A stretch of 64,000 nt of DNA. Origin: Phaeosaccion multiseriatum. Taxonomy: Eukaryota > Protista > Ochrophyta, other classes. The stretch is taken from assembly GCA_965112735.1 (NCBI GenBank), contig OZ218952.1, forward strand, positions 3,286,001 to 3,350,000, given 5' to 3'. Position 1 is the stretch's first letter. Each line of letters begins with the position of its first letter. The notes under the pieces are model-generated. The model was not told where the DNA came from. It made no database searches and saw only the letters and a program-made list of their open reading frames with translations. Of the stretch, positions 1-64,000 are shown piece after piece. The translations under genes were made by a program, and so were the position numbers.

Positions 1-3000
1 TCAGGAGCCGGGACAGAAAGGACAGAAAGGGCTTCTCGGTGACTTGCTGGCCTCCTTACCCTCCATCGGAGGGGGAACCACCACCGCCGCGCCAGCACGA
101 GGGGACCAAGGTAGAGGAAATGGTCATACCGCAGGGGGGGCGTGGATGTCAGTAGAGGAGGAGGCCGGCCCACATAGCGATGCTAAAAGAGGATCGAGTC
201 GTCCAAAAGAGGTGGAGTCTACTGCAACTGGCGACAACGCCGAACACCGAGGGGGGGGAGGAGGAGCAGGAGCAAGTCGAGACGTGGAAGCTGCTTTCGA
301 GGTAGTCGGAAGAGTCGGAGGGGGTGAAAGGTCGCCTGCCACACAACCCGGGGCCGCCTCAGAGGGGCTAACAGATAGGCTCACAGCTGGCAAGGCTGGA
401 GCCGGAGTCCAACAGGTGGACCAACTCCAACAGCAAGAGGCTGGTCGCGAGGAGGAGGGGACACTACAGGCGGAGTATGGCGGGCCTGGCCAGGACGTTG
501 TTGTGAGCCGGGTCATGCAGATGCTGGACCAGCGTGAGCAGTCCAAGAGGAGGGGGAGTCGCGCGGGTATGGAGAGTCACGTACGTAAGGCCAGTAGTGG
601 TGTACCTCCTGTGCACGTAGTCGCACCTGGGTTGAATGCTCCCAGTGGGATCGGCAACAACAACAGCAACAACGACAACAGCAGCAGCAGCAGCAGCAGC
701 AGTGGTAGCAGCAGTGGTTGCAGCCCCAGCACCAGCAGCGCCAGGCTTGTGGACGACGCTGTGTGCGCTCCCCCTCCCCCCCCCCCTCCCGTCGTCGTCG
801 TCGAGGCGGGTCGAGGGGTACCCGAAGGTGGAAGGGTCACTTCGCCAGGCCCCTCCTCATCCTCGTGCCGAAGAAGTAGCAACAACAAGAGCAGCAATGA
901 TAGCAGTGGCCTCCAGAGCAACAGCAGCGAAGGCACGGCCCTTCCCCGGCCCAAGTCCACGCCCACGCTCCTCGCTGGCGACGACTCGGTCGACGCGCAG
1001 CACCGCTACCAACACGAGCACCACCTGCAGCAGATGGGACGGAGGGGGAGGGTCTTGGGTGGGGGGGGGCTGGGTGATGCTGTGCAGAGGCAGTTGGTGA
1101 TACAGCAGCAGCAGTGGCGCCGAGCATCCTCTCCGAAAGCGGCGGAGGCGTACATGGCGCCGTGCCGAAGCACCTTAGACTCAAACTCGGTCTCCAGGAA
1201 GCACCCTACATCTAGCGGCAGCCTGGCGTCAGCTCCCATAGCAGCGCCAGCAGGAGGGTCAGCAGCAGAGGACGAGACATCTTCTCCTCCCAGCGCTACT
1301 CCTGTGCCTGCTTCAGAAACTGGTGCGGTGGCTCCATCAGCAGCTTCAACAGCAGCGCCAACAGGAGGGTCCGCAGCAGGCCGTTCCACGCTTTCTCCCA
1401 ATGCTACTCCTACACCCACTTCAGAAGCTGGAACGGCAGCTCCATCAACAGCTTCAACAGCAGCGCCAGCAAGACGGTCGGCAGCTGGGGACGGGGTACC
1501 TTCTCCCAATGCTACTCCTGAGCCATGCTCTGAAGACGCGACGGCGGCCCCTGCCGCCTCATCCGCAGCAGTTGGTCATACAATCCGCACTGGAGGAGAA
1601 GAAGGAGAAGGAGAAGGAGAAGGAGAAGGAGGAGGGCACGAGGAGGAGCGTTTCCGAGTCAACGGGCGGGAGGACGTGAAAACGCCCTACCACCCTGCCT
1701 CCCCTATCACTGGTGCTGCTCTTCTCACCACCCGCGTTGGCGCCGCTAAAGTCGAGGCGAGCCCCGCAGATGGCAGCAGAGGGCGACAAGGGCAGCAAAG
1801 AGAGCAGAGAAGAGGAGGTGTGCCGTATGAAGAGGGCAGTGATGGTAGCGTGGATGAGACCCAATCACAGGCAACACAGCCTGAGCAAGGGCAAGCAACC
1901 CAGTCCGAGCAGCCGGAGCCAAAGTCACACCCACACTTACACCCACACTCACAGTCACATGGGCAGAGGCAGGAGCAGTCATATGGGCAAGAGCAGGGGC
2001 ATGGAGACGCAGCAGTAGGAGGAGGGCAGAATGGCACTGGCGATGATGACGTCGCTGCCGAGCAAGAGCAGTCATACGGGCAGGGGCAAGCACAGTCATC
2101 AGCCAAGCCCGGGCAAGACGCCGAGTCATTCATGCGAGAGCATGAGGCAGCCGAGCTAGAGTTAGTCAAGCAACATGAGGCGGCCCAGCCTGAGGTCTAT
2201 GCTGAGGCTCAGGCAGACAAGCAGGAGAGTGAGGCAGCCGAGCAGGGGCCGGAGGGTGCGATAGTCAGGGATGAGACAGCCAATGAGGCAGCGAAGGAGG
2301 CAGCCACACCCAAGCCCGGGGGGGGACGAGGGGAGGACGAGTGCCCCTCTCCTCTGGGGAAAGGCCCTTCGAAGGGAGGAGAAGAGCGGGCCCGGGGGGG
2401 CGGCGGGTCGTCCCAAGGGGGCGGGCGGCGACGCAAGTCCCTCATGGAAATGTTCCGCGGGGCTGGCAGCGGCGGTGTGGAGGTGGATGACAGCCCCCGT
2501 CAACGGAGGGCCTCTCTCTCCTTGCCCTCCCAACCCCCCTCACTCTCGGCCATTCCATTGGCCGTTCCGTCGATCATTCCGTCATTCGTTCCGTCGGTGG
2601 CTCCGAGAGGAGAGAGGAAAGCATCTTTTCCTTCGGCAGTATCGACGGAGGGGCAAGGATCAGGGGCCGACCTTCCCTCCCCTCCTCCGCCGTCCTTGCT
2701 GTCTCCTCTGTCGTTCCTTAAGAGGAGGAACAAGGTGGCGGTGGATAACCAGCCCCGCCATCGGAGAAGGTCCCAGGGGGGATCCCCTCCCCCGTCGCCC
2801 TGGGCTTCAGCGGCAGCGTCTCGCGCAATTGCTCCTCCCGTCGAAGCATCAGAGGATGTCGCAGCAGCCACTGGTGATACAGCACCAGGAGCACCAGGCG
2901 CACCAGCAGCACCAGGAGCAGCGGCACCGGCAACAGCAGCAGGGAGAGAAGAAAAGGAGGGAGCAGCAGGAGGAGAAGTATCAATCTCTTCGGGTCAGAC

Positions 3001-6000
3001 AGAAGCTGCGACAGTGGTGATCTCACCAGCTGCCCACGTGAGAAGTAAAGTGCCCTCAGTCTTACAGCCAGCAACAGCAGCATCGTCGGTAGAGACTATA
3101 TCACGCGCAGTCGCGCCACCGGAGGCAGCAGCAAGAGAAGAAGCAGCAGCAGCAGCAGCAGCAGCAGCAGGGAAAGTGGCGCCCCTGACCGCTGCAGCAG
3201 ATGGTGGTACGGCAGTAGTGGGTGATACAGCAGCAGGAGGAGAAGGGGCAGTTGGTGATACAGCAGCAGTGGGAGAAGGGGAAGTTGGTGATACAGCAGC
3301 AGTGGGAGAAGGGGAAGTTGATGATACAGCAGCAGCGGGAGAAGGGAAAGGGGGTGAGACAGCAGCAGTGGGAGAAGGAGAAGTTGGTGATACAGCAGCA
3401 GTGGGAGAAGGGAAAGGGGGTGATACACAAGCAGTGGGAGAAGGGAAAGTTGGTGATACAGCAGCAGTGGGAGAAGGGGAAGTTGATGATACAGCAGCAG
3501 CGGGAGAAGGGAAAGGGGGTGAGACAGCAGCAGTGGGAGGAGAAGTTGGTGATACAGCAGCAGTGGGAGAAGGGGAAGTTGGTGATACACAAGCAGTGGG
3601 AGAAGGAGCAGGTTGTGATACAGCAGCAGTGGCAAGAGCGGGAGTTGGTGATACAGCAGCAGTGGGAGAAGGGGAAGTTGGTGATACAGCAGCAGTGCGA
3701 GAAGGAGCAGTTGGTGAAACAGCAGCAGTGAGAGGAGGAGCAGTTTGTGATGCAGTAGCAGTGGGAAGAGCGGGAGTTGGTGATACAGCAGCAGTGGGAG
3801 AAGGAGGGAGTGTCAGAGCTGCAGCGGCAAGCACGACTGGTGGGGAAAACGACAACCCAGGAGCAGCGGCAGCAGGGGCAGTTGGGGATAAACCAGCAGT
3901 CATTTGTGATACAGAAGCAGCAGGTCATGGAGGAGAAGAAAGAGGCCGCCCGTCGTCGTCGGATGTGGTTGGGGAAGAGGCATCCCCTCCGCCTGACAGT
4001 GCGAAGCAAAGCGAGCAGAACGGTGATCCAACTGGGCCCACGAGTGACCCAACTACGACCATGAGTGACCCAACCACGACCATGAGTGACCCAACCACGA
4101 CCACAAGTGACCCAGCCACGACCACGAGCAAAGCGTTCGACGGTAAGAGTACCACGTACGTCCCCGTCGGCTTGGAATCTGCATCAGAAGGAGGAGGAAG
4201 AGGAGGAGGAGGACCAGGAGGAGCCATGCCCGGCGACAACGACTCGGAAACCTCGACCCCAACCCAGCCACAGCAGTTGGTAATGCAGACCCACCCGCTG
4301 CCGCCATCTGACTACGTGTGCTCACTTATCGACGCAACGATTCGTCTCGGGGAGGAGGAGCACAGGCACGGACACCCAGCTACGACCACCACTAGGAGAA
4401 GTAGCACCACCGGTAGAAGAAGAAGCAGCAGGAGCGGGAGCGGGACGGAGGAGGTAGGCAGACTCGCCACTTCGAAGGGCGATGGTCTAGAGATGGTAGG
4501 GGCCGCTATCGAGGCAGAGGACGTAGAGGATGTTGAGGCAGAGGCAGAGACAGAGATGGAGGCCGAGGAGGCCGAGGAAGTGTACGCGATGAGAGTGAAG
4601 GCGCAAATCATGGTGATGCAGCAGGCAAGGCGCTGCTCCTCCTCGGGAGGGACAGGGGGACAGGGACAGATAGAGGTGTATGGGGAGAGAGAGAGTCAAG
4701 CGGCACGTGCGACGAATGAGAAGAGAGAGCGGCAGCCGCAGCAAGGGGCGGGGCAGAAGGGTAGGGGGAGCGGAGCACCCCACACAAACCCCACGACGGA
4801 CCCTACTCACTCCCTCAAGGGCAGCACTCAGTCTCACTCGACTCACTCACCTCTGACCTTCGGGAAGCTCTCTCCGGCGCTTCTGCGGAGGCTACTATCA
4901 TCGGCTGCGTCTGACGCGGAGGAGTTCGCCAGTGGGCGGCCACTCAAGTCACTGAAGGACGAGACGGACGGAAGGGCACAGGGACAGCAAGCTCAATCGG
5001 AGGCTGCTTCTACCAACGCCACTCGGAAACCCTCCTTCTCCTCCTCCTCATCCTCGTCCAACACGGCCGAGAAGCAGGATGGAGATACACTCTCCGTGGG
5101 AGGGAGCCATAGCAACAGCATCAGCAGTAGTAGCAGCAGCAGCTCCGCCGTAGCAGCCCTCCTCGCCCCGATGGTGAGCGAGTCTGAGAAGGATGGTGCT
5201 GTTGCTGGTGTTGGTAACAGCGTTGATGCCAAAACTGATAGTGCGGCTGGTAGTGCGGTTGGTGCCCTGCCGGCGAGAGAGAAGGCGGGGGCTCGTCAAG
5301 AGGAGAAGCAAGCCCTGCAAGGCGGCCAGCAAGCTCAGCAAGGAGAACAACAAGTGGAAGAAGAGGCCCAGCGCAACAAGCCCGACTCGGAATCCCTCTC
5401 GGCAATTATGTCAGTGAAGGAGGAGGAGCGCCTGGAGGAGGTGCGGAGGACACTGCGGGGGCTTGAGGACCCCCCGGGAGAGGATGAGTTGGAGGCCGAG
5501 GTGGCACTTGTCCGGCGGCAGCTCAGGACGGTTACGAGCAGTGTCACGGCCATGGTCATGGCTACTGTACCACCACTGGCTGCCATTGGAGGTGCTGCGG
5601 CTGCTGTACCGCCAACTGCTGCTGATGGAGGCGGTGCCGTTGACAAGGAGACCAGCGACGGAGGCACTGGCGGAGAGCTCCAAGTACAAGGGCAAGGCCA
5701 ACCACAGCAGATACAGCAGCAGCAGCAGCAGCAGTCATCGCTGGTATTGGACTCCGTGTCCGAGTGCCAGGATGGGGATTCGAATCACCTCAGCGGCTGT
5801 ACCACCCATGACGACCGCGCTGGCCAGTGTGCCCCACTCTCGGCGCTGAGGGCGGTGAGCCGGCTGCTGCTACTCGAAAAGCCGAGGGACCCAAGAGGGG
5901 AGCCCCCAGGGGGGGCAGAGGCAACAAACGAGCCCCTAGTGGACGAGCTGAGGCTCTTGTCCCGACCCCAGGTAGGGCGTCTCCTCCTCCAAGGGGCAGC

Positions 6001-8872
6001 AGCGGCGGCGGAGGCGGCTGTCGCTCCTCGACTCGGCCCGGACGCTTCAGTAGAGGAGGGGAAGGAAACGAAGGACGAGAGGAAGGACGAGAAGGAGAAG
6101 GAGGAGGAAGAAGCGGCGCTGACGGTTGCTGTGAGGAAGACCCGAGGGGGCGGTGGGGCGGCTGCGGCAGGGGCGAGGATGGCCGCGGACGGGGCTCGCG
6201 CTCTTCTAACACCCAAGGAGCGCGAGCCGTGGCCGACGGCGGAGGAGGTGGAGACAGAGGTGCGCGTGCTGCAACGCCTCGTGGAAGGTCTCTGCTCCGA
6301 CGGTGGCAGCGGCGGCGGCGGCGGAGGAGGAGGAGGACGAGGAGGAGAGACCGCTTCGGTCTCTGACGATCCGAATGAGACTCAGAAAGACAAGGAGAAG
6401 GAGACCTCCGACAAAGATTTCCGTCCTGGTGCTCTGTGCGGCGCTGTGGGGAGACTCCTTGTATCCGCGGGAGGGGGCACGCCGGGGCAGCAGCAGGATG
6501 CATTCCCCTCCGGGGGAGAGAAAGAGGACTCTCCTTCGTCCCGAGGAGCCGGTGTTGCGCTCCTGGCCCGGGCTCTCTCTGCCTTGATCGATGAGGCGGA
6601 GGCCGCTCTGCTGCTCTTCGACATGGACAAGAAGCGCATACTGGCCATGCCTGATTCGACAGTTTCGGCAGTTTCGAGCGTTTCGAGGAGCGACACTTCT
6701 GGACAGAGGCAGGGGGGGGAGCTAGAGGAGCGGCAGCAGGGTCCTCAGGGAGCAGTGGCGGCCCTGAGGGCGCAGGCGCTAACGGCCCAGAGGAGGCATC
6801 AGGAGCTCGCGCTGCAGGAGGTGCTGTTACAGGAGGGGCGCTTGTCACAGCAGCAGCAGTTGGTGATACAGCAGGGGCAGCGGAGCAGGGGTAGGAACGA
6901 GAACGGGCAGGCCCTGGAGGGGCCTATTTTGCCTTTGACTACTGATGCGCATGAGCCGCCGCTGCTTCGGTATGACCAACTGGTGCAGGACGACATACGG
7001 ACGCTGTTCGAGAGCATCTCATCCTCCGTCAGCGCGGCGATGGAAGCCAATGTCAATGCACGACGCCTCCTCGTCCCTGCGATAACATCACTCCACCGTC
7101 CTCCTCTTTGTCTTGCGACTCCAGCCTTGGCTGTGACCGAGGTTGTCGCCTCATCAGAGCGGATACAGGATGAAGAGAGTATCGGTCAAGTAGCAGCGAC
7201 GTCACAAGCCGTATCCACCCCGACCAGCGTCACCGCGACTGCAAATACATCCACAGAGGCTGGAAAGGAAGAGGACAAGGTAGAGCACAAAAGACCACCG
7301 GCGATCCGTATTGACCAACGGGCGGCAGCAGGAGGTAGCAGCGGCGGTGGCAGGAGCGGCAGCGGTGAGCCCTCCATCGCATCGCCTTTGGCCAGGGACA
7401 GACAAGTGAAGTTCGAGAGCGAGCTGGAGGAGCTGCTGGAGGAGGAGAGGGTGAGGCAGAGGGAGAAGAGGGGCATCGACAGCACCACCGCCACCCCGGA
7501 GGATGAAGCCGCCATCGAGAGGTCGCTCAGCGCCATCCGCACCCGCTACCGCAGAGGCGAGGAGGCGCGCGAGAAGCAGCTGGCCAGGGAGAAGGAGCGC
7601 ATCCTGCTACTTGACCCGTCCATCAGCGACGAGGGGCTGCAGCAGCAGCTTGAGGCACTGAGTCTGAGGCTGCGCATCTCCCCGGGCAAGGGAGGAGGGG
7701 GGAGGAGGTCATCGCTCTCGCTGTCTCCCGATGGACGCCTCAAGGTACAGGAGGGAGTGGCCGCGGGCAGGCGGCGCCGCTTCTCGGTGTCGGTCTCTCC
7801 CACCGCGGCTGCGGCAGCTGCGGCGGCTGCTAATGCTACTGCGGGAGCGACGGACACCAGCAGGGCTGGTCGGCACTTCTTTGGAGCTTCACAGGAGCAG
7901 CAGAGTCTAGCCGCGGTGGGAGGGGGTGGGCAACGGGTGAGCGAATCTGCTCTGACAGTGGAGGAAGCAGGGGCACCAGCGCGGATGCAATTACAGGCGA
8001 GGCGTGAGGCAGAAAGGGAAGAAGTGGCAGGAGAAGCAGCAGCAGGGCATGAAGAAGAGAAAGGAGCCGCTGACGTCGCGATGGTTTCAAAGGCATTGAT
8101 CGGGGCCAGCAGGGGAGGGGAGTTGAGCGGTACACTTGCATCTACGGAGGCAACGGAAAGGCGAGGAGAGGAGCATGAGTCAGCATCGCCAGAGGCAGCG
8201 GAAAGGCCTGGAGAGCGGAAGGCAGAGGCGTTGCGACCCCCGACGATCATCGTTGATCAACGGGCGACAGCAGGAGGTGGCAGCGGCGGTGGCAGGAGCG
8301 GCAGCGGTGAGCCCTCCATCGCATCGCCTTTGGCCAAGGACAGACAAGTGAAGTTCGAGAGCGAGCTGGAGGAGCTGCTGGAGGAGGAGAGGGTGAGGCA
8401 GAGGGAGAAGAGGGGCATCGACAGCACCACCGCCACCCCGGAGGATGAAGCCGCCATCGAGAGGTCGCTCAGCGCCATCCGCACCCGCTACCGCAGAGGC
8501 GAGGAGGCGCGCGAGAAGCAGCTGGCCAGGGAGAAGGAGCGCATCCTGCTACTTGACCCGTCCATCAGCGACGAGGGGCTGCAGCAGCAGCTTGAGGCAC
8601 TGAGTCTGAGGCTGCGCATCTCCCCGGGCAAGGGAGGAGGGGGGAGGAGGTCATCGCTCTCGCTGTCTCCCGATGGACGCCTCAAGGTACAGGAGGGAGT
8701 GGCCGCGGGCAGGCGGCGCCGCTTCTCGGTGTCGGTCTCTCCCACCGCGGCTGCGGCAGCTGCGGCGGCTGCTTCTGCTACTGCTACTTCTCCTACTAGT
8801 GGTACAGCAGCTCCTGCTACAGCTTCCGGCGGCGCTGGTCGGCACTTCTTTGGATCTCCAGACGGAGGTTAA
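1..8872 (+). CDS. Very large low-complexity (A/G/E/Q/S-rich), probably mostly disordered protein; 3' part or terminal exon, frame open from the window start
   Basis: The frame is open from position 2 to TAA at 8870-8872 (>2,950 codons). It contains an 11-aa tandem repeat (GEGEVGDTAAV), short DPTTT repeats and a duplicated charged/coiled-coil block (FESELEELLEEERVRQREKRG...). No recognisable globular domain. Confidence 0.6.
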   Translation, partial: QEPGQKGQKGLLGDLLASLPSIGGGTTTAAPARGDQGRGNGHTAGGAWMSVEEEAGPHSDAKRGSSRPKEVESTATGDNAEHRGGGGGAGASRDVEAAFEVVGRVGGGERSPATQPGAASEGLTDRLTAGKAGAGVQQVDQLQQQEAGREEEGTLQAEYGGPGQDVVVSRVMQMLDQREQSKRRGSRAGMESHVRKASSGVPPVHVVAPGLNAPSGIGNNNSNNDNSSSSSSSSGSSSGCSPSTSSARLVDDAVCAPPPPPPPVVVVEAGRGVPEGGRVTSPGPSSSSCRRSSNNKSSNDSSGLQSNSSEGTALPRPKSTPTLLAGDDSVDAQHRYQHEHHLQQMGRRGRVLGGGGLGDAVQRQLVIQQQQWRRASSPKAAEAYMAPCRSTLDSNSVSRKHPTSSGSLASAPIAAPAGGSAAEDETSSPPSATPVPASETGAVAPSAASTAAPTGGSAAGRSTLSPNATPTPTSEAGTAAPSTASTAAPARRSAAGDGVPSPNATPEPCSEDATAAPAASSAAVGHTIRTGGEEGEGEGEGEGGGHEEERFRVNGREDVKTPYHPASPITGAALLTTRVGAAKVEASPADGSRGRQGQQREQRRGGVPYEEGSDGSVDETQSQATQPEQGQATQSEQPEPKSHPHLHPHSQSHGQRQEQSYGQEQGHGDAAVGGGQNGTGDDDVAAEQEQSYGQGQAQSSAKPGQDAESFMREHEAAELELVKQHEAAQPEVYAEAQADKQESEAAEQGPEGAIVRDETANEAAKEAATPKPGGGRGEDECPSPLGKGPSKGGEERARGGGGSSQGGGRRRKSLMEMFRGAGSGGVEVDDSPRQRRASLSLPSQPPSLSAIPLAVPSIIPSFVPSVAPRGERKASFPSAVSTEGQGSGADLPSPPPPSLLSPLSFLKRRNKVAVDNQPRHRRRSQGGSPPPSPWASAAASRAIAPPVEASEDVAAATGDTAPGAPGAPAAPGAAAPATAAGREEKEGAAGGEVSISSGQTEAATVVISPAAHVRSKVPSVLQPATAASSVETISRAVAPPEAAAREEAAAAAAAAAGKVAPLTAAADGGTAVVGDTAAGGEGAVGDTAAVGEGEVGDTAAVGEGEVDDTAAAGEGKGGETAAVGEGEVGDTAAVGEGKGGDTQAVGEGKVGDTAAVGEGEVDDTAAAGEGKGGETAAVGGEVGDTAAVGEGEVGDTQAVGEGAGCDTAAVARAGVGDTAAVGEGEVGDTAAVREGAVGETAAVRGGAVCDAVAVGRAGVGDTAAVGEGGSVRAAAASTTGGENDNPGAAAAGAVGDKPAVICDTEAAGHGGEERGRPSSSDVVGEEASPPPDSAKQSEQNGDPTGPTSDPTTTMSDPTTTMSDPTTTTSDPATTTSKAFDGKSTTYVPVGLESASEGGGRGGGGPGGAMPGDNDSETSTPTQPQQLVMQTHPLPPSDYVCSLIDATIRLGEEEHRHGHPATTTTRRSSTTGRRRSSRSGSGTEEVGRLATSKGDGLEMVGAAIEAEDVEDVEAEAETEMEAEEAEEVYAMRVKAQIMVMQQARRCSSSGGTGGQGQIEVYGERESQAARATNEKRERQPQQGAGQKGRGSGAPHTNPTTDPTHSLKGSTQSHSTHSPLTFGKLSPALLRRLLSSAASDAEEFASGRPLKSLKDETDGRAQGQQAQSEAASTNATRKPSFSSSSSSSNTAEKQDGDTLSVGGSHSNSISSSSSSSSAVAALLAPMVSESEKDGAVAGVGNSVDAKTDSAAGSAVGALPAREKAGARQEEKQALQGGQQAQQGEQQVEEEAQRNKPDSESLSAIMSVKEEERLEEVRRTLRGLEDPPGEDELEAEVALVRRQLRTVTSSVTAMVMATVPPLAAIGGAAAAVPPTAADGGGAVDKETSDGGTGGELQVQGQGQPQQIQQQQQQQSSLVLDSVSECQDGDSNHLSGCTTHDDRAGQCAPLSALRAVSRLLLLEKPRDPRGEPPGGAEATNEPLVDELRLLSRPQVGRLLLQGAAAAAEAAVAPRLGPDASVEEGKETKDERKDEKEKEEEEAALTVAVRKTRGGGGAAAAGARMAADGARALLTPKEREPWPTAEEVETEVRVLQRLVEGLCSDGGSGGGGGGGGGRGGETASVSDDPNETQKDKEKETSDKDFRPGALCGAVGRLLVSAGGGTPGQQQDAFPSGGEKEDSPSSRGAGVALLARALSALIDEAEAALLLFDMDKKRILAMPDSTVSAVSSVSRSDTSGQRQGGELEERQQGPQGAVAALRAQALTAQRRHQELALQEVLLQEGRLSQQQQLVIQQGQRSRGRNENGQALEGPILPLTTDAHEPPLLRYDQLVQDDIRTLFESISSSVSAAMEANVNARRLLVPAITSLHRPPLCLATPALAVTEVVASSERIQDEESIGQVAATSQAVSTPTSVTATANTSTEAGKEEDKVEHKRPPAIRIDQRAAAGGSSGGGRSGSGEPSIASPLARDRQVKFESELEELLEEERVRQREKRGIDSTTATPEDEAAIERSLSAIRTRYRRGEEAREKQLAREKERILLLDPSISDEGLQQQLEALSLRLRISPGKGGGGRRSSLSLSPDGRLKVQEGVAAGRRRRFSVSVSPTAAAAAAAAANATAGATDTSRAGRHFFGASQEQQSLAAVGGGGQRVSESALTVEEAGAPARMQLQARREAEREEVAGEAAAGHEEEKGAADVAMVSKALIGASRGGELSGTLASTEATERRGEEHESASPEAAERPGERKAEALRPPTIIVDQRATAGGGSGGGRSGSGEPSIASPLAKDRQVKFESELEELLEEERVRQREKRGIDSTTATPEDEAAIERSLSAIRTRYRRGEEAREKQLAREKERILLLDPSISDEGLQQQLEALSLRLRISPGKGGGGRRSSLSLSPDGRLKVQEGVAAGRRRRFSVSVSPTAAAAAAAAASATATSPTSGTAAPATASGGAGRHFFGSPDGG
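3215..3805 (+). repeat. Coding minisatellite, ~33-bp unit (gtgggagaaggggaagttggtgatacagcagca), about 17 copies
   Basis: Directly visible tandem units encoding (V/A)GEG(E/K)(V/G)GDTAA. Confidence 0.9.
7341..8773 (+). repeat. Internal direct duplication in ORF1 (7341-7831 vs 8283-8773, offset 942 bp)
   Basis: The ~490-bp blocks match by eye except gccaggg/gccaagg (R/K); flanking sequences are similar but diverged. Confidence 0.9.
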
Positions 8873-9993
8873 GCTGGCGCTGTTGCAGGGAATAGAGCAG
8901 AGAGAGGCGAGCACCTCCAATGACCACGGAAAGAAAGCCTGAGCCCCTGGCCCACGGAAGCAATCTCGTCAACTTCCTTCCACTTTGCCTTTCACCTTGG
9001 CTCCGTAGCTGATGGTGAGATGGAGGGAGGGAGAGGGAGGAGGAGTAAGGTTGGGGCAAACCATTTATTCATAGTACTATAGTATCATGAATAGAAGAGG
9101 GGGCGGGACTGGTCCTTCAAGTAGGCGCCAGGCCGTGCCTCTCCTCTTGTCTGGTCCCGAGACACAGGCAACATGGAAGTACATACACCACACACGATAG
9201 GAGAGTAAGGCGTTTGCTGGGGCTCCCGTGGCATTCTCGTGAAGCGCAATATATCACGATATATAAAACATTATGACCCAAGACAAGTATCGCGTTGGCG
9301 CGCATTCAGCCATATGTCTGTCGCTGCTTGCCTCGCTCAGCCAGAACAGCCATGTCTGCCGCTTGCTCCGCTCAGCCACAGACTCGCTGACCTGTATACC
9401 ACCTCCTCGACTCGCTCCGCCCCCGCCGCCTCGCTCTTCCCGACTCCTTGCAGCAGGTGAAACAGCTTCTCCTCTTCCCCTCTTCCCCAGGTGAGACAGC
9501 TTTCTCCTCTCCCCCTCTTCCCCTCTTGCGTGCGAAGCGACACAAGCTTGCACGCCCCCCCTTCCTCCGCCGCGTCCCACTTGGCACGGCCTGACGACAG
9601 GCGAGCGACAGGCAGGCGAGTCTCCTTGGCGGGTATCGCTCCCTTGTTCGTCAAGGCGGCCCTGGCACGCTGCTGGCTCCTACTACGCTACGCTACCAAG
9701 ACGAATGGCCTGACCTTGGTTCTCGGACTCTTAACATAGAACGCCTGCAAGCGAATGGGGACAGAGCCTCTCGGGCGGCAGAGGCATTACCGCGGAGGCC
9801 TCCGGAAAATCTGACGCCTTCATTTTGTTCCCCAGGGGGGCACCCCCCAAGCACAAGGCCTAAGCGCTGAGCTTGGAAGTCCCTCCTACACCTGGCGAAG
9901 CAAAGCCACAGTGCAGGCACACCTGCCGCAGTACCTGAAACGCCGGGACACTTTGACCCTGCCGCAGAGCTCTTGCATCACCTTCACGCCCAC

Positions 9994-12135
9994 TCACTGA
10001 GACCGAGGAGGCACGCGTTCAACACCGGTGACCTGCATCATCACCATCCCCGGCTGGTGTCTGACTTCCCATACTTCGACGCCCGGCCTCTCCTGCAAAT
10101 AGGCCAGCACCGCGGGCTTGAGAACGCTGACGCCGTCCTCACTGCCTCGGCCTCGGCCTGTGATGACTTTGATCTCAGCCCCCGGCTTCGCCTCTAAGAG
10201 CACGTGACGAAGCGCTGCCTTGCTCGGTCCCCTGGTGAAGTCGTGCAAGTCCATCTCCTGCCCCCCTTTCTTCCAGTGATTCAAGACCCCTTGCGATACT
10301 GCCTCTGCGTACAGCTCGTCAGCAGCCTCCTCCTCGCCACCCTCTTGCAGAGCGTCAATGATTGAGTTGTAGGTAACTTCGTTGGGAGCGAGTCCTTCTG
10401 CCTTCATCTCCCTCAGTAAACCCAATGTCTCCACGTGTTGGCTGGCCCTGGCGCATGCGTTAATGGTGGCGTTGTAGGTGATCACGTTGGGAGTGACTCC
10501 TTCTGCCTTCATCTCCCTCAGCAAACCCATTGCCTCCACGTGCTGGTTGGCCTTGGCGCATGCGTTAATGGTGGCACTGTAGCTGATTACGTCGGGAGTG
10601 AGTCCTTCTGCCTTCATCTCCCTCAGCAAGCCCATTGCCTCCACGTGTTGGTTGGTCCTGGCGCATGCGTTAATGGTGGCACTGTAGCTGATTACGTTGG
10701 GAGTGAATCCTTCTGCCTTCATCTCCCTCAGCAAAACCAATGCCTCCACGTGTTGGCTGGCCTTGGCGCATGCGTTAATGGTGGAGGTGTAGCTGATTTC
10801 ATCCGGAGCGAGTCCTTCCGCCTTCATCTCCCTCAGTAAACACATTGCCTCCACGTGTTGGTTGGCCTTGGCGCACGCGTCAATGGTGGAGCTGTAGCTG
10901 ACTGCATCGGGGGTGAGTCCTTCTGCCTTCATCTCCCTCAGTAAACCCAATGCCTCCACGTGTTGATTGGCCTTGGCGCAAGCGTCAATGGTGGAGTTGT
11001 AGCTGATTTCATTGGGAGCGAGTCCTTCCGCCTTCATTTCCCTCAGCAAACCCATTGCCTCCACGTGTTGGTTGGCCCTGGCGCATGCGTTAATGGTGGA
11101 GTTGTAGGTGATCACGTTGGGAGTGACTCCTTCTGCCTTCATCTCCCTCAGCAAACCCATTGCCTCCACGTGCTGGTTGGCCTTGGCGCATGCGTTAATG
11201 GTGGCACTGTAGCTGATTACGTCGGAAGTGAGTCCTTCTGCCTTCATCTCCCTCAGCAAGCCCATTGCCTCCACGTGTTGGTTGGTCCTGGCGCATGCGT
11301 TAATGGTGGAGTTGTAGCTGATTGCATCGGGAGCGAGTCCTTCTGCCTTCATCTCCTTCAGTAAATCCAATGCCTCCACGTGTTGGCTGGCCTTGGCGCA
11401 TGCATTAATGGTGGCGCTGTAGCTGATCACGTTGGGAGTGAGTCCTTTTGCCTTCATCTCCCTCAGTATGCCCATTGCCTCCACCTGTTGGCTAGCCTTG
11501 GCGCATGCATTAATGGTGGCGTTGTAGCTGACTGCATCGGGGGTGAGTCCTTCTGCCTTCATCTCCCTCAGTAAACCCAATGCCTCCACGTGTTGATTGG
11601 CCTTGGCGCAAGCGTCAATGGTGGAGTTGTAGCTGATTTCATTGGGAGTGAGTCCTTCTGCCTTCATCTCCCTCAGTAAACCCAATGCCTCCACGTGTTG
11701 GCTGGCCTTGGCGCAAGCGTTAATGGTGGAACTGTAGCTGATCACATCTGGCATGCAGCCTTCCTTCTTCATCTCTGCCAGAAGAGACAACGCGCCCTTC
11801 CACCGCCCGCACTTCCCAATCGCGGTAATTGCAGCACTCAAACAGTACTGGTTGGGCTTGAGGCCCTTTCGCCGTGCGCGCTCCAGAGTAGGTGCCACCC
11901 TCTTCCAATCCTTTCTCCTTCCCAGATCTTGGATCTTCCTCATCAGCCGTATCTGTCTCGACTTGTCCCTTGCCCTAGCAGAGTAGCAGGACCATTGCTG
12001 GTGGAGAGTAGAGTCGGTACGCCGTTCAGCAGCGGTGCCTCCTACTGATGCGGGTCCTCTTCTATTCCTACCAATGCAAGAGGAGTAGCAGGTTCTGACC
12101 ACCCCCCTCAACCGCATTGCTCTCATCATCAGCAT
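9994..12135 (-). CDS. Intronless PPR-SMR protein (P-type pentatricopeptide array plus C-terminal Smr domain), probably organelle (mitochondrion) targeted, ~713 aa
   Basis: ATG at 12135 is followed by an Arg-rich, acid-free N-terminus (MLMMRAMRLRGVVRTCYSS...). Then come 14-15 35-aa PPR motifs (VISYSATINACAKANQHVEAMGLLREMKAEGLTPN) and the C-terminal Smr signatures MDLHDF...IKVITGRGRGS...LKPAVLAYL...PG. Confidence 0.92.
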   Translation of the reverse strand: MLMMRAMRLRGVVRTCYSSCIGRNRRGPASVGGTAAERRTDSTLHQQWSCYSARARDKSRQIRLMRKIQDLGRRKDWKRVAPTLERARRKGLKPNQYCLSAAITAIGKCGRWKGALSLLAEMKKEGCMPDVISYSSTINACAKASQHVEALGLLREMKAEGLTPNEISYNSTIDACAKANQHVEALGLLREMKAEGLTPDAVSYNATINACAKASQQVEAMGILREMKAKGLTPNVISYSATINACAKASQHVEALDLLKEMKAEGLAPDAISYNSTINACARTNQHVEAMGLLREMKAEGLTSDVISYSATINACAKANQHVEAMGLLREMKAEGVTPNVITYNSTINACARANQHVEAMGLLREMKAEGLAPNEISYNSTIDACAKANQHVEALGLLREMKAEGLTPDAVSYSSTIDACAKANQHVEAMCLLREMKAEGLAPDEISYTSTINACAKASQHVEALVLLREMKAEGFTPNVISYSATINACARTNQHVEAMGLLREMKAEGLTPDVISYSATINACAKANQHVEAMGLLREMKAEGVTPNVITYNATINACARASQHVETLGLLREMKAEGLAPNEVTYNSIIDALQEGGEEEAADELYAEAVSQGVLNHWKKGGQEMDLHDFTRGPSKAALRHVLLEAKPGAEIKVITGRGRGSEDGVSVLKPAVLAYLQERPGVEVWEVRHQPGMVMMQVTGVERVPPRSQ
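10381..11850 (-). repeat. Tandem 105-bp PPR-coding repeat array (14 units)
   Basis: The element 'ttctgccttcatctccctcag...tgcctccacgtg' recurs with exact 105-bp periodicity. Confidence 0.95.
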
Positions 12136-12433
12136 GTTTTTTTGTTTATTGTTTATTGTGTTGTGAGCCAGCCTGTGGGTTTGGGCGAAGAACCAAGTGG
12201 AGCAGCAGGGGAAAAGGGGCGAATATCTGAAATTGCCAATTGCCCCCCCCCCCCAGTTTAAAAGCTTAATAACTTCAGCTCCCCACCAGCAACTCAGTGC
12301 AATGCATAGAGAGAGAGGCGAGAAAAAATAGCTGCTTTCCTTCCGCAGGAGTCGATTCATAAGACAGACAGAGGGAGAGAGAGGTGAAAGAGAAAGAGAG
12401 GGAGGGAGGAGAAGGAGGGCGGGAAAAGGTAGG
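12136..12433. promoter_or_regulatory. Putative bidirectional promoter (PPR-SMR / RAD54B-like)
   Basis: Divergent ATGs at 12135(-) and 12434(+), 298 bp apart. Confidence 0.5.
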
Positions 12434-15400
12434 ATGCGTGTCTTTGCCTGCCTGTACTCCAAGGATGCGCCGCAGAAGAAGCGGAAACGCTTCACTGATG
12501 GCGAACTTCGCTACACGCCTCTTGCACACAAGGTTGGTGGTGCATGCACATATTTCTGCCCTCCCCTCCCTTCTCTCTCCTCCCCGCCCACTCTCAAGTG
12601 TCCTTGCCTCCTTTTACGTGCCCATTATCCCTCTCTCGATGCCAACGTAGTATGAACTGCCTCGTCCGATCCTTCTCGAAGACCATCTCCACCAAAAGAG
12701 CTGGTGCCCCTTCCCCTTTTTTTTCTCTTGCTTCCGGCTTGTGGCCCCGTCCGCGTCCGTCCTGACCGTTGCTGGATAATTATCTCGTCTCTCTTTTGTT
12801 CAATGAAAAGGTGGTGGTGGTGGATGACGATAGCAAGGAGCGGGTGGGTTCGTCCTCCCTCAAGGCAGCAGAGGCGTCCCACTTACTAGCGCAGGTCGGG
12901 GGAGGTGAGGACGTCAAGGTCGGCGCTCTGACGGTGCAGATTGGGTCCGAGAGACACCATTCGAGTGCAGTAGCGCAAGAAGAGGGCGCGGACCTGAAGC
13001 CGCAGGCCCTCCCCAGCAGCGTAGAGCAAGGCGAACCTCTGCCGCAGAAGGGGCAGCATCAGCACCAGTACCAGCACAAGCAGCAGCAGCAGCAGAGGAA
13101 GCCAGGGGGTGTCTTTCGCCGGCCTCTCCAGAAAATCGGCCCTAACGCAGCAGCTCTTGGCAGCAGCAGTGGTGGTGGCCTAAGCCGTAGCGGCAGCAGC
13201 ATTGGTGTGCCTCCGGCGCCGAGGGGGGGGTTCAGACAGCCACGCAAGGCATTTGCCCCTCCTAGGGCCTCTGCGGCGGCGGTGGCGGCCAGGGGGGGGG
13301 TGGAGGGAGGAGAAGGAGGAGAAGAGGGGGGGCGGGCGTGGAAGGTGCACCAGGATGAGGGCCGGGGAGGGAGACAGGGTGCAGGAACATGTTCGGCAGC
13401 GGCAGCGGCGTCGCCAGCATCGGCGACAGAAGCAACCACAGCCACACCCGTGCGGCGACAGCAGCAGCAGCATGAGCAGCAGCAGCATGAGCAGCAGCAG
13501 CGGCGGCCAAGGGCCCAAGCTATAGCAGAGCATGTACCCCCTCCAGAGAAGGATGACTCCGTGCTGGACTATCTCGGGGGAGACCCCAGCAAGCCCGTGC
13601 GCGTGTCTCCCTCGCTCTGGCGCAGGCTGCACCCGCACCAGAGGGCCGGGGTGGGGTTCCTGTGGAAGTGTCTGACGGGGCAGGGCGGCTACGAGGGGAG
13701 AGGGGCCATCTGTGCTGACGAGATGGGCCTGGGTAAGACAGCGACCGCTCTCTCCGTGCTGACTCTGCTGCTGCGCTACAGGCCGAGAGAGGCCAAGAAG
13801 GGGCTGGTGGTGTGCCCTGCCAGCCTGGTGAAGAACTGGGGCAATGAGATTCGCAAGTGGACCACGTTTGGCAACCGCACGCAGCTCGTGAGCGGGGGGG
13901 GGAAGGAGGTAGGTTGAGGTGGGCAGGCGGAGGGGAGGAGGGGAGGGAAGAGGAGAGGGTGGAGGTAGGAGACAGGAGAAAAGACCCGGGGGGGGGGGGG
14001 GGGGTAGGAGGAGAGGAGGGCGGTTGAGACTTTAAATGTGTGTGCCCGTTGCCTCTCTTCCTGCTCAACAACGCCATCACCAAGGTGACTCCAACCAGAC
14101 TGTGAAACTCTTCCCCTCCGCCCCTAATGGCTGCGTCACTTCCCAACATACCAACGATCCAACCAACGTCGTTTGGCTTCACTCTGGCCTGTATCACCAA
14201 CTGCCCTGCCCTGCACCTCTGCCCTGTATCCCTGTATCATCAACTGCCCTACCTCTGTCCGGCCTCGGTCGGCAGGCCAAGGAGCAGGCCCACTCGTTCC
14301 GCATCGGCAGCCCTATGCGCTACACCCTCCTCGTGGTGAGCTACGAGCAGTTCCGCCTCCTTGCACACGAGCTCAATCAAACCGAGGGGCTGGGCCTGCT
14401 CATCTGCGATGAGGGGCATCGCCTCAAGAACACGGGTGGGTGGGTGTAACATGTCATCGAGTGGATGGATGGGTGTAGTATGTCAATGGGTGGGTGGGTG
14501 GGTTGGGAGGTGGGTGGGCCATCCATCAAGCAGACAAGTATATCATCACTCCCTGCAACCAACGCGATGCCACTCGCCCTCTGTCTGAGACAAGTATGCA
14601 TATATTCGAGTATTATGCACATATTCGAGTATCCACAGACTGGTCCTCATCGACTCATCCACACCATCCACGCCCTGCCCATATGCCTACCCCCATCCCA
14701 TCAGACGGCTCCAAGACGCTCTCCGCTCTGCTGGCCTGCCCCGCCGCTGCTCGCCTCCTCCTCACCGGCACTCCCGTGCAGAACAACCTCAAGGAGATGT
14801 TCAGCCTCGCGCACTTTGCCAACCCCGGCCTGCTCGGGACGAGGAAGGACTTTGGGGACAGGTTCTCGGGCCCCATAGAGGCGGCGAGGGACAGGGATGC
14901 GAGCGGGGACCAGGTAGGGGAAGGAGGGAGGGCAGGAAGGGGTGGGAGGGAGAGGGAGAGGGAGAGGGGGGGGGGGGGGGAGGGAGGGAGGGAGAGAGGG
15001 AAGGGCGTGGGGGGGAGGGTGGGAGGGAGAGGGAGAGGGAGAAGGGGGGGGGGGGAGGCGGGAGGAGAGAGAGTCTCGTAGGTCCGCCACACACACACAC
15101 ACACTTCCTCCCCTCTGTCCTGGTGTCCTTCTATCTTCTCTCTTTCCTCTCTCTCTCTTCTCTCTCCCCTCTCTCTCTCCAACGCGCCCTTCACAGCTGG
15201 CGCAGGCGGAGGAGCTGTCGGCAGAGCTGAGGAGAGTCATGTCGAGCTTCATTCTCAGGCGCACCAAGGACGTACTCGGAGGAGGTCAGTACGCGGTGTC
15301 AGGAGTAATGTGTCAAGTGTGAGGTGTCGTGTGTGATCCGTCAGGTATGATTGGTCAGGTGTGAGGTGGCAGGCAGTGTGGCGCAACGGGACCACCTCTT

Positions 15401-18380
15401 CTCTCTCTTTCTCCCCAGCCCCCCGTGTGCCTGTATTTATCAACCCCTGCCATCCCCATATGCCTCTATTCAACAACCCCGCAGGCCTGCCCCCTCTGCG
15501 AGAAGTAACGGTTTTCTGCCGTCTCGCCCCTGCCCAGCGCAGCCTCTACCACCGCCTCCTGCGCAGCCCCCGCGTGAGGGCACTCCTCGGGAAGGAGGCA
15601 CAGGAGAATGATCCTGAGGAGGAGGATGAAGAGGACGAGGAGGAGGGGGAGGGTGCCTATCTTCTTCCGGAGGACGACGAAGAGGGTGGTGGCAGTGTGA
15701 GCAGTGCTTTGATGGGTGGTGGTGTGGGCAGCAGCGGCGGTACGGCGGCCCTCCCCCTCATCAGCGCGCTAAGGCAGGTGTGTAACCACCCCGACACCCT
15801 CAAGGCGGGCTCTCAAATGTCGCCGGCTGTACCACCAACCGCTGTACCAGCAACAGCTGGGGGGGGGTCGGTCGCTTCGTCGGGGAAGGTGACGGTGCTG
15901 ACGGCGCTGCTTACCTCCGTCCGTCTCAACTGCCCCGGGTACGTACCTATGACCATTTGCCTTCCTGCCCATACGCCTGGCACTATGCCTGCCCATATGC
16001 CTGTCGGTCCATACGATATGCCTGCCCATACGCCTGCCGACCCATGTGCCTGCCTACATGCCTGCCCCTTTCCAAACTACCCAAACCCGTTCCGCCCCCA
16101 TCCGCGCCCCCTGCCCGTTCCCCTGCCCTTTTGACTGACCCCTCTTCTGCCCATTCGACCCCCCCCGCCCCTCCTCACAGGGAGAAGGTGGTGATCTCCT
16201 CCAACTTCTCGAGCAGCCTTGACGTGCTTGCCCTCATGGCGAAGCAGCAGGGCTGGGGCTTCTGCAGGCTGGACGGAGGCACCAAAAGCTCAATGCGGCA
16301 GGGGCTGGTGAGCGCCTTTAACAAGGCCACGCCTGACCACACCTTCCTATTCCTGCTCTCTGCCAAGGTCAGCCAGTCAGGCAGTCACTCACTCACTCAC
16401 TCACTCACTCACTCACTCACTCACTCACTCACTCACTCACTCACTCACTCACTCACTCACTCACTCACTCACTCACTCACTCACTCACTCACTCACTCAC
16501 TCACTCACTCACTCACTCACTCACTCACTCACTCACTCACTCACTCACTCACTCACTCACTCACTCACTCACTCACTCACTCACTCACTCACGCACGCAC
16601 TCACTCACTCACTCACTCACTCACTCACTCACTCATCAGTCAGTTATTGAGACACGTAGTCAGGCACTCAGTCAGTCAGTGAATCCATGCCCACTCATGC
16701 ACCCGTTTTGTCCGGCCCCGTGGTACCCATCTCTCCTGTCCTCCCTATGGCACCCTATGGCTCTACACCTCAGTCAAAGTCTCTCTCAACCCCCCCTCAT
16801 CCCCCTCCTCGTCTACCCCCTCGTGCCGGTCTCTCTCCTTGCGCCCAGGCGGGCGGTGTGGGGCTGAACATGACGGGCGCTTCCAAAATTGTCCTCTTCG
16901 ACCAAGGCAAGTGAGGAAATGGAAACGACCTGCCTGCGTATCCGAGGTTGGAGGAGGAAGCAGCTTCTGCCTGTCCGTGGTTGGCGTACACTCATCTGAC
17001 TGACGCTGCTGTCATGCCTGGTTGGTCGGTCTTGCTAACCCTTCTCCGGTCTCTCTGCTGTGCCTCTCTGCTCTGCATCTCTGCTCTACCTCTATGCTCT
17101 GCTCTCCCTCTATGCGCTGCTCTACGGAATGCAATGCGTCGCCGGTCCCAGACTGGAACCCCGCAACTGACCGCCAAGGTGCGTGGGCACCGAGCCAAGA
17201 GCCAAGTGCCAAGAGCCTCTCGCTGCCGAGCTGCGGGCGGTGACGTCGGTAGCGAAACATGGCATCGACGCCCCTTCCTCTTCCTTACTCACCCCCCCTG
17301 CCCCCCCCCCTCTCACCCTTTCTTCCCCCACCTCTCCTCTCCTCTCTGCAGTGGTGGGGCGAGTGTGGCGCTTGGGCCAGCGCAGTGACGTCACCGCTTA
17401 CCGCCTCATTAGCACGTACGTAACGTGTGTGTGCGCGCGTGTGTGTTTGAGTGTGCGGCCATGTACGTGTGTGTGCCTGTGCGTGTGTGTTTGAGTGTGT
17501 GGCCATGTACGTGTGCGTGCCTGTGCGTGTGCGTGTGCGAGTGTGTGTATGTGTCGGAGAGGTGCGTGTAGCAGCTGGAAGCGTGCATCCGGGAGGATAA
17601 CGAACGCGTTTGCCCTTTGTTTTCCCTATGGCCACCCTCGCTGCTCCGTACGCCGATGCTCTCTGCTTTCTGCTGTGTGCGCATATGCGTGCGCGTGCGT
17701 GCGTGTGCGTGTTGTTATGCATGCATCAGGGGCACGCTGGAGGAGTGCATTTACCAGAGACAGCTTTACAAGGAGGAGCTCTACAGCGTGCTGCGGCAGC
17801 AGGGAGTTGAGGAGGCAGGAGCAGAGGAGGAGGAGGAGGCAGAGGAAGACGACGTGGAGGAGGAAGCAGGCGACCGATACAATCGGGGCCAGCGTCGCCG
17901 CTCGGACAGCCGACAATGCGAAGAGGTGGAAGGCGACGACAACGGCGACGAGGGGGAGGAGGAAGGCACGTGGGAAGGCACGTGGGAAGGGCAGGATGGG
18001 GGTGAAGGGCAGGATGGGGGCTGGTTCGCGGACGCCGGCGGCGGCACGGGAAGCAAAGGCAGCAAGGAGGGCGTACGCGACACCAACTTGCTCTCCTTGT
18101 CTTCGTGTTCCTCGTCGGACCCTTCCGACGACTTCGAAGAGGAGGGCGGCGAAGAGGCGGGGAGGGAGTGTCAGGACACACTGGGTGGGAGGGGGGGGAG
18201 GAGGCGCACACGGCGTTCAGACACAGACGGAGGGAGAGGGATGGCTGACACTAGGGGTGGCAAGGGGCAGTTTCTGCTGGAGGAACTCAAGGATCTGTTC
18301 GTGCTGAGGGAGGACACACAGTGCGATACAGCGGACAAGATGGGCGGAGGCGGGGGCGGAGACAACAGCGATGATGGTGG

Positions 18381-18432
<52 letters not shown>

Positions 18433-18735
18433 GGTGGTGGTAGCGATGATTGTAGCGGCAAGAAGGAGGCGACGAAGGAGAAGAGGAAGGGCAAGAAGGA
18501 GAAGGGCAGCAGCAGCAGCAGGGACTGGGGAAGGTACGCGGGGCATGAGAGCATCGAGGACGACCCCTTGCGTCTGGCCCTGCTGCCCCTTGCCCTGTCC
18601 CCGTCCCTGTCGCTGCCCCCCCCTCCCGACCTCGGCCCTCCTGTAGCCTCTGCCTCTGTCGCCGCCGATGTGGTGTCGTACGTGCGGATGGAGACGCGGA
18701 TGCTGCAGAAGGCAGCGGATGGAGGAGCTTGTTAG
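12434..18735 (+). CDS. RAD54B: RAD54B/Rdh54-like SNF2-family DNA translocase, 11 exons
   Basis: Approximate exons: 12434-12532, 12811-13908, 14276-14435, 14705-14913, 15197-15283, 15485-15938, 16181-16367, 16849-16906, 17152-17178, 17352-17415, 17730-18735; phases checked at most junctions. Motifs: N-terminal FACLY..KKRKRFTDG (RAD54B/DUF2439-like), [99 protein letters not shown]. Confidence 0.85.
16385..16633 (+). repeat. (TCAC)n microsatellite in a RAD54B intron
   Basis: About 60 tandem TCAC units. Confidence 0.95.
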
Positions 18736-19095
18736 GAAACTGAAACTGAAACCGCCACTGGGACTGAGGCTGAGGCCGAGGCTGACGCTGGGATGGAGGA
18801 CGAGGATGGTTGCGGTTACGGGTGTCGAGAGAGGAAGATGGGGCACAAGAGGGTGTCGAGAGAGGGAGATGGGGCACCAGAGGGCACAAGAGGGCAGCAG
18901 TTTTTGTAGTCGTTGTGCTGAAGCGCCAGACACCACCAACTGCAGGAGCCGAGGGACCAGGCCTGGAGAGAGAAGGTTACTGAGGAGAAGGAGAGAAGCC
19001 CCACCCCAAACTGTATGTACTTGTGTGAATAGTGAAATGGTGAAATTATGGTGAAGCAGTGAAGCTGCTCTACCTTCCATCTAACGTGTTGTCAA

Positions 19096-19183
19096 TCTAT
19101 CTCTCTGTCTCTCTGTCTGTCTGTCTGTCCATCTCTGTCTGTCTGTCTCTCTGTCTCTCTGTCTCTCTGTCTGTCTGTCCATC

Positions 19184-19282
<99 letters not shown>

Positions 19283-19287
19283 CTCTC

Positions 19288-19346
<59 letters not shown>

Positions 19347-19385
19347 GTCTGTCTGTGTGTCTATCTGTCTGTCTGTCTGTCTGGA
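19096..19385 (+). repeat. (TCTG)n/(TC)n microsatellite between convergent genes
   Basis: Directly visible. Confidence 0.9.
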
Positions 19386-19703
19386 ATACCTTATGACAAG
19401 GTTCTGCTACTCTCTCTCTCTCTCTCTGTACACACCCGTATGTTTTGAGGTACTTCTAAGTAAATGATAGGCGCAAACGCTTTGTGCGGGGAGCGAACGC
19501 ACTCCTCTCGGCTCAGCTCAGCTCAGCTTAGTTCACTTCAGCAGTACTCCAATCCGCGTCCCTGCTGCCCCCCTACCTCCCCCCCCCTCTCCCGCTCCTC
19601 ATGATGCTGTTGCTTCTTCTGCTTGAACTTCTCCTCGGATCCTCCTGTCCCCGTCTTGCCCCTGCCGCCGCGGCCACTCCCAGGGACCCAACTAGAGTCC
19701 CAA

Positions 19704-22700
19704 CTAGAGTCCCAGCCCCCCCTCCCCCTTCCCCACCCCGTCCTCTTCCTCCTGTCCCTCCTCCTCCTCCTCTTCTTCCTCCTCCCCCGCCCCCTCCCCG
19801 CCATTCCACGTGCCGCTGGCCATACTCACAAAGACGGGGTAGCCGCGGTGAAGGCGGAGGGCCCGCACGAGGGGATTGGCTTGGCGGTTTCTGTAACCGC
19901 CGTAACCGTCCGCGTAGAAGCGCTGTCCCTCTTGGGCCTCCCACGCCTTGAGCAAGCCGCGCAGGCCTTCCAATACAGTCTATGGGTAAGTCAACGAGTG
20001 GGTGACAGAGTGAACGTGGGGGATTGACTGTTTGGTCGATTGGTTCGTTGGTTCGTCCGGTCGTTGGTTGAGCGGGGGTGTGTGCAGCAGCATCACACAC
20101 TGCAGCAGATGGCAGCAGATGGCAGCACTCACTCATGGACTCACCTCCGCCACGGTCTCGTCATCGGTGGACTCCGCGAGACCGACGGCAAGGGCACGGG
20201 CCGCCTTGCTCTGATTGGGGTGAGTGAGATGGGCAAGTACATGCAATTGGGGGGGGGTGAGGGAGTTGGAAAGCCAACATGAGTGAGTCCTTATGCTTTG
20301 CCGACCCTTGGTCCCGCCCTGCCCCTCCATCCACTGCCATCCCTCCATCCCCATCCACTGCCATACTCACCGCATGCTCTGTGGGCGTGGGGCACTTCCC
20401 CTCCTGATAAAGCTCCTCCATCAACGCCTCACCCAGAGCAATGGCCTCGCCACCAGACAGACAGGCCGCTGGGATGCGGGGTGTCAGGGCAAGCAGGGCA
20501 TGGGGGGGGGGGGGGGCGGGTGTCAGGACATGCGGTGATGGAGCGCTGCGGACTCGAGCCTTCTACTTACCTGCCCCTGTGGCACCTGTATCACCAACTG
20601 CTGCGGCTGCTAGAGCAGGGTTCCCGGCCATGGAGGCGTGCCCGACAAAGCTCTCCAACGCCACCACCTTCAGGGCCCGCAGCAAACTTCTGCTCAGGAG
20701 GGAATGGGAGGGGGGGCATGCACGCACGCACGTATACACACACGCGCACACGCAGGCGGGTGAGTGTGAGTTGAGTGAGTGAGTGAGTGAGTGAGTGAGT
20801 GAGTGAGTGGTGCTTCGATGCATGTGGGTAGATAGATACCCAAGCGTGACCACCCCCCATCCCCATCCACTGCCATCCTCCCTCCCCACCCTCCCCCCCA
20901 CGCACCTCCTTGTTCGGGCCCGGTGTACGTCGAGCATGGCGGTTGCGGCCTTCCCAGAGCGGTTTGAGCCATTTCTGCCACCGTTTCTGCCGTTCGCCGG
21001 CCCGAAACCGCTCACTGAGGCCCCCAAAGCCATGGTGGTCGCCAGGATGCTGCCCATATGACTGCCCCTACGGCTACCCATATGCCTGCTCTTACGCCTG
21101 CTCTTGGCCTCCTCGCTCTCTCGACGGACGGCTTGCAGCGCCCGGAGGATGGGCAGGAGGAAGTCGTTACTCAGCAGCCGAGTCACGCCTTCAAGGGGAG
21201 GAGGGGGGAGAGGGGAGGGGAGGGCAGGGTAGGGGAGGGGACAGAGCAGCAGCAGTTGGTGACGGTGTAGGGTAGTGAAAGCATCCGTAGGATATAGGGG
21301 ATGGGGGAAAGGGTAAAAGGCGTAGGGCTTGGCGTGTGGGGTATAGCATATGGATACAAGGGTGAGTGGGGGTGAATTTGAGTTTCAAGTGTGCCGTACC
21401 TCCTGCTCCGCTCAGCGCCACGCGAAGCACTGTGGCCGCAGCTGCCGAAGTTCGCTCTGCACTGGGCAGAGCCGAGAACCGCGACGAAGGAGGAGGAGGA
21501 GGAAGGGGAAGGGGGAGGAGACTGCCGCCTCTGTCTCTTCCTCTTTCTCCTCCCCCTCTTGCTCCTTCTAGACTCCCTCTCCTTCCTGTGGCTTCTCCTC
21601 CTCCTCCTCCTCCTCCTCCTCCTCCTCCTACTCCTCCGCCTGCTCCTGCTCCTGCTGTTGTATCACCAACTGCGCTACCCCTGCCCACCGCCTCAATCAC
21701 TCCTCTCAACTCCCCTATAAAGTAGCGCTGCAGCAGCAAAGTCGCGAAGGCCCCCACCTCGTCATTCCACCTCCTCTCCCCCACGCGGATGGCACCAGAC
21801 GCCAGTGCATGAAGGCGATCGAAGCCCCCTAAGCCGCCCATCAACCCCCTCGAGGCCAGCACGCGCTCCACCACCGAGTTCACAGGTCCGGATACACGTC
21901 CTGACACCACCTGTCCTGCTCCAACGAGCACGTCGGCTGTCCTGACACCATTCCCTCGACGTCCACGCAGCCCCCCTGGGGTGGTCTCATGCCCCCCCGG
22001 GCTGGAGTCACTATCCTCACACCAGCTACTTCGGACGCCCGAGGCGAAGGCGAGGGGCCCGACCCCGTCCTTGCTGCCACTGTCCCCGCCCCCGCCCCCT
22101 TTTCCACCACCCCCTCGTCGTCGTCCTTCTCCTCCTCCTCCTCCTCCTCCTCCTCCGTGTGCTTCTCCTTCTGCTGCTGTCGCCTGTTCCTCAGCGACAA
22201 CAATGGAGCTTCTCCGAGGACGAACGGAGCCGCTGCCACCGTCTGTGCCTGGACATCCTCTTAATGCTTGGGTCACGTGGAGACCCACTTTCATGGCAGC
22301 GGAGGCCAGTGAGGAGCCGAAGCTCCGCCCTGCGGCAGTTGGTGATACAGCTTCACCACTATCATCAGCTTGTGATGCAGCACAACCATCACCAGCACCA
22401 GCACCCCCGGTAGCAGGATCAGGAGCAGCAGCTGCAGGCGCAGCAGGAGGAGGAGGAGCACCGCCCCCGGCCCGCTGTTGATGGGCTCCGCCCTCTTCTC
22501 CTTCTTTCCCTCCCTCCGCCCTACCACCCCCGTAGCTCCCAAAGCTGCTGACGCTGCCCAAGCTACTGCCGAAGCTTCCGCTGGTTCTGGTCCTGGTCCT
22601 GACCCTACCACTCATGCCCATATGACTGCAACTACCACTGCTTCCACCGCTGCTGCCGCTTCTCCTCCTCAACTGGCGACTGCTGCTGCAGTCATATGAG

Positions 22701-25700
22701 CCCCGGCTGTGGATGTCGAGTGCGCCCACCGCCAGCAGATTAGAGAGCACCTCCAGCACGCTGAGCATGTCCACAGCCACCTCACCCCCCTGGGGATGAT
22801 GCCCCCTCCCCCCGGGGTGGGCCGCCCGCCCCCCGGGGTAGCTGTGAGGGAACCCTCCTCCTCGGCCCGTTCCGTTGGTCCTGTCTGCTGCCCCTGCTGC
22901 TGCGGCGCCGAACACACCCGCCGTGGTGGGAACGCCATGTTGTCGTGGGCGCGGAGGGAGGGAGGGAGTGGGGGAAGTTAGGACGACGGGGGGTAGGAAT
23001 GGGAAGGGGGGGCTGCAGTCGAGCCGGAGTAGCAGGAGGGGGAGGGCGGTCGAACTGTAGTAACTGTAGTAACTGTAGGAACGGAAGGAACGGTAGGAAC
23101 TGGAGCGGGAGGGCGGTCCAACCGCTCTCAAGAGAAGCGGGGCACGCGCAGAGGGGAAAACGCCACCGCATCGGAATGAGTGCCGCCTTGCCGCCCGCAC
23201 CCCCCCTCCCCTTCCTCTCTCTCTCTCGCTTCTCTCTCTTTCTCTCTCATTCTCTCTCTCACACACACAATCTCTCTCCAGCTCTCTCTTTCTCCCTCTC
23301 TTCCCTCTCAGTCTCACTCACCTCCAAAGAGGATACCTCCTCCTCCCAAGGCCATCAATCGCCGAGCTGCCCTCAGTCCCCGCCAGCCTCCCGGGGAGGA
23401 AGAAGAGGGATCGCCGCCTCGATCGCTAGGCCCCCGTGTGTAGGGCGTAGACCTAAGAAGGCAAGGGAGAAGAGGATGGCAGTGGATGGGGGGAGGAAGG
23501 ATGGCAGCGGATGGGGAGAACGGAGGCTCAGGCAAAGCACAATTGGGGGGGGGGGGGGCGCTACAGAAGCTTCAAAGTACTCCGTCCCTCCGTCCCTCCC
23601 TCCCTCTCTCCCTCCCTCCCTCCCTCCCTCCCTCCCTCCCTCCCTCCCTCCCTCCCTCCCTCCCTCCCTCCCTCCCTCCCTCCCTCCCTCCCTCTCTCCC
23701 TCCCTCTCTCCCTCCACCCCTCTCTCTCTCCCTCCCTCTCTCCCTCCCTCTCTCTCTCTCCCTCCCTCTCTCCCTCCCTCTCTCCCTCCCTCTCTCCTTG
23801 CCTCTCTCCTTGCCTCTCTCCCTCTGTGTCACCTGCAGGGCTTGTGGTGTGTGTTTCTGGCGAGGCCTCCGTGCAGGAGAGAGAGAGTCGCCTCGAGGAC
23901 CTGCATGCCTCCCCACTCGTGCAGCAGCAGCTGGGCTGTCCACTTGTCCCGCCCTGCACCGTTCATACACCAGATGGTGATGCAGCAGATGGTGATGCCG
24001 CAGGTGGAGGAGGAGGCGGAGGAGGAGGAGGAGGAGGAGGAGGAGGAGGAGGAGGCGGAGGAGGAGGAGGAGAAGGAAGAGGAGGAAGAAGAGGAGGAAG
24101 AAGAGGGGGAGATGGGTGCATGAACAAACACAACCGCGCAAACCCACCCACACGCCCGCACGCACGCCCACACGCACGCACGCACTCACCCTCCCCATCG
24201 CCGCTGCTGGCCGCCTCCATTGTTCTCCCCCTGTCGGTAGGATGTGGCACGGCCGTCAGCAGCAGCGCTGCCTTCAGTGCAACCCTCCGCACATCCCTCC
24301 ACTCGCCCGAGTCCTCCATCCTCGCCCTCCGACGGCGGCGGCGGCGTTGACCGCCACGTCCAGTGCCATCGCCATAGCCAATACTATAGACGGAGGCTCT
24401 TCTTCTTCGCTTGCCTGTCCCTCCTGCTGGACGAGCATGAGCGGCCGTACCCACCCACTGCATCCCCCATCCCTCTCCTTGCTCATCTTTCACCGAGGTG
24501 CTAGGGCCCATTGTAGTGCTATCAAAGCTGCTGTGGCATCTACCTTTGCCCAAACCACCACCACCACCACCACCACCACCACCTCCTCCTCCTCCTCCTC
24601 CTCCTCCTCCTCCTCCTCCTCCTCCTCCTCCTCCTCCTCCTCCTCCTCCTCCTCCTCCTCCTCCTCCTCCTCCTCCTCCTCCTCCTCCTCCTCCTCCTCC
24701 TCCTCCTCCTCCTCCTCCTCCTCCTCCTCCTCCTCCTCCTCCTCCTCCTCCCTCTGTGTCACCAACTGACACTCTGCTGCCCCATCTGTACTTGCCTCTC
24801 CCAAACCAAGACCACCTGCCTGTCGCCTTCCCCGCTCTACCCTTGCTGCTGTGCTCTCCTCTCCCTCCTCCTCTTCCTGCTGCTTCTCCTCCTCCTGCTC
24901 CTCCTCCTTCTCCTTCAGGCCCCTCCTCCTCCCCCTCCTCCCCCTCCTCCCCCTCCTCCTCCTCCTCCTCCTCCTCCTCCTCCTCCTCCTCCTCTGTAGG
25001 GGGGCAGAGCAGCCTCGCGAGAGAGATAAGTGCACCACCCTGGAGGAGGGCGACTCGCTGAGCGTGAGTGCGGATCTTGGTCATCTGGGGGCATATCGAT
25101 CGGCACGCACAACCAGCCACGAGAGTAAGTCAGCAAAGCTTCGCAAGGTCAAGGGGTCAGCACTGCAGTACGTGAACGAATGTGTGGTAGGCGACGCCTC
25201 TCACTCGTACCTGAAGGAGACTCTCCAGTAAGTGCAGCAGCGTTTGCACGCTCTCATCTTCCCCCTTCCCCGCTTCCTCCCCCTCCTCCCATTCCTCTCC
25301 CTCCCCTTCCTCCTCTTCTCCACCAACTTCTCGTCCTCCTCCTCCTCCTCCTGCTGCTGAGCGTGTGTTGCTCGCTCCCCTCCCCCTCCCCCTCCCCCCC
25401 CCGTCCCCCCACTGCCGGAGCCTTTGCAGTAGTTCCGCCCCCCCCCCGCCAAAGTCCGCGCTGTCGCCGTCGGTCAAGAAGTCTCTCCCTATAACAGAGG
25501 CCCTAAGCTGTAACTGCCGAGCGTGCAGTAAGAGTTTCCGCTCTCTGGCTGCCTTGCTGGCTGTCGTCGACGCCCCTCCTCTCGGGAACCTCGTCCTTCC
25601 CCTGCCTCCCCTTCCTCCTCTGTGGCTGCGGTGGAGGGAGGACGAGAGTGCGTCTTCGGCTTGGTAGATGGCCACTGCTTGTGCCCTGATGGGGAGAGAG

Positions 25701-28700
25701 GATGGGATGGCGGCCATGAAGTAATATGAATCAGGGTTAAGCAGTGTTAATCAGTCCCAACAACGCAAGTGCAATAGCACTAGAAAACAACACTACGAAA
25801 CGCTTAACGACACAATAGCGTGACGCCACAAACGAAACACAACATTAGCATGACGTGGCACTCCGTACGGCTTACCTGCACCAATCCGCCTCCGCCCTCC
25901 CTTTGAGCTCCTCGTAGAGATCGTTGAGGAGAGAGACAAGGAGGTTCAACATCACCATCACCACTACAACCGTGAACAGCACCATCAGCAGGTAGCTGAA
26001 GGGGAGAGGAGGAAGAAGGGAGGGAGGAAAAGAGAGGGAGGGAGAGGAGGAGGGAGGGAGGGAGGGAGGGAGGGATCGGAAGGAGGGAGGGAGGGAGGGA
26101 GGGAGGGAGGGAGGGAGGGAGGGAGGGAGGGAGGGAGGGAGGGACGGGAGGGTGTCAGGACAGAAAGAATGAGCAAAAGTGAGGGCCGGGCAGTCGGGCG
26201 GCGACAAAATGCTGAGGAAGGGAGGGGAGGGAAGAGGCTGTTCCGTGGCTTTGTGGCTCTGTGGCTGGCGTGTCGACTTGGCACAGCACACACCCAGAGG
26301 AGCGACAATCGAATATCTACGCCATCTGTGAACCGTACCGCCATCCGTTGTACAGATTCTCGTCTCCGATATCGGAGAAATTGAACTCTCCCAGGGCCTC
26401 CGGATACTGAGAGGGACCGGGGGACAGAGGAGAGGGGACAGGCGAGAGGGGAGAAGATCGAGGGAGCAGGGACGACGTCAAGGGAAGGGGTGAGAGACAC
26501 AGCCGCGCAAGCCCGCCTGCCCGTATGCGTGTGCCCGCCTCTATGCCCGTATGCTTTTCCACATGCTGCCTCTATGCCTCTAGATGTCTCTATGCCTCTA
26601 GATGCCTCTTCCGGGACGGACCTGCGTGGCGAGGGAGGCGGCGATGCTCCTGTGTCCGGCCTCGAGCTGCGACAGCATCGAGTACCTGGTGTCAGGCAAG
26701 AGGTCCGTTGGTCCATGGGGTCGGCCAGTCAATTAGTCATTCAGTCAGTCAGGGCAGGCAGGCAGGCAGGCACACAGGCATATGGGCAGTTTGTTCGTCA
26801 AAGGAGATGCACAGCTCAGTACCAAGGAGAATTGGAGTGTGCGTGTGTATGTGTGTGTGTGCGTGCGCGTGCGTGCGTTAGTCCCCGCCCCCCTCGTTAC
26901 CTGGCGAGTGCCCAGGCCATATACAGCACGGTGAGGAGCGGCGCGAAGCTCTGCACGAGCTTGCCGAACATGAGGACGATCATCTTCACTAAGAGATACA
27001 GCGACTCGAACACGCACTGGAGGGGCTCCAGCAGCTGGAGAGGCGGGGGGAGGGTGGAGGGGCAGAAATGGGGTGGATGGCAGTGGATGCGTGGGTGGGT
27101 AAGACGGATGGGTGGTGGTGGGAGAGTGAGTGGGTGTGTGTGTGTGTGAGTGGGTGTGTGTGGGGTGGGGTGGGGTGGGGTGAATGTCTGGTATGCTTCC
27201 TCCCACTGAGCCACCCTCAAGGGCACCCTCGCATGTCTCTACCTAGCTATGTCCTCATGCAGGCCAGCGGCAGGGTGAGGGCCTCTAGCTGCTCCTGTCT
27301 GCCCGTATGCTTCTAACTACCCATGTGCCTCTAACCACATACCTTGATCCAGGCCAGCAGCAGCGTGAGTGACGTCACAACGCGTTCGGTCTGCTCCAAC
27401 TCCGCAAGGCGCCGCAGGTCCACATAGGTGTCTCGACCCCCCCCACCACCGCTCTCACTATAGTCATTGGCGTCAGGACTGTCACCCAGTCTGCTTAGGT
27501 CAAGGCTTCTCAGCTCAAGGGCCTGAAGCACGTTGAGCGCGACAAGGTACACATGGAGGGAGATGAGGATAAGGTCGAGCAGGTTGAAGAGGTTGAGCCA
27601 GTAGTAGGGCCCCAGTGTGCGCAGCTCTTGGCCCTCCTTGCAGAGGAGCATCATGACCAGAAAGAGGAGGGCGATGTCCGAGGCGCCTGCATGTGTAAGG
27701 GGGAGGAGGAGGAGGAGGGGGAGAAGTGGGAGGAGTGGGGCGAGAGGAGATGGGAGGGTGAGGAGGGTGAGGAGGGTGAGGAGGGTGAGGAGGGTAAGGA
27801 GGAGGAGGAGGAGGGGGAGAAGGAGGAGGAGGAGGAGGAGGAGGAGGAGGAGGAGGAGGAGGAGGAGGAGGAGGAGGAGGAGGAGGAGGAGGAGGAGGAG
27901 GAGGAGGAGGCTGATGGCGAGGGCAAGGAGGACGAGAACGAGCACTCACTCACTCACTCACCAGCGGCGGTGTCGGCCTCGTTCACGGCATCATCTCGGA
28001 AACCGAATCCCCTTACTGTTCCTTCGTGGAACACGTTGAAGGCGTTGAAGGTGGAGAAGCGCAGCGTGGAGACGGGGTGCGCCCCCGAGGGGAACTCCGT
28101 AAGTAAGCGTATGTAAGAGAACTTATGCATGGCAGGGCTGTACACCGACAGCTCCGCCATTACGGCTCGAGTGGCTCCGTCCAGCCAGGCCGAGTCCTTG
28201 AGGGAGGCGATTAAGGTTTCCGCGTCGGTCTGATTGATGGGGAGGTACTGCACGAAGGCTCCCTTGCCGTACACCCCTACCTTGCCCGTGCTACCCTGGA
28301 CGTGGGCAAGGGGAGAGAAGGTGAAAACCTCACTGTCCCTCCCACTGCTGCTGATGCCTCCACCGTAAGGCCTCGTGTCAGTGGACTTTGTTGTGCAAAC
28401 ATTTCCATCTGAGTGTGCGCAGTAGTTGTGGAAGCAGTAGTCGATCACGCCCTCCATCTCACCCCATACGGGGCAGCTGTCGTCCTGAGTCCTCCACGTG
28501 CTGAGCTTGACCCCACCGAGCACCAGCCCGGACCCAAGCACAAAGACCCTGTCATTCCGACGACGCCGCACCTCACCATCACCCTCACCCTCACCATCAC
28601 CATCACCATCAACACCCCCTTCTCCTTCGTCTCCTCCGTCGTACCACTCCGTATCCGCAGCGTTGCTGTTGCTGGCAAAGAGTAAGGTGGACAGAGGGCC

Positions 28701-30005
28701 CTCCACCCACTGCCACCATTCATTCACGCTGCGCACGTCTCGAAAGACGGGGTTGGGTTGGGGCGAGTCCGCCCACGGCTCCTGCACCAGTGCGTTGCGC
28801 AGAGACTGTGGAGGGAGGGGGGAGGGGATTGTAAGCTCTACGATAGGGGAAGGGAAGGTCGGAGAGAAACACTCAAACGCAACCCCCCTTACCACGAAAC
28901 GCAACCCCCCCCCCCCCTAACGTATCACGGCCGCACCTGCGTAAAGTAGAAGCCCTGCGGCTGGTTCTGTCCAGAGTTGTACACGGCTGAGAAGGTGAAC
29001 ACGAAGAGGTAGAGCGCGTACATGAGCAGCCATCGCACCGCTCGGGACCGACTCCCTCCGCTCACCCACTCCTCGCTCACAGCCTCCTGGATACGCGCAG
29101 AGGAGAAGGTCTTGCGGCTGGCCTGGGCGCGCTCCTTCCAATGGTGGTACTCAAGCATCCGCAGGGCATGGGCGTTATTGTTATGGTTGCTGTGGCTGCT
29201 GCTATGGTTGCTGTACCTGTCCTTGTCGGGCTCGCTGCTGCCATCTTCTGTGAGTCGGCTGCTCATGCGGCTGCTTTGACTGCTGCAGCACCACAGCCCG
29301 CCCCTCCTCCCCTGCCCCTTTCCCTGAGCAGCCATGGCGGGTCCGTCCACCCCCATACCCTTCCTCATTCTCATCAGACCCTCCCCTGAAAGGCGCTTCA
29401 CCCGCCCCAGGGCAACGAGGGGAAGCATGAGGAGCATCTGGGCTTTCTTCTGAATAGACAGTACCTGAGACGAGGGTGTCAGGACAGAGAGAAAGAGGGT
29501 GTCAGGACAGAGACAGAGTGTCACGGTAGAGGAGGAGAGTGAGTGTAGGGACAGAGACAGAGTGTCAGTGTAGAGGAGGAGAGTGAGCGTACCCTGACTG
29601 AGAGAGAGAGAAGCGAGTGTCAGGACAGCGATGGAGGGTGTCAGGGCAGAAAGACCTCCCCCTTGTGGGCCTGACACCCATCCTCTTATCCTCACACCCA
29701 ACCCCCCTCTGTCCTGACACGCACCTGGTACTGCAACGAGTCGCTGACGGCAGACAGTACCTCCCCCTTCTTGTCCTGGAAGTAGGCCCTGAAGTCCAGG
29801 GGCTTGGTGGCGAGCTTGTCGAGGTTGTGTAGGTCCGCCCCGTACCGCAGCAGGATCTGCACCACCTGTTGGTTGTTTTTGTTTTTGTTTTTGTGTTGTT
29901 GTGATTGTTTGTTCGTCGCATGTCAATGATCATGTCCAGTCTCGACACACCACGCACACACACACACACGGGCAACCCTCACACATACACACACACAAAT
30001 GTACG

Positions 30006-30077
<72 letters not shown>

Positions 30078-32389
30078 TACATACACACACCTCCTCCTCC
30101 CCCTCCTTGATGAGGTCCACGTCCTCCCTCTGGGAAGAGTCCCTCTGCGAGGAGTCACCGCTCCCCCCTCCCCTGCCATTCAGGCTGCGGCAGGCGCAGT
30201 GCAGAGCGGTTCTTCCGGCAGCGTCTTCGGCCGACACCAGAGCGGCCTCCTTGAGCAGGATGGACACAAGCTTCAGGTGCAAGTGCTGGGGCGTGGAGGG
30301 TGGGGAGGGAAAGTGAGGGACATAGACACACAGAGAGATAGCGAGAGAAGGGGGGATATGAGTAGCGTAGAGAGAGAGGAAGAGGGAGAGATGAGCATCA
30401 ACTATAGACAAGGGTGAGACACACGCACAGTGAGAGAGAAAGGAGCCAAGAACAGAGAGAGACGGAGGGACAGAGGGACAGAGAGACAGACCTCGCTGGC
30501 AACGTGCAGGGGCGTCTTTCTCTCGTTGTCCTTGGCCCCGATGTTGGCATTGTACTTGATGAGGGCCTTGACCACATCCACGTGTCCGTAACGGCAAGCG
30601 ATGTGCAGCGGGCTGTTGCCCATGGCGTCGCGGATGTTCACCTTAGGGAGGACGAGGGTGGTGGTGGGTCAGAGGAGTGGGCGGGGAAGTGAGTGAGCGA
30701 GTGAGTGGGTAAGTAAGTGAGTCAGTCAGTCAGTTAGTAACTGAAGTCAGTCAGTCAGTCAGTCAGTCAGTCAGTCAGTCAGTCAGTCAGTCAGTCAGTC
30801 AGTCAGTCAGTCAGTCAGTCAGTTAGTCAATCAGTCAGTCAGTCAGTCAGTCAGTCAGTCAGTCAGTCAGTCAGTCAGGTATTGGTCACTGAGTTCTGCC
30901 GTCAAGCCCACGCACCCTACCTGTGCCTTGGCCTGCACGAGACTCGTGACGATGGCAAGTCTCTCCTCCACGTCATCAACGGCGTAGTGCAGCGCGGCGC
31001 GGCCCTGAGAGTCCTTTACGTCAATGAAGCTCAAGCTCATGTTCAGGTTCAAGTTCAAGTTGCGCAGGGAGGACCCACCCCCACCGCCACCCCCACCCCC
31101 ACCTCCGCTCCCACCCCAACCACCACCACCCCCACCACCGCTGCTGTTACTGCCATTGCTGTTCTGCCCCCTCCGGAGTAGCTGCTGCGTGATGTCGTCA
31201 TACTTGTTGATCACTGCTGCGATGAGGGCGGTACGCTGCTCTCCGTCCACGAGCGTTACATCCACCCCAGCCCGCAGCAACCGCCCCACGAGCACCTGAT
31301 GGAAGCAAGGAAGGAAGGAAGGAAGGAAGGAAGGAACCAAGGTAATGAGTCGCGGGACTACTGTAGGGGTGACACTTCACTACACTACCATTCCCACCAC
31401 TACCATCCACACACTGCCATCCATCCACTGCCATCCATCCACTGCCACCCGTCCACTGCCACCTTTCCACTGCCATCCATCCACTTCCATCCATCCACTG
31501 TCATCCACCACTCAGTCCAAACCAACCACACCCTAAGGGCATATCCCAAGAGCACACATGCTACCAGCCCATAGGCCTCTAACCTCCCTGCTACCAACCC
31601 ATAGGCCTCTAACCTCCCAGCCTATATGCCCACATATACCTTATCGTTGTCGACGACTGCCCGTATGAGGGCAGTGCGTCCGTCCCTGTGATCCTGGCGA
31701 TTGGTGATGTCCACCACGTGCAGCACGTGGATGTGCGACATGCCCACCTGTGAACGTCAATGTCAATGCATGGTTAAGTCAATGAATGGTTAAGTCAATG
31801 CATGGTTAGGAAAGTCCCTGCAAACATCTGTCGACAAGGAAGGGAAGGCTGAACTTGACAGACTCACGGACTGACTCACGGACTGACTCACGGACTCGTG
31901 AGCGAACATGATCATACATGACCTTCTACCCTACACACCTCCTCGTCCCCACACACACACGCACACACACACACGCACAGACACCACTCCCACACATGTT
32001 GCCGTCCCTCGTCCCTAGTCAAGTTCGTAGTCCAAGTCGACTTACTACACACCCACCTACCCACCTCATCGCAAATCACCCCCAGGGTGGTGGAGATGTA
32101 GCCGGGCGGATCCGGTCTCTCTCTCGACTCCAGACTCGAGCTCAGCTCCAGAGTCACCTTGCGGCACATGCGGGGAGCGGGAGCCGGGTCGGCACCTGCA
32201 GTATCACCTGCTGCTGCTGCTGCTGCTGCTGCTGCAGCGGTTGATGCTGTATCACCAACTGCCGAGGAGGAGGGGGAGGAAGTGCCACCGCTGCGCATGC
32301 CAGCGAAGGACACACCTCCTCGGCCTCCTCCCTTCAGTGGCAGAGCGGATCTTCCTGCCGCTGAAGTCGGAGAAGAAGGAGAAGCCATG

Positions 32390-32423
<34 letters not shown>

Positions 32424-35400
32424 CTCCGTACGCCTCCCTCGGTCGCTGCCCCCTATCGAGGAACCACAGCGCCTCCACCGCTGCCCTCCCCCCCACCCCC
32501 TCCGCGATGGCTCCGCTCATCATTTCAAAGGCCAATCCCCCCCCGCCCCCCCCCCACTGCTGTGCGTTGCCCGGCTGCATCAACACTCTCCGAACCTCCT
32601 GTACAAGAGATTCTTGGTACGCGGAGCCCGAGTACACCTCGACTTTAAAGCGCCCCCCCGCGTCCGTGAGCCCGCCGATGTACGAGAAGCAGTCGCTAAG
32701 CCCTCCTCCTATTCCTCCTCCTCCTCCTCCTCCTATTCCTCCTCCTCCTCCTCCTCCTCCTCCTCCTCCTCCTCCTCCTCCTCCTCCTCCTCCGACTCCA
32801 CCATATCCTTCTTCTCTCCCCCCTCCCTCTAAGCCAGTAGCGATGCGGCCGTTGCCATGGCCAGCCGCGCGGTGCAGCCTGCCTGGGCCTGACCTGGGAC
32901 TACCCACCCCTGCTGTATCACCAACTGCTGCCCCTACCCCTCCCTCTGCCCCTGCCCGATGCAATGCGGCAGCTGCGGCGGCTGCGGCTGCCATGTTTCC
33001 GGGCTGAAGACCTGCGTCACTGAGCCGGCGATCGGCCTGCAGATTGGCAGCAAGGCGACGCTGCTGCTGCTGAATCACCCACTGCTGCGGCTCCTGTGAC
33101 TCCTGCTGCGTCTGGTGCTGCATCTGCCCATATGATTCTTGCTGCTGCCCATATGCCTGCTCGCCCCCCTCCCTGGCCACAAGGCGGAGGGTGTAGATCG
33201 TGCCGAAGCGATTCACGCACTCCACGCACTCGCGGTCGCCATGGAACAGAGACGCGTCACCGGCCTGCTGGTGCTGTATCACCAACGGCTGGGGCGAGGC
33301 ATGACTGCCGTCGTCGTCCTCCCGTTCGTGCCGCCGTCCTCCTCCTCCTCCTCCTCCTCCTCCTCCTCCTCCTCCTCCTCCTCCTCCTCCTCCTCCTCCT
33401 CCTCCTCCTCCTCCTCCTCCTCCTCCTCCTCCTCCTCCTCCTCCTCCTCCTCCTCCTCCTCCTCCTCCTCCTCCTCTTCCTCTTCTTCTTCTTCTTCCTC
33501 CATCTCCTCCGCCTCCTCCTCCTTTTTCTTCTCCTCCTCCACTCCCACCCCCCCCTTCCCCGCCCCAACCCCGACCCGGCGCCCCTCCTCTCCCCCCCCC
33601 TCCGCCACTGCCCTCCTGCCCTCCATCCAACAGCGTTAGCCCCAGCGAAGCGTTGTGGGCCTGCCCCAGGATGGATCGAAGTGCCGTCACGACGTACTGC
33701 CTCTCCTGCCCCGCGCTGAAGCTGTAGCCGTGCAGAGAAGATCTCCCGCCGTGGTGGAGGAAGCTGTAGTTCCTTCCTCCTCCCACTCCTCCTCCTCCTC
33801 CTCCTCCACCACCGCCTCCTCCTGCTCCTCTCACTCCTCCTCTTTCCACTCCTCCCCCCCTTTCTCCTCCTTCTCCTCCTCCTTCTCTTTCTTCTTCTCC
33901 TCCTCCTCCTCCTCCTCCTCCTCCTCCTCCTCCCCCTCCTCCTCCCCCTCCTCCTCCTCCTCCTCCTCCTCCTCCTCCTGCTCCTCCTCCTCCCCCTCCT
34001 TGTCGTCCCAAGAGATTCTCCATACGCATACGCCCCACCTCTACCCCCCCCCCCCCCTGCCCCCCTCTCCTCGACAACGAAAGACCCCCACCCGACGCTC
34101 TGCTCCTGGCCGTCGAAGTCGCCCCTCTCCCCGTCGAGCCCGCCCCCAGTCCTGCCATCTTCTTCCTCCGAGCCTGAGTGCTTGAGTGGATACGGCTGGC
34201 CCCTGACAAGATCTTGAGGAAGCGAAGATGCCGCATGAAGGCTACTGCCTCGGCCTCGGTAGCATTGATTGGCGGTGCCAGAAGGTCCTCTTGTCGGAGT
34301 AGGAATAAGCGCTGTCCCGGCGACGCCTCCCTCCCACTCTCGTCCCACCGCAGCTGCTGATGGGCTGTACGGCGCCGCCCTTGTGTCTGTTGGTTGACCA
34401 GAAGGAGCTTCACAACTTCAAAGAGCGTCCCTCCTCCTCCTCCTCCTCCTCCTCCTCCTCCTCCTCCTCGTCCTCCTCCTCCTCCTCCTCCTCCTACTCC
34501 TCCTCCTCTTCCGGGCCCTCCCCGGCCCACACCTATACCCGTAGCCGCTTCTGGGGCTAGCCCTAACCTCAGCCCTTCTCTCCCACCCCCTCCTCCCCCT
34601 CCCCCTCCTCCTCCTGCTCCTCCTCCTCCTCCTGCTGCTGCTGCTGCTGCTGCCTTAGTGCCCCCTCCCAAGGCAGAGGCCACAAAGGAGGAGGCATCGA
34701 GTCCCAGCCCCCCCCCCTTGAGCTCAAGATACCATCGCTGGAAACCCTCGCAGAGGCTGAGGCAGTGGGTCGGGGGGAGAAAGTCCAAACAAGTGGGTGA
34801 GTACCGTACTCGCTCTGTCTCTCAGTTGGTTAAAGCTAGGAGGGACGATACTTGGTACTCACTCTCTCCCTCTCTTAGTTGGTTAAGGCAAAGTCGTCTC
34901 CTTCCTACCGTCCCTCCTTGCTTCCGTCCGTCCGTCCGTCCGTCCCTCCCTCCCTCCCTCCCTCCCTCCCTCCCTCCCTCCCTCCCTCCCTCCCTCCGTC
35001 CGTCCGTCCGTCCGTCCGTCCCTCCCTCCCCCACCCCCTCACCTCTCCAACGCGATGCTACTCAACCACATGATGACGTGTTCCTCTGCCCATTTCTGAG
35101 GGTAGGGGAGTGTCAGTCCGCTGTGCAACCTTCGTAGCGCCATGTCCGCCTCACTGCGCAGGTTCGAATCCCAATGAAAGCTCGCCAGAATGAGCAAAGC
35201 AGTCTCGCAAGACCTTTTGCAAAGTGGAGGCATATGGAGGAGTTGAAGAGAGGGAAGGGGAACGGGAGGGGGGCTGAGGAGACAGTTTCATTTGCCCTGC
35301 TTGCTTCTTGTGCGACGACGTGGCATGACTGCCTCACCTTGCCCGCCTGCCCATATGCCTGCCCTTCTACCTGCTCATATGCCTGCCCTTCTACCTGCTC

Positions 35401-38400
35401 ATATGCCTGCCCTTGTACCTGCCCATATGCCGGCCCCTTTGCCTGCCCATATGCCTGCCCATATGCCTGCCCTTGTACCTGCCCATATGCCTGCCCCTGT
35501 ATCTGCCCATATGCCTGCCCATATGCCTGCCCATACGCCTGCCCATACGCCTGCCCATACGCCTGTCTCACCTATTGACGGCCAGGCCTGTCCCCGAGGA
35601 GTTGAGGTTGATGCTGGAGAGCGTGGCGATGCACTGCCTCTGCAGACGCACCGTCGCCGAAACCGTCCGATTCTCGATTGCCCCCCGAGACTCCGCCGTC
35701 CCACCAACGCCTCCGCCTCCTCCTCTTCCACCTCCTTCTCCTCCTCCCCCTCCTCCTCCTGCTCCTCCTCCTCCTCCTCCTCCTCCTCCTCCTCCTCCTC
35801 CTCCTCCTCCTCCTCCTCCTCCTCCTCCTCCTCCTCCTCCTCCTCCTCCTCCTACTCCCCCTCCTCCTCCTACTACTCCTCCTCCTCCCCCTCCTCCTCC
35901 TCCTCCTCCTCCTCCTCCTCCTCCCATTCCCGTATCAAGCATGTCCAGGCCCGAGGTGGGCCTTCCGCGACCATCAAGCCCGTGCAGTACGCTACCATCA
36001 ATGCCCATAGTCCTTTCACCCACGTTAACTCCTCCTCCCCCGTCCCCCTCGTAGTAGCCCCCCTCGTCACCCTCGCCTCGCTGCTGTACCACCAACTGCT
36101 GTGGGTCGTGGAAGCGGCCCATGATGCGCATGTCCACATTCCCGTAGGCAGCGCTCATACCTCGCCATCTTGTCGAGGCATCCCTTACAAGCTTGGCCAC
36201 ATGAGGGTCCAGCAGGGCCGTGAGGGAACTGAAGTGAAGGGAGGGAAATGACAAAAGACAAAGGAAGCAAAACCGTCAGAGAGAGTACAGAGAAGGACGA
36301 CGAGAAGGGTGGAAAGAGCATTACAATGACCTAAAGCACCGGCATGGTGGACACACACCACGGGTAGAGGGGATGCAGCAGGAGTAACACTGGAGCTCTG
36401 GACGAGCAAGGAAACTGCGAAGAACCAAGTCTCACACTTGCACTGAAGAACCACTTGCACTAAAAAACCCAACTCTCACACTTGCACCGAAGCACCAACG
36501 CTCACACTTGCACCGAAGAACCAACGCTCACACTTGCACCGAAGAATCAACTATCGCACTTGCATGCACACTTGCCTGGGCACCCTGTAAAGGATCATGA
36601 GGTCCACAAGTGCCACGCTCTGACTGCTCAGGTACTCCAGGCACTTGGCGGCCACTCGAGTCAGCTCCAGAAGATCACCTTTGATCACCATCGCCACAGA
36701 CGCGGGGGGAGGAGGGGGAGGAGAAGAAAATGGCATGGAAAGAGTGCCTCCTCCTCCTTGTGCACCTCGGGAAGATGGAGAAGATCGCGGAGGGGAGACC
36801 ATAGAGCCTTTCGGGGGGGATAGAGGGTTTGTTGTGAAAGAGATGAGAAGGAAGACAGGAAGGTAAAAGAGAAGGGTGGTAGGATAGGGAGGATGAGAGG
36901 AAGTGCCTTCCTATCCTCTCGATGACTCAAGCACCCGCCTGGGTCCGAGAGCAAGTGACCGGGATTGACTTGCACCTGACTCACTCACAGCCTCACAGCC
37001 CCCCCTCGCCCCCACCCTCCCTCTCCTTATCCTTACCTGCATCCCCAACTACTGAAGGGGCTCTCGGGGAGCGGCGGTAGAACTGAGGCGGGATGGGACT
37101 GGGACAGGGCGAGAGAGAGCAAAAGGGAGAGAGAGAGAGAGAGAGACAGCGTGGGAGAGAAAGGAGCAGAGAGAGAAACAGAGAGAGAAACAGAGAGAGA
37201 AAGAGAGATAGAGAAGATACACAGTGAAGAAGGAAGGGGAAGGGACAAGCACCAAGCATAGCAAACAAAGCAAAAAGGAAGGAAGTAAGTTGCAGCAAGA
37301 AGCCAAGCCAGGCACAAACAGCGCTGAACCTCTTTTTTAGCCAGGGACGGACCAACGGATTTGCTTCCGCCCTGCTTACCTCCCCCCGCCCCTGGCCGTA
37401 GCCGTTCTGTGCCTCCACTGCAGATAGCGGCGCTGAATGAGCCGCACAGCGCGTTCCCTCAGAGGCAGCACCAGCGTAGACAGGGCCTGAGTAAGTCAGC
37501 GAAACCGACCGTCAGTCAGTCAGTCAGTCAGTCAGTCAGTCAGTCAGTCAGTCAGTCAGTCAGTCAGTCAGTCAGTCAGTCAGTCAGTCAGTCAGTCAGT
37601 CAGTCAGTCAGTGAATCAGTCCGTCAGTCAATCGGTCAGTCAGTCAGTCAGTCAGTCAGTGAATCAGTCCGTCAGTTAATCGGTCAGTCAGTCAGTCAGT
37701 CAGTCAGTCAGTCAGTACCTTGTGTCAGTCATGCGACATCACACCATACCTGCAGCAGGCGCACTCTGAGCTGTGGCGGGAGAAGCCCCCCCCCTCCATC
37801 CCCTGTCATGCCTCCTTCCCCTTCCCGCTCTTCTTCCCCTTCCCCTTCTTCTTCCCCTTCCCCTGCCGTACCCCCCATCCAGTGACTCCCCGAGCAATGC
37901 TTGATGAGATTGAAGAGCGCAGAAACGGCGTTGAACTGAATGGGATAGTCGCGGATGCGCAACATGTCAAGCAGGAGAGAGAGCCCCCCTGCCCGAAGCA
38001 CCTCGGCCGCACTGGCTTGATGCATGGCGCATTGAGCCAGACCCTTGCCCGCCTCTCTCAACTGAAGGTCGTGCAGCGGCTGAAGAAGGGCAAGACCCAC
38101 CGTACAACTGCTGCTACTGCTTCGGCTGCTCCTGCCTCCTCCCCCGGCTCCCCCCCCCGCTCCCCCCCCGGTTCCTCCTCCTCCTCCTCCTCCTCCTCCT
38201 CCTCCTCCTCCTCCTCCTCCATCCTCCCCACCCCCCTTGAGATGTCTCTCTCTCAAGACCTCCATGCTTGCTGTGGCGAGAGTAAGATGTATCTGCAGAG
38301 CCGTTTCACCAAAGTTCTGGAGACCTGATGTTGCGTGTAACCGTTCTGCATCATCGCGGCTGCGTTGGAAGCGCAGGAGGAGGAGGAGCCCACCTGCTCG

Positions 38401-41375
38401 CTTGACCATCGCTCGCTGTGAGGGGTCAACGCTGAGCTCTGCTAGTAGCTGGAGCACTGCTCGACGTCCTCTTCGGGAGGCTGGGGGTGAGGTGGGTGGG
38501 GTGGGGTGGGTGGGGTGGGGTGGGTGTCAGAGGGGGGCGGGGAATGGGCGGAGACGCTCAGAGAGAGAGAGTGAGAGAGAGGGGGGACGATAGGAAGAGA
38601 GAGAGATATAGATAGAGAGGGAGGGAGGAAGAGAGGAAGAGAGGAAGAGAGAGAAAGGGTGAGAGAGGAGACGAGAGCGACAGGAGACGGAGTATGAGAT
38701 GCTAGACAGTAGAGCCAGAACAAGAGTGAGAGAGGACAAGGAGCAAGACTGAGAGCCTGACACAAAAGCGCCACTCGCACACACACACACACAGGCGTAC
38801 CTGCACCACTCCAAAGAGAAAGTGCTCTCCTCCTCCTCCCCCCCTTCATCCCCCGTCGTCCTGCAGCTTACCCCCCCTCTGATTGATCCACGAACACGTC
38901 AGCCTAGCTAAACCTCAAACTTACTACCCAGTGCGTGCCTCCCTTCCTACCCACACTCCGCGTTCCCTTCCTACCCACACTCCACGTTCCCTTGGCTGCC
39001 TACCTTCCTACCCGGAGAGAGACAAACACTCCACGAACCCCCACGGGTCGGTCCTGACACCCCTCCAAATCCCTCCCTCCCCACCCTCCCCACCCTCCCC
39101 ACCCACCCACCCACCCCCGCCCTCCCACCCTCCCACTCACTCACTCACTCACTCACTCACTCACTCACTCACTCACCCGTCCGAGCAGCTGCCACAAGCA
39201 CTGCTGCCCCCCCGTGAATAGTAATTGCCTCCCTGCAGAGGTTGTTGTTGCTGGCATGGTCTCGCAGCAGCACAATGGCCGCCTCCTGCTCATCCCCTCT
39301 TCCCCCCCTCACCATATCGAGGAGGGGAGGAATCACGCCCCTCGTCGAGGCCGTAACGTCGAAACCGTCGCTACGCCGTGGGCTGCCATCGAAGCTGTCG
39401 TCTTCCTCGTCTTCTTCCTCCTCCTCGTCCACGGAGTCGTCATCGCTCAGGTTGGCGGCGTCAACCCAATCAATGTCACCAACTACACCACACTCGCCTC
39501 TACCTCCTCCTCCTCCTCCTCCCCCTCTTCCTACTTCGACCTTACTCCTTAGCTTCCCCCTTGGTATCTCCTCTGTATCACCAACACGTGATGATCCGGC
39601 GCTTATTCCGGACAAGGACCGCAGCCCCATCCCCCTCGATGAATCCTGACGCCGCAGTTTGAGTTTCAGCTTTCTCCTCAGCCCTGGCGATGGCGACGAC
39701 GAACATGATGACGAAAACCCAGGTAGAGTTTCAGTTTGAGCATCAGGGAAGACACAGATGCGGCTGAACTCGGCATCTCTGGACAGGATCTGGAGAAGAG
39801 CCACCGCCTGCAGCCGGAGGGATGGTTGGGGTAGCGAGAGACACCCAATCAGGCGGTGGATGGAGAGAGAAAGGATACCCAGCGGCCCCGAGAGCTTGGT
39901 GTTCCCCAGCCCTCCTCCTCTTTTGCCGCTGAAGCAGGAAGAGGTCTTGGCCAACAGAAAAAGCAGCCTCAGCGTGTCCTGTATCACCAACTCGTCCACC
40001 CTCTCCAAGAAGTCTGGCAACTTCCTCGCCACACTGTGCAGCAGGGCCCGCTGGGAGGGTGTCTCGTTGTGCCCCGGGGGGAGGCCTCTCCCCCCCCTCC
40101 CCCCCGGGGTGACGCTCCCCCCTGGACCGCCGCCTCCGGAGCCCCTACTTGTTGTGCGGTAGGAGACCTCTCCTTCATTGGCGTCAATAGCTTGGTCGTT
40201 GTCGTACTCGTGGTCGTCTTCGTCGGTTTCGTCATCAAGTGCCATCTCACCGGACGCCATGGAAATGATCTGTGACACCGTCAGGAGCACTGACGTGGGG
40301 GGGGCGGGGGGGATGGCAGGGGATGGATGGCAGTCGAGAGGAAGGAGGGGTTGAGAGGCGTAGACACACACGCACACGCACACGCACACGCACACGCACA
40401 CGCACTCGCACACACACCCGCACACACACACACACATACGAACGTACCCAGGTGCAAGACCTTGTCCCCCGGGGAGCAATACATGAGCCGGCAGCACTTC
40501 GCCAACACCGCCCCATCCAAGGAGAAGAGTCTTGCGAGCTCCCTCAGCATCAAGCCACCCTCCCGCACGGCCGCCGCGCCTCCCATGCTCAGAGAGATAG
40601 AGGCGATACCGCCCCCGAGCAGGAAGGACCCCGTCTCGGTAGAGTCGCGCAGGGGCAGCGTGGGGTAGGTGTGCTTGGCGTGGTTGGGCTGCTGCTGACC
40701 CCCAACTTGCTGCTGTTGCTCCTGCTGTGAAGGAGGAGGCCTGGCGGAGCCTGGTGAGAGTGAGCGTGCCCCTCCTCCTCCTCCGCCTCCTCCTCCTGTA
40801 TCACCAACTGCTGCAGGGGCGTCACCCGGCCTCGGAGAGGACTCCTCCAGTGCGGCGGTGAGGGTGGTGGGGGAGGAGGAGGCCCCGTGAAGAACATTAA
40901 GGAGCGATCGCAGACCCCGAAACAGCGCCTGCACCACTTGCTCCTCCTGCTCGGGCATCACCTTCGAAACCGGCACCCCTCCCCATATGCCTGGGTTTCC
41001 CCCTTCCCCTGCCTCTCCTTCTCCCCCCCTTCCTCCTCCTCCTCCTCCTCCGGTGGTGTGTCCGTGGCCATAACTGCCGTAACTACCATAACTGCCGCTG
41101 CTTCCTCCCGAGGAGGAGCGCGAAAAGGACGACCGCCGTGGCAGTAGAGAGGGTCTCCATCCACTGCCATCGCCTCTCCCATGACCCCCACTACGGCGAG
41201 GGCTATGGCTGCGGCTCTTGGTCGCGCTGCTGCCGATGCTGCTGGAGCTGGCGGCGTCTCTCCCTTGCCTTGACTCTGCCTCTGTCTCCGCCTGTGCCTC
41301 CGCCTCTCTCCGCCTCTTGAGGATGGTGTTGTCGGCTCTGACCTTGCTGCGGATGGCGCCCTCCGCCATTGTCAC

Positions 41376-41423
<48 letters not shown>

Positions 41424-42150
41424 GCACGCACAGCCAGATTGTACCCCACGGCAGACAGAGGCAGGCAGAAGGCACCCAAATAGACAGAGAAGAGAGGCAA
41501 AGGCCGTAAGGGGGCGCCCTGTCACATCGATCGATCGATCCATCGAGAATTACGCTCCCTCCCTTCCTCCCTCCCCCGTCATCCACTGCCATCCACTGCC
41601 ATCCTTTGCATACCAGCGTGGCGAGTCTCTCTGCGCAAAGCTTGGCAAGGGCCCCGATAACGTGTCTCATCTGCGCCGGGGCGTTGCCTTGCCTCCACAG
41701 GAAGAGCCAATTGCGCCGTACGGCCTCCGCGATGGAGCCGCACAGGCTAAACACAAAGTACTCGAGTCGGCTGTGGGCTCCGCGGAGCTGAGTGGGGAGG
41801 GGAGGGGCGCAGAAAGAAATGGGGAAGACATCGGGGGCGATGGAGAAGGGGGGGGTAAGAGTCACGTGAGGAAGGCAGCAATAGCGGCAGCAGTTGCTGA
41901 CACATCAGATGGGAATACAGCAGCAGCAACATGTCGAGAACGAGAGAGAGAGAGAGGGAGAGAGAGGGAGAGAGAGAGAGAGAGAGAATGACTGCAAGTG
42001 AAGGAAAGGGGCACCGAACTTTCGCCCCCAACCATTAAGCACACCACACGAGCAGCTGTCCGCGCACCGACTACGCATCCATGCATGCCCGCACGCACGC
42101 AAGCACCCACCCACACAAACACACATACACACACGCACACACATACACAC

Positions 42151-42222
<72 letters not shown>

Positions 42223-45200
42223 CTCTGTGTAAAGGAGCCTCGCTGGGCACGGCCCTCTCCCCCCGAGGGCGGCTCTTGCTGGCGAGCGTAAACACCCCGG
42301 ACAGGAGTATCTCCTGCTGCACGAGGCCAGTGATGGAGTACGCTTGGCCAGACGTCATCAGCAGAGACTCGCGTCCGTAAGAGCGGCTAAGGAGGGGAGG
42401 GAGGGAAGAGGAGGGGGAAGGGAGAGGGGTTTTTTGGGGGGGGGGTGGGGGGGGGGAGGAACGGAGTGAAAGAAGGGGCCGAGAGGAAGGAGTGAAAGAA
42501 GCGCGTCACTGGGTCAGCAATGGAAGGCGATAGTAGGGTTGCACACGCACACGCACCGTACGCTCCCATGTACGTACGCACGCATGCACGCACACTTGAT
42601 CAAACCGAACACCCACTCCCCCCTCCTCCTCCCCCATCATCCACTCACCCAGCCGGCCTATCCGCCACCGCCGGTGGAAGCAGTCCAAAGTCCCCCTCCC
42701 CGTCCCCCCCTGCAGCCTCGTACGCCCCCGCCCCCCCCCCCTGGCCCTTGTTGGCATCCTCATCCGCGCCAGTCGCCAGCCTGTTGAGCAGCCGGACTGC
42801 CAACACCTGTGCCTGCTTGAGCTGCAAGAGCCGCCGCGTGTACATGCCCATTCGAGGCGTGTGGGCCTCCCGTCGCCTCCTCTCGGCGCGCTGCTTCACA
42901 TGCTCTAGCCTCTTCTTCTTGTCGGCCCGTATGCCTGCCCGCAACCTTTCACGGGCCTCCTTCCTCTCTCTGAGCACCTCCCTCCTCGCCTCCCGTCTGC
43001 TGCCATCGCCACCCCCACCCCCGTCTCTCTTGTCTCTGTGACTGTCCCTACCTTTCGGCCTGTGCATACTCTTCGCACCCTTTAGACCCTTGAGAAAAGC
43101 GGCGTCGGTGTCAGGATCTGCTCTTCCCTCCCTTCTCCTGTCCTCCTCCCCCTCCCCGCCCTCGTCCTCCTCCTCCTCCTCCTTGTCCTCCGAGCTGGCG
43201 TCTGAGCCTGTCTCTATCGAAGAGAATGAGGTTGAAGTATCGTCTTCCTCGTCCTCGTCCACGTCCTCGTCCTCGTCGCTCTCGCTCTCGCTCTCGCTCT
43301 CCTCCTCCTCCTCCTCCTCCTCATCATCATCATCACCATCATCATCATCATTCTCTAGTTCATTGCCGTACTTAGACCCCTGGGCCGCCGTCGAGCCCGC
43401 AACCCTCACCTCTGCTCTCCCTCTTACCCCTCTTACCCCCTCCTCCTCACTCCCTCCCTCTCCCCCGCCCCCGCCCCCCCTCAGCAGACTCTTCCGACTC
43501 GAGTCCGCCATCACCACCTTCATCAACAAACGCCAGAGAGCGTACATGACCCCGGCTTGATGCGAATAAGCCACCACGGGGATCTGCAACAGCGCATCCA
43601 AGCAAGCCTGCTTGTCGATGAGACCTTTCAATCCGAGCTCTACAAATGGCGCCAACGCCCCTGTGGTGGAGAACTGCTGGAGCACCACCGTGTGCTGTGA
43701 GAGGGCGCTGAGGCTGCTTGCCACCTGGTGCATCGGAGGAGTACCGAGTGTCAGGCAAGTGTCAAGTAAGGAGGGCGGAAGGAGGGAGTAAGAGTGACAG
43801 TAGGCAGCAAGTGGCATTAAGTGCCAAGCCAGTGTAAGGGAGAAGGGGAGGGAGGTGAGAGTAATGAACCTGGTGCCAGAGGAGTACCGAGTGTCAGGTA
43901 CAAGGAGGGCATGAGGGGGTGAGAGTGCGAGCAGAGTTCAAGTGTCAAGCAAGTGTCAAGCAAGTAGAAGAGCCTGAGAGAGGGGGTGTCCTTCCTTGCC
44001 TCCTCGAGCACCCTGATCTGATGCGGAAGCTCTCCCCTCCGCACGGCAAAGTCCCGCGCCTCCCTCTCCGCCCTCGTGATGGTCTTGGTGAGCTCGAGTT
44101 TCTCGTTCTTGCCTGCTGGCACCTCATACACCACCTTGGAAGGGGGCATGGGGGTGGATGGGGAGGGGAGGGATGGCAGCGGATGGCAGTGAATAGGGGG
44201 GGCGAGTGTGAGTGGTGGTGAGGAACAGAGCACGTGACCCTCGCTCCCTCCCTCCCTTCATTCCTCCTTGCTTCCGTCCCTCCTTGCTTCCGTCCGTCCG
44301 TCGCCCCCTCCCTCCCTCCCTCCCTCCCTCCCTCCCTCCCTCGCTGCATATCCTGCCCTCCCTCCCTCCCCCCCTCCCTCACCCTCCCTCCCCTCCCTCA
44401 CCGTGACTGAATCGTCTTCATTGTCGACGTCCTTTGGCTCTATTCGGACGATGGGCCTCCACAGATTGTTGTTCACAACGAGGTATGGCCGGCGGAAGTC
44501 AGGCTCGCTGGAAAAGCTCTCCGGGATGCATCTGGTGCCAGCACACCAAGAGGGAGGGGCAGCAATTGGTGATCCAGCAGCTAAGGGGCCGCCTGATGAG
44601 CGTCTTCCTGTATCACCAACTGTTTTGCTTTGCTGGCACCATTCTGAAACGGAGTGGAGGCCTCTCTGCTCGCCTTCATGTCTGACTGTCTGCCTGCCCA
44701 TGTGCCTGCCCATATGCCTCCCCATGCGCCTTACTACCCCTTATTAACCCGTACTAACCCCTACTAACCGACCGATCGATCGACGGACTCACTCCTCCCC
44801 CTTCACGTACTCACCTGCGCTGCACTTGTTTAAAGAGCGGGTCCGACTCGGCAAAGTCGTAGAGCCTGACGATGGCCCTCAGCGCGTCTGCCCTCTCCAC
44901 TAACTCGGCGTTGCGGGCACTACGACAGAGGTTGGCCATAGCCTTGGCCACGAGAAGCAGAGACGCGAAGGAGCACTGCAGGGGCAGGTTGCGGCAGTTG
45001 CTGCTTGCCGTATCACCACCTGCTGCGGCGGCTTCTCCACGAGCGCTGCCGCGGCTGTTCCTCCTGCTCCTCGGGGTGGAGGTCTGCCCGCGATGCTGCT
45101 GCTGCTGCTGCTGCCTCTGCTCGTGCCTCTGCTGCCTCTGGTCGTACTCGCACTGCATCTGCAAGGCGCTCTCCCTCTTAATCCTCTCGATGAGGCCATG

Positions 45201-48200
45201 GGGAGAGAGGACGGCTCTGCTGAAGGTATCAAAGCCCCCGTGAGCTCCAATGGCAGCCTGGTCCTCCTTACCCTCCGTAAAGTGCGCCAGCAGCCACGCC
45301 ACGAACAACAGGATGGCTCCCTGCCTCTCCTGCCGCTGCCTCTCCAGCCTCTCTCTCTCCGACACCACTCTGCCCCCCCCGGGCACCGGCCCTGACCGAG
45401 AGTGGGGCATGGCCTGCGAGTGGGACTCCGACTGGGACAGTGACTGAGCCAGTGACTGGGCCTGCAGGTGAGGGAGAGGAAGGTCCGTCCGGCTGTACCT
45501 CTCCCCCATGCCCCCCTTAGGGTGGGGGTGCCCTTGCCGCAAGGGATCGGAGAAGGTGCGTGTAAAGCCCAGTACCCCACCACCACCACCACCACCGCCC
45601 GCCCGTCCCCTGGGCTGGGCCGCCCCCCCCCCTGCTCCTCCCCCGCCATCCCCTGGACCAAGGCGGTCAGTGTACATATGGACCTCCAGGCACTGCAGCA
45701 TGTCGACGATGTGGTGCGGGGGCAGGGGAGGCCTGGGCACGTTATCGAACACCACTCCTGCACTGGCCCCCAGAACGTCCAACTCCAGAGTGTACCTTGG
45801 GCAAGCAAGTCAGCAAGTTGGTGAGGGGCAAGTAGGCAAGTTGGTGAGGGGCAAGGACGTCAACGCGCAAGTAAGTCAGGTAAGCGGGTGCAGCTCTAGA
45901 GGAGTATGTGTGTACTGGTTAGAGGAGTATGGGTGTACTGGTTAGAGGAGTATGGGCAGGTGCGCCTTCACAGGTTAGCTAGCAAGGACGGAATCAAAAT
46001 GACCGGTCCCCAACCACCAAGCACACACGACTCGGAAACAAACAAACCAACAAGCAAGCATGCTTCCTCCCCTCCCCTCCCCTCCCACGACCCACCTTAT
46101 GAGCTGTGGCACACTCGATCCATGGCAGATGCGCAAGCGGATCATGCACCAGAGGAAGCGCGTCACCTCGAAGCGAACGTTCTGGAACTTGAGCTGTCGG
46201 TCCCTCCGCTCCAAGGCATTGAGGTTGAAGTTGCCGAGGATGTCTCCGAGCTCCGTGAAGCGGCTCAGAAAAGTCCGAAGGGCTCGCTGGAGCTGCAGTA
46301 CATCGCTATCGGTGTCCATGTCTATCCCTGTGTGCCCCCGAAATCCTCCGCCCCCTTCTTCGTCTTCCATCACCCCCCATCCTCCTCCTCCTCCTTCCGC
46401 TCTACTCTCTCCCCCTCCTTGTCTTTGCTCCCACCGTCCTCCCCCTGCCATCATTGCCCCGTTGTAATTCGCCTGCTCGTCGAACATGTGACCCCCACCT
46501 TGCTGCTGTATCGCCAACTGCTGCTCATCGTAATACCGATCCGCGGCGTCGTAGTCCCGCCCCGCCCCGCACTGCTGCTGCTGCTGCTGTAGCACCAACT
46601 GCTGCTGCTCGTACTGCTGCTCAAACCGTCGCGCATGCTCACGACGATAATGACATCGCTGGTAGTGATGCCACCCGTCGCCCTGCTGATACAGCGGCAG
46701 ACAGAGCGCCGCCAGATTGGCAAACGTGCCGAGGACCCTCTGATGCATGTTCTTGCGTTTGTGGGTGGTGATATGCGAGAAGAGCGTCGCCAGGAAGCCC
46801 TTCTCCGTATGCCCCGGGGTGGACGTAATGTAGTCAACCAGGTGTGCCGTGCAGCTCCTCATGGCCGCGAGGTTCTGAAGGGCGGAGATGACTCGCCGGA
46901 GCACGTCATCCACTTCGTTTGAGTCGCACAGACGTTGCACCAACAGGTCAAGCATCTCGGGCTCCACCTTTTAGGGTGGGTGGGTGGGTGGTCAAGAGGG
47001 GGTGGGCGGGTAAGTTGGTGGATGGGTGGGTGGGTCGAGGGGTGGTTGTCCAAGGTGGGTGGGAGGTTGGTTGTCCAAGGTGGGTGGGTGGTTGGTTGTC
47101 CAAGGTGGGTGGATGATTCAAGTTGGGGTGTTCTACAAGGTGCAGAGCATTATACGCAGCGCACGAACTCTGTTTCTCCTCTTTCTCCCTCCCCTCCTCT
47201 CCCCTCTCCTCCCCTCCATCCCTCTCTCCCTCCATTCCTCTCTCCCTCCCTCGCCTCCCTCGCCTCCCTCACCACCCCCTCTCACTCACCAGCCGCACGC
47301 CGTTCTCCGTCTTCTTGCTGAGGTTCCATACCACACAAGCCATGTTGAGCCTGCACGCCGCCACGTATCGATCCGTCCTCGCCCTCCCCTGCACCTCCTC
47401 ATCCCCCAGCCAGCGCAGCAGGGCGGCCGGGATGGCCTCATCTGCGGCTTGGTACATCTGTATCTTGGAGTCGTCGTGCCAGGAGAGCTTGCAGAGGAAG
47501 GCACTCACCACCACCTGGAGAGGGGGCAACGAGCATGTGTGTGTGTGTGTGTGTGTGAGTGAGAGTGTGCGTGTGTTTGAGTGAGAGTGTGCGTGTGTTT
47601 GAGTGTGAGTGTGCGTGTGTGTGAGGGAGAGAGAGAGTGTGTGTGTGTGAGTGTGCGTGTGTGTGAGGGAGAGAGAGAGAGTGTGTGTGTGTGTACATGA
47701 GAGCGTGTGTGTTGTCATTCCCTGTCACCACCACCCCCCCCATACAACCAACCCTTGACCTTGGTCCATCCTCTCCGTACCACCCCCTCCCAACACCCCC
47801 CCCCCCCAGACAACCAACTCCTGACCTTGGTGGCCAACTGTGAGTAGTTGAGATTGACACACAGTGCCGGCAAGGTCACGAGACACACATCCCCGAGCCT
47901 CCTGGTGGCTTCGCTCACACTCGAAGTATCCCGTGCGTCCCCATCGAGCGGACAGAGACAGCACAACAGACCCACGAGGGACTGGAGAGCCACCTCGGCG
48001 GATCTGCAAGGGGGAAGGGGCAATGCTCCTGCTGCTGCTGCCCCTGCCCCTGCTCGTTGTCCTGCTTCTATACTTGCTTCTGCTCCTCCTCCTGCGGCTG
48101 GTGCTGAGGCTGACGCTGAGGCATCCCCCGGGGGGGAGGAGGAGGTGAAGAAGGAGAAGAAGGAGGAGAACGACGGAGAGCTGGCGACGCCGCCCCCCCC

Positions 48201-49728
48201 ACTTGTACCACCAACCCCCCCACCGCCGCCAGCGGCAAGCGCGGGAGGAGGGGCCAATTTCCTCCCCCCCTCCGTGTCCGCCAAGGCTTCCTCTTGTTTC
48301 CCATCGCCTTCTCCCCCCCTCCCCCCCCTTCCTTCCCCTCCTCCTCTTCCTCCTCCTCCTCCTCCTCCTCCTCCTCCTCCTCCTCCTCTGGCCTGACCCT
48401 CGTGGGCGTGGTGCGGATGGGTGCGGCTGTGGTTGTTGTGATTGTTGTGATGGTTGTAGTGGCTGTGATTGTTGTGATGGTTGTAGTGGCTGTGATTGTT
48501 GTGATGGTTGTAGTGGCTGTGATTGTTGTGGTGGTGTGCGGATCGCTGGCGCCTGCGCTCGAGCTGCTCCTCTCTATCGAAGGCCTCCACGGCATTGGTG
48601 AGGCCTATGCCAGCCACCTGAATACCGAGGGCGGGGGAGGGGGGGGAGATTGGCGCACGCACATGCACGGCTGGGGGTATGGAATAGGAAGGGGTCACCA
48701 TGCCATACCGTGCCAGTAGGCAGAGAAGGTCTGTTCTCCTGGACCCAGTGGAGCAGGAGGGCTTTCATCCTGACACCCAGCAGGGGAGAGCAAGCAGAGG
48801 AGAGGGAGGACCTTTTACCCTGAGACCCCCAACACACTCACGATTCGGAGCATGTCTGGGTTGCCCTTCAGCACCCACTTGAGCTTCGAAGGGAGGGAGA
48901 GAAAGCGCAGATAGTCCGCCATAGGGGCGAGCTCCCAGGGGCTGCCATGGACGACCAGATGCTTCAGGCGGGCCACAAGCATGCGCATCAGAGCGCGCAG
49001 CACCACGGGGGGTGACGACAGGCTTCGGGCCACGAGACCCCACGTGCATCTCCACACCTTTATAAGGACGGGGGGGTCGAGGAGGGAGGGAGAGAAGGGG
49101 GAAGAAGTGGCGGAGGGAGGGGGGGAGGGCGGGCAAGGAGGTCGATAAGGCTGCTGATTGACTGACTGACTGACTGAACGATCCACTGAGCAGCTGACCC
49201 ACTCCCTCCCTCGCTCCCTTTCGCTCCCTCTGTCCCTCCTTCCCTAGGCGATCCACATTCGTCCGGAAAAGGAGTTTGTAGCTCCCATGGCGCGTTTTGT
49301 TTCTCAGAGCACCTTCGATGGCGTCGTCCAGGAGAACATGGACGACTTCGACATTGACGAAGGAGGAAGCTTTGAAAGACGCAGTCAGCCAGTTTGACTC
49401 TCAAGGTGAGTGAGACGAGCAAGCGCTCAACGGGCTCACAATCAGGCTTAAGGCTTATTCCCCGCTTCCAGGGTGTCGGTGTTGTCCCTCCCTCCCTCCC
49501 TGCCTCCCTCCCTACCTACCTGCTTCTGATGGTTGATCTTTTTTGCCACTTTAAGAGCCTTGACCCTGTCCAGTGCGCCGCTCTTGTGTGCGAGGAGCAG
49601 CACCACGGCCTCTCGCAGAGGCTTGATGCGTTCCTCCGCCATACGCCCACTGTTCACGTTCACCCCCGCGGGGCACACATTGCTCACAGCACCAACAGCC
49701 GCACCGGGTCCTCCCCTCTCTCCTCCTC

Positions 49729-49766
<38 letters not shown>

Positions 49767-50955
49767 CCTCCTTCCTCGTGTGTTTGGGCGGCAGCAGGGC
49801 CGGTGGGCTTGGCGCTGGGCTCTGGCCCCAACTGCTGCGCCTGATGACCCTCCTCGGCGCCCATGCCTGCCTCCTCGAGAGCCTCTGCAATATCCTCCGG
49901 CGCGTAGTGCAGCGCTCGAAGAAGGTCCATGCCACTCACGTTGGTCACCTCGTGCTGCAGCTTGGACTTTCCGTCCTGAGGGATGTGGGAGGGGGTTTGC
50001 GTCATTGGCAGCGGCCCAAAAGCGTGAGGCTCGTCCACGCGGTTGTTGTTTTTCATTCAGTGGACAAAGAATCAAACCCAAAGTGCTTCCCCTCCTTTAT
50101 GCTCTTCCTCTTCCTTCCTCCTTCCCCTCCTTCCTCTGGTCTTACCTGCGCGTTGAACCAGGCCGTTACTTCTTCGCATGTCATGCGAGTCAGATCCACC
50201 GCCGCCACTTGCTTCCTCAGGTTGTCCCCTCGGTCCACAGCTTCCCCTGTTCCAGTGGGGTCATCCCCTCCTCCCCCTCCTCCCCCTCCTGCTCGTCCTC
50301 CTCCTCTCGCTGCCCCCGCCGAAGAAGAAGCCGCAGATTCTTGTTGGGGCTTTGCGAGAGCTCTGTACGCGGACGGATTGCTGCCGCTACCGTTACCGCT
50401 ACTATTATTGTCAACTCCTCTGGGAAGCCGCGGTGGCGATGGCTTTAGAGCTGCGATTGGGCCCACTGTTGATGCAGCGGCCCTGCTCCCTGGAGCACCG
50501 GTGGGAACAAGCTCGCCGCTGTCCGCCCTACTCATGAAATCGGAAGGGCGACGCACGGGGCTCCCTGCGGGACTCTTGAGTTGGGAGAGCTTGGAGGAGA
50601 GGGGCGTAGGGCTTCTGGGGTTGGGGTGAGGGCTAGGACCCAGGCTTGCAGGCGGAGAGGGGGATCTGATGCTCTTTGCTGCCCCCCCTCTGCCCGCATC
50701 TTCCACTGCGGCGGCTGCTGCTGCGGTCTCTTTTCCCCTTCCCTCTTGTAAAGACAAGTTTTTACTGGCTGCTGCGGGCTCGTCGCCTACCTTCTCCCCT
50801 CCCTCGCCTGGCCATGCACGACTACTCGTTGCCGCCATCGTCGGCACCGCGGGGATCTGAGCTTTGTCCCCCGCTTTATGGGGAAGGGACGTGCCGTCGT
50901 CCTCCTCCTCCCTCTCGTGCTCCCCTGGTCTCGCTGCAATATTATTTCTCTCCAT
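19704..50955 (-). CDS. Giant multi-exon protein: SAM - ARM/HEAT-like repeats - IQ - SAM - ankyrin repeats - polycystin/TRPP-type cation channel - TRP-like helix - ARM-like tail
   Basis: ATG at 50955. About 44 exons can be chained with GT(GC)-AG sites and matching phases down to ~19.7 kb; a few junctions below ~23 kb and the 3' end (19538-19704) are uncertain. Roughly 20 kb of coding sequence by hand summation. The domain evidence is given in the sub-features; the model could split into two genes. Confidence 0.65.
24555..24750 (-). repeat. Coding (GGA)n(GGT)n tract giving ~65 consecutive Gly
   Basis: (CCT)n/(CCA)n on the + strand inside the exon frame of ORF 23963..25120. Confidence 0.85.
25660..29040 (-). 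CDS. Polycystin-2 (PKD2/TRPP)-like channel domain exons of the giant gene
   Basis: S1: [21 protein letters not shown] domain: [73 protein letters not shown]2/S3: [27 protein letters not shown]4: LLLAWIKLLEPL. S5: [14 protein letters not shown]. Pore: [24 protein letters not shown]6: [18 protein letters not shown], followed by [17 protein letters not shown]. Confidence 0.88.
29725..31748 (-). CDS. Ankyrin-repeat exons of the giant gene
   Basis: [89 protein letters not shown]. Confidence 0.9.
30720..30877 (+). repeat. (GTCA)n intronic microsatellite (another at ~37511-37715)
   Basis: Directly visible. Confidence 0.9.
34205..35214 (-). CDS. SAM-like domain (second) of the giant gene, interrupted by poly-Gly
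   Basis: [19 protein letters not shown]|SLCEGFQ ... [35 protein letters not shown] fits the SAM pattern W..e.V..WL..i.L..y...F....G..L..L..edL. Confidence 0.55.
35345..35562 (+). repeat. Intronic minisatellite, 12/24-bp unit (cccatatgcctg)
   Basis: Tandem cctgcccatatg/cctgcccatacg units. Confidence 0.9.
36577..47514 (-). CDS. ARM/HEAT-like helical repeat region of the giant gene, including an IQ-like motif at ~37415-37450
   Basis: [65 protein letters not shown]...[47 protein letters not shown]; IQ-like [15 protein letters not shown]. Confidence 0.7.
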
Positions 50956-51284
50956 CCTCTATGCGCCCGGCATAAGCCTTCTCCCTATCCCGTCATATCT
51001 TGCGTGCTTCTGCCGCCTTCTCGTACTCAAACCTGCCTTGGCTTGTCTGACTGGCTCAGTATTGTCCACCGATTTTCATGGCCAAAGGCTTGATACGGAT
51101 ACTCGATACTCTGCACTCTGGACGGAAGGTGGAAAAATTCGATACAACTGTATCAAAACCTGGACGACGGGATATCACGACGGTTGCATGTCCTTGACGT
51201 GGTGGTCATTTATGAATGTTGACAAATGGCAAACCTACGCCCCTCCTTCCTTTCCAGATAAAAGATCATCCACACCAACAAAGC
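50956..51284. promoter_or_regulatory. Putative bidirectional promoter (giant channel gene / ankyrin-BTB gene)
   Basis: Divergent ATGs at 50955(-) and 51285(+), separated by a locally AT-richer spacer. Confidence 0.5.
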
Positions 51285-53716
51285 ATGTACATTGAGGAAG
51301 CACTTACGAGAGTGGAAGCATGGGATGAAGGGACCAAGGAGGAAGTGCTTGCTGCCATCCTCGTGTCGGTGGATTTGAATGACACCATCAATGAAGGATG
51401 CCCACTTCTTCACACGCTCGCTGCGGTAAGAGGATGGACCTCAGGACGGGGGGGGGGCGTGGTGTCTCTGCTGATGGAGTGCGGGCTCGCGTTGCCGCCC
51501 ACAGCAGTAGAACAGGCATACGATCACGGACACATGGAGGCGGCAAGAGAGTTCATAGAAGAGGGCGCAGATTGCCTAGGCTTGTGGCATTGCGCATGGA
51601 TAGGCAACACAGGAATGATGCGCTTCTTGTTGGGGAAGGGGGCGAACGTGTCGGGGGGCTTGCATGGTGCTGCTCGCGGGGCGCAGCTGGAGGCGGCGAA
51701 GATGTTGTTGGCGGCGGGCGCGGGGGTCAATGAACGGAATGCGTCGGGCGAGACACCCGCCCAATCCTGCGTGATCAATGACAGCTTTACATCCGAAGAA
51801 GAAAGAGTCCAGGTTCTTCTACTCTTGCTCCAGTATGGGGCCGATGTACACGTCAAGGATCGACACGGGTGGTCTCTCCTGCACCATGCCGCTTCCTCCG
51901 GCGCCGCTGGTTGCGTAGGCGTACTTGTTGCAAAAGGAGTCGAACTGGAAGAAGACAATGGTGAATGCCAAACCGCGCTACATTTGGCCTCATCGAGGGG
52001 GCATGTGTGTTGTGTGGAGGCCCTCGTAGGCGCCGGGGCTGCGGTCGAGGCCGTGAACGGGGATTGTCTGACCCCGCTCCTGTGTGCCGTGAGGGCGGTG
52101 TGTGAGGGAAAGACAGAGGGGAGGGAGTGCATCAGCACACTACTTGCCGCCGGAGCGTCTGTAGCAGTGTGTAGCCCCATGGAAGGGTGTACACCCCTCC
52201 ACATCGCCGCCGCGGGGGGGAACCTGAGGTGCGCCCACATGCTGGTGGAAGCCGGGGCGGATGTCAACAGCCTTGCCACGGGGGCGAGGGAGGGGCAGAG
52301 CCCTCTGGTGTTCGCCATCAGGCCACCGAAAGATGCCGTGATTGGGGACAACGACGAAACACTCGTCATCGACGAGTCTCTGTCAAGGTTGATCAAAGTG
52401 GAGAGTATTCAGTGGGGGGACGTTGAAGGAGAGAAGGACGAGAGGGAAGAGACGGCCGCATTCTTGCTCCGAGTGGGTGCGATAGTGGACGAAGCCGCCA
52501 TCGTCAAGGCGGGAGAGGGGGGTATGGGTGGCATGATTGCCGCATGGATGAACAGCGCCAATGAGACGCGGGATGCTCTGCGTGAGCGTGTTGGGGTTCT
52601 CTCTGACCACATGGTGGGGTGTGTGGCTGGCTTCTCCTCCGATGGGGCGCTGGTGGGCGCCGCGGGTGGTCGAGGGCAAGTGGTGTGTGTGAGCGTGATG
52701 GACAAGAGAGAGAGAGGCGGCGAGGGAGCAGAGGAGAGGCATTTCTCATTGAGTCTGTCGCTGGTGGAGCAGCTGGCCGGGCTCAGTGCCGGCGACGGGG
52801 ACCGAGGGGAGAGGCTGACGGGCATCGTGAGTCACCTGCTTGACCCGGGGGGGTACGGCTTCCGGGAGGAGGGTGGCGCCGGAGAGGCCGGGGGAAGGGA
52901 GAAGGGGAAAGGGAAGGAGAAGGAGACGGAGACGGAGAAGGAGAAGGAGAAGAAGAAGAAGAAGAGCGCAGAGGAGAGAGCACATAGGGGTGTGCGGCTG
53001 GAGTGTGATGGTGAGTGGCCTTCACGGGAGGGAGGGGCGGGCTGAGTTGTGTCTTCCGTAGGCGGTGCACACAAGTCTTCCTTCGGTGCTTGCCTTCTCT
53101 TGCCCCTCGTTGTGACCTCTCGCTGTGCTGTCCTGTAGGACTGAAGCAACGGAGCACACACTCAGCCATCCATTGCCATCCATCCACGCCCCGCCCCTCC
53201 CTCCCTCTTGTCCCACCCCACCCCGCTGCCCCTCCACGAACGGCAGGCACGGACTTTACGCCGGACGGCTTTGCGGCGGTGGTGTCGTTCCTGACCACCG
53301 GTACAGTGGAGCATGTTCTTACAAGCAAGAGCAGGAAGAGGAAGAGGGGTGAGGAGGATGGAGAGAGCAGTAGCAGTAGCACTGGCGGTGGCGGTATTTT
53401 CAATGGGGAGCTTGCCAAGCTTGCCCTGCAAGCGGCGGACTTCTTCTGTATCGAGGGTATGGAGGAGGAGGTGCTCGTGCTGATGGCAGCCTACGGCTTT
53501 GAGCTGCAAAGCGAGAGAGACGAGGAGGAGGAGGAAGAAGAGGGGGAGGAAGAGGGAGAGGAGGAGGAGGAGGAGGAGGAGGAGGAGGAGGGGGGGGGGG
53601 GAGAGGGGGAGGAGGAGGACGGAGAGGATAGGAGGGGAGGCGGGAGGAAGAGGGGGGGAGGAGGCCAAGGAGGGAGGAAGAGGAGGACGAGGAGGAGGAG
53701 GAGGAGCGATAGGTAG
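51285..53716 (+). CDS. Ankyrin repeat + BTB/POZ domain protein (2 exons: 51285-53010, 53247-53716)
   Basis: Ankyrin motifs GLHGAARG, GWSLLHHAA, QTALHLAS, LTPLLCAV, GCTPLHIAA. A phase-1 intron (GATG|gtgagt ... ggcag|GC) joins to BTB-like DFTPDGFAAVVSFLTTG...LALQAADFFCIEGM, followed by an acidic/basic tail. Confidence 0.75.
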
Positions 53717-53910
53717 GGGAGGAGGACAAGCTGTAGTAGTAGTAGTAGTAGTAGTACTAGTAGTAGTACTAGTACTACTAGTACTAGTAGTAGAAGGACT
53801 AGTAGTAGTGGTAGGAGGCCTTGGAGGAGTTATTTTAATTTAATTTTAAAATTAAAACATACAAAATGGACAAGAAGTAAGCAACAATTGTAGCAGTTGG
53901 AGTAGCAGAC

Positions 53911-54677
53911 ACGCCCTCTGTAGCCCCCAACGTTGTGAGCTCGGACGCGTCGTGCGAGTGCACCATCCCCCCGGCGTGCGCCCAGCTGGCCTCCATTATT
54001 GAAGCCTCCTACCTCACGCTCTCCGGCCAGTGCCTCGAGATATCCGAAGACTGTGCCATCACGGGCTTCGGCCGCTGTAGCACCACCGCACCAATTGCCA
54101 CCGAGGAACCCTTCGTACCCGCCCAGGACTCTCCTCTCTGCATCTGTGACGGTTTCGTCGGAGAGGGCGGTTTCGAAGAGACCTGCTACGTCGATCTCAG
54201 CTGTGTGTCGGGCGACCTCGGCTGCAACGCCAGAGGAGTCCTCTCCTGCCGCTACTGCGGATTCGGGCCGTACTCGGACATCGCCTGCCCTTAGGCAGGC
54301 CTTTGTTGCGCCCCCGTGTTTTGGAGCCTTCTCGTCATGGGGAGGGGAAGGGAAGGGAGTTATTGTGTATCAGATATAAGCTGAGGCTCTTGTGGTGATG
54401 GAGACGTGCCCGTCCGTGCTTGGAGCCTTCTCCTCGAACGGGAAAAGCTTTGTATCATACTACAAAAGTATATCATAATTGGGTACTTTGTTGGGTCCTT
54501 TCGGGCCGGTGGGAAGAAGCAATGCCCGTCGAAGCGCCTTGGGGGAGTTATGAGCAATATCAATTGTAGCAGTTGGAGTAGCAGAGAAGAGGAAGGAGGA
54601 AGAAGGGGAGTATGTTGTGAACGAATATGCCACTAATAAAACCCTGTGGTGAACCCTTTTTGTTATCTTTTTCAAGA
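53911..54677 (+). pseudogene. Orphan duplicate of the last exon (53924-54294) and 3' flank of the downstream Cys-rich gene
   Basis: Near-identical to 57444-~58200 (offset 3533 bp) and retains the acceptor AG. No upstream exons lie between it and the ankyrin-BTB stop. Confidence 0.75.
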
Positions 54678-54882
54678 TCCCCCTATAAGGCAGCAGAGAA
54701 AAAGTATATCAGAAAAAAGGCGCTTGTTCCCTCCCTTTTACGCTCTGTGGGGAACTTGGTTCCCCTTCATTCCCCACACACAGCTTCACACACCGCGTAG
54801 ATTGCTTTGCACCAGCAGGAGCAGCAGCAGCAGTAGGAGCAAACGAACACGTGCTCGTTCAGCTACAGCCCCTGCATTTGCA

Positions 54883-57827
54883 ATGACGATGACGAACCGC
54901 CTTTTCGGGACAGTGGCTGCCCTGCTTCTGCTCCCTTCTCTGTACGGTCAAGTTTCCCCAACCGAAAGTGGAGGTAAGTGTCCCTCGGCCCTTGTCGCCC
55001 ACACTGCAAGCTTTAGAAGGGGATTGCTGAGGCGCCTGGACAGGCAGGTAGCCTTTCATTGTTGTGTCCCTGCCTCTGATTTGTGCCCCCTCCTTTGTTT
55101 CGCTCTCCCATGCCGCTCCCGCTTTCTCGTCGTATCCTCGTGCCAGGCTTTGAGGCAGCATGCACAGCCGCAGATGGAACCGTAGCAGCGGACGGACGCA
55201 CCTGCATATGCCGTCCGCCCCGTGCCCAGTACGGTTACGGCGACACGTACGGCTATCCGGCGGACAGCTATGCGGACAAGTACGGCTACACAGACTCTGG
55301 CTATTCGGGCTACGCGGACATTAGCTATTCGGACGGCTACGCGAGCAGTGACTACATGTCTTCCGGTGGCTTCTCCGGTGGCTGCTCGGGCGGCTACTCG
55401 GGCGGCCTTGCGGACAGCTATGACCAAGCGAAGACCATCAAATGTGATGGCGACGCCAACTGTGCGGTGAGTTTGCCAGATGGATGGGCTGTTTGCCCTT
55501 TGCGAGTCTCTGTCCTGCCTTCAGTGACATCAAAACCCGTTGCTCATGCCTCTCTCCTCTGTGGATTTCTTGCTGCGCGCCCCCTTTCCTCGGCCGTGCG
55601 TCGTGACTCGACTAGGGGAAGACCTTTGTGGTAAGCATCTTCTTGAAAGAATAATGAGCTGTGTCATGGTGTGTTGATGCTTGTAGCTATGGTCGCTTTG
55701 TTTGCTTGTGCCTCCTCCATCTTGTTCTCACCCCATGGCCACTCTCTCTCTCTCTCTCGCTTCTGCTGCTGCTGCTGCTGCTGCTCTCTTCAAGAACTGC
55801 AAAGTGGATTGTATCGGCAGCGGCAGGCACGGGTGCCCGGTGAGTTGTTGTGGTAGTGCCAGCCTTGCTCGAGTCGCTGTGGGCCTTCGTCTCCTCATTT
55901 CCCTTTGTGGGCTCTGCCTCCCGCCCTCCCTTCGTTCGTTGCTCACCCCACATCGCAGCTGGCAACCTTCAAGGGCCACTCCAAGGCGACTTGTATCGGG
56001 CTTGCTTCCTGCTTGGTGAGTCTCGCCTGGCGACGACTGGTTATATAATAGCTCTGCCCGCCCCGCCCCATCCTCTTTTGGTGTTGGCATAGCATCCCGT
56101 CTTTCGCCGCCTGGGAGCCTGGGGCCTGTGGCTGGTGGGAAACCCACTTTCATCACGCGTCCCTCCCCTACACATCGCAGGGCGCATCGTTCGAGGACTC
56201 GGTCCATGCCGTCTGCTGGTCTCCACTATCGTGTATCGTACGTATTTATCGGCTTCACGCTGGTTCTTGTTGTGTGTGCTGCACCTTCTCCCACAGCCTG
56301 AAACTCAACTTATCGCCCCCATCCCGCTGTGCTCTCGCCCCTCATCGCAGAAAGCAAGCTTTTCTGACTACTCCTTCGCTGGATGCCGTGCAGGGGGCTC
56401 GTGTTTGGTGAGCCTTACCTTCTGGTGCCATCTGTTCCACCCACGTCGCCAACTCACTGCACCCCCATTGTGCTCTCTTCCCGACCAGGTGGCAACCTTC
56501 GGGGACTCGTCTCGAGCGGAATGCGCAGGACTCGGCTCTTGTGCTGTGAGTGTCCGGTCGGCAGGAAGATGAGATAACCTCCGAGCGACAGAGCTGAGCC
56601 TCAACCCCACCCCCAAACCCTCAACGAACAGTTTGCAGCCACATGCGTGGAGCTGGAAAAGAAGGTATTCCCAAATGAGGACAAGGAATGCAAGGCGGAA
56701 TTGATCTGCGATGGCCCTGCAGCATGCGTGGACGTGAAGCTATTTGGGGAGTCGAAGGCGATTTGTAAGACGAGCGACGTAGCCTGCATTAACGTTGAGG
56801 TTCGTGCGCGAGTAGAGGGGGCCGATAGGGACAAGAACGGTTCCTTCGTGACAGATGACCTGCTGCCACTCCACTCCTCATCTCAGGCCGGGTCCGATGG
56901 ATCCCCGTGCTGTTCAGGGTTCTGCGAGAAGAGCGACATTGACAGTTGCGGTACGTTCAATCTTTGAAGCCCTTTGGCTCACAGAGCCCTCTCACAGCCT
57001 GTGCCTCCCTCACCTCCTTCCTCCGATCCGGCCATACCGCTGTACCATCATACCTCGAGTAGACACCAAGTACTACGACAGAGGGAGCGAAGGATACTAT
57101 GGGAAGAGGGGTAGGTGTCTCTGAGACATGTCCCGCCGACAGACGACGAAGAAGCTCTCCCATCACTTGTGACGCACTTGCTTGTCGGTGGCTACCCTCC
57201 TCCCCTCCACTTGCGATCCCTCCTCCTCAGACTCCGACTCCTATGACTCCGACTCCTATGAAGGGGACAATGGGAATGGAGGTGAAGGTAAGCATTCCCC
57301 TTTCTCTCTCCCTCTCTCTCTCTTCAGTGGCGACCCTGCTCCCTCTCGTCCACTGCCATCCCTCCTGCTCAGCGGAAGCGATACCTCACTCTCTTTCCCT
57401 CACTCCCTTCCGTCCTCCACTCCCCACCAACCACACCATATGCACGCCTTCTGTAGCCCCCAACGTTGTGAGCTCGGACGCGTCGTGCGAGTGCACCATC
57501 CCCCCGGCGTGCGCCCAGCTGGCCTCCATTATTGAAGCCTCCTACCTCACGCTCTCCGGCCAGTGCCTCGAGATATCCGAAGACTGTGCCATCACGGGCT
57601 TCGGCCGCTGTAGCACCACCGCACCAATTGCCACCGAGGAACCCTTCGTACCCGCCCAGGACTCTCCTCTCTGCATCTGTGACGGTTTCGTCGGAGAGGG
57701 CGGTTTCGAAGAGACTTGCTACGTCGATCTCAGCTGTGTGTCGGGCGACCTCGGCTGCAACGCCAGAGGAGTCCTCTCCTGCCGCTACTGCGGATTCGGG
57801 CCGTACTCGGACATCGCCTGCCCTTAG
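54883..57827 (+). CDS. Secreted cysteine-rich repeat protein (13 exons), function unknown
   Basis: Signal peptide MTMTNRLFGTVAALLLLPSLYG. Exons: 54883-54973, 55147-55466, 55616-55630, 55795-55839, 55959-56015, 56181-56237, 56351-56407, 56489-56545, 56632-56799, 56887-56950, 57063-57110, 57231-57287, 57457-57827; all GT-AG and phase-consistent. Contains a Y/G/D/S-rich tract and ends CYVDLSC..GCNARG..CRYCGFGPYSDIACP. Confidence 0.8.
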
Positions 57828-58398
57828 GCAGGCCTTTGTTGCGCCCCCGTGTTTTGGAGCCTTCTCGTCATGGGGAGGGGAAGGGAAGGGAGTTATTGTG
57901 TATCAGATATGAGCTGAGGCTCTTGTGGTGACGGAGACGTGCCCGTCCGTGCTTCTCCTCGAACGGCCTTGTGGAGGGAGGGGACTTACTTTGTATCATA
58001 CTACTGAAGTACAAAAGTATAGCATATTGGGTACTTTGTTGGGTCTTCTCGGGCCGGAGGGGAGAAGCAATGGGGGTGACGAGGTATGTGTGCCCCATGT
58101 TTGGAGCCTTCTCGTCGAAGCGCCTTGGGGGAGTTATGAGTAATAATATCAATTGAAGCAGTAGGTGACCCTGGTGAACCCTTTTTCTTCTGTTTTTCTT
58201 TTTCAAAGTCGTGATGTGCTGAAGTGGAGGGGCTCTCCACTGTGGCAAACGGGGGCATCAAGGGACACCCCAAGCTCGGCGCGGGGAAGAGACATGCGTC
58301 GCAGCACCACCGCCTCTCGGCGATGGCAGTGGATGACGACCCGCCTCGCTCCACGGCCCATACGCTACAGACACTACGGTGTAGTGATGTGTGTCCTC

Positions 58399-58454
<56 letters not shown>

Positions 58455-58858
58455 CCCTCCTTCACCTGGGGGCAGGGGGCAGGGCTGCTCCTCTGCTGCA
58501 GCCGATGCTCTGCCCCTTCGGGCACTTTAGTGCGTACAACAACAATCCTCTCTTATGTGTGCAAGTCCAACTCCCCTGTAGCAGCGCCTTCTTCGATGGA
58601 CGTGGTGTTGAGCTCTCCTCCTGGTGCTGACCCCCTCGGCCTTGTCGAGAAGCTGGCATAGCGCTATAGCTGTAACATTGTTTTTTTTCAATTTTTTTAA
58701 TTTAAAAAAAAAAAAAAAAAAAATTATAAAAATACGTCAAAAGTGTTTGCAATTTCCCCCTGTCCTCTGTCCTATCGCACCCATCCCCCAACGACACTGT
58801 CCGAACTGGGACGGGCGTTCGACACGTGCGTGCGTGCGTGCGTGTGTGTGCGCGTGCC

Positions 58859-59271
58859 TCAGTCCATAAACAAGCCGCTCACGCCGAGCTTGGATGCACT
58901 CTCCAACAGCCGCTGCACAGCGCCCTCATCTCGGCCGAGCATCTGATACATCATAGGACTCACCCCCATCCGCCGCAGCTTCTCGGGAACGCCCATGCCG
59001 GGCAGTGCTCTCCCCACGGTCTCATCGATGACGGCCATGGGCCTGCCCGACCAGAAGCTGACAGTCTCCATCAGGGAAGCCAGGGGGGACGGGTCCGCTC
59101 CAGCAGCAGCAACAGCAGCAGAGACAGATTGGTCCTCGAGGGCAGGGCCGAAAGGAGTCATGGAGACTAGGACCTGCACGAGGGCTCCCAAGGGCGACAG
59201 TTGCCGCAGACTGCCGCTAAAGTTGGGGGGCATGCCCACGTATCGAATACGGTACCCCTTGCTGGGCTTGG

Positions 59272-59302
<31 letters not shown>

Positions 59303-61395
59303 GTCTGACTCTTCTTCCCGCCCTTTCCGAGCCTCATCCAGCCAGCTGGCCATCTGCTCCGTCGACACTCCCGCCGCCACCAACCTCTCCTTCAGCTGCG
59401 TTACTTGAGGGAAGCTCTTGATCTTCCACTGCTCCAAACCTTCGTCGATAAAGACAAGAGACCTGGAAGACACGTCCTCCTTTCCCTTCTTCTTGACGTC
59501 TTTCGCGCTCTGCTTGACAATGTCCGCCCACAGCTGCAGCTCTTCGTCCTGCTCCTGCACCAGCTTGTCGCACGCCGCCACAGCCGTCCAGAGGCCGCCC
59601 AACTCATCCACCAGGCCCAAGCTCTTGGCCTCTGCCCCTGTCCACACCCTCCCCTGGGCGCGCCTATGCATGACATCCACGCTCATGCCTCGACTGAGCG
59701 CTGCCTTTGTGACAAAGTTCTCGTATCCCTGCATTGCCGTCTTGCCCCAAAACGCCTGCTCGTCCGGTGTGAAGCCCCTCTCGGGCGACAGCAGCTCGGC
59801 GTACTTGCCCCTGCTTAGGCGCTGTACCTTGTAGCCCACCCTGTCGAAGAGCTTCTCCAGGTTGAACTTGGCCTGCACGATACCAATGCTGCCCGTGATG
59901 CTCAGCTCCTCCGCCACGATTCGATCGCACCCCATGGCAATGTAGTATCCCCCAGAGGCCGCAACATTGGCAATGGACGCCACCACCGGCTTGCCGCTCT
60001 CGGACAAGGCCTTGGTCACTCGCCACATCAAGTCGGAAGCCACCGCGTCGCCTCCCGGGGAGTTGATTCTCACCACCACCCCGCTGATTGAAGAGTCCCG
60101 CATACACTTCTCTGCTACCTTCTTAAAGTCACTGTACACGAGGTCCCCGCCCCTGCCCTGCGCGCTGTTGATAATGCCTCCCTCCGCCGTTATTACCGCG
60201 ATGCTTCGCCCCCGCCCCTGTGTGCCCAGCACGCCGCGCTTCACGGGCAGTCTACGTAGAGCCCGCAAATACAAGGACAGAGGAATGACGAGCTGCCCCG
60301 GTGTCGCGCTCTTGAGGTAGGTGTCTTTGTAGGCATTGGCCTTCTTCTTGTCGGCCCTCTTGGCCTTTTCGTCCTGCGTCTGGCCGTCACCGCTCGCGTT
60401 CCTCGGGACCGTCTTGATCCCGGCCAGGGCATTGGCGTTGGGCTTGCTCTTGTTCTTCTCCTTCCTCCGCCGCACCTTGTCCGCCATGAGCAGGCTGTAG
60501 AACTGATCCTCGTAGAGCGTGTGGTCCACCAGCCCAAACTCCTTGAGGTTGCTCGTCCTTAAGGGCGTATCCCCGCCGCACAAAAGGGTCTCAATCTCGG
60601 TCATACTCTTCCCAATATCCCGGCCAATCTGCTCCAGCTTGTGTGTGCTGGCACTGTCCAGTAGGGACGTGAGGGTCTCTCGCTGCGCGTTGGACATGCT
60701 GGTGCGGCTGAAACGGTCGCCAAAGCTCTTGTACTCCCCAATGCGCTGCACCTGGGGCTCTATACCCACCTTGTCGAACACCCCCTTGAGAAAGTCCGTC
60801 TCAATGCTGAAACCCAACACGGAGATGTAGCACTCCTCCCCCGTGTACCTCCTCCCCTTGGTGCAGCCCCCCAAGAGGTAGAGTGTGTTGAGCGTAACCG
60901 AAGTCTGCGCATATCCCCAAATCTCCTTGCCAGACTTTGTAAAATAGTCCATGTGTCGGCGAACCTCCTGCAGGGCGGCACCACCGAGGGCCACGTCTCC
61001 TAGACGAAGCACAACACCATCTACTCGGGGGTCGTTCGCTGCTGTTGTCAGCGCCTCCGTCAGGCCCTGTAGGTCCATGCCCGGCGGACCGAACAGGCTT
61101 TTACTCGTCTCCAGAGTGAGGCCCCCAGTGAGGGAGATCTCGATGAAGCGGTTCTTTGGGAGCTTGCCCAGCGGTTTCAATCGAAACGCAAGGTCCTGGC
61201 CCAGCGCTCGAGGAAAACTTGTTTTCGCTGCGAGTACGGGGTGGGGGCCCAGTGGGAGGAAGGAGCGCGGGAGCAGCCACAAAATACCAGCAGCAGCAAC
61301 AGAGCAGAGGGGAGGTGGAATGAGTACAGGGTAAAAGCCGGAGCCTCACAGGCAGAGGAAGACGGGGAGACTTGTAGGTTTAACAGGAAAGAGAA

Positions 61396-61428
<33 letters not shown>

Positions 61429-62031
61429 AGAGTGGGGCAGAACATCGACACAAGAGAGAGGGAGGCGGAAGAGAAGAACTCTCCATGAGGTCGGAAGTTG
61501 TGAGGTTGAAACAAAACAAGGGTGGGGTGAGTGAGGTGCTAGTAAGCAACGCCACGCACATGGTGAGAACTCCGGCATTGGCTGTGTCTCGAGGTAGTTC
61601 CCGTCGAGCACTACCGTTGGTACGTCCAAGCTCTTCCCCGCGCGGTACTCAATGTTCGTGCTGTCTGTGCTCCCATTCGCCTCCTCGGCCGCCTCCTCGG
61701 CCGCCTCCTCGGCCGCCTCCACGCCCCCCTCCACGCCCCCCTCCACGGCCCCCTCCACGGCCTTCTCTACCACTTGCTGCTTCTCTTCTTTCTTGTCGCC
61801 CCAAAACCTGCCCAACGAGAGAGCTCCTCCATTGCGGGAGGTGTGCGAAATATGGTGAAAGTGTGTGCCTCGCCCGCTTCTTCTTGTGTTGCCGCTGGCC
61901 TGCCTGGTCCTCCCCCCTCCTGCCAATCTCACAGCAACAGCACCCCCGGTGGCGGCAGGGTTAAACGAGGACACAAGACACAGCGCTTGGCCAAACGCCA
62001 ACGCCGTGAGCAGAGCAGCAGCAGCCATCAT
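58859..62031 (-). CDS. sppA: Plastid-targeted signal peptide peptidase A (protease IV, S49), 2 exons: 62031-61560 and 61227-58859
   Basis: Presequence MMAAAALLTALAFGQALCLVSS|FNP. Motifs AANDPRVDGVVL, RIGEYKSFGD, VVVRINSPGGDAVASD, KPVVASIANVAASGGYYIA, ITGSIGI, AQGRVWTGAEAKSLGLVDELGGL. Phase-1 intron CCAT|gtgcgt...cgcag|CG. Confidence 0.92.
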
Positions 62032-62176
62032 ATTAATGATATTGGGCCGGCGGGCGGCGTGTGAGTCACAGGGGAGAAAGTCACAGATGACAGATGGCAC
62101 CAGAAGGTTCCTCCCTCCCTTCGTCAATAAAGTTATTCCCTTCCTCACTAGGAGCGGGGTGAGCGAGGGAGGAGGG
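62032..62176. promoter_or_regulatory. Very short putative bidirectional promoter (sppA / LSM10)
   Basis: Divergent ATGs only 145 bp apart. Confidence 0.45.
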
Positions 62177-63059
62177 ATGAAGGATAAGAAGCTACCTCGG
62201 AAGCAGCGAACGCTCGGATTCCTGGTAGAGGTGAGGATTATTTATTCATCGATTATAAATCCCTTCTTCCCCTTCCCTTTCCGCCAAGCTGAGTCTCCTG
62301 TACTCGACTGCCCACAGAGCATGCGCGGCAACGTTATCGTGGTGGAAATGAAGAACGACGTGGAGGTGACGGGCATGCTTGAAGAGGCGAGCCCGGATAT
62401 GAAGTAAGAGGAGAAATTTTTTGTCCCTTCCTCTCCGCCCAACCCTCCTCGCTCCCCCCTATATGTAATCGAAAAGAAGCTACTCTAGCATGGCCACGGC
62501 CCCACCACTTCTCCTCTTGCCTGCCTCCCTCCTCCCTTTCCCCCGCTCCATCTCGTGCTCGTCCCAAACACCAAATATCCAAACTGATTGGGCTATGTGT
62601 CGCCTTGCTCAGTCTGGTCCTGACCAACGCGCGCCAGGTGACGAGTAAGGGTGTGGCGACCAGTCTGGACGTGGCCTTTCTGCAGGGCCACATGGTTAGA
62701 TACGTGCATATCCCCGACCAGATCAACATACGCAAGAACCTCATGACCCACGTAAGTCGTCCCCAAGCAGCAAAGGCAGCCGGGCATACTTAAGTGCGCT
62801 CCACCCCATCGTCTGCGTTGCTTCTCTGTGCCTACCGAGGGTCCAAGCACCGTGTGGTGCCTCTAGTTTCTCCCCTCCCCACGCCTTTTACTTCCCACCA
62901 ACAGTCTCACTCACTCCACGTATTCACTGACATCACTCGTACCACATTCGCAACCCGGGCTTCTGGCCCCATTCTCTCTCCCCGGCATGAATCGATTAGG
63001 TAAACTCTCTGCAACGCGCGATGGACTCCGGCAAGCGCGCCGTGCGCAAGACTCGCTGA
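62177..63059 (+). CDS. LSM10: Sm-fold protein, U7 snRNP Lsm10-like (4 exons: 62177-62230, 62318-62403, 62613-62751, 63000-63059)
   Basis: Spliced product: MKDKKLPRKQRTLGFLVESMRGNVIVVEMKNDVEVTGMLEEASPDMNLVLTNARQVTSKGVATSLDVAFLQGHMVRYVHIPDQINIRKNLMTHVNSLQRAMDSGKRAVRKTR. It has Sm1/Sm2 motifs; RYVHIPD and the N-terminal 'TL..L' match Lsm10 better than SmD1/Lsm2. Confidence 0.72.
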
Positions 63060-64000
63060 GAGGAGGAGCGATAAAGCGGAGGTCCTGAGGGTCTTCTTGT
63101 GTGTTGCTCTCAGTGCTCAAAGGAGGCCTTGATAGCAAGGGTGGTGCCAACAGCAAGCCCAGCAGGAGTAAGTGCCTGCAACGCTCACGGCGCACTGTTG
63201 GCTGTTGGGAGGGGTGATTGTCGAGAAACAGGGCCCAAAGAGGGAAGCAGGGCATTGGAGGGAGCCGCCGAAGAGAGCAACTGCGGCAACTCTACTGAGC
63301 ACCCCAGCATGAGCCCCTACCGCTGGGACTCTCAAGGCGTGGAGGAACAGGAAGAGGGATGTCTCGACATCCCCGTCCTGCGGCTGAGAGAAGGAGAGAG
63401 GCGCGAGGGGAGGAGGGAGGACCGCACGAGATGAGATGGAGAGCTCGCTCTCTGTACCGGAGACAACAGTTCAAAGCTTCCCAGCAGAGCGCGGAGGATG
63501 GGAGCGGCAACCGTTCAAAGATTGGCAGGCTCATGCTTATTGGATCAGGGAGAGGACGCGATGCACACCCGAAGCAGACTACTGCGCTTCGAGGACGAGA
63601 AGGGGAGGAAGAGGGAGAGTGGGAGGAGGATAAAGAAAGAGAAGGGGGAGGGGAGGAGGAGGAGGAGGAGGAGGAGGAGGAGGAGGAGGAGGAGGAGGAC
63701 AATGTGCTGTGGCAGTTGTACGTGTATGACTTCCAACCCCCAGCTGTAAGGCCTCTGTATTTGCGCCCCCCCCCCCCTCCCTCTGGGGAACAAGTGGAGG
63801 TCTCATATTTGCCAGAGGTAGGTGCCCGCGCTAGTCCGCCTGCAGCTCGAGCGAGAGGCTTTCGCCCCATTCGCTGCCAACGTCGGCGCGACATTCAAAG
63901 AAGCGACTCAGGCAATTCGCCATGGTGGTGTGGCCTACGAGGAGCCAGCAGCGTCAGAGCCGCCTCGACAACATGGCGACTCGCCTGACTGTAGCCCCAA

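What the first reader, a model, noticed from the sequence alone, without database searches (positions are those of the whole stretch)
19704..50955. A ~6,500-aa polycystin-type channel with SAM, ARM, IQ and ankyrin modules in one gene
Seen: phase-consistent exons can be chained from ATG 50955 through SAM-like, ARM-like, IQ-like, second SAM-like and ankyrin segments into a full 6-TM PKD2-like channel and on into further ARM-like helices, without meeting a stop. Established: canonical TRPP/PKD2 channels have the TOP domain but no ankyrins, whereas ankyrin-bearing TRPs (TRPA/N/C/V) lack a TOP domain. Inference: a hybrid group1/group2 TRP architecture with a very large cytosolic scaffold, possibly a tethered mechanosensory or flagellar Ca2+ signalling hub. 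I do not recognise this architecture.
Basis: partly seen in the sequence, partly recalled or inferred. Interest (0 to 1): 0.8.

Follow-up and report, generated by a model that had tools for sequence, protein, structure and literature searches.

The report
Giant algal polycystin channel with scaffold
One 31-kb gene of a brown-alga-related microalga encodes a polycystin-2-type ion channel preceded by several thousand residues of armadillo, SAM and ankyrin modules; this design is conserved in related algae, I found no paper describing it, and it would be among the largest TRP-type channel subunits.

Summary
The finding is essentially real. On the minus strand, 50955 to 19704, about 30 homology-supported exon blocks lie in the same order as relatives' loci. 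One relative, a Tara Oceans scaffold, encodes the whole architecture as a single uninterrupted 4,168-residue reading frame (P0027). Other single-protein versions have 3,669 to 3,835 residues.

- **Weakly conserved:** the long C-terminal tail.
- **Not confirmed:** the N-terminal "SAM". The IQ motif is only sub-threshold.
- **Size:** 6,500 residues is an upper estimate. The excess over the relatives is mainly (GGA)n-type low-complexity sequence that could be coding or intronic; my range is 4,600-6,500.

The channel domains of this family form their own branch among PKD2-like channels (support 99/97). Members occur in brown algae, Chrysoparadoxa, Heterosigma and marine metagenomes, always unnamed and mostly as fragmented gene models. 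I found no paper describing the family. The scan had not reported this gene before.

I rate it a new variant of a known kind. Function is inferred: a tetrameric cation channel with a very large cytosolic scaffold.

The parts
50146..50955 (-). Exon 1. ATG at 50955 (alternative in-frame ATG near 50183). About 250 low-complexity residues, then the conserved motif ...[13 protein letters not shown]. Donor CAG|GTAAGA after 50146.
   Evidence: Sequence read. The junction WFNAQ|[10 protein letters not shown] matches the uninterrupted L002 sequence WFREYDGAGKLQHDV. Orthologues have at most about 50 residues before this motif, so the true start is uncertain.
49517..49975 (-).
   Evidence: tblastx to L002 2038-2274 and to L006. 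No SAM signal.
43512..48005 (-). N-terminal helical (armadillo-like) region: seven homology-supported exon blocks (48005-47835, 47517-47287, 46967-46062, 45806-45180, 44521-44447, 44134-44000, 43727-43512).
   Evidence: Collinear with L002 2572-4767 and with P0027 residues 263-936.
37894..41772 (-). Central armadillo-repeat region (blocks 41772-41698, 40538-40449, 39855-39175, 38457-37894). Pfam Arm repeat at about 38007-37906.
   Evidence: Pfam Arm, E 4e-7, 30.3 bits against a cut-off of 20.6. Collinear with L001, L002, L003, L004 and L006. Arm also found at the equivalent place in P0027.
37379..37495 (-). IQ-like motif, [19 protein letters not shown].
   Evidence: Translation. Only sub-threshold IQ hits at the same position in the orthologues P0027 (E 0.03) and P0110 (E 0.11), and none in the window itself.
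34177..35233 (-). SAM domain, split by an intron (about 35042|34756) and by a (GGA)n-rich insert. Blocks 35233-35048 and 34332-34177.
   Evidence: The blocks align to L002 7654-7809 and 7915-8070. The AF2 model of L002:7756-8763 matches SAM domains at VIA Z 11.1, rmsd 1.7 A over 84 aa, with SARM1/TIR-1 SAM at Z 10-10.8 and 23-27% identity.
32065..33672 (-). Conserved alpha/beta middle domain ending in the block ...[32 protein letters not shown]. It lies in the 969-codon open frame 34821-31915. Donor after 32065.
   Evidence: Blocks at 33672-33625, 33240-33178, 32643-32554 and 32115-32065 all sit in one frame. In the model the strands have pLDDT of about 80. The fold match is weak only (kinase N-lobe-like sheet, Z 5-6).
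29716..31747 (-). Ankyrin-repeat region, about 6-7 repeats in five exons (31747-31634, about 31295-30912, 30644-30492, 30285-30091, 29865-29698).
   Evidence: Pfam Ank_2 E 1e-7 and Ank E 3.6e-6. Collinear with all five relatives' loci. Orthologues give Ank_2 at E 1e-24 to 1e-36.
28937..29164 (-). Pre-S1 helix and transmembrane helix S1 (…[21 protein letters not shown]…).
   Evidence: 55-59% identity to P0001, P0002, P0005 and P0155. Translation.
27975..28796 (-). TOP / polycystin domain (extracellular S1-S2 loop). Pfam match at about 28553-28047.
   Evidence: PF20519, E 2.1e-19, 70.3 bits. It has 440 relatives in the representative library.
25876..27686 (-). S2-S6 pore module in five exons: S2-S4 (about 27686-27343), S4-S5 linker plus S5 (about 27034-26901), pore helix (26702-26622), filter [10 protein letters not shown] (26409-26335), and S6 (about 25995-25876).
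   Evidence: PF08016 at 21.8 bits on one exon. tblastn to P0001, P0002, P0004 and P0006. Translations. The orthologue P0001 aligns to PKD2L1 5z1w at E 1.3e-33 with LGE opposite LGD.
19704..25750 (-). C-terminal cytosolic tail. Conserved patches at about 25685 (AQAVAIYQ…), 23963-23871, 21826-21701 and about 20470-20371; micro-exon 20210-20145; last exon 19979-19707; stop TAG 19706-19704.
   Evidence: blastp/tblastn to the P0001 tail (E 1.4e-5) and the P0003 tail. Junctions read. No Pfam family. Downstream of 19.7 kb there are only microsatellites.
51216..53045 (+). Neighbour, not part of the gene: a divergently oriented 609-codon ORF for an ankyrin-repeat protein. It bounds the 5' side.
   Evidence: Pfam Ank_2, E 7.8e-38.

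Best explanation
The stretch 50955-19704 (minus strand) is one gene of about 40 exons. It encodes a giant member of the polycystin-2 (TRPP/PKD2-like) cation-channel family.

Shown: the order of modules is
1. a conserved N-terminal helical domain;
2. a long armadillo-type helical region;
3. an IQ-like motif;
4. a SAM domain;
5. a conserved alpha/beta domain;
6. about 6-7 ankyrin repeats;
7. pre-S1 and S1, the extracellular TOP domain, and S2-S6 with an L-G-E filter;
8. a long, weakly conserved tail.

The same order is encoded as a single polypeptide in relatives.

Inferred from what is established for PKD2 and PKD2L1:
- Four subunits form a non-selective, Ca2+-permeable cation pore capped by a TOP-domain ring.
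- The whole 2,700+-residue N-terminus and the tail face the cytosol, because hydrophobic helices of transmembrane strength occur only in the channel part.

Further inference, not tested:
- The cytosolic assembly regulates or anchors the pore.
- SAM-SAM contacts add oligomerisation.
- The armadillo and ankyrin solenoids bind partners or the cytoskeleton.
- The IQ-like helix could give calmodulin/centrin feedback.

The subcellular site (flagellum or elsewhere) is unknown.
For: One gene:
- The window blocks from 49975 to 23871 are collinear with L002 2038-12307, and from 40538 downwards with L001, L003 and L004.
- P0027 is one uninterrupted 12,507-nt ORF (L006 10001-22507, 'translates to query: yes'). 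It aligns in order to every L002 ORF and to the window.
- P0037 (3,835 aa), P0110 (3,810 aa) and P0283 (3,669 aa) share the layout.
- The window's 969-codon frame 34821-31915 bridges the boundary between two annotated Discosporangium models.
- The Choristocarpus model P0155 runs from the middle region through the ankyrins into S1.
- No family-bearing ORF lies on the opposite strand inside the span.

Channel identity.

Distinct lineage: the 9 family rows are separated from 49 other PKD2-like rows by a branch with support 99/97, present in 100% of bootstrap trees.

Topology. SAM fold. Armadillo. Ankyrin.
Against: - There is no transcript or protein evidence for the window's own organism. Internal promoters or separate transcripts cannot be excluded.
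- Existing annotations of brown-alga relatives split the locus into two to four models.
- Exon boundaries outside the junctions I read are heuristic. The dynamic-programming model is demonstrably wrong at exon 1.
- Much of the length excess over the orthologues is pure (GGA)n and similar microsatellite sequence, which might be intronic.
- Conductance, selectivity, oligomeric state, partners and location are all inferred.
- No EF-hand or coiled coil like that of animal PKD2 was found.
Confidence: 0.85

Rival explanations
1. The locus is one gene, but the mature protein is close to orthologue size (about 4,000-4,800 aa). On this reading the (GGA)n-, (GCA)n- and poly-Glu-type tracts, which stay in frame and stop-free, are removed as introns, perhaps of the introner-like kind noted elsewhere in this genome. 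The '6,500 aa' would then be an artefact of reading through them.
For: - Orthologues have 3,669-4,168 aa.
- The poly-Gly runs are pure (GGA)12-46 microsatellites without synonymous variation.
- L002 has an ORF break, that is an intron, where the window stays open across 46698-46271.
- Thirteen of the 14 in-gene copies of the dispersed, strand-polarised motif GTTGGTGATACAG lie in these spacers.
- The bounds computed from the DNA are about 4,600 to 6,500+ aa.
Against: - Five conserved blocks in the 969-codon frame are all in one frame, as expected for one exon.
- One motif copy lies in plainly homologous coding sequence (ELVIQD, about 39991).
- Triplet repeats are tolerated in coding sequence.
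- There is no RNA evidence either way.
Confidence: 0.4
2. There are two or more adjacent genes: a cytosolic SAM/armadillo scaffold protein and a separate ankyrin-PKD2 channel. They would be kept next to each other and merely look fused when open frames are chained.
For: - The Discosporangium annotation has two models (737-9287 and a 5'-partial 10001-21950).
- The Chrysoparadoxa annotation has four small models.
- The metagenome gene calls P0001, P0003 and P0004 start just before S1.
Against: - The split models are partial or begin at internal Met codons. Conserved coding sequence lies in the annotated 'intergenic' gap (L001 9378-9446).
- Ankyrin ORFs lie directly upstream of P0001 and P0004.
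- In the window, one open frame spans the supposed boundary.
- Single ORFs of 3.7-4.2 thousand codons exist in four divergent relatives.
- In L002 the gaps between ORFs are under 100 nt, leaving no room for promoters.
Confidence: 0.08
3. It is not a working channel but a polycystin-1-like receptor or a decaying pseudogene that merely retains PKD-like segments.
For: - The same genome holds several giant polycystin-1-like receptors (unchecked notes) and at least five loci with a polycystin domain.
- The filter has E instead of D.
Against: - No GPS, PLAT or REJ domain in the full-length orthologues.
- Only the six-helix module is hydrophobic.
- All of S1-S6, the pore helix and the acidic filter residue are intact and open in the window.
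- The gene is conserved across distant algae.
Confidence: 0.05

Closest known systems
Animal polycystin-2 family (PKD2, PKD2L1; TRPP)
   Same: - S1, TOP domain and S2-S6 layout.
- Orthologue P0001 aligns over the whole core to PKD2L1 (5z1w, E 1.3e-33) and PKD2 (5t4d, E 4.9e-27).
- Acidic residue in the L-G-D/E filter.
   Different: - About 2,700+ extra N-terminal residues (armadillo, SAM, ankyrin).
- No EF-hand or coiled coil detected in the tail.
- Separate branch in the channel tree.
- Subunit 4-6 times longer.
Chlamydomonas PKD2 (flagellar; cited in PMC6744473)
   Same: A protist PKD2-type channel that is longer than the animal ones.
   Different: I did not compare sequences here. From my own knowledge, not tested, its extra length is mainly extracellular loop, not an ankyrin/armadillo/SAM cytosolic scaffold.
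Oomycete PKDRR proteins (PKD2-type channel fused to ryanodine-receptor 'R' domains; PMC7399828)
   Same: A stramenopile PKD2-type channel with lineage-specific cytosolic additions. The paper shows that such fusions occur in this supergroup.
   Different: No RyR domain was found here (Pfam). That paper does not report an ankyrin or armadillo PKD channel.
Ankyrin-bearing TRP channels (TRPA1, NOMPC/TRPN, TRPV, TRPC)
   Same: Ankyrin repeats directly N-terminal to the pre-S1/S1 region of a six-helix tetrameric cation channel.
   Different: - Those lack a TOP domain.
- The pore here is PKD2-like. The best group-1 hit, TRPV6, reaches only E 4e-4 against 1e-33 for PKD2L1.
- Only about 6-7 repeats, against 29 in NOMPC (repeat number from my own knowledge).
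Cyanophora paradoxa ankyrin-PKD protein (P0085, EukProt EP00741_P021290, 1,717 aa)
   Same: Many ankyrin repeats, then Polycystin_dom, then PKD_channel in one predicted protein.
   Different: - No armadillo/SAM scaffold.
- Its channel domain falls outside this family's branch, so the ankyrin fusion is probably independent. Its position is on a long branch and unsure.
SARM1 / TIR-1 (armadillo region followed by SAM domains)
   Same: - An armadillo region followed by a SAM domain.
- The SAM here is most similar in sequence to SARM1/TIR-1 SAM among the structural hits (23-27% identity, Z 10-10.8).
   Different: - One SAM rather than a tandem pair.
- No TIR domain.
- The resemblance is a lead about oligomerisation, not membership.

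Membership tests
TRPP / polycystin-2-like channels | TOP (polycystin) domain in the S1-S2 extracellular loop | tested here: met
   PF20519, E 2.1e-19, 70.3 bits on window:27957-28916:-, directly after S1.
TRPP / polycystin-2-like channels | Six-helix PKD_channel / Ion_trans pore module (S2-S6, pore helix, filter) | tested here: met
   Tested exon by exon. PF08016 scored 21.8 bits on one exon, against a cut-off of 22.4 for a whole protein. The S4-S5, S5, pore and S6 exons align to P0001, P0002 and P0006 and are open. The orthologues pass the cut-off.
TRPP / polycystin-2-like channels | Sequence relationship to solved PKD2/PKD2L1 over the whole core | tested here: met
   Tested on the closest uninterrupted orthologue, P0001: 5z1w E 1.3e-33 and 5t4d E 4.9e-27. 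The window's own joined protein was not searched.
TRPP / polycystin-2-like channels | Acidic selectivity-filter residue in the L-G-D motif | tested here: met
   The window has ALGEF. In the alignment, LGE of P0001 lies opposite LGD of PKD2L1. Glu replaces Asp.
TRPP / polycystin-2-like channels | Cation conduction as a tetramer | not testable with these tools
   Needs expression, electrophysiology or cryo-EM.
Animal PKD2 proper | C-terminal EF-hand and coiled coil | tested here: not met
   No Pfam family in the window tail ORFs or in the tails of P0027 and P0001.
Polycystin-1-like 11-TM receptors | GPS/REJ/PLAT domains and eleven membrane helices | tested here: not met
   None of these families appears in the full-length orthologues. 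Strongly hydrophobic helices occur only in the six-helix module.
Ankyrin-bearing group-1 TRP channels (TRPA/N/V/C) | N-terminal ankyrin repeats before S1 | tested here: met
   Ank_2, Ank and Ank_4 on window exons at 31.3-30.1 kb, immediately upstream of the pre-S1 exon.
Ankyrin-bearing group-1 TRP channels (TRPA/N/V/C) | Group-1 pore module without a TOP domain | tested here: not met
   A TOP domain is present. PDB hits to TRPV6 reach only E 4e-4 over the S5-S6 part, against 1e-33 for PKD2L1. The channel clusters with PKD2-like sequences.
SAM domain (middle of the protein) | Five-helix SAM bundle | tested here: met
   AF2 model of the orthologous L002:7756-8763 (pLDDT about 80 in this part). 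The top 23 VIA matches are all SAM domains, with Z up to 11.1 and rmsd 1.7 A over 84 of 87 residues. Pfam itself does not detect it.
SAM domain (N-terminus) | Five-helix SAM bundle or a SAM profile match | tested here: inconclusive
   Only a W-x-E-E-V…DG..LL motif resemblance. No hit in Pfam (E up to 10), in a PDB profile search or in the Atlas, and hhalign against the true SAM gave probability 0.1.
IQ calmodulin-binding motif | [ILV]QxxxRGxxxR-type helix above the Pfam threshold | tested here: inconclusive
   The window has [12 protein letters not shown], with no Pfam hit. The orthologues give IQ_SCN5A_C at E 0.03 and IQ at E 0.11, both under the cut-offs.
Oomycete PKDRR | RyR 'R' domain fused to the PKD channel | tested here: not met
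   No RyR-type family in the Pfam scans of P0027, P0037 and P0110 or of the window ORFs.

The most novel reading that the evidence does not exclude
Ochrophyte algae possess an undescribed class of giant TRP channel: a PKD2-type pore carrying a cytosolic assembly of ryanodine-receptor scale (four subunits of 3,000-5,000 residues each). In it, a SARM1-like armadillo-plus-SAM module, an IQ-like helix and a short ankyrin stack would couple oligomerisation, Ca2+/calmodulin or metabolite sensing, and cytoskeletal or flagellar tethering directly to gating. This would be a separate, independent route to a 'giant scaffolded Ca2+ channel' besides RyR/IP3R.
Probability: 0.25. Interest if true: 0.8.

Novelty: new variant of a known kind. 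Interest (0 to 1): 0.6.

Why it matters
TRP channels are grouped partly by their cytosolic and extracellular add-ons. Ankyrin stacks and TOP domains are usually treated as mutually exclusive hallmarks of the two groups. This family shows a PKD2-type pore that combines both with thousands of residues of armadillo and SAM scaffold, and that has kept this layout across brown algae, raphidophytes, Chrysoparadoxa and marine picoeukaryotes.

- **A natural test case.** It shows how very large cytosolic assemblies might gate a TRP pore, comparable in scale to RyR/IP3R.
- **A candidate gene.** It is a concrete candidate for the poorly known Ca2+ entry pathways of stramenopile algae (gamete taxis, mechanosensing, stress signalling).
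- **An annotation problem.** Current gene models for this locus in published brown-alga genomes appear to be split or truncated, so the family is invisible to domain-architecture surveys.

Tried and rejected
- **N-terminal SAM.** Pfam on orthologue N-termini (E up to 10), a PDB profile search, an ESM Atlas feature search and hhalign against the true SAM all came back empty. The label is dropped to 'conserved helical domain'.
- **Word-indexed homologue searches.** P0002 and P0027:2280-3290 were swamped by unrelated ankyrin proteins. P0027:40-1640 found only itself. So no named full-length orthologue was found, but that search is insensitive and a blank means little.
- **Middle alpha/beta domain.** Foldseek gave no match at E <= 0.001. 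The Atlas and VIA searches gave only weak kinase-N-lobe-like similarity (TM 0.23-0.39; Z 5.1-5.8 over about 60 residues), below what counts. There are no kinase motifs. The fold is left unassigned.
- **PDB search with the armadillo region.** Only E 0.05-1 to designed or 'ARO' armadillo proteins.
- **Heuristic exon finder.** It gives 43 exons and 6,065 aa, but it misplaces exon 1 and the last junctions compared with those I read by eye. I use it only as a size estimate.
- **Single-intron enumeration.** It failed for nine gaps because HSP ends overrun the splice sites.
- **Opposite-strand ORFs inside the span.** No Pfam family.
- **Joined protein.** I did not search, fold or align a joined spliced protein of the window. 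All searches used single exons by reference, or natural uninterrupted orthologous ORFs. For that reason the window is also absent from the tree.
- **Rows left out of the tree.** Representatives without near-full channel coverage, and five with envelopes of 700 aa or more.

Full report
**What is there**

The window is GC-rich (about 60%) eukaryotic DNA with GT-AG introns and many microsatellites. It lies on contig 3 of a 67-Mb, 22-contig assembly. Pfam scans of single minus-strand open frames gave four hits:
- Polycystin_dom (TOP), E 2.1e-19, at 28916-27957.
- PKD_channel, 21.8 bits, at 27945-27334.
- Ankyrin, E 1e-7, at 31376-30870, and weaker at 30642-29926.
- An Arm repeat, E 4e-7, at 38526-37732.

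The frames between 50.9 and 39 kb and below 25.8 kb gave nothing credible.

**Relatives**

A full HMMER search with the TOP exon found 440 relatives. The best are:
- P0001, 1,062 aa, on a JGI metagenome contig (L002).
- P0002, a 953-aa 5'-partial model from the brown alga Discosporangium mesarthrocarpum that carries ankyrin, TOP and PKD channel (L001).
- P0005 from Chrysoparadoxa australica (L003).
- P0006 from the raphidophyte Heterosigma akashiwo.

tblastx shows the window's minus strand to be collinear, block after block:
- with L002 from 49975 down to 23871 (L002 2038 to 12307);
- with L001, L003 and a more AT-rich metagenome locus, L004, from about 40.5 kb down to the channel.

About 30 window frames carry such blocks.

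**One gene or several**

Four observations settle this as far as sequence can.
1. The window's 969-codon frame 34821-31915 contains five conserved blocks in one frame. It spans the place where the Discosporangium annotation ends one model and starts the next, 5'-partial one. The annotated gap there holds conserved coding sequence.
2. In the intron-poor L002, the plus-strand ORFs from 1933 to 13666 abut with gaps under 100 nt. They are bounded by a divergent LRR gene and a convergent RING gene. One 762-codon ORF runs from the IQ-like helix through the SAM and middle domains into the ankyrins.
3. The Choristocarpus model P0155 runs from the middle region through the ankyrins into S1.
4. The decisive one: among the long representatives, P0027 (4,168 aa) aligns in order to every L002 ORF and to the window. 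On a Tara Oceans scaffold with ordinary eukaryotic neighbours (kinase, cullin, PH) it is one uninterrupted ORF, L006 10001-22507.

Pfam on P0027 and P0037 (3,835 aa) gives Arm (weak), several ankyrins, Polycystin_dom and PKD_channel in that order. P0110 (3,810 aa) and P0283 (3,669 aa) share the layout.

No opposite-strand ORF inside the span has a Pfam family. The next gene upstream, at 51216-53045 on the plus strand, is a separate ankyrin protein.

**Ends and junctions read directly**
- Exon 1 runs from ATG 50955 to 50146 (donor CAG|GTAAGA). Exon 2 starts at 49975. The junction reproduces the uninterrupted L002 sequence.
- Orthologues have at most about 50 residues before the conserved W-x-E-E-V motif. 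The window would have about 258 low-complexity residues there, so a later ATG (near 50183) is possible.
- Further junctions are 32065|31747 and 31634|31295.
- At the 3' end there is a donor after 20371, a 66-nt exon at 20210-20145, and a last exon at 19979-19707 with TAG at 19706-19704. All are phase 0.
- Only microsatellites follow.

**Domains**

*Channel.* S1, the TOP domain, S2-S4, S5, the pore helix, the filter YPEALGEF and S6 are all open and conserved in the window. The orthologue P0001 aligns to PKD2L1 (5z1w) at E 1.3e-33 and to PKD2 at E 5e-27 over the whole core, with LGE opposite LGD. TRPV6 reaches only E 4e-4. No PKD1-type domain is present. Strongly hydrophobic helices occur only in the channel module, so the N-terminus and tail are cytosolic.

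*SAM.* An AF2 model of L002:7756-8763 (10-row alignment, pLDDT about 80 in the relevant parts) matches SAM domains. The best is CNK/HYP SAM at Z 11.1, rmsd 1.7 A over 84 of 87 residues. SARM1/TIR-1 SAM scores Z 10-10.8 at 23-27% identity. The first 23 rows are all SAM domains. The window's counterpart is 35233-35048 plus 34332-34177.

*N-terminal domain.* This domain (49975-49517) is conserved but gave no SAM signal by any method used.

*IQ.* The motif at 37495-37379 is IQ-like by eye. Only sub-threshold hits occur in two orthologues.

*Middle domain.* A conserved alpha/beta domain between the SAM and the ankyrins (33.7-32.07 kb, ending in KVTLELSS…[11 protein letters not shown]) has no convincing fold match.

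*Tail.* It is conserved in patches only and has no Pfam family.

**Size**

The orthologues have 3,669-4,168 aa. In the window:
- the spans between the first and last conserved block of each supported frame add up to 3,178 codons;
- enumeration of single introns adds between 389 and 2,555 codons;
- the N-terminus and tail add about 1,000-1,800 more;
- a heuristic splice-graph optimum gives 43 exons and 6,065 aa, but it is wrong in places.

The excess is mostly pure (GGA)12-46 and similar triplet microsatellites in frame. A dispersed 14-nt motif, AGTTGGTGATACAG, marks many of these spacers. It has 31 copies in the window against 0.02 expected, and 14 of the 15 copies in the gene lie on the coding strand. 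However, one copy here lies in clearly homologous coding sequence. I therefore give 4,600-6,500 aa and regard 6,500 as the ceiling.

**Place among channels**

A maximum-likelihood tree was built from 58 near-complete channel domains taken from the representative hits. It separates the nine members of this family from the 49 others by one branch (ultrafast bootstrap 99, SH-aLRT 97, present in 100% of 200 bootstrap trees). The tree is unrooted, so this is a split, not a proven clade.

The other rows include a hemichordate polycystin-1-like protein and the Cyanophora ankyrin-PKD protein P0085, which sits on a long branch. P0001 is the window's closest relative found (45% identity over the TOP exon, about 55% in the pre-S1/S1 block).

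**How it probably works**

By analogy with solved PKD2 and PKD2L1 tetramers, four subunits would form a cation pore under a TOP-domain ring. The new element is the cytosolic mass:
- an armadillo solenoid of more than 1,000 residues;
- one SAM domain, a common oligomerisation module that is most SARM1-like here;
- a short ankyrin stack placed just before pre-S1, as in TRPA and TRPV channels;
- a possible calmodulin-type binding helix.

All of this is inference. Nothing here bears on the subcellular site, the ligand or the gating stimulus.

**Known or new**

Full-text searches found no description of an ankyrin/armadillo/SAM PKD2-type channel. The nearest described case is the oomycete PKD-RyR-domain fusion (PMC7399828).

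In sequence collections the family exists only as unnamed metagenome ORFs and as partial or split models from Discosporangium, Choristocarpus, Pylaiella, Chrysoparadoxa and Heterosigma. The scan's own notes list other polycystin-like giants in this genome, but not this gene.

Verdict: a real, conserved, undescribed architectural variant of the PKD2 family.

Noticed in passing
window, 31 sites, e.g. 3217-3788 (+, tandem 33-nt units), 20586, 32247, 32913, 33274, 39979, 40796, 44608 (-): The 14-nt motif AGTTGGTGATACAG (allowing one mismatch) occurs 31 times against 0.02 expected. It almost always lies on the local coding strand and is usually embedded in GCA/GGA-rich low-complexity spacers. One copy (about 39991) lies in clearly homologous coding sequence (ELVIQD). 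Its nature is unresolved.
   Followed up: partly
window 34821-31915 (-): Pure (GGA)n microsatellites of 12, 13, 19, 27 and 46 units lie in frame (as poly-Gly) inside a 969-codon open frame, between conserved blocks. Whether they are translated is unknown.
   Followed up: partly
window 51216-53045 (+): A 609-codon ORF for an ankyrin-repeat protein (Ank_2, E 7.8e-38) sits head to head with the channel gene. Only about 260 bp separate the two candidate ATGs.
   Followed up: partly
L001 (Discosporangium CAXNAE020000388.1) 737-21950; L003 (Chrysoparadoxa CAXMZZ020000106.1) 4629-15785; L002 10001-13189: Public gene models of the orthologous locus look split or truncated. Discosporangium has two models with conserved coding sequence in the gap at 9378-9446. 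Chrysoparadoxa has four small models. The metagenome call P0001 stops at an intron before a conserved last exon (L002 13238-13666).
   Followed up: partly
L002:8290-8763 (+); window about 33672-32065 (-): A conserved alpha/beta domain lies just before the ankyrins. It has only weak similarity to the beta-sheet of a kinase N-lobe (Z 5-6) and no kinase motifs. It may be an undescribed domain.
   Followed up: partly
G000: C10:260021-260906, C14:3033761-3034334, C8:2155755-2156442, C14:1609346-1609519: At least four further loci in the same genome carry a polycystin (TOP) domain. I did not examine whether any has the same scaffold.
   Followed up: no
window 19455-19084 (-) and introns near 31500-31400 and 20360-20300: A long (CAGA)n-type microsatellite lies just downstream of the gene. 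A GGCAGTGGATGG-type short repeat recurs in two different introns of the gene.
   Followed up: no
P0085 (Cyanophora paradoxa, EukProt) and P0031 (EukProt g1568.t1): Other protist proteins outside this family also join ankyrin repeats to a TOP-domain PKD channel. The combination therefore seems to have arisen more than once.
   Followed up: partly
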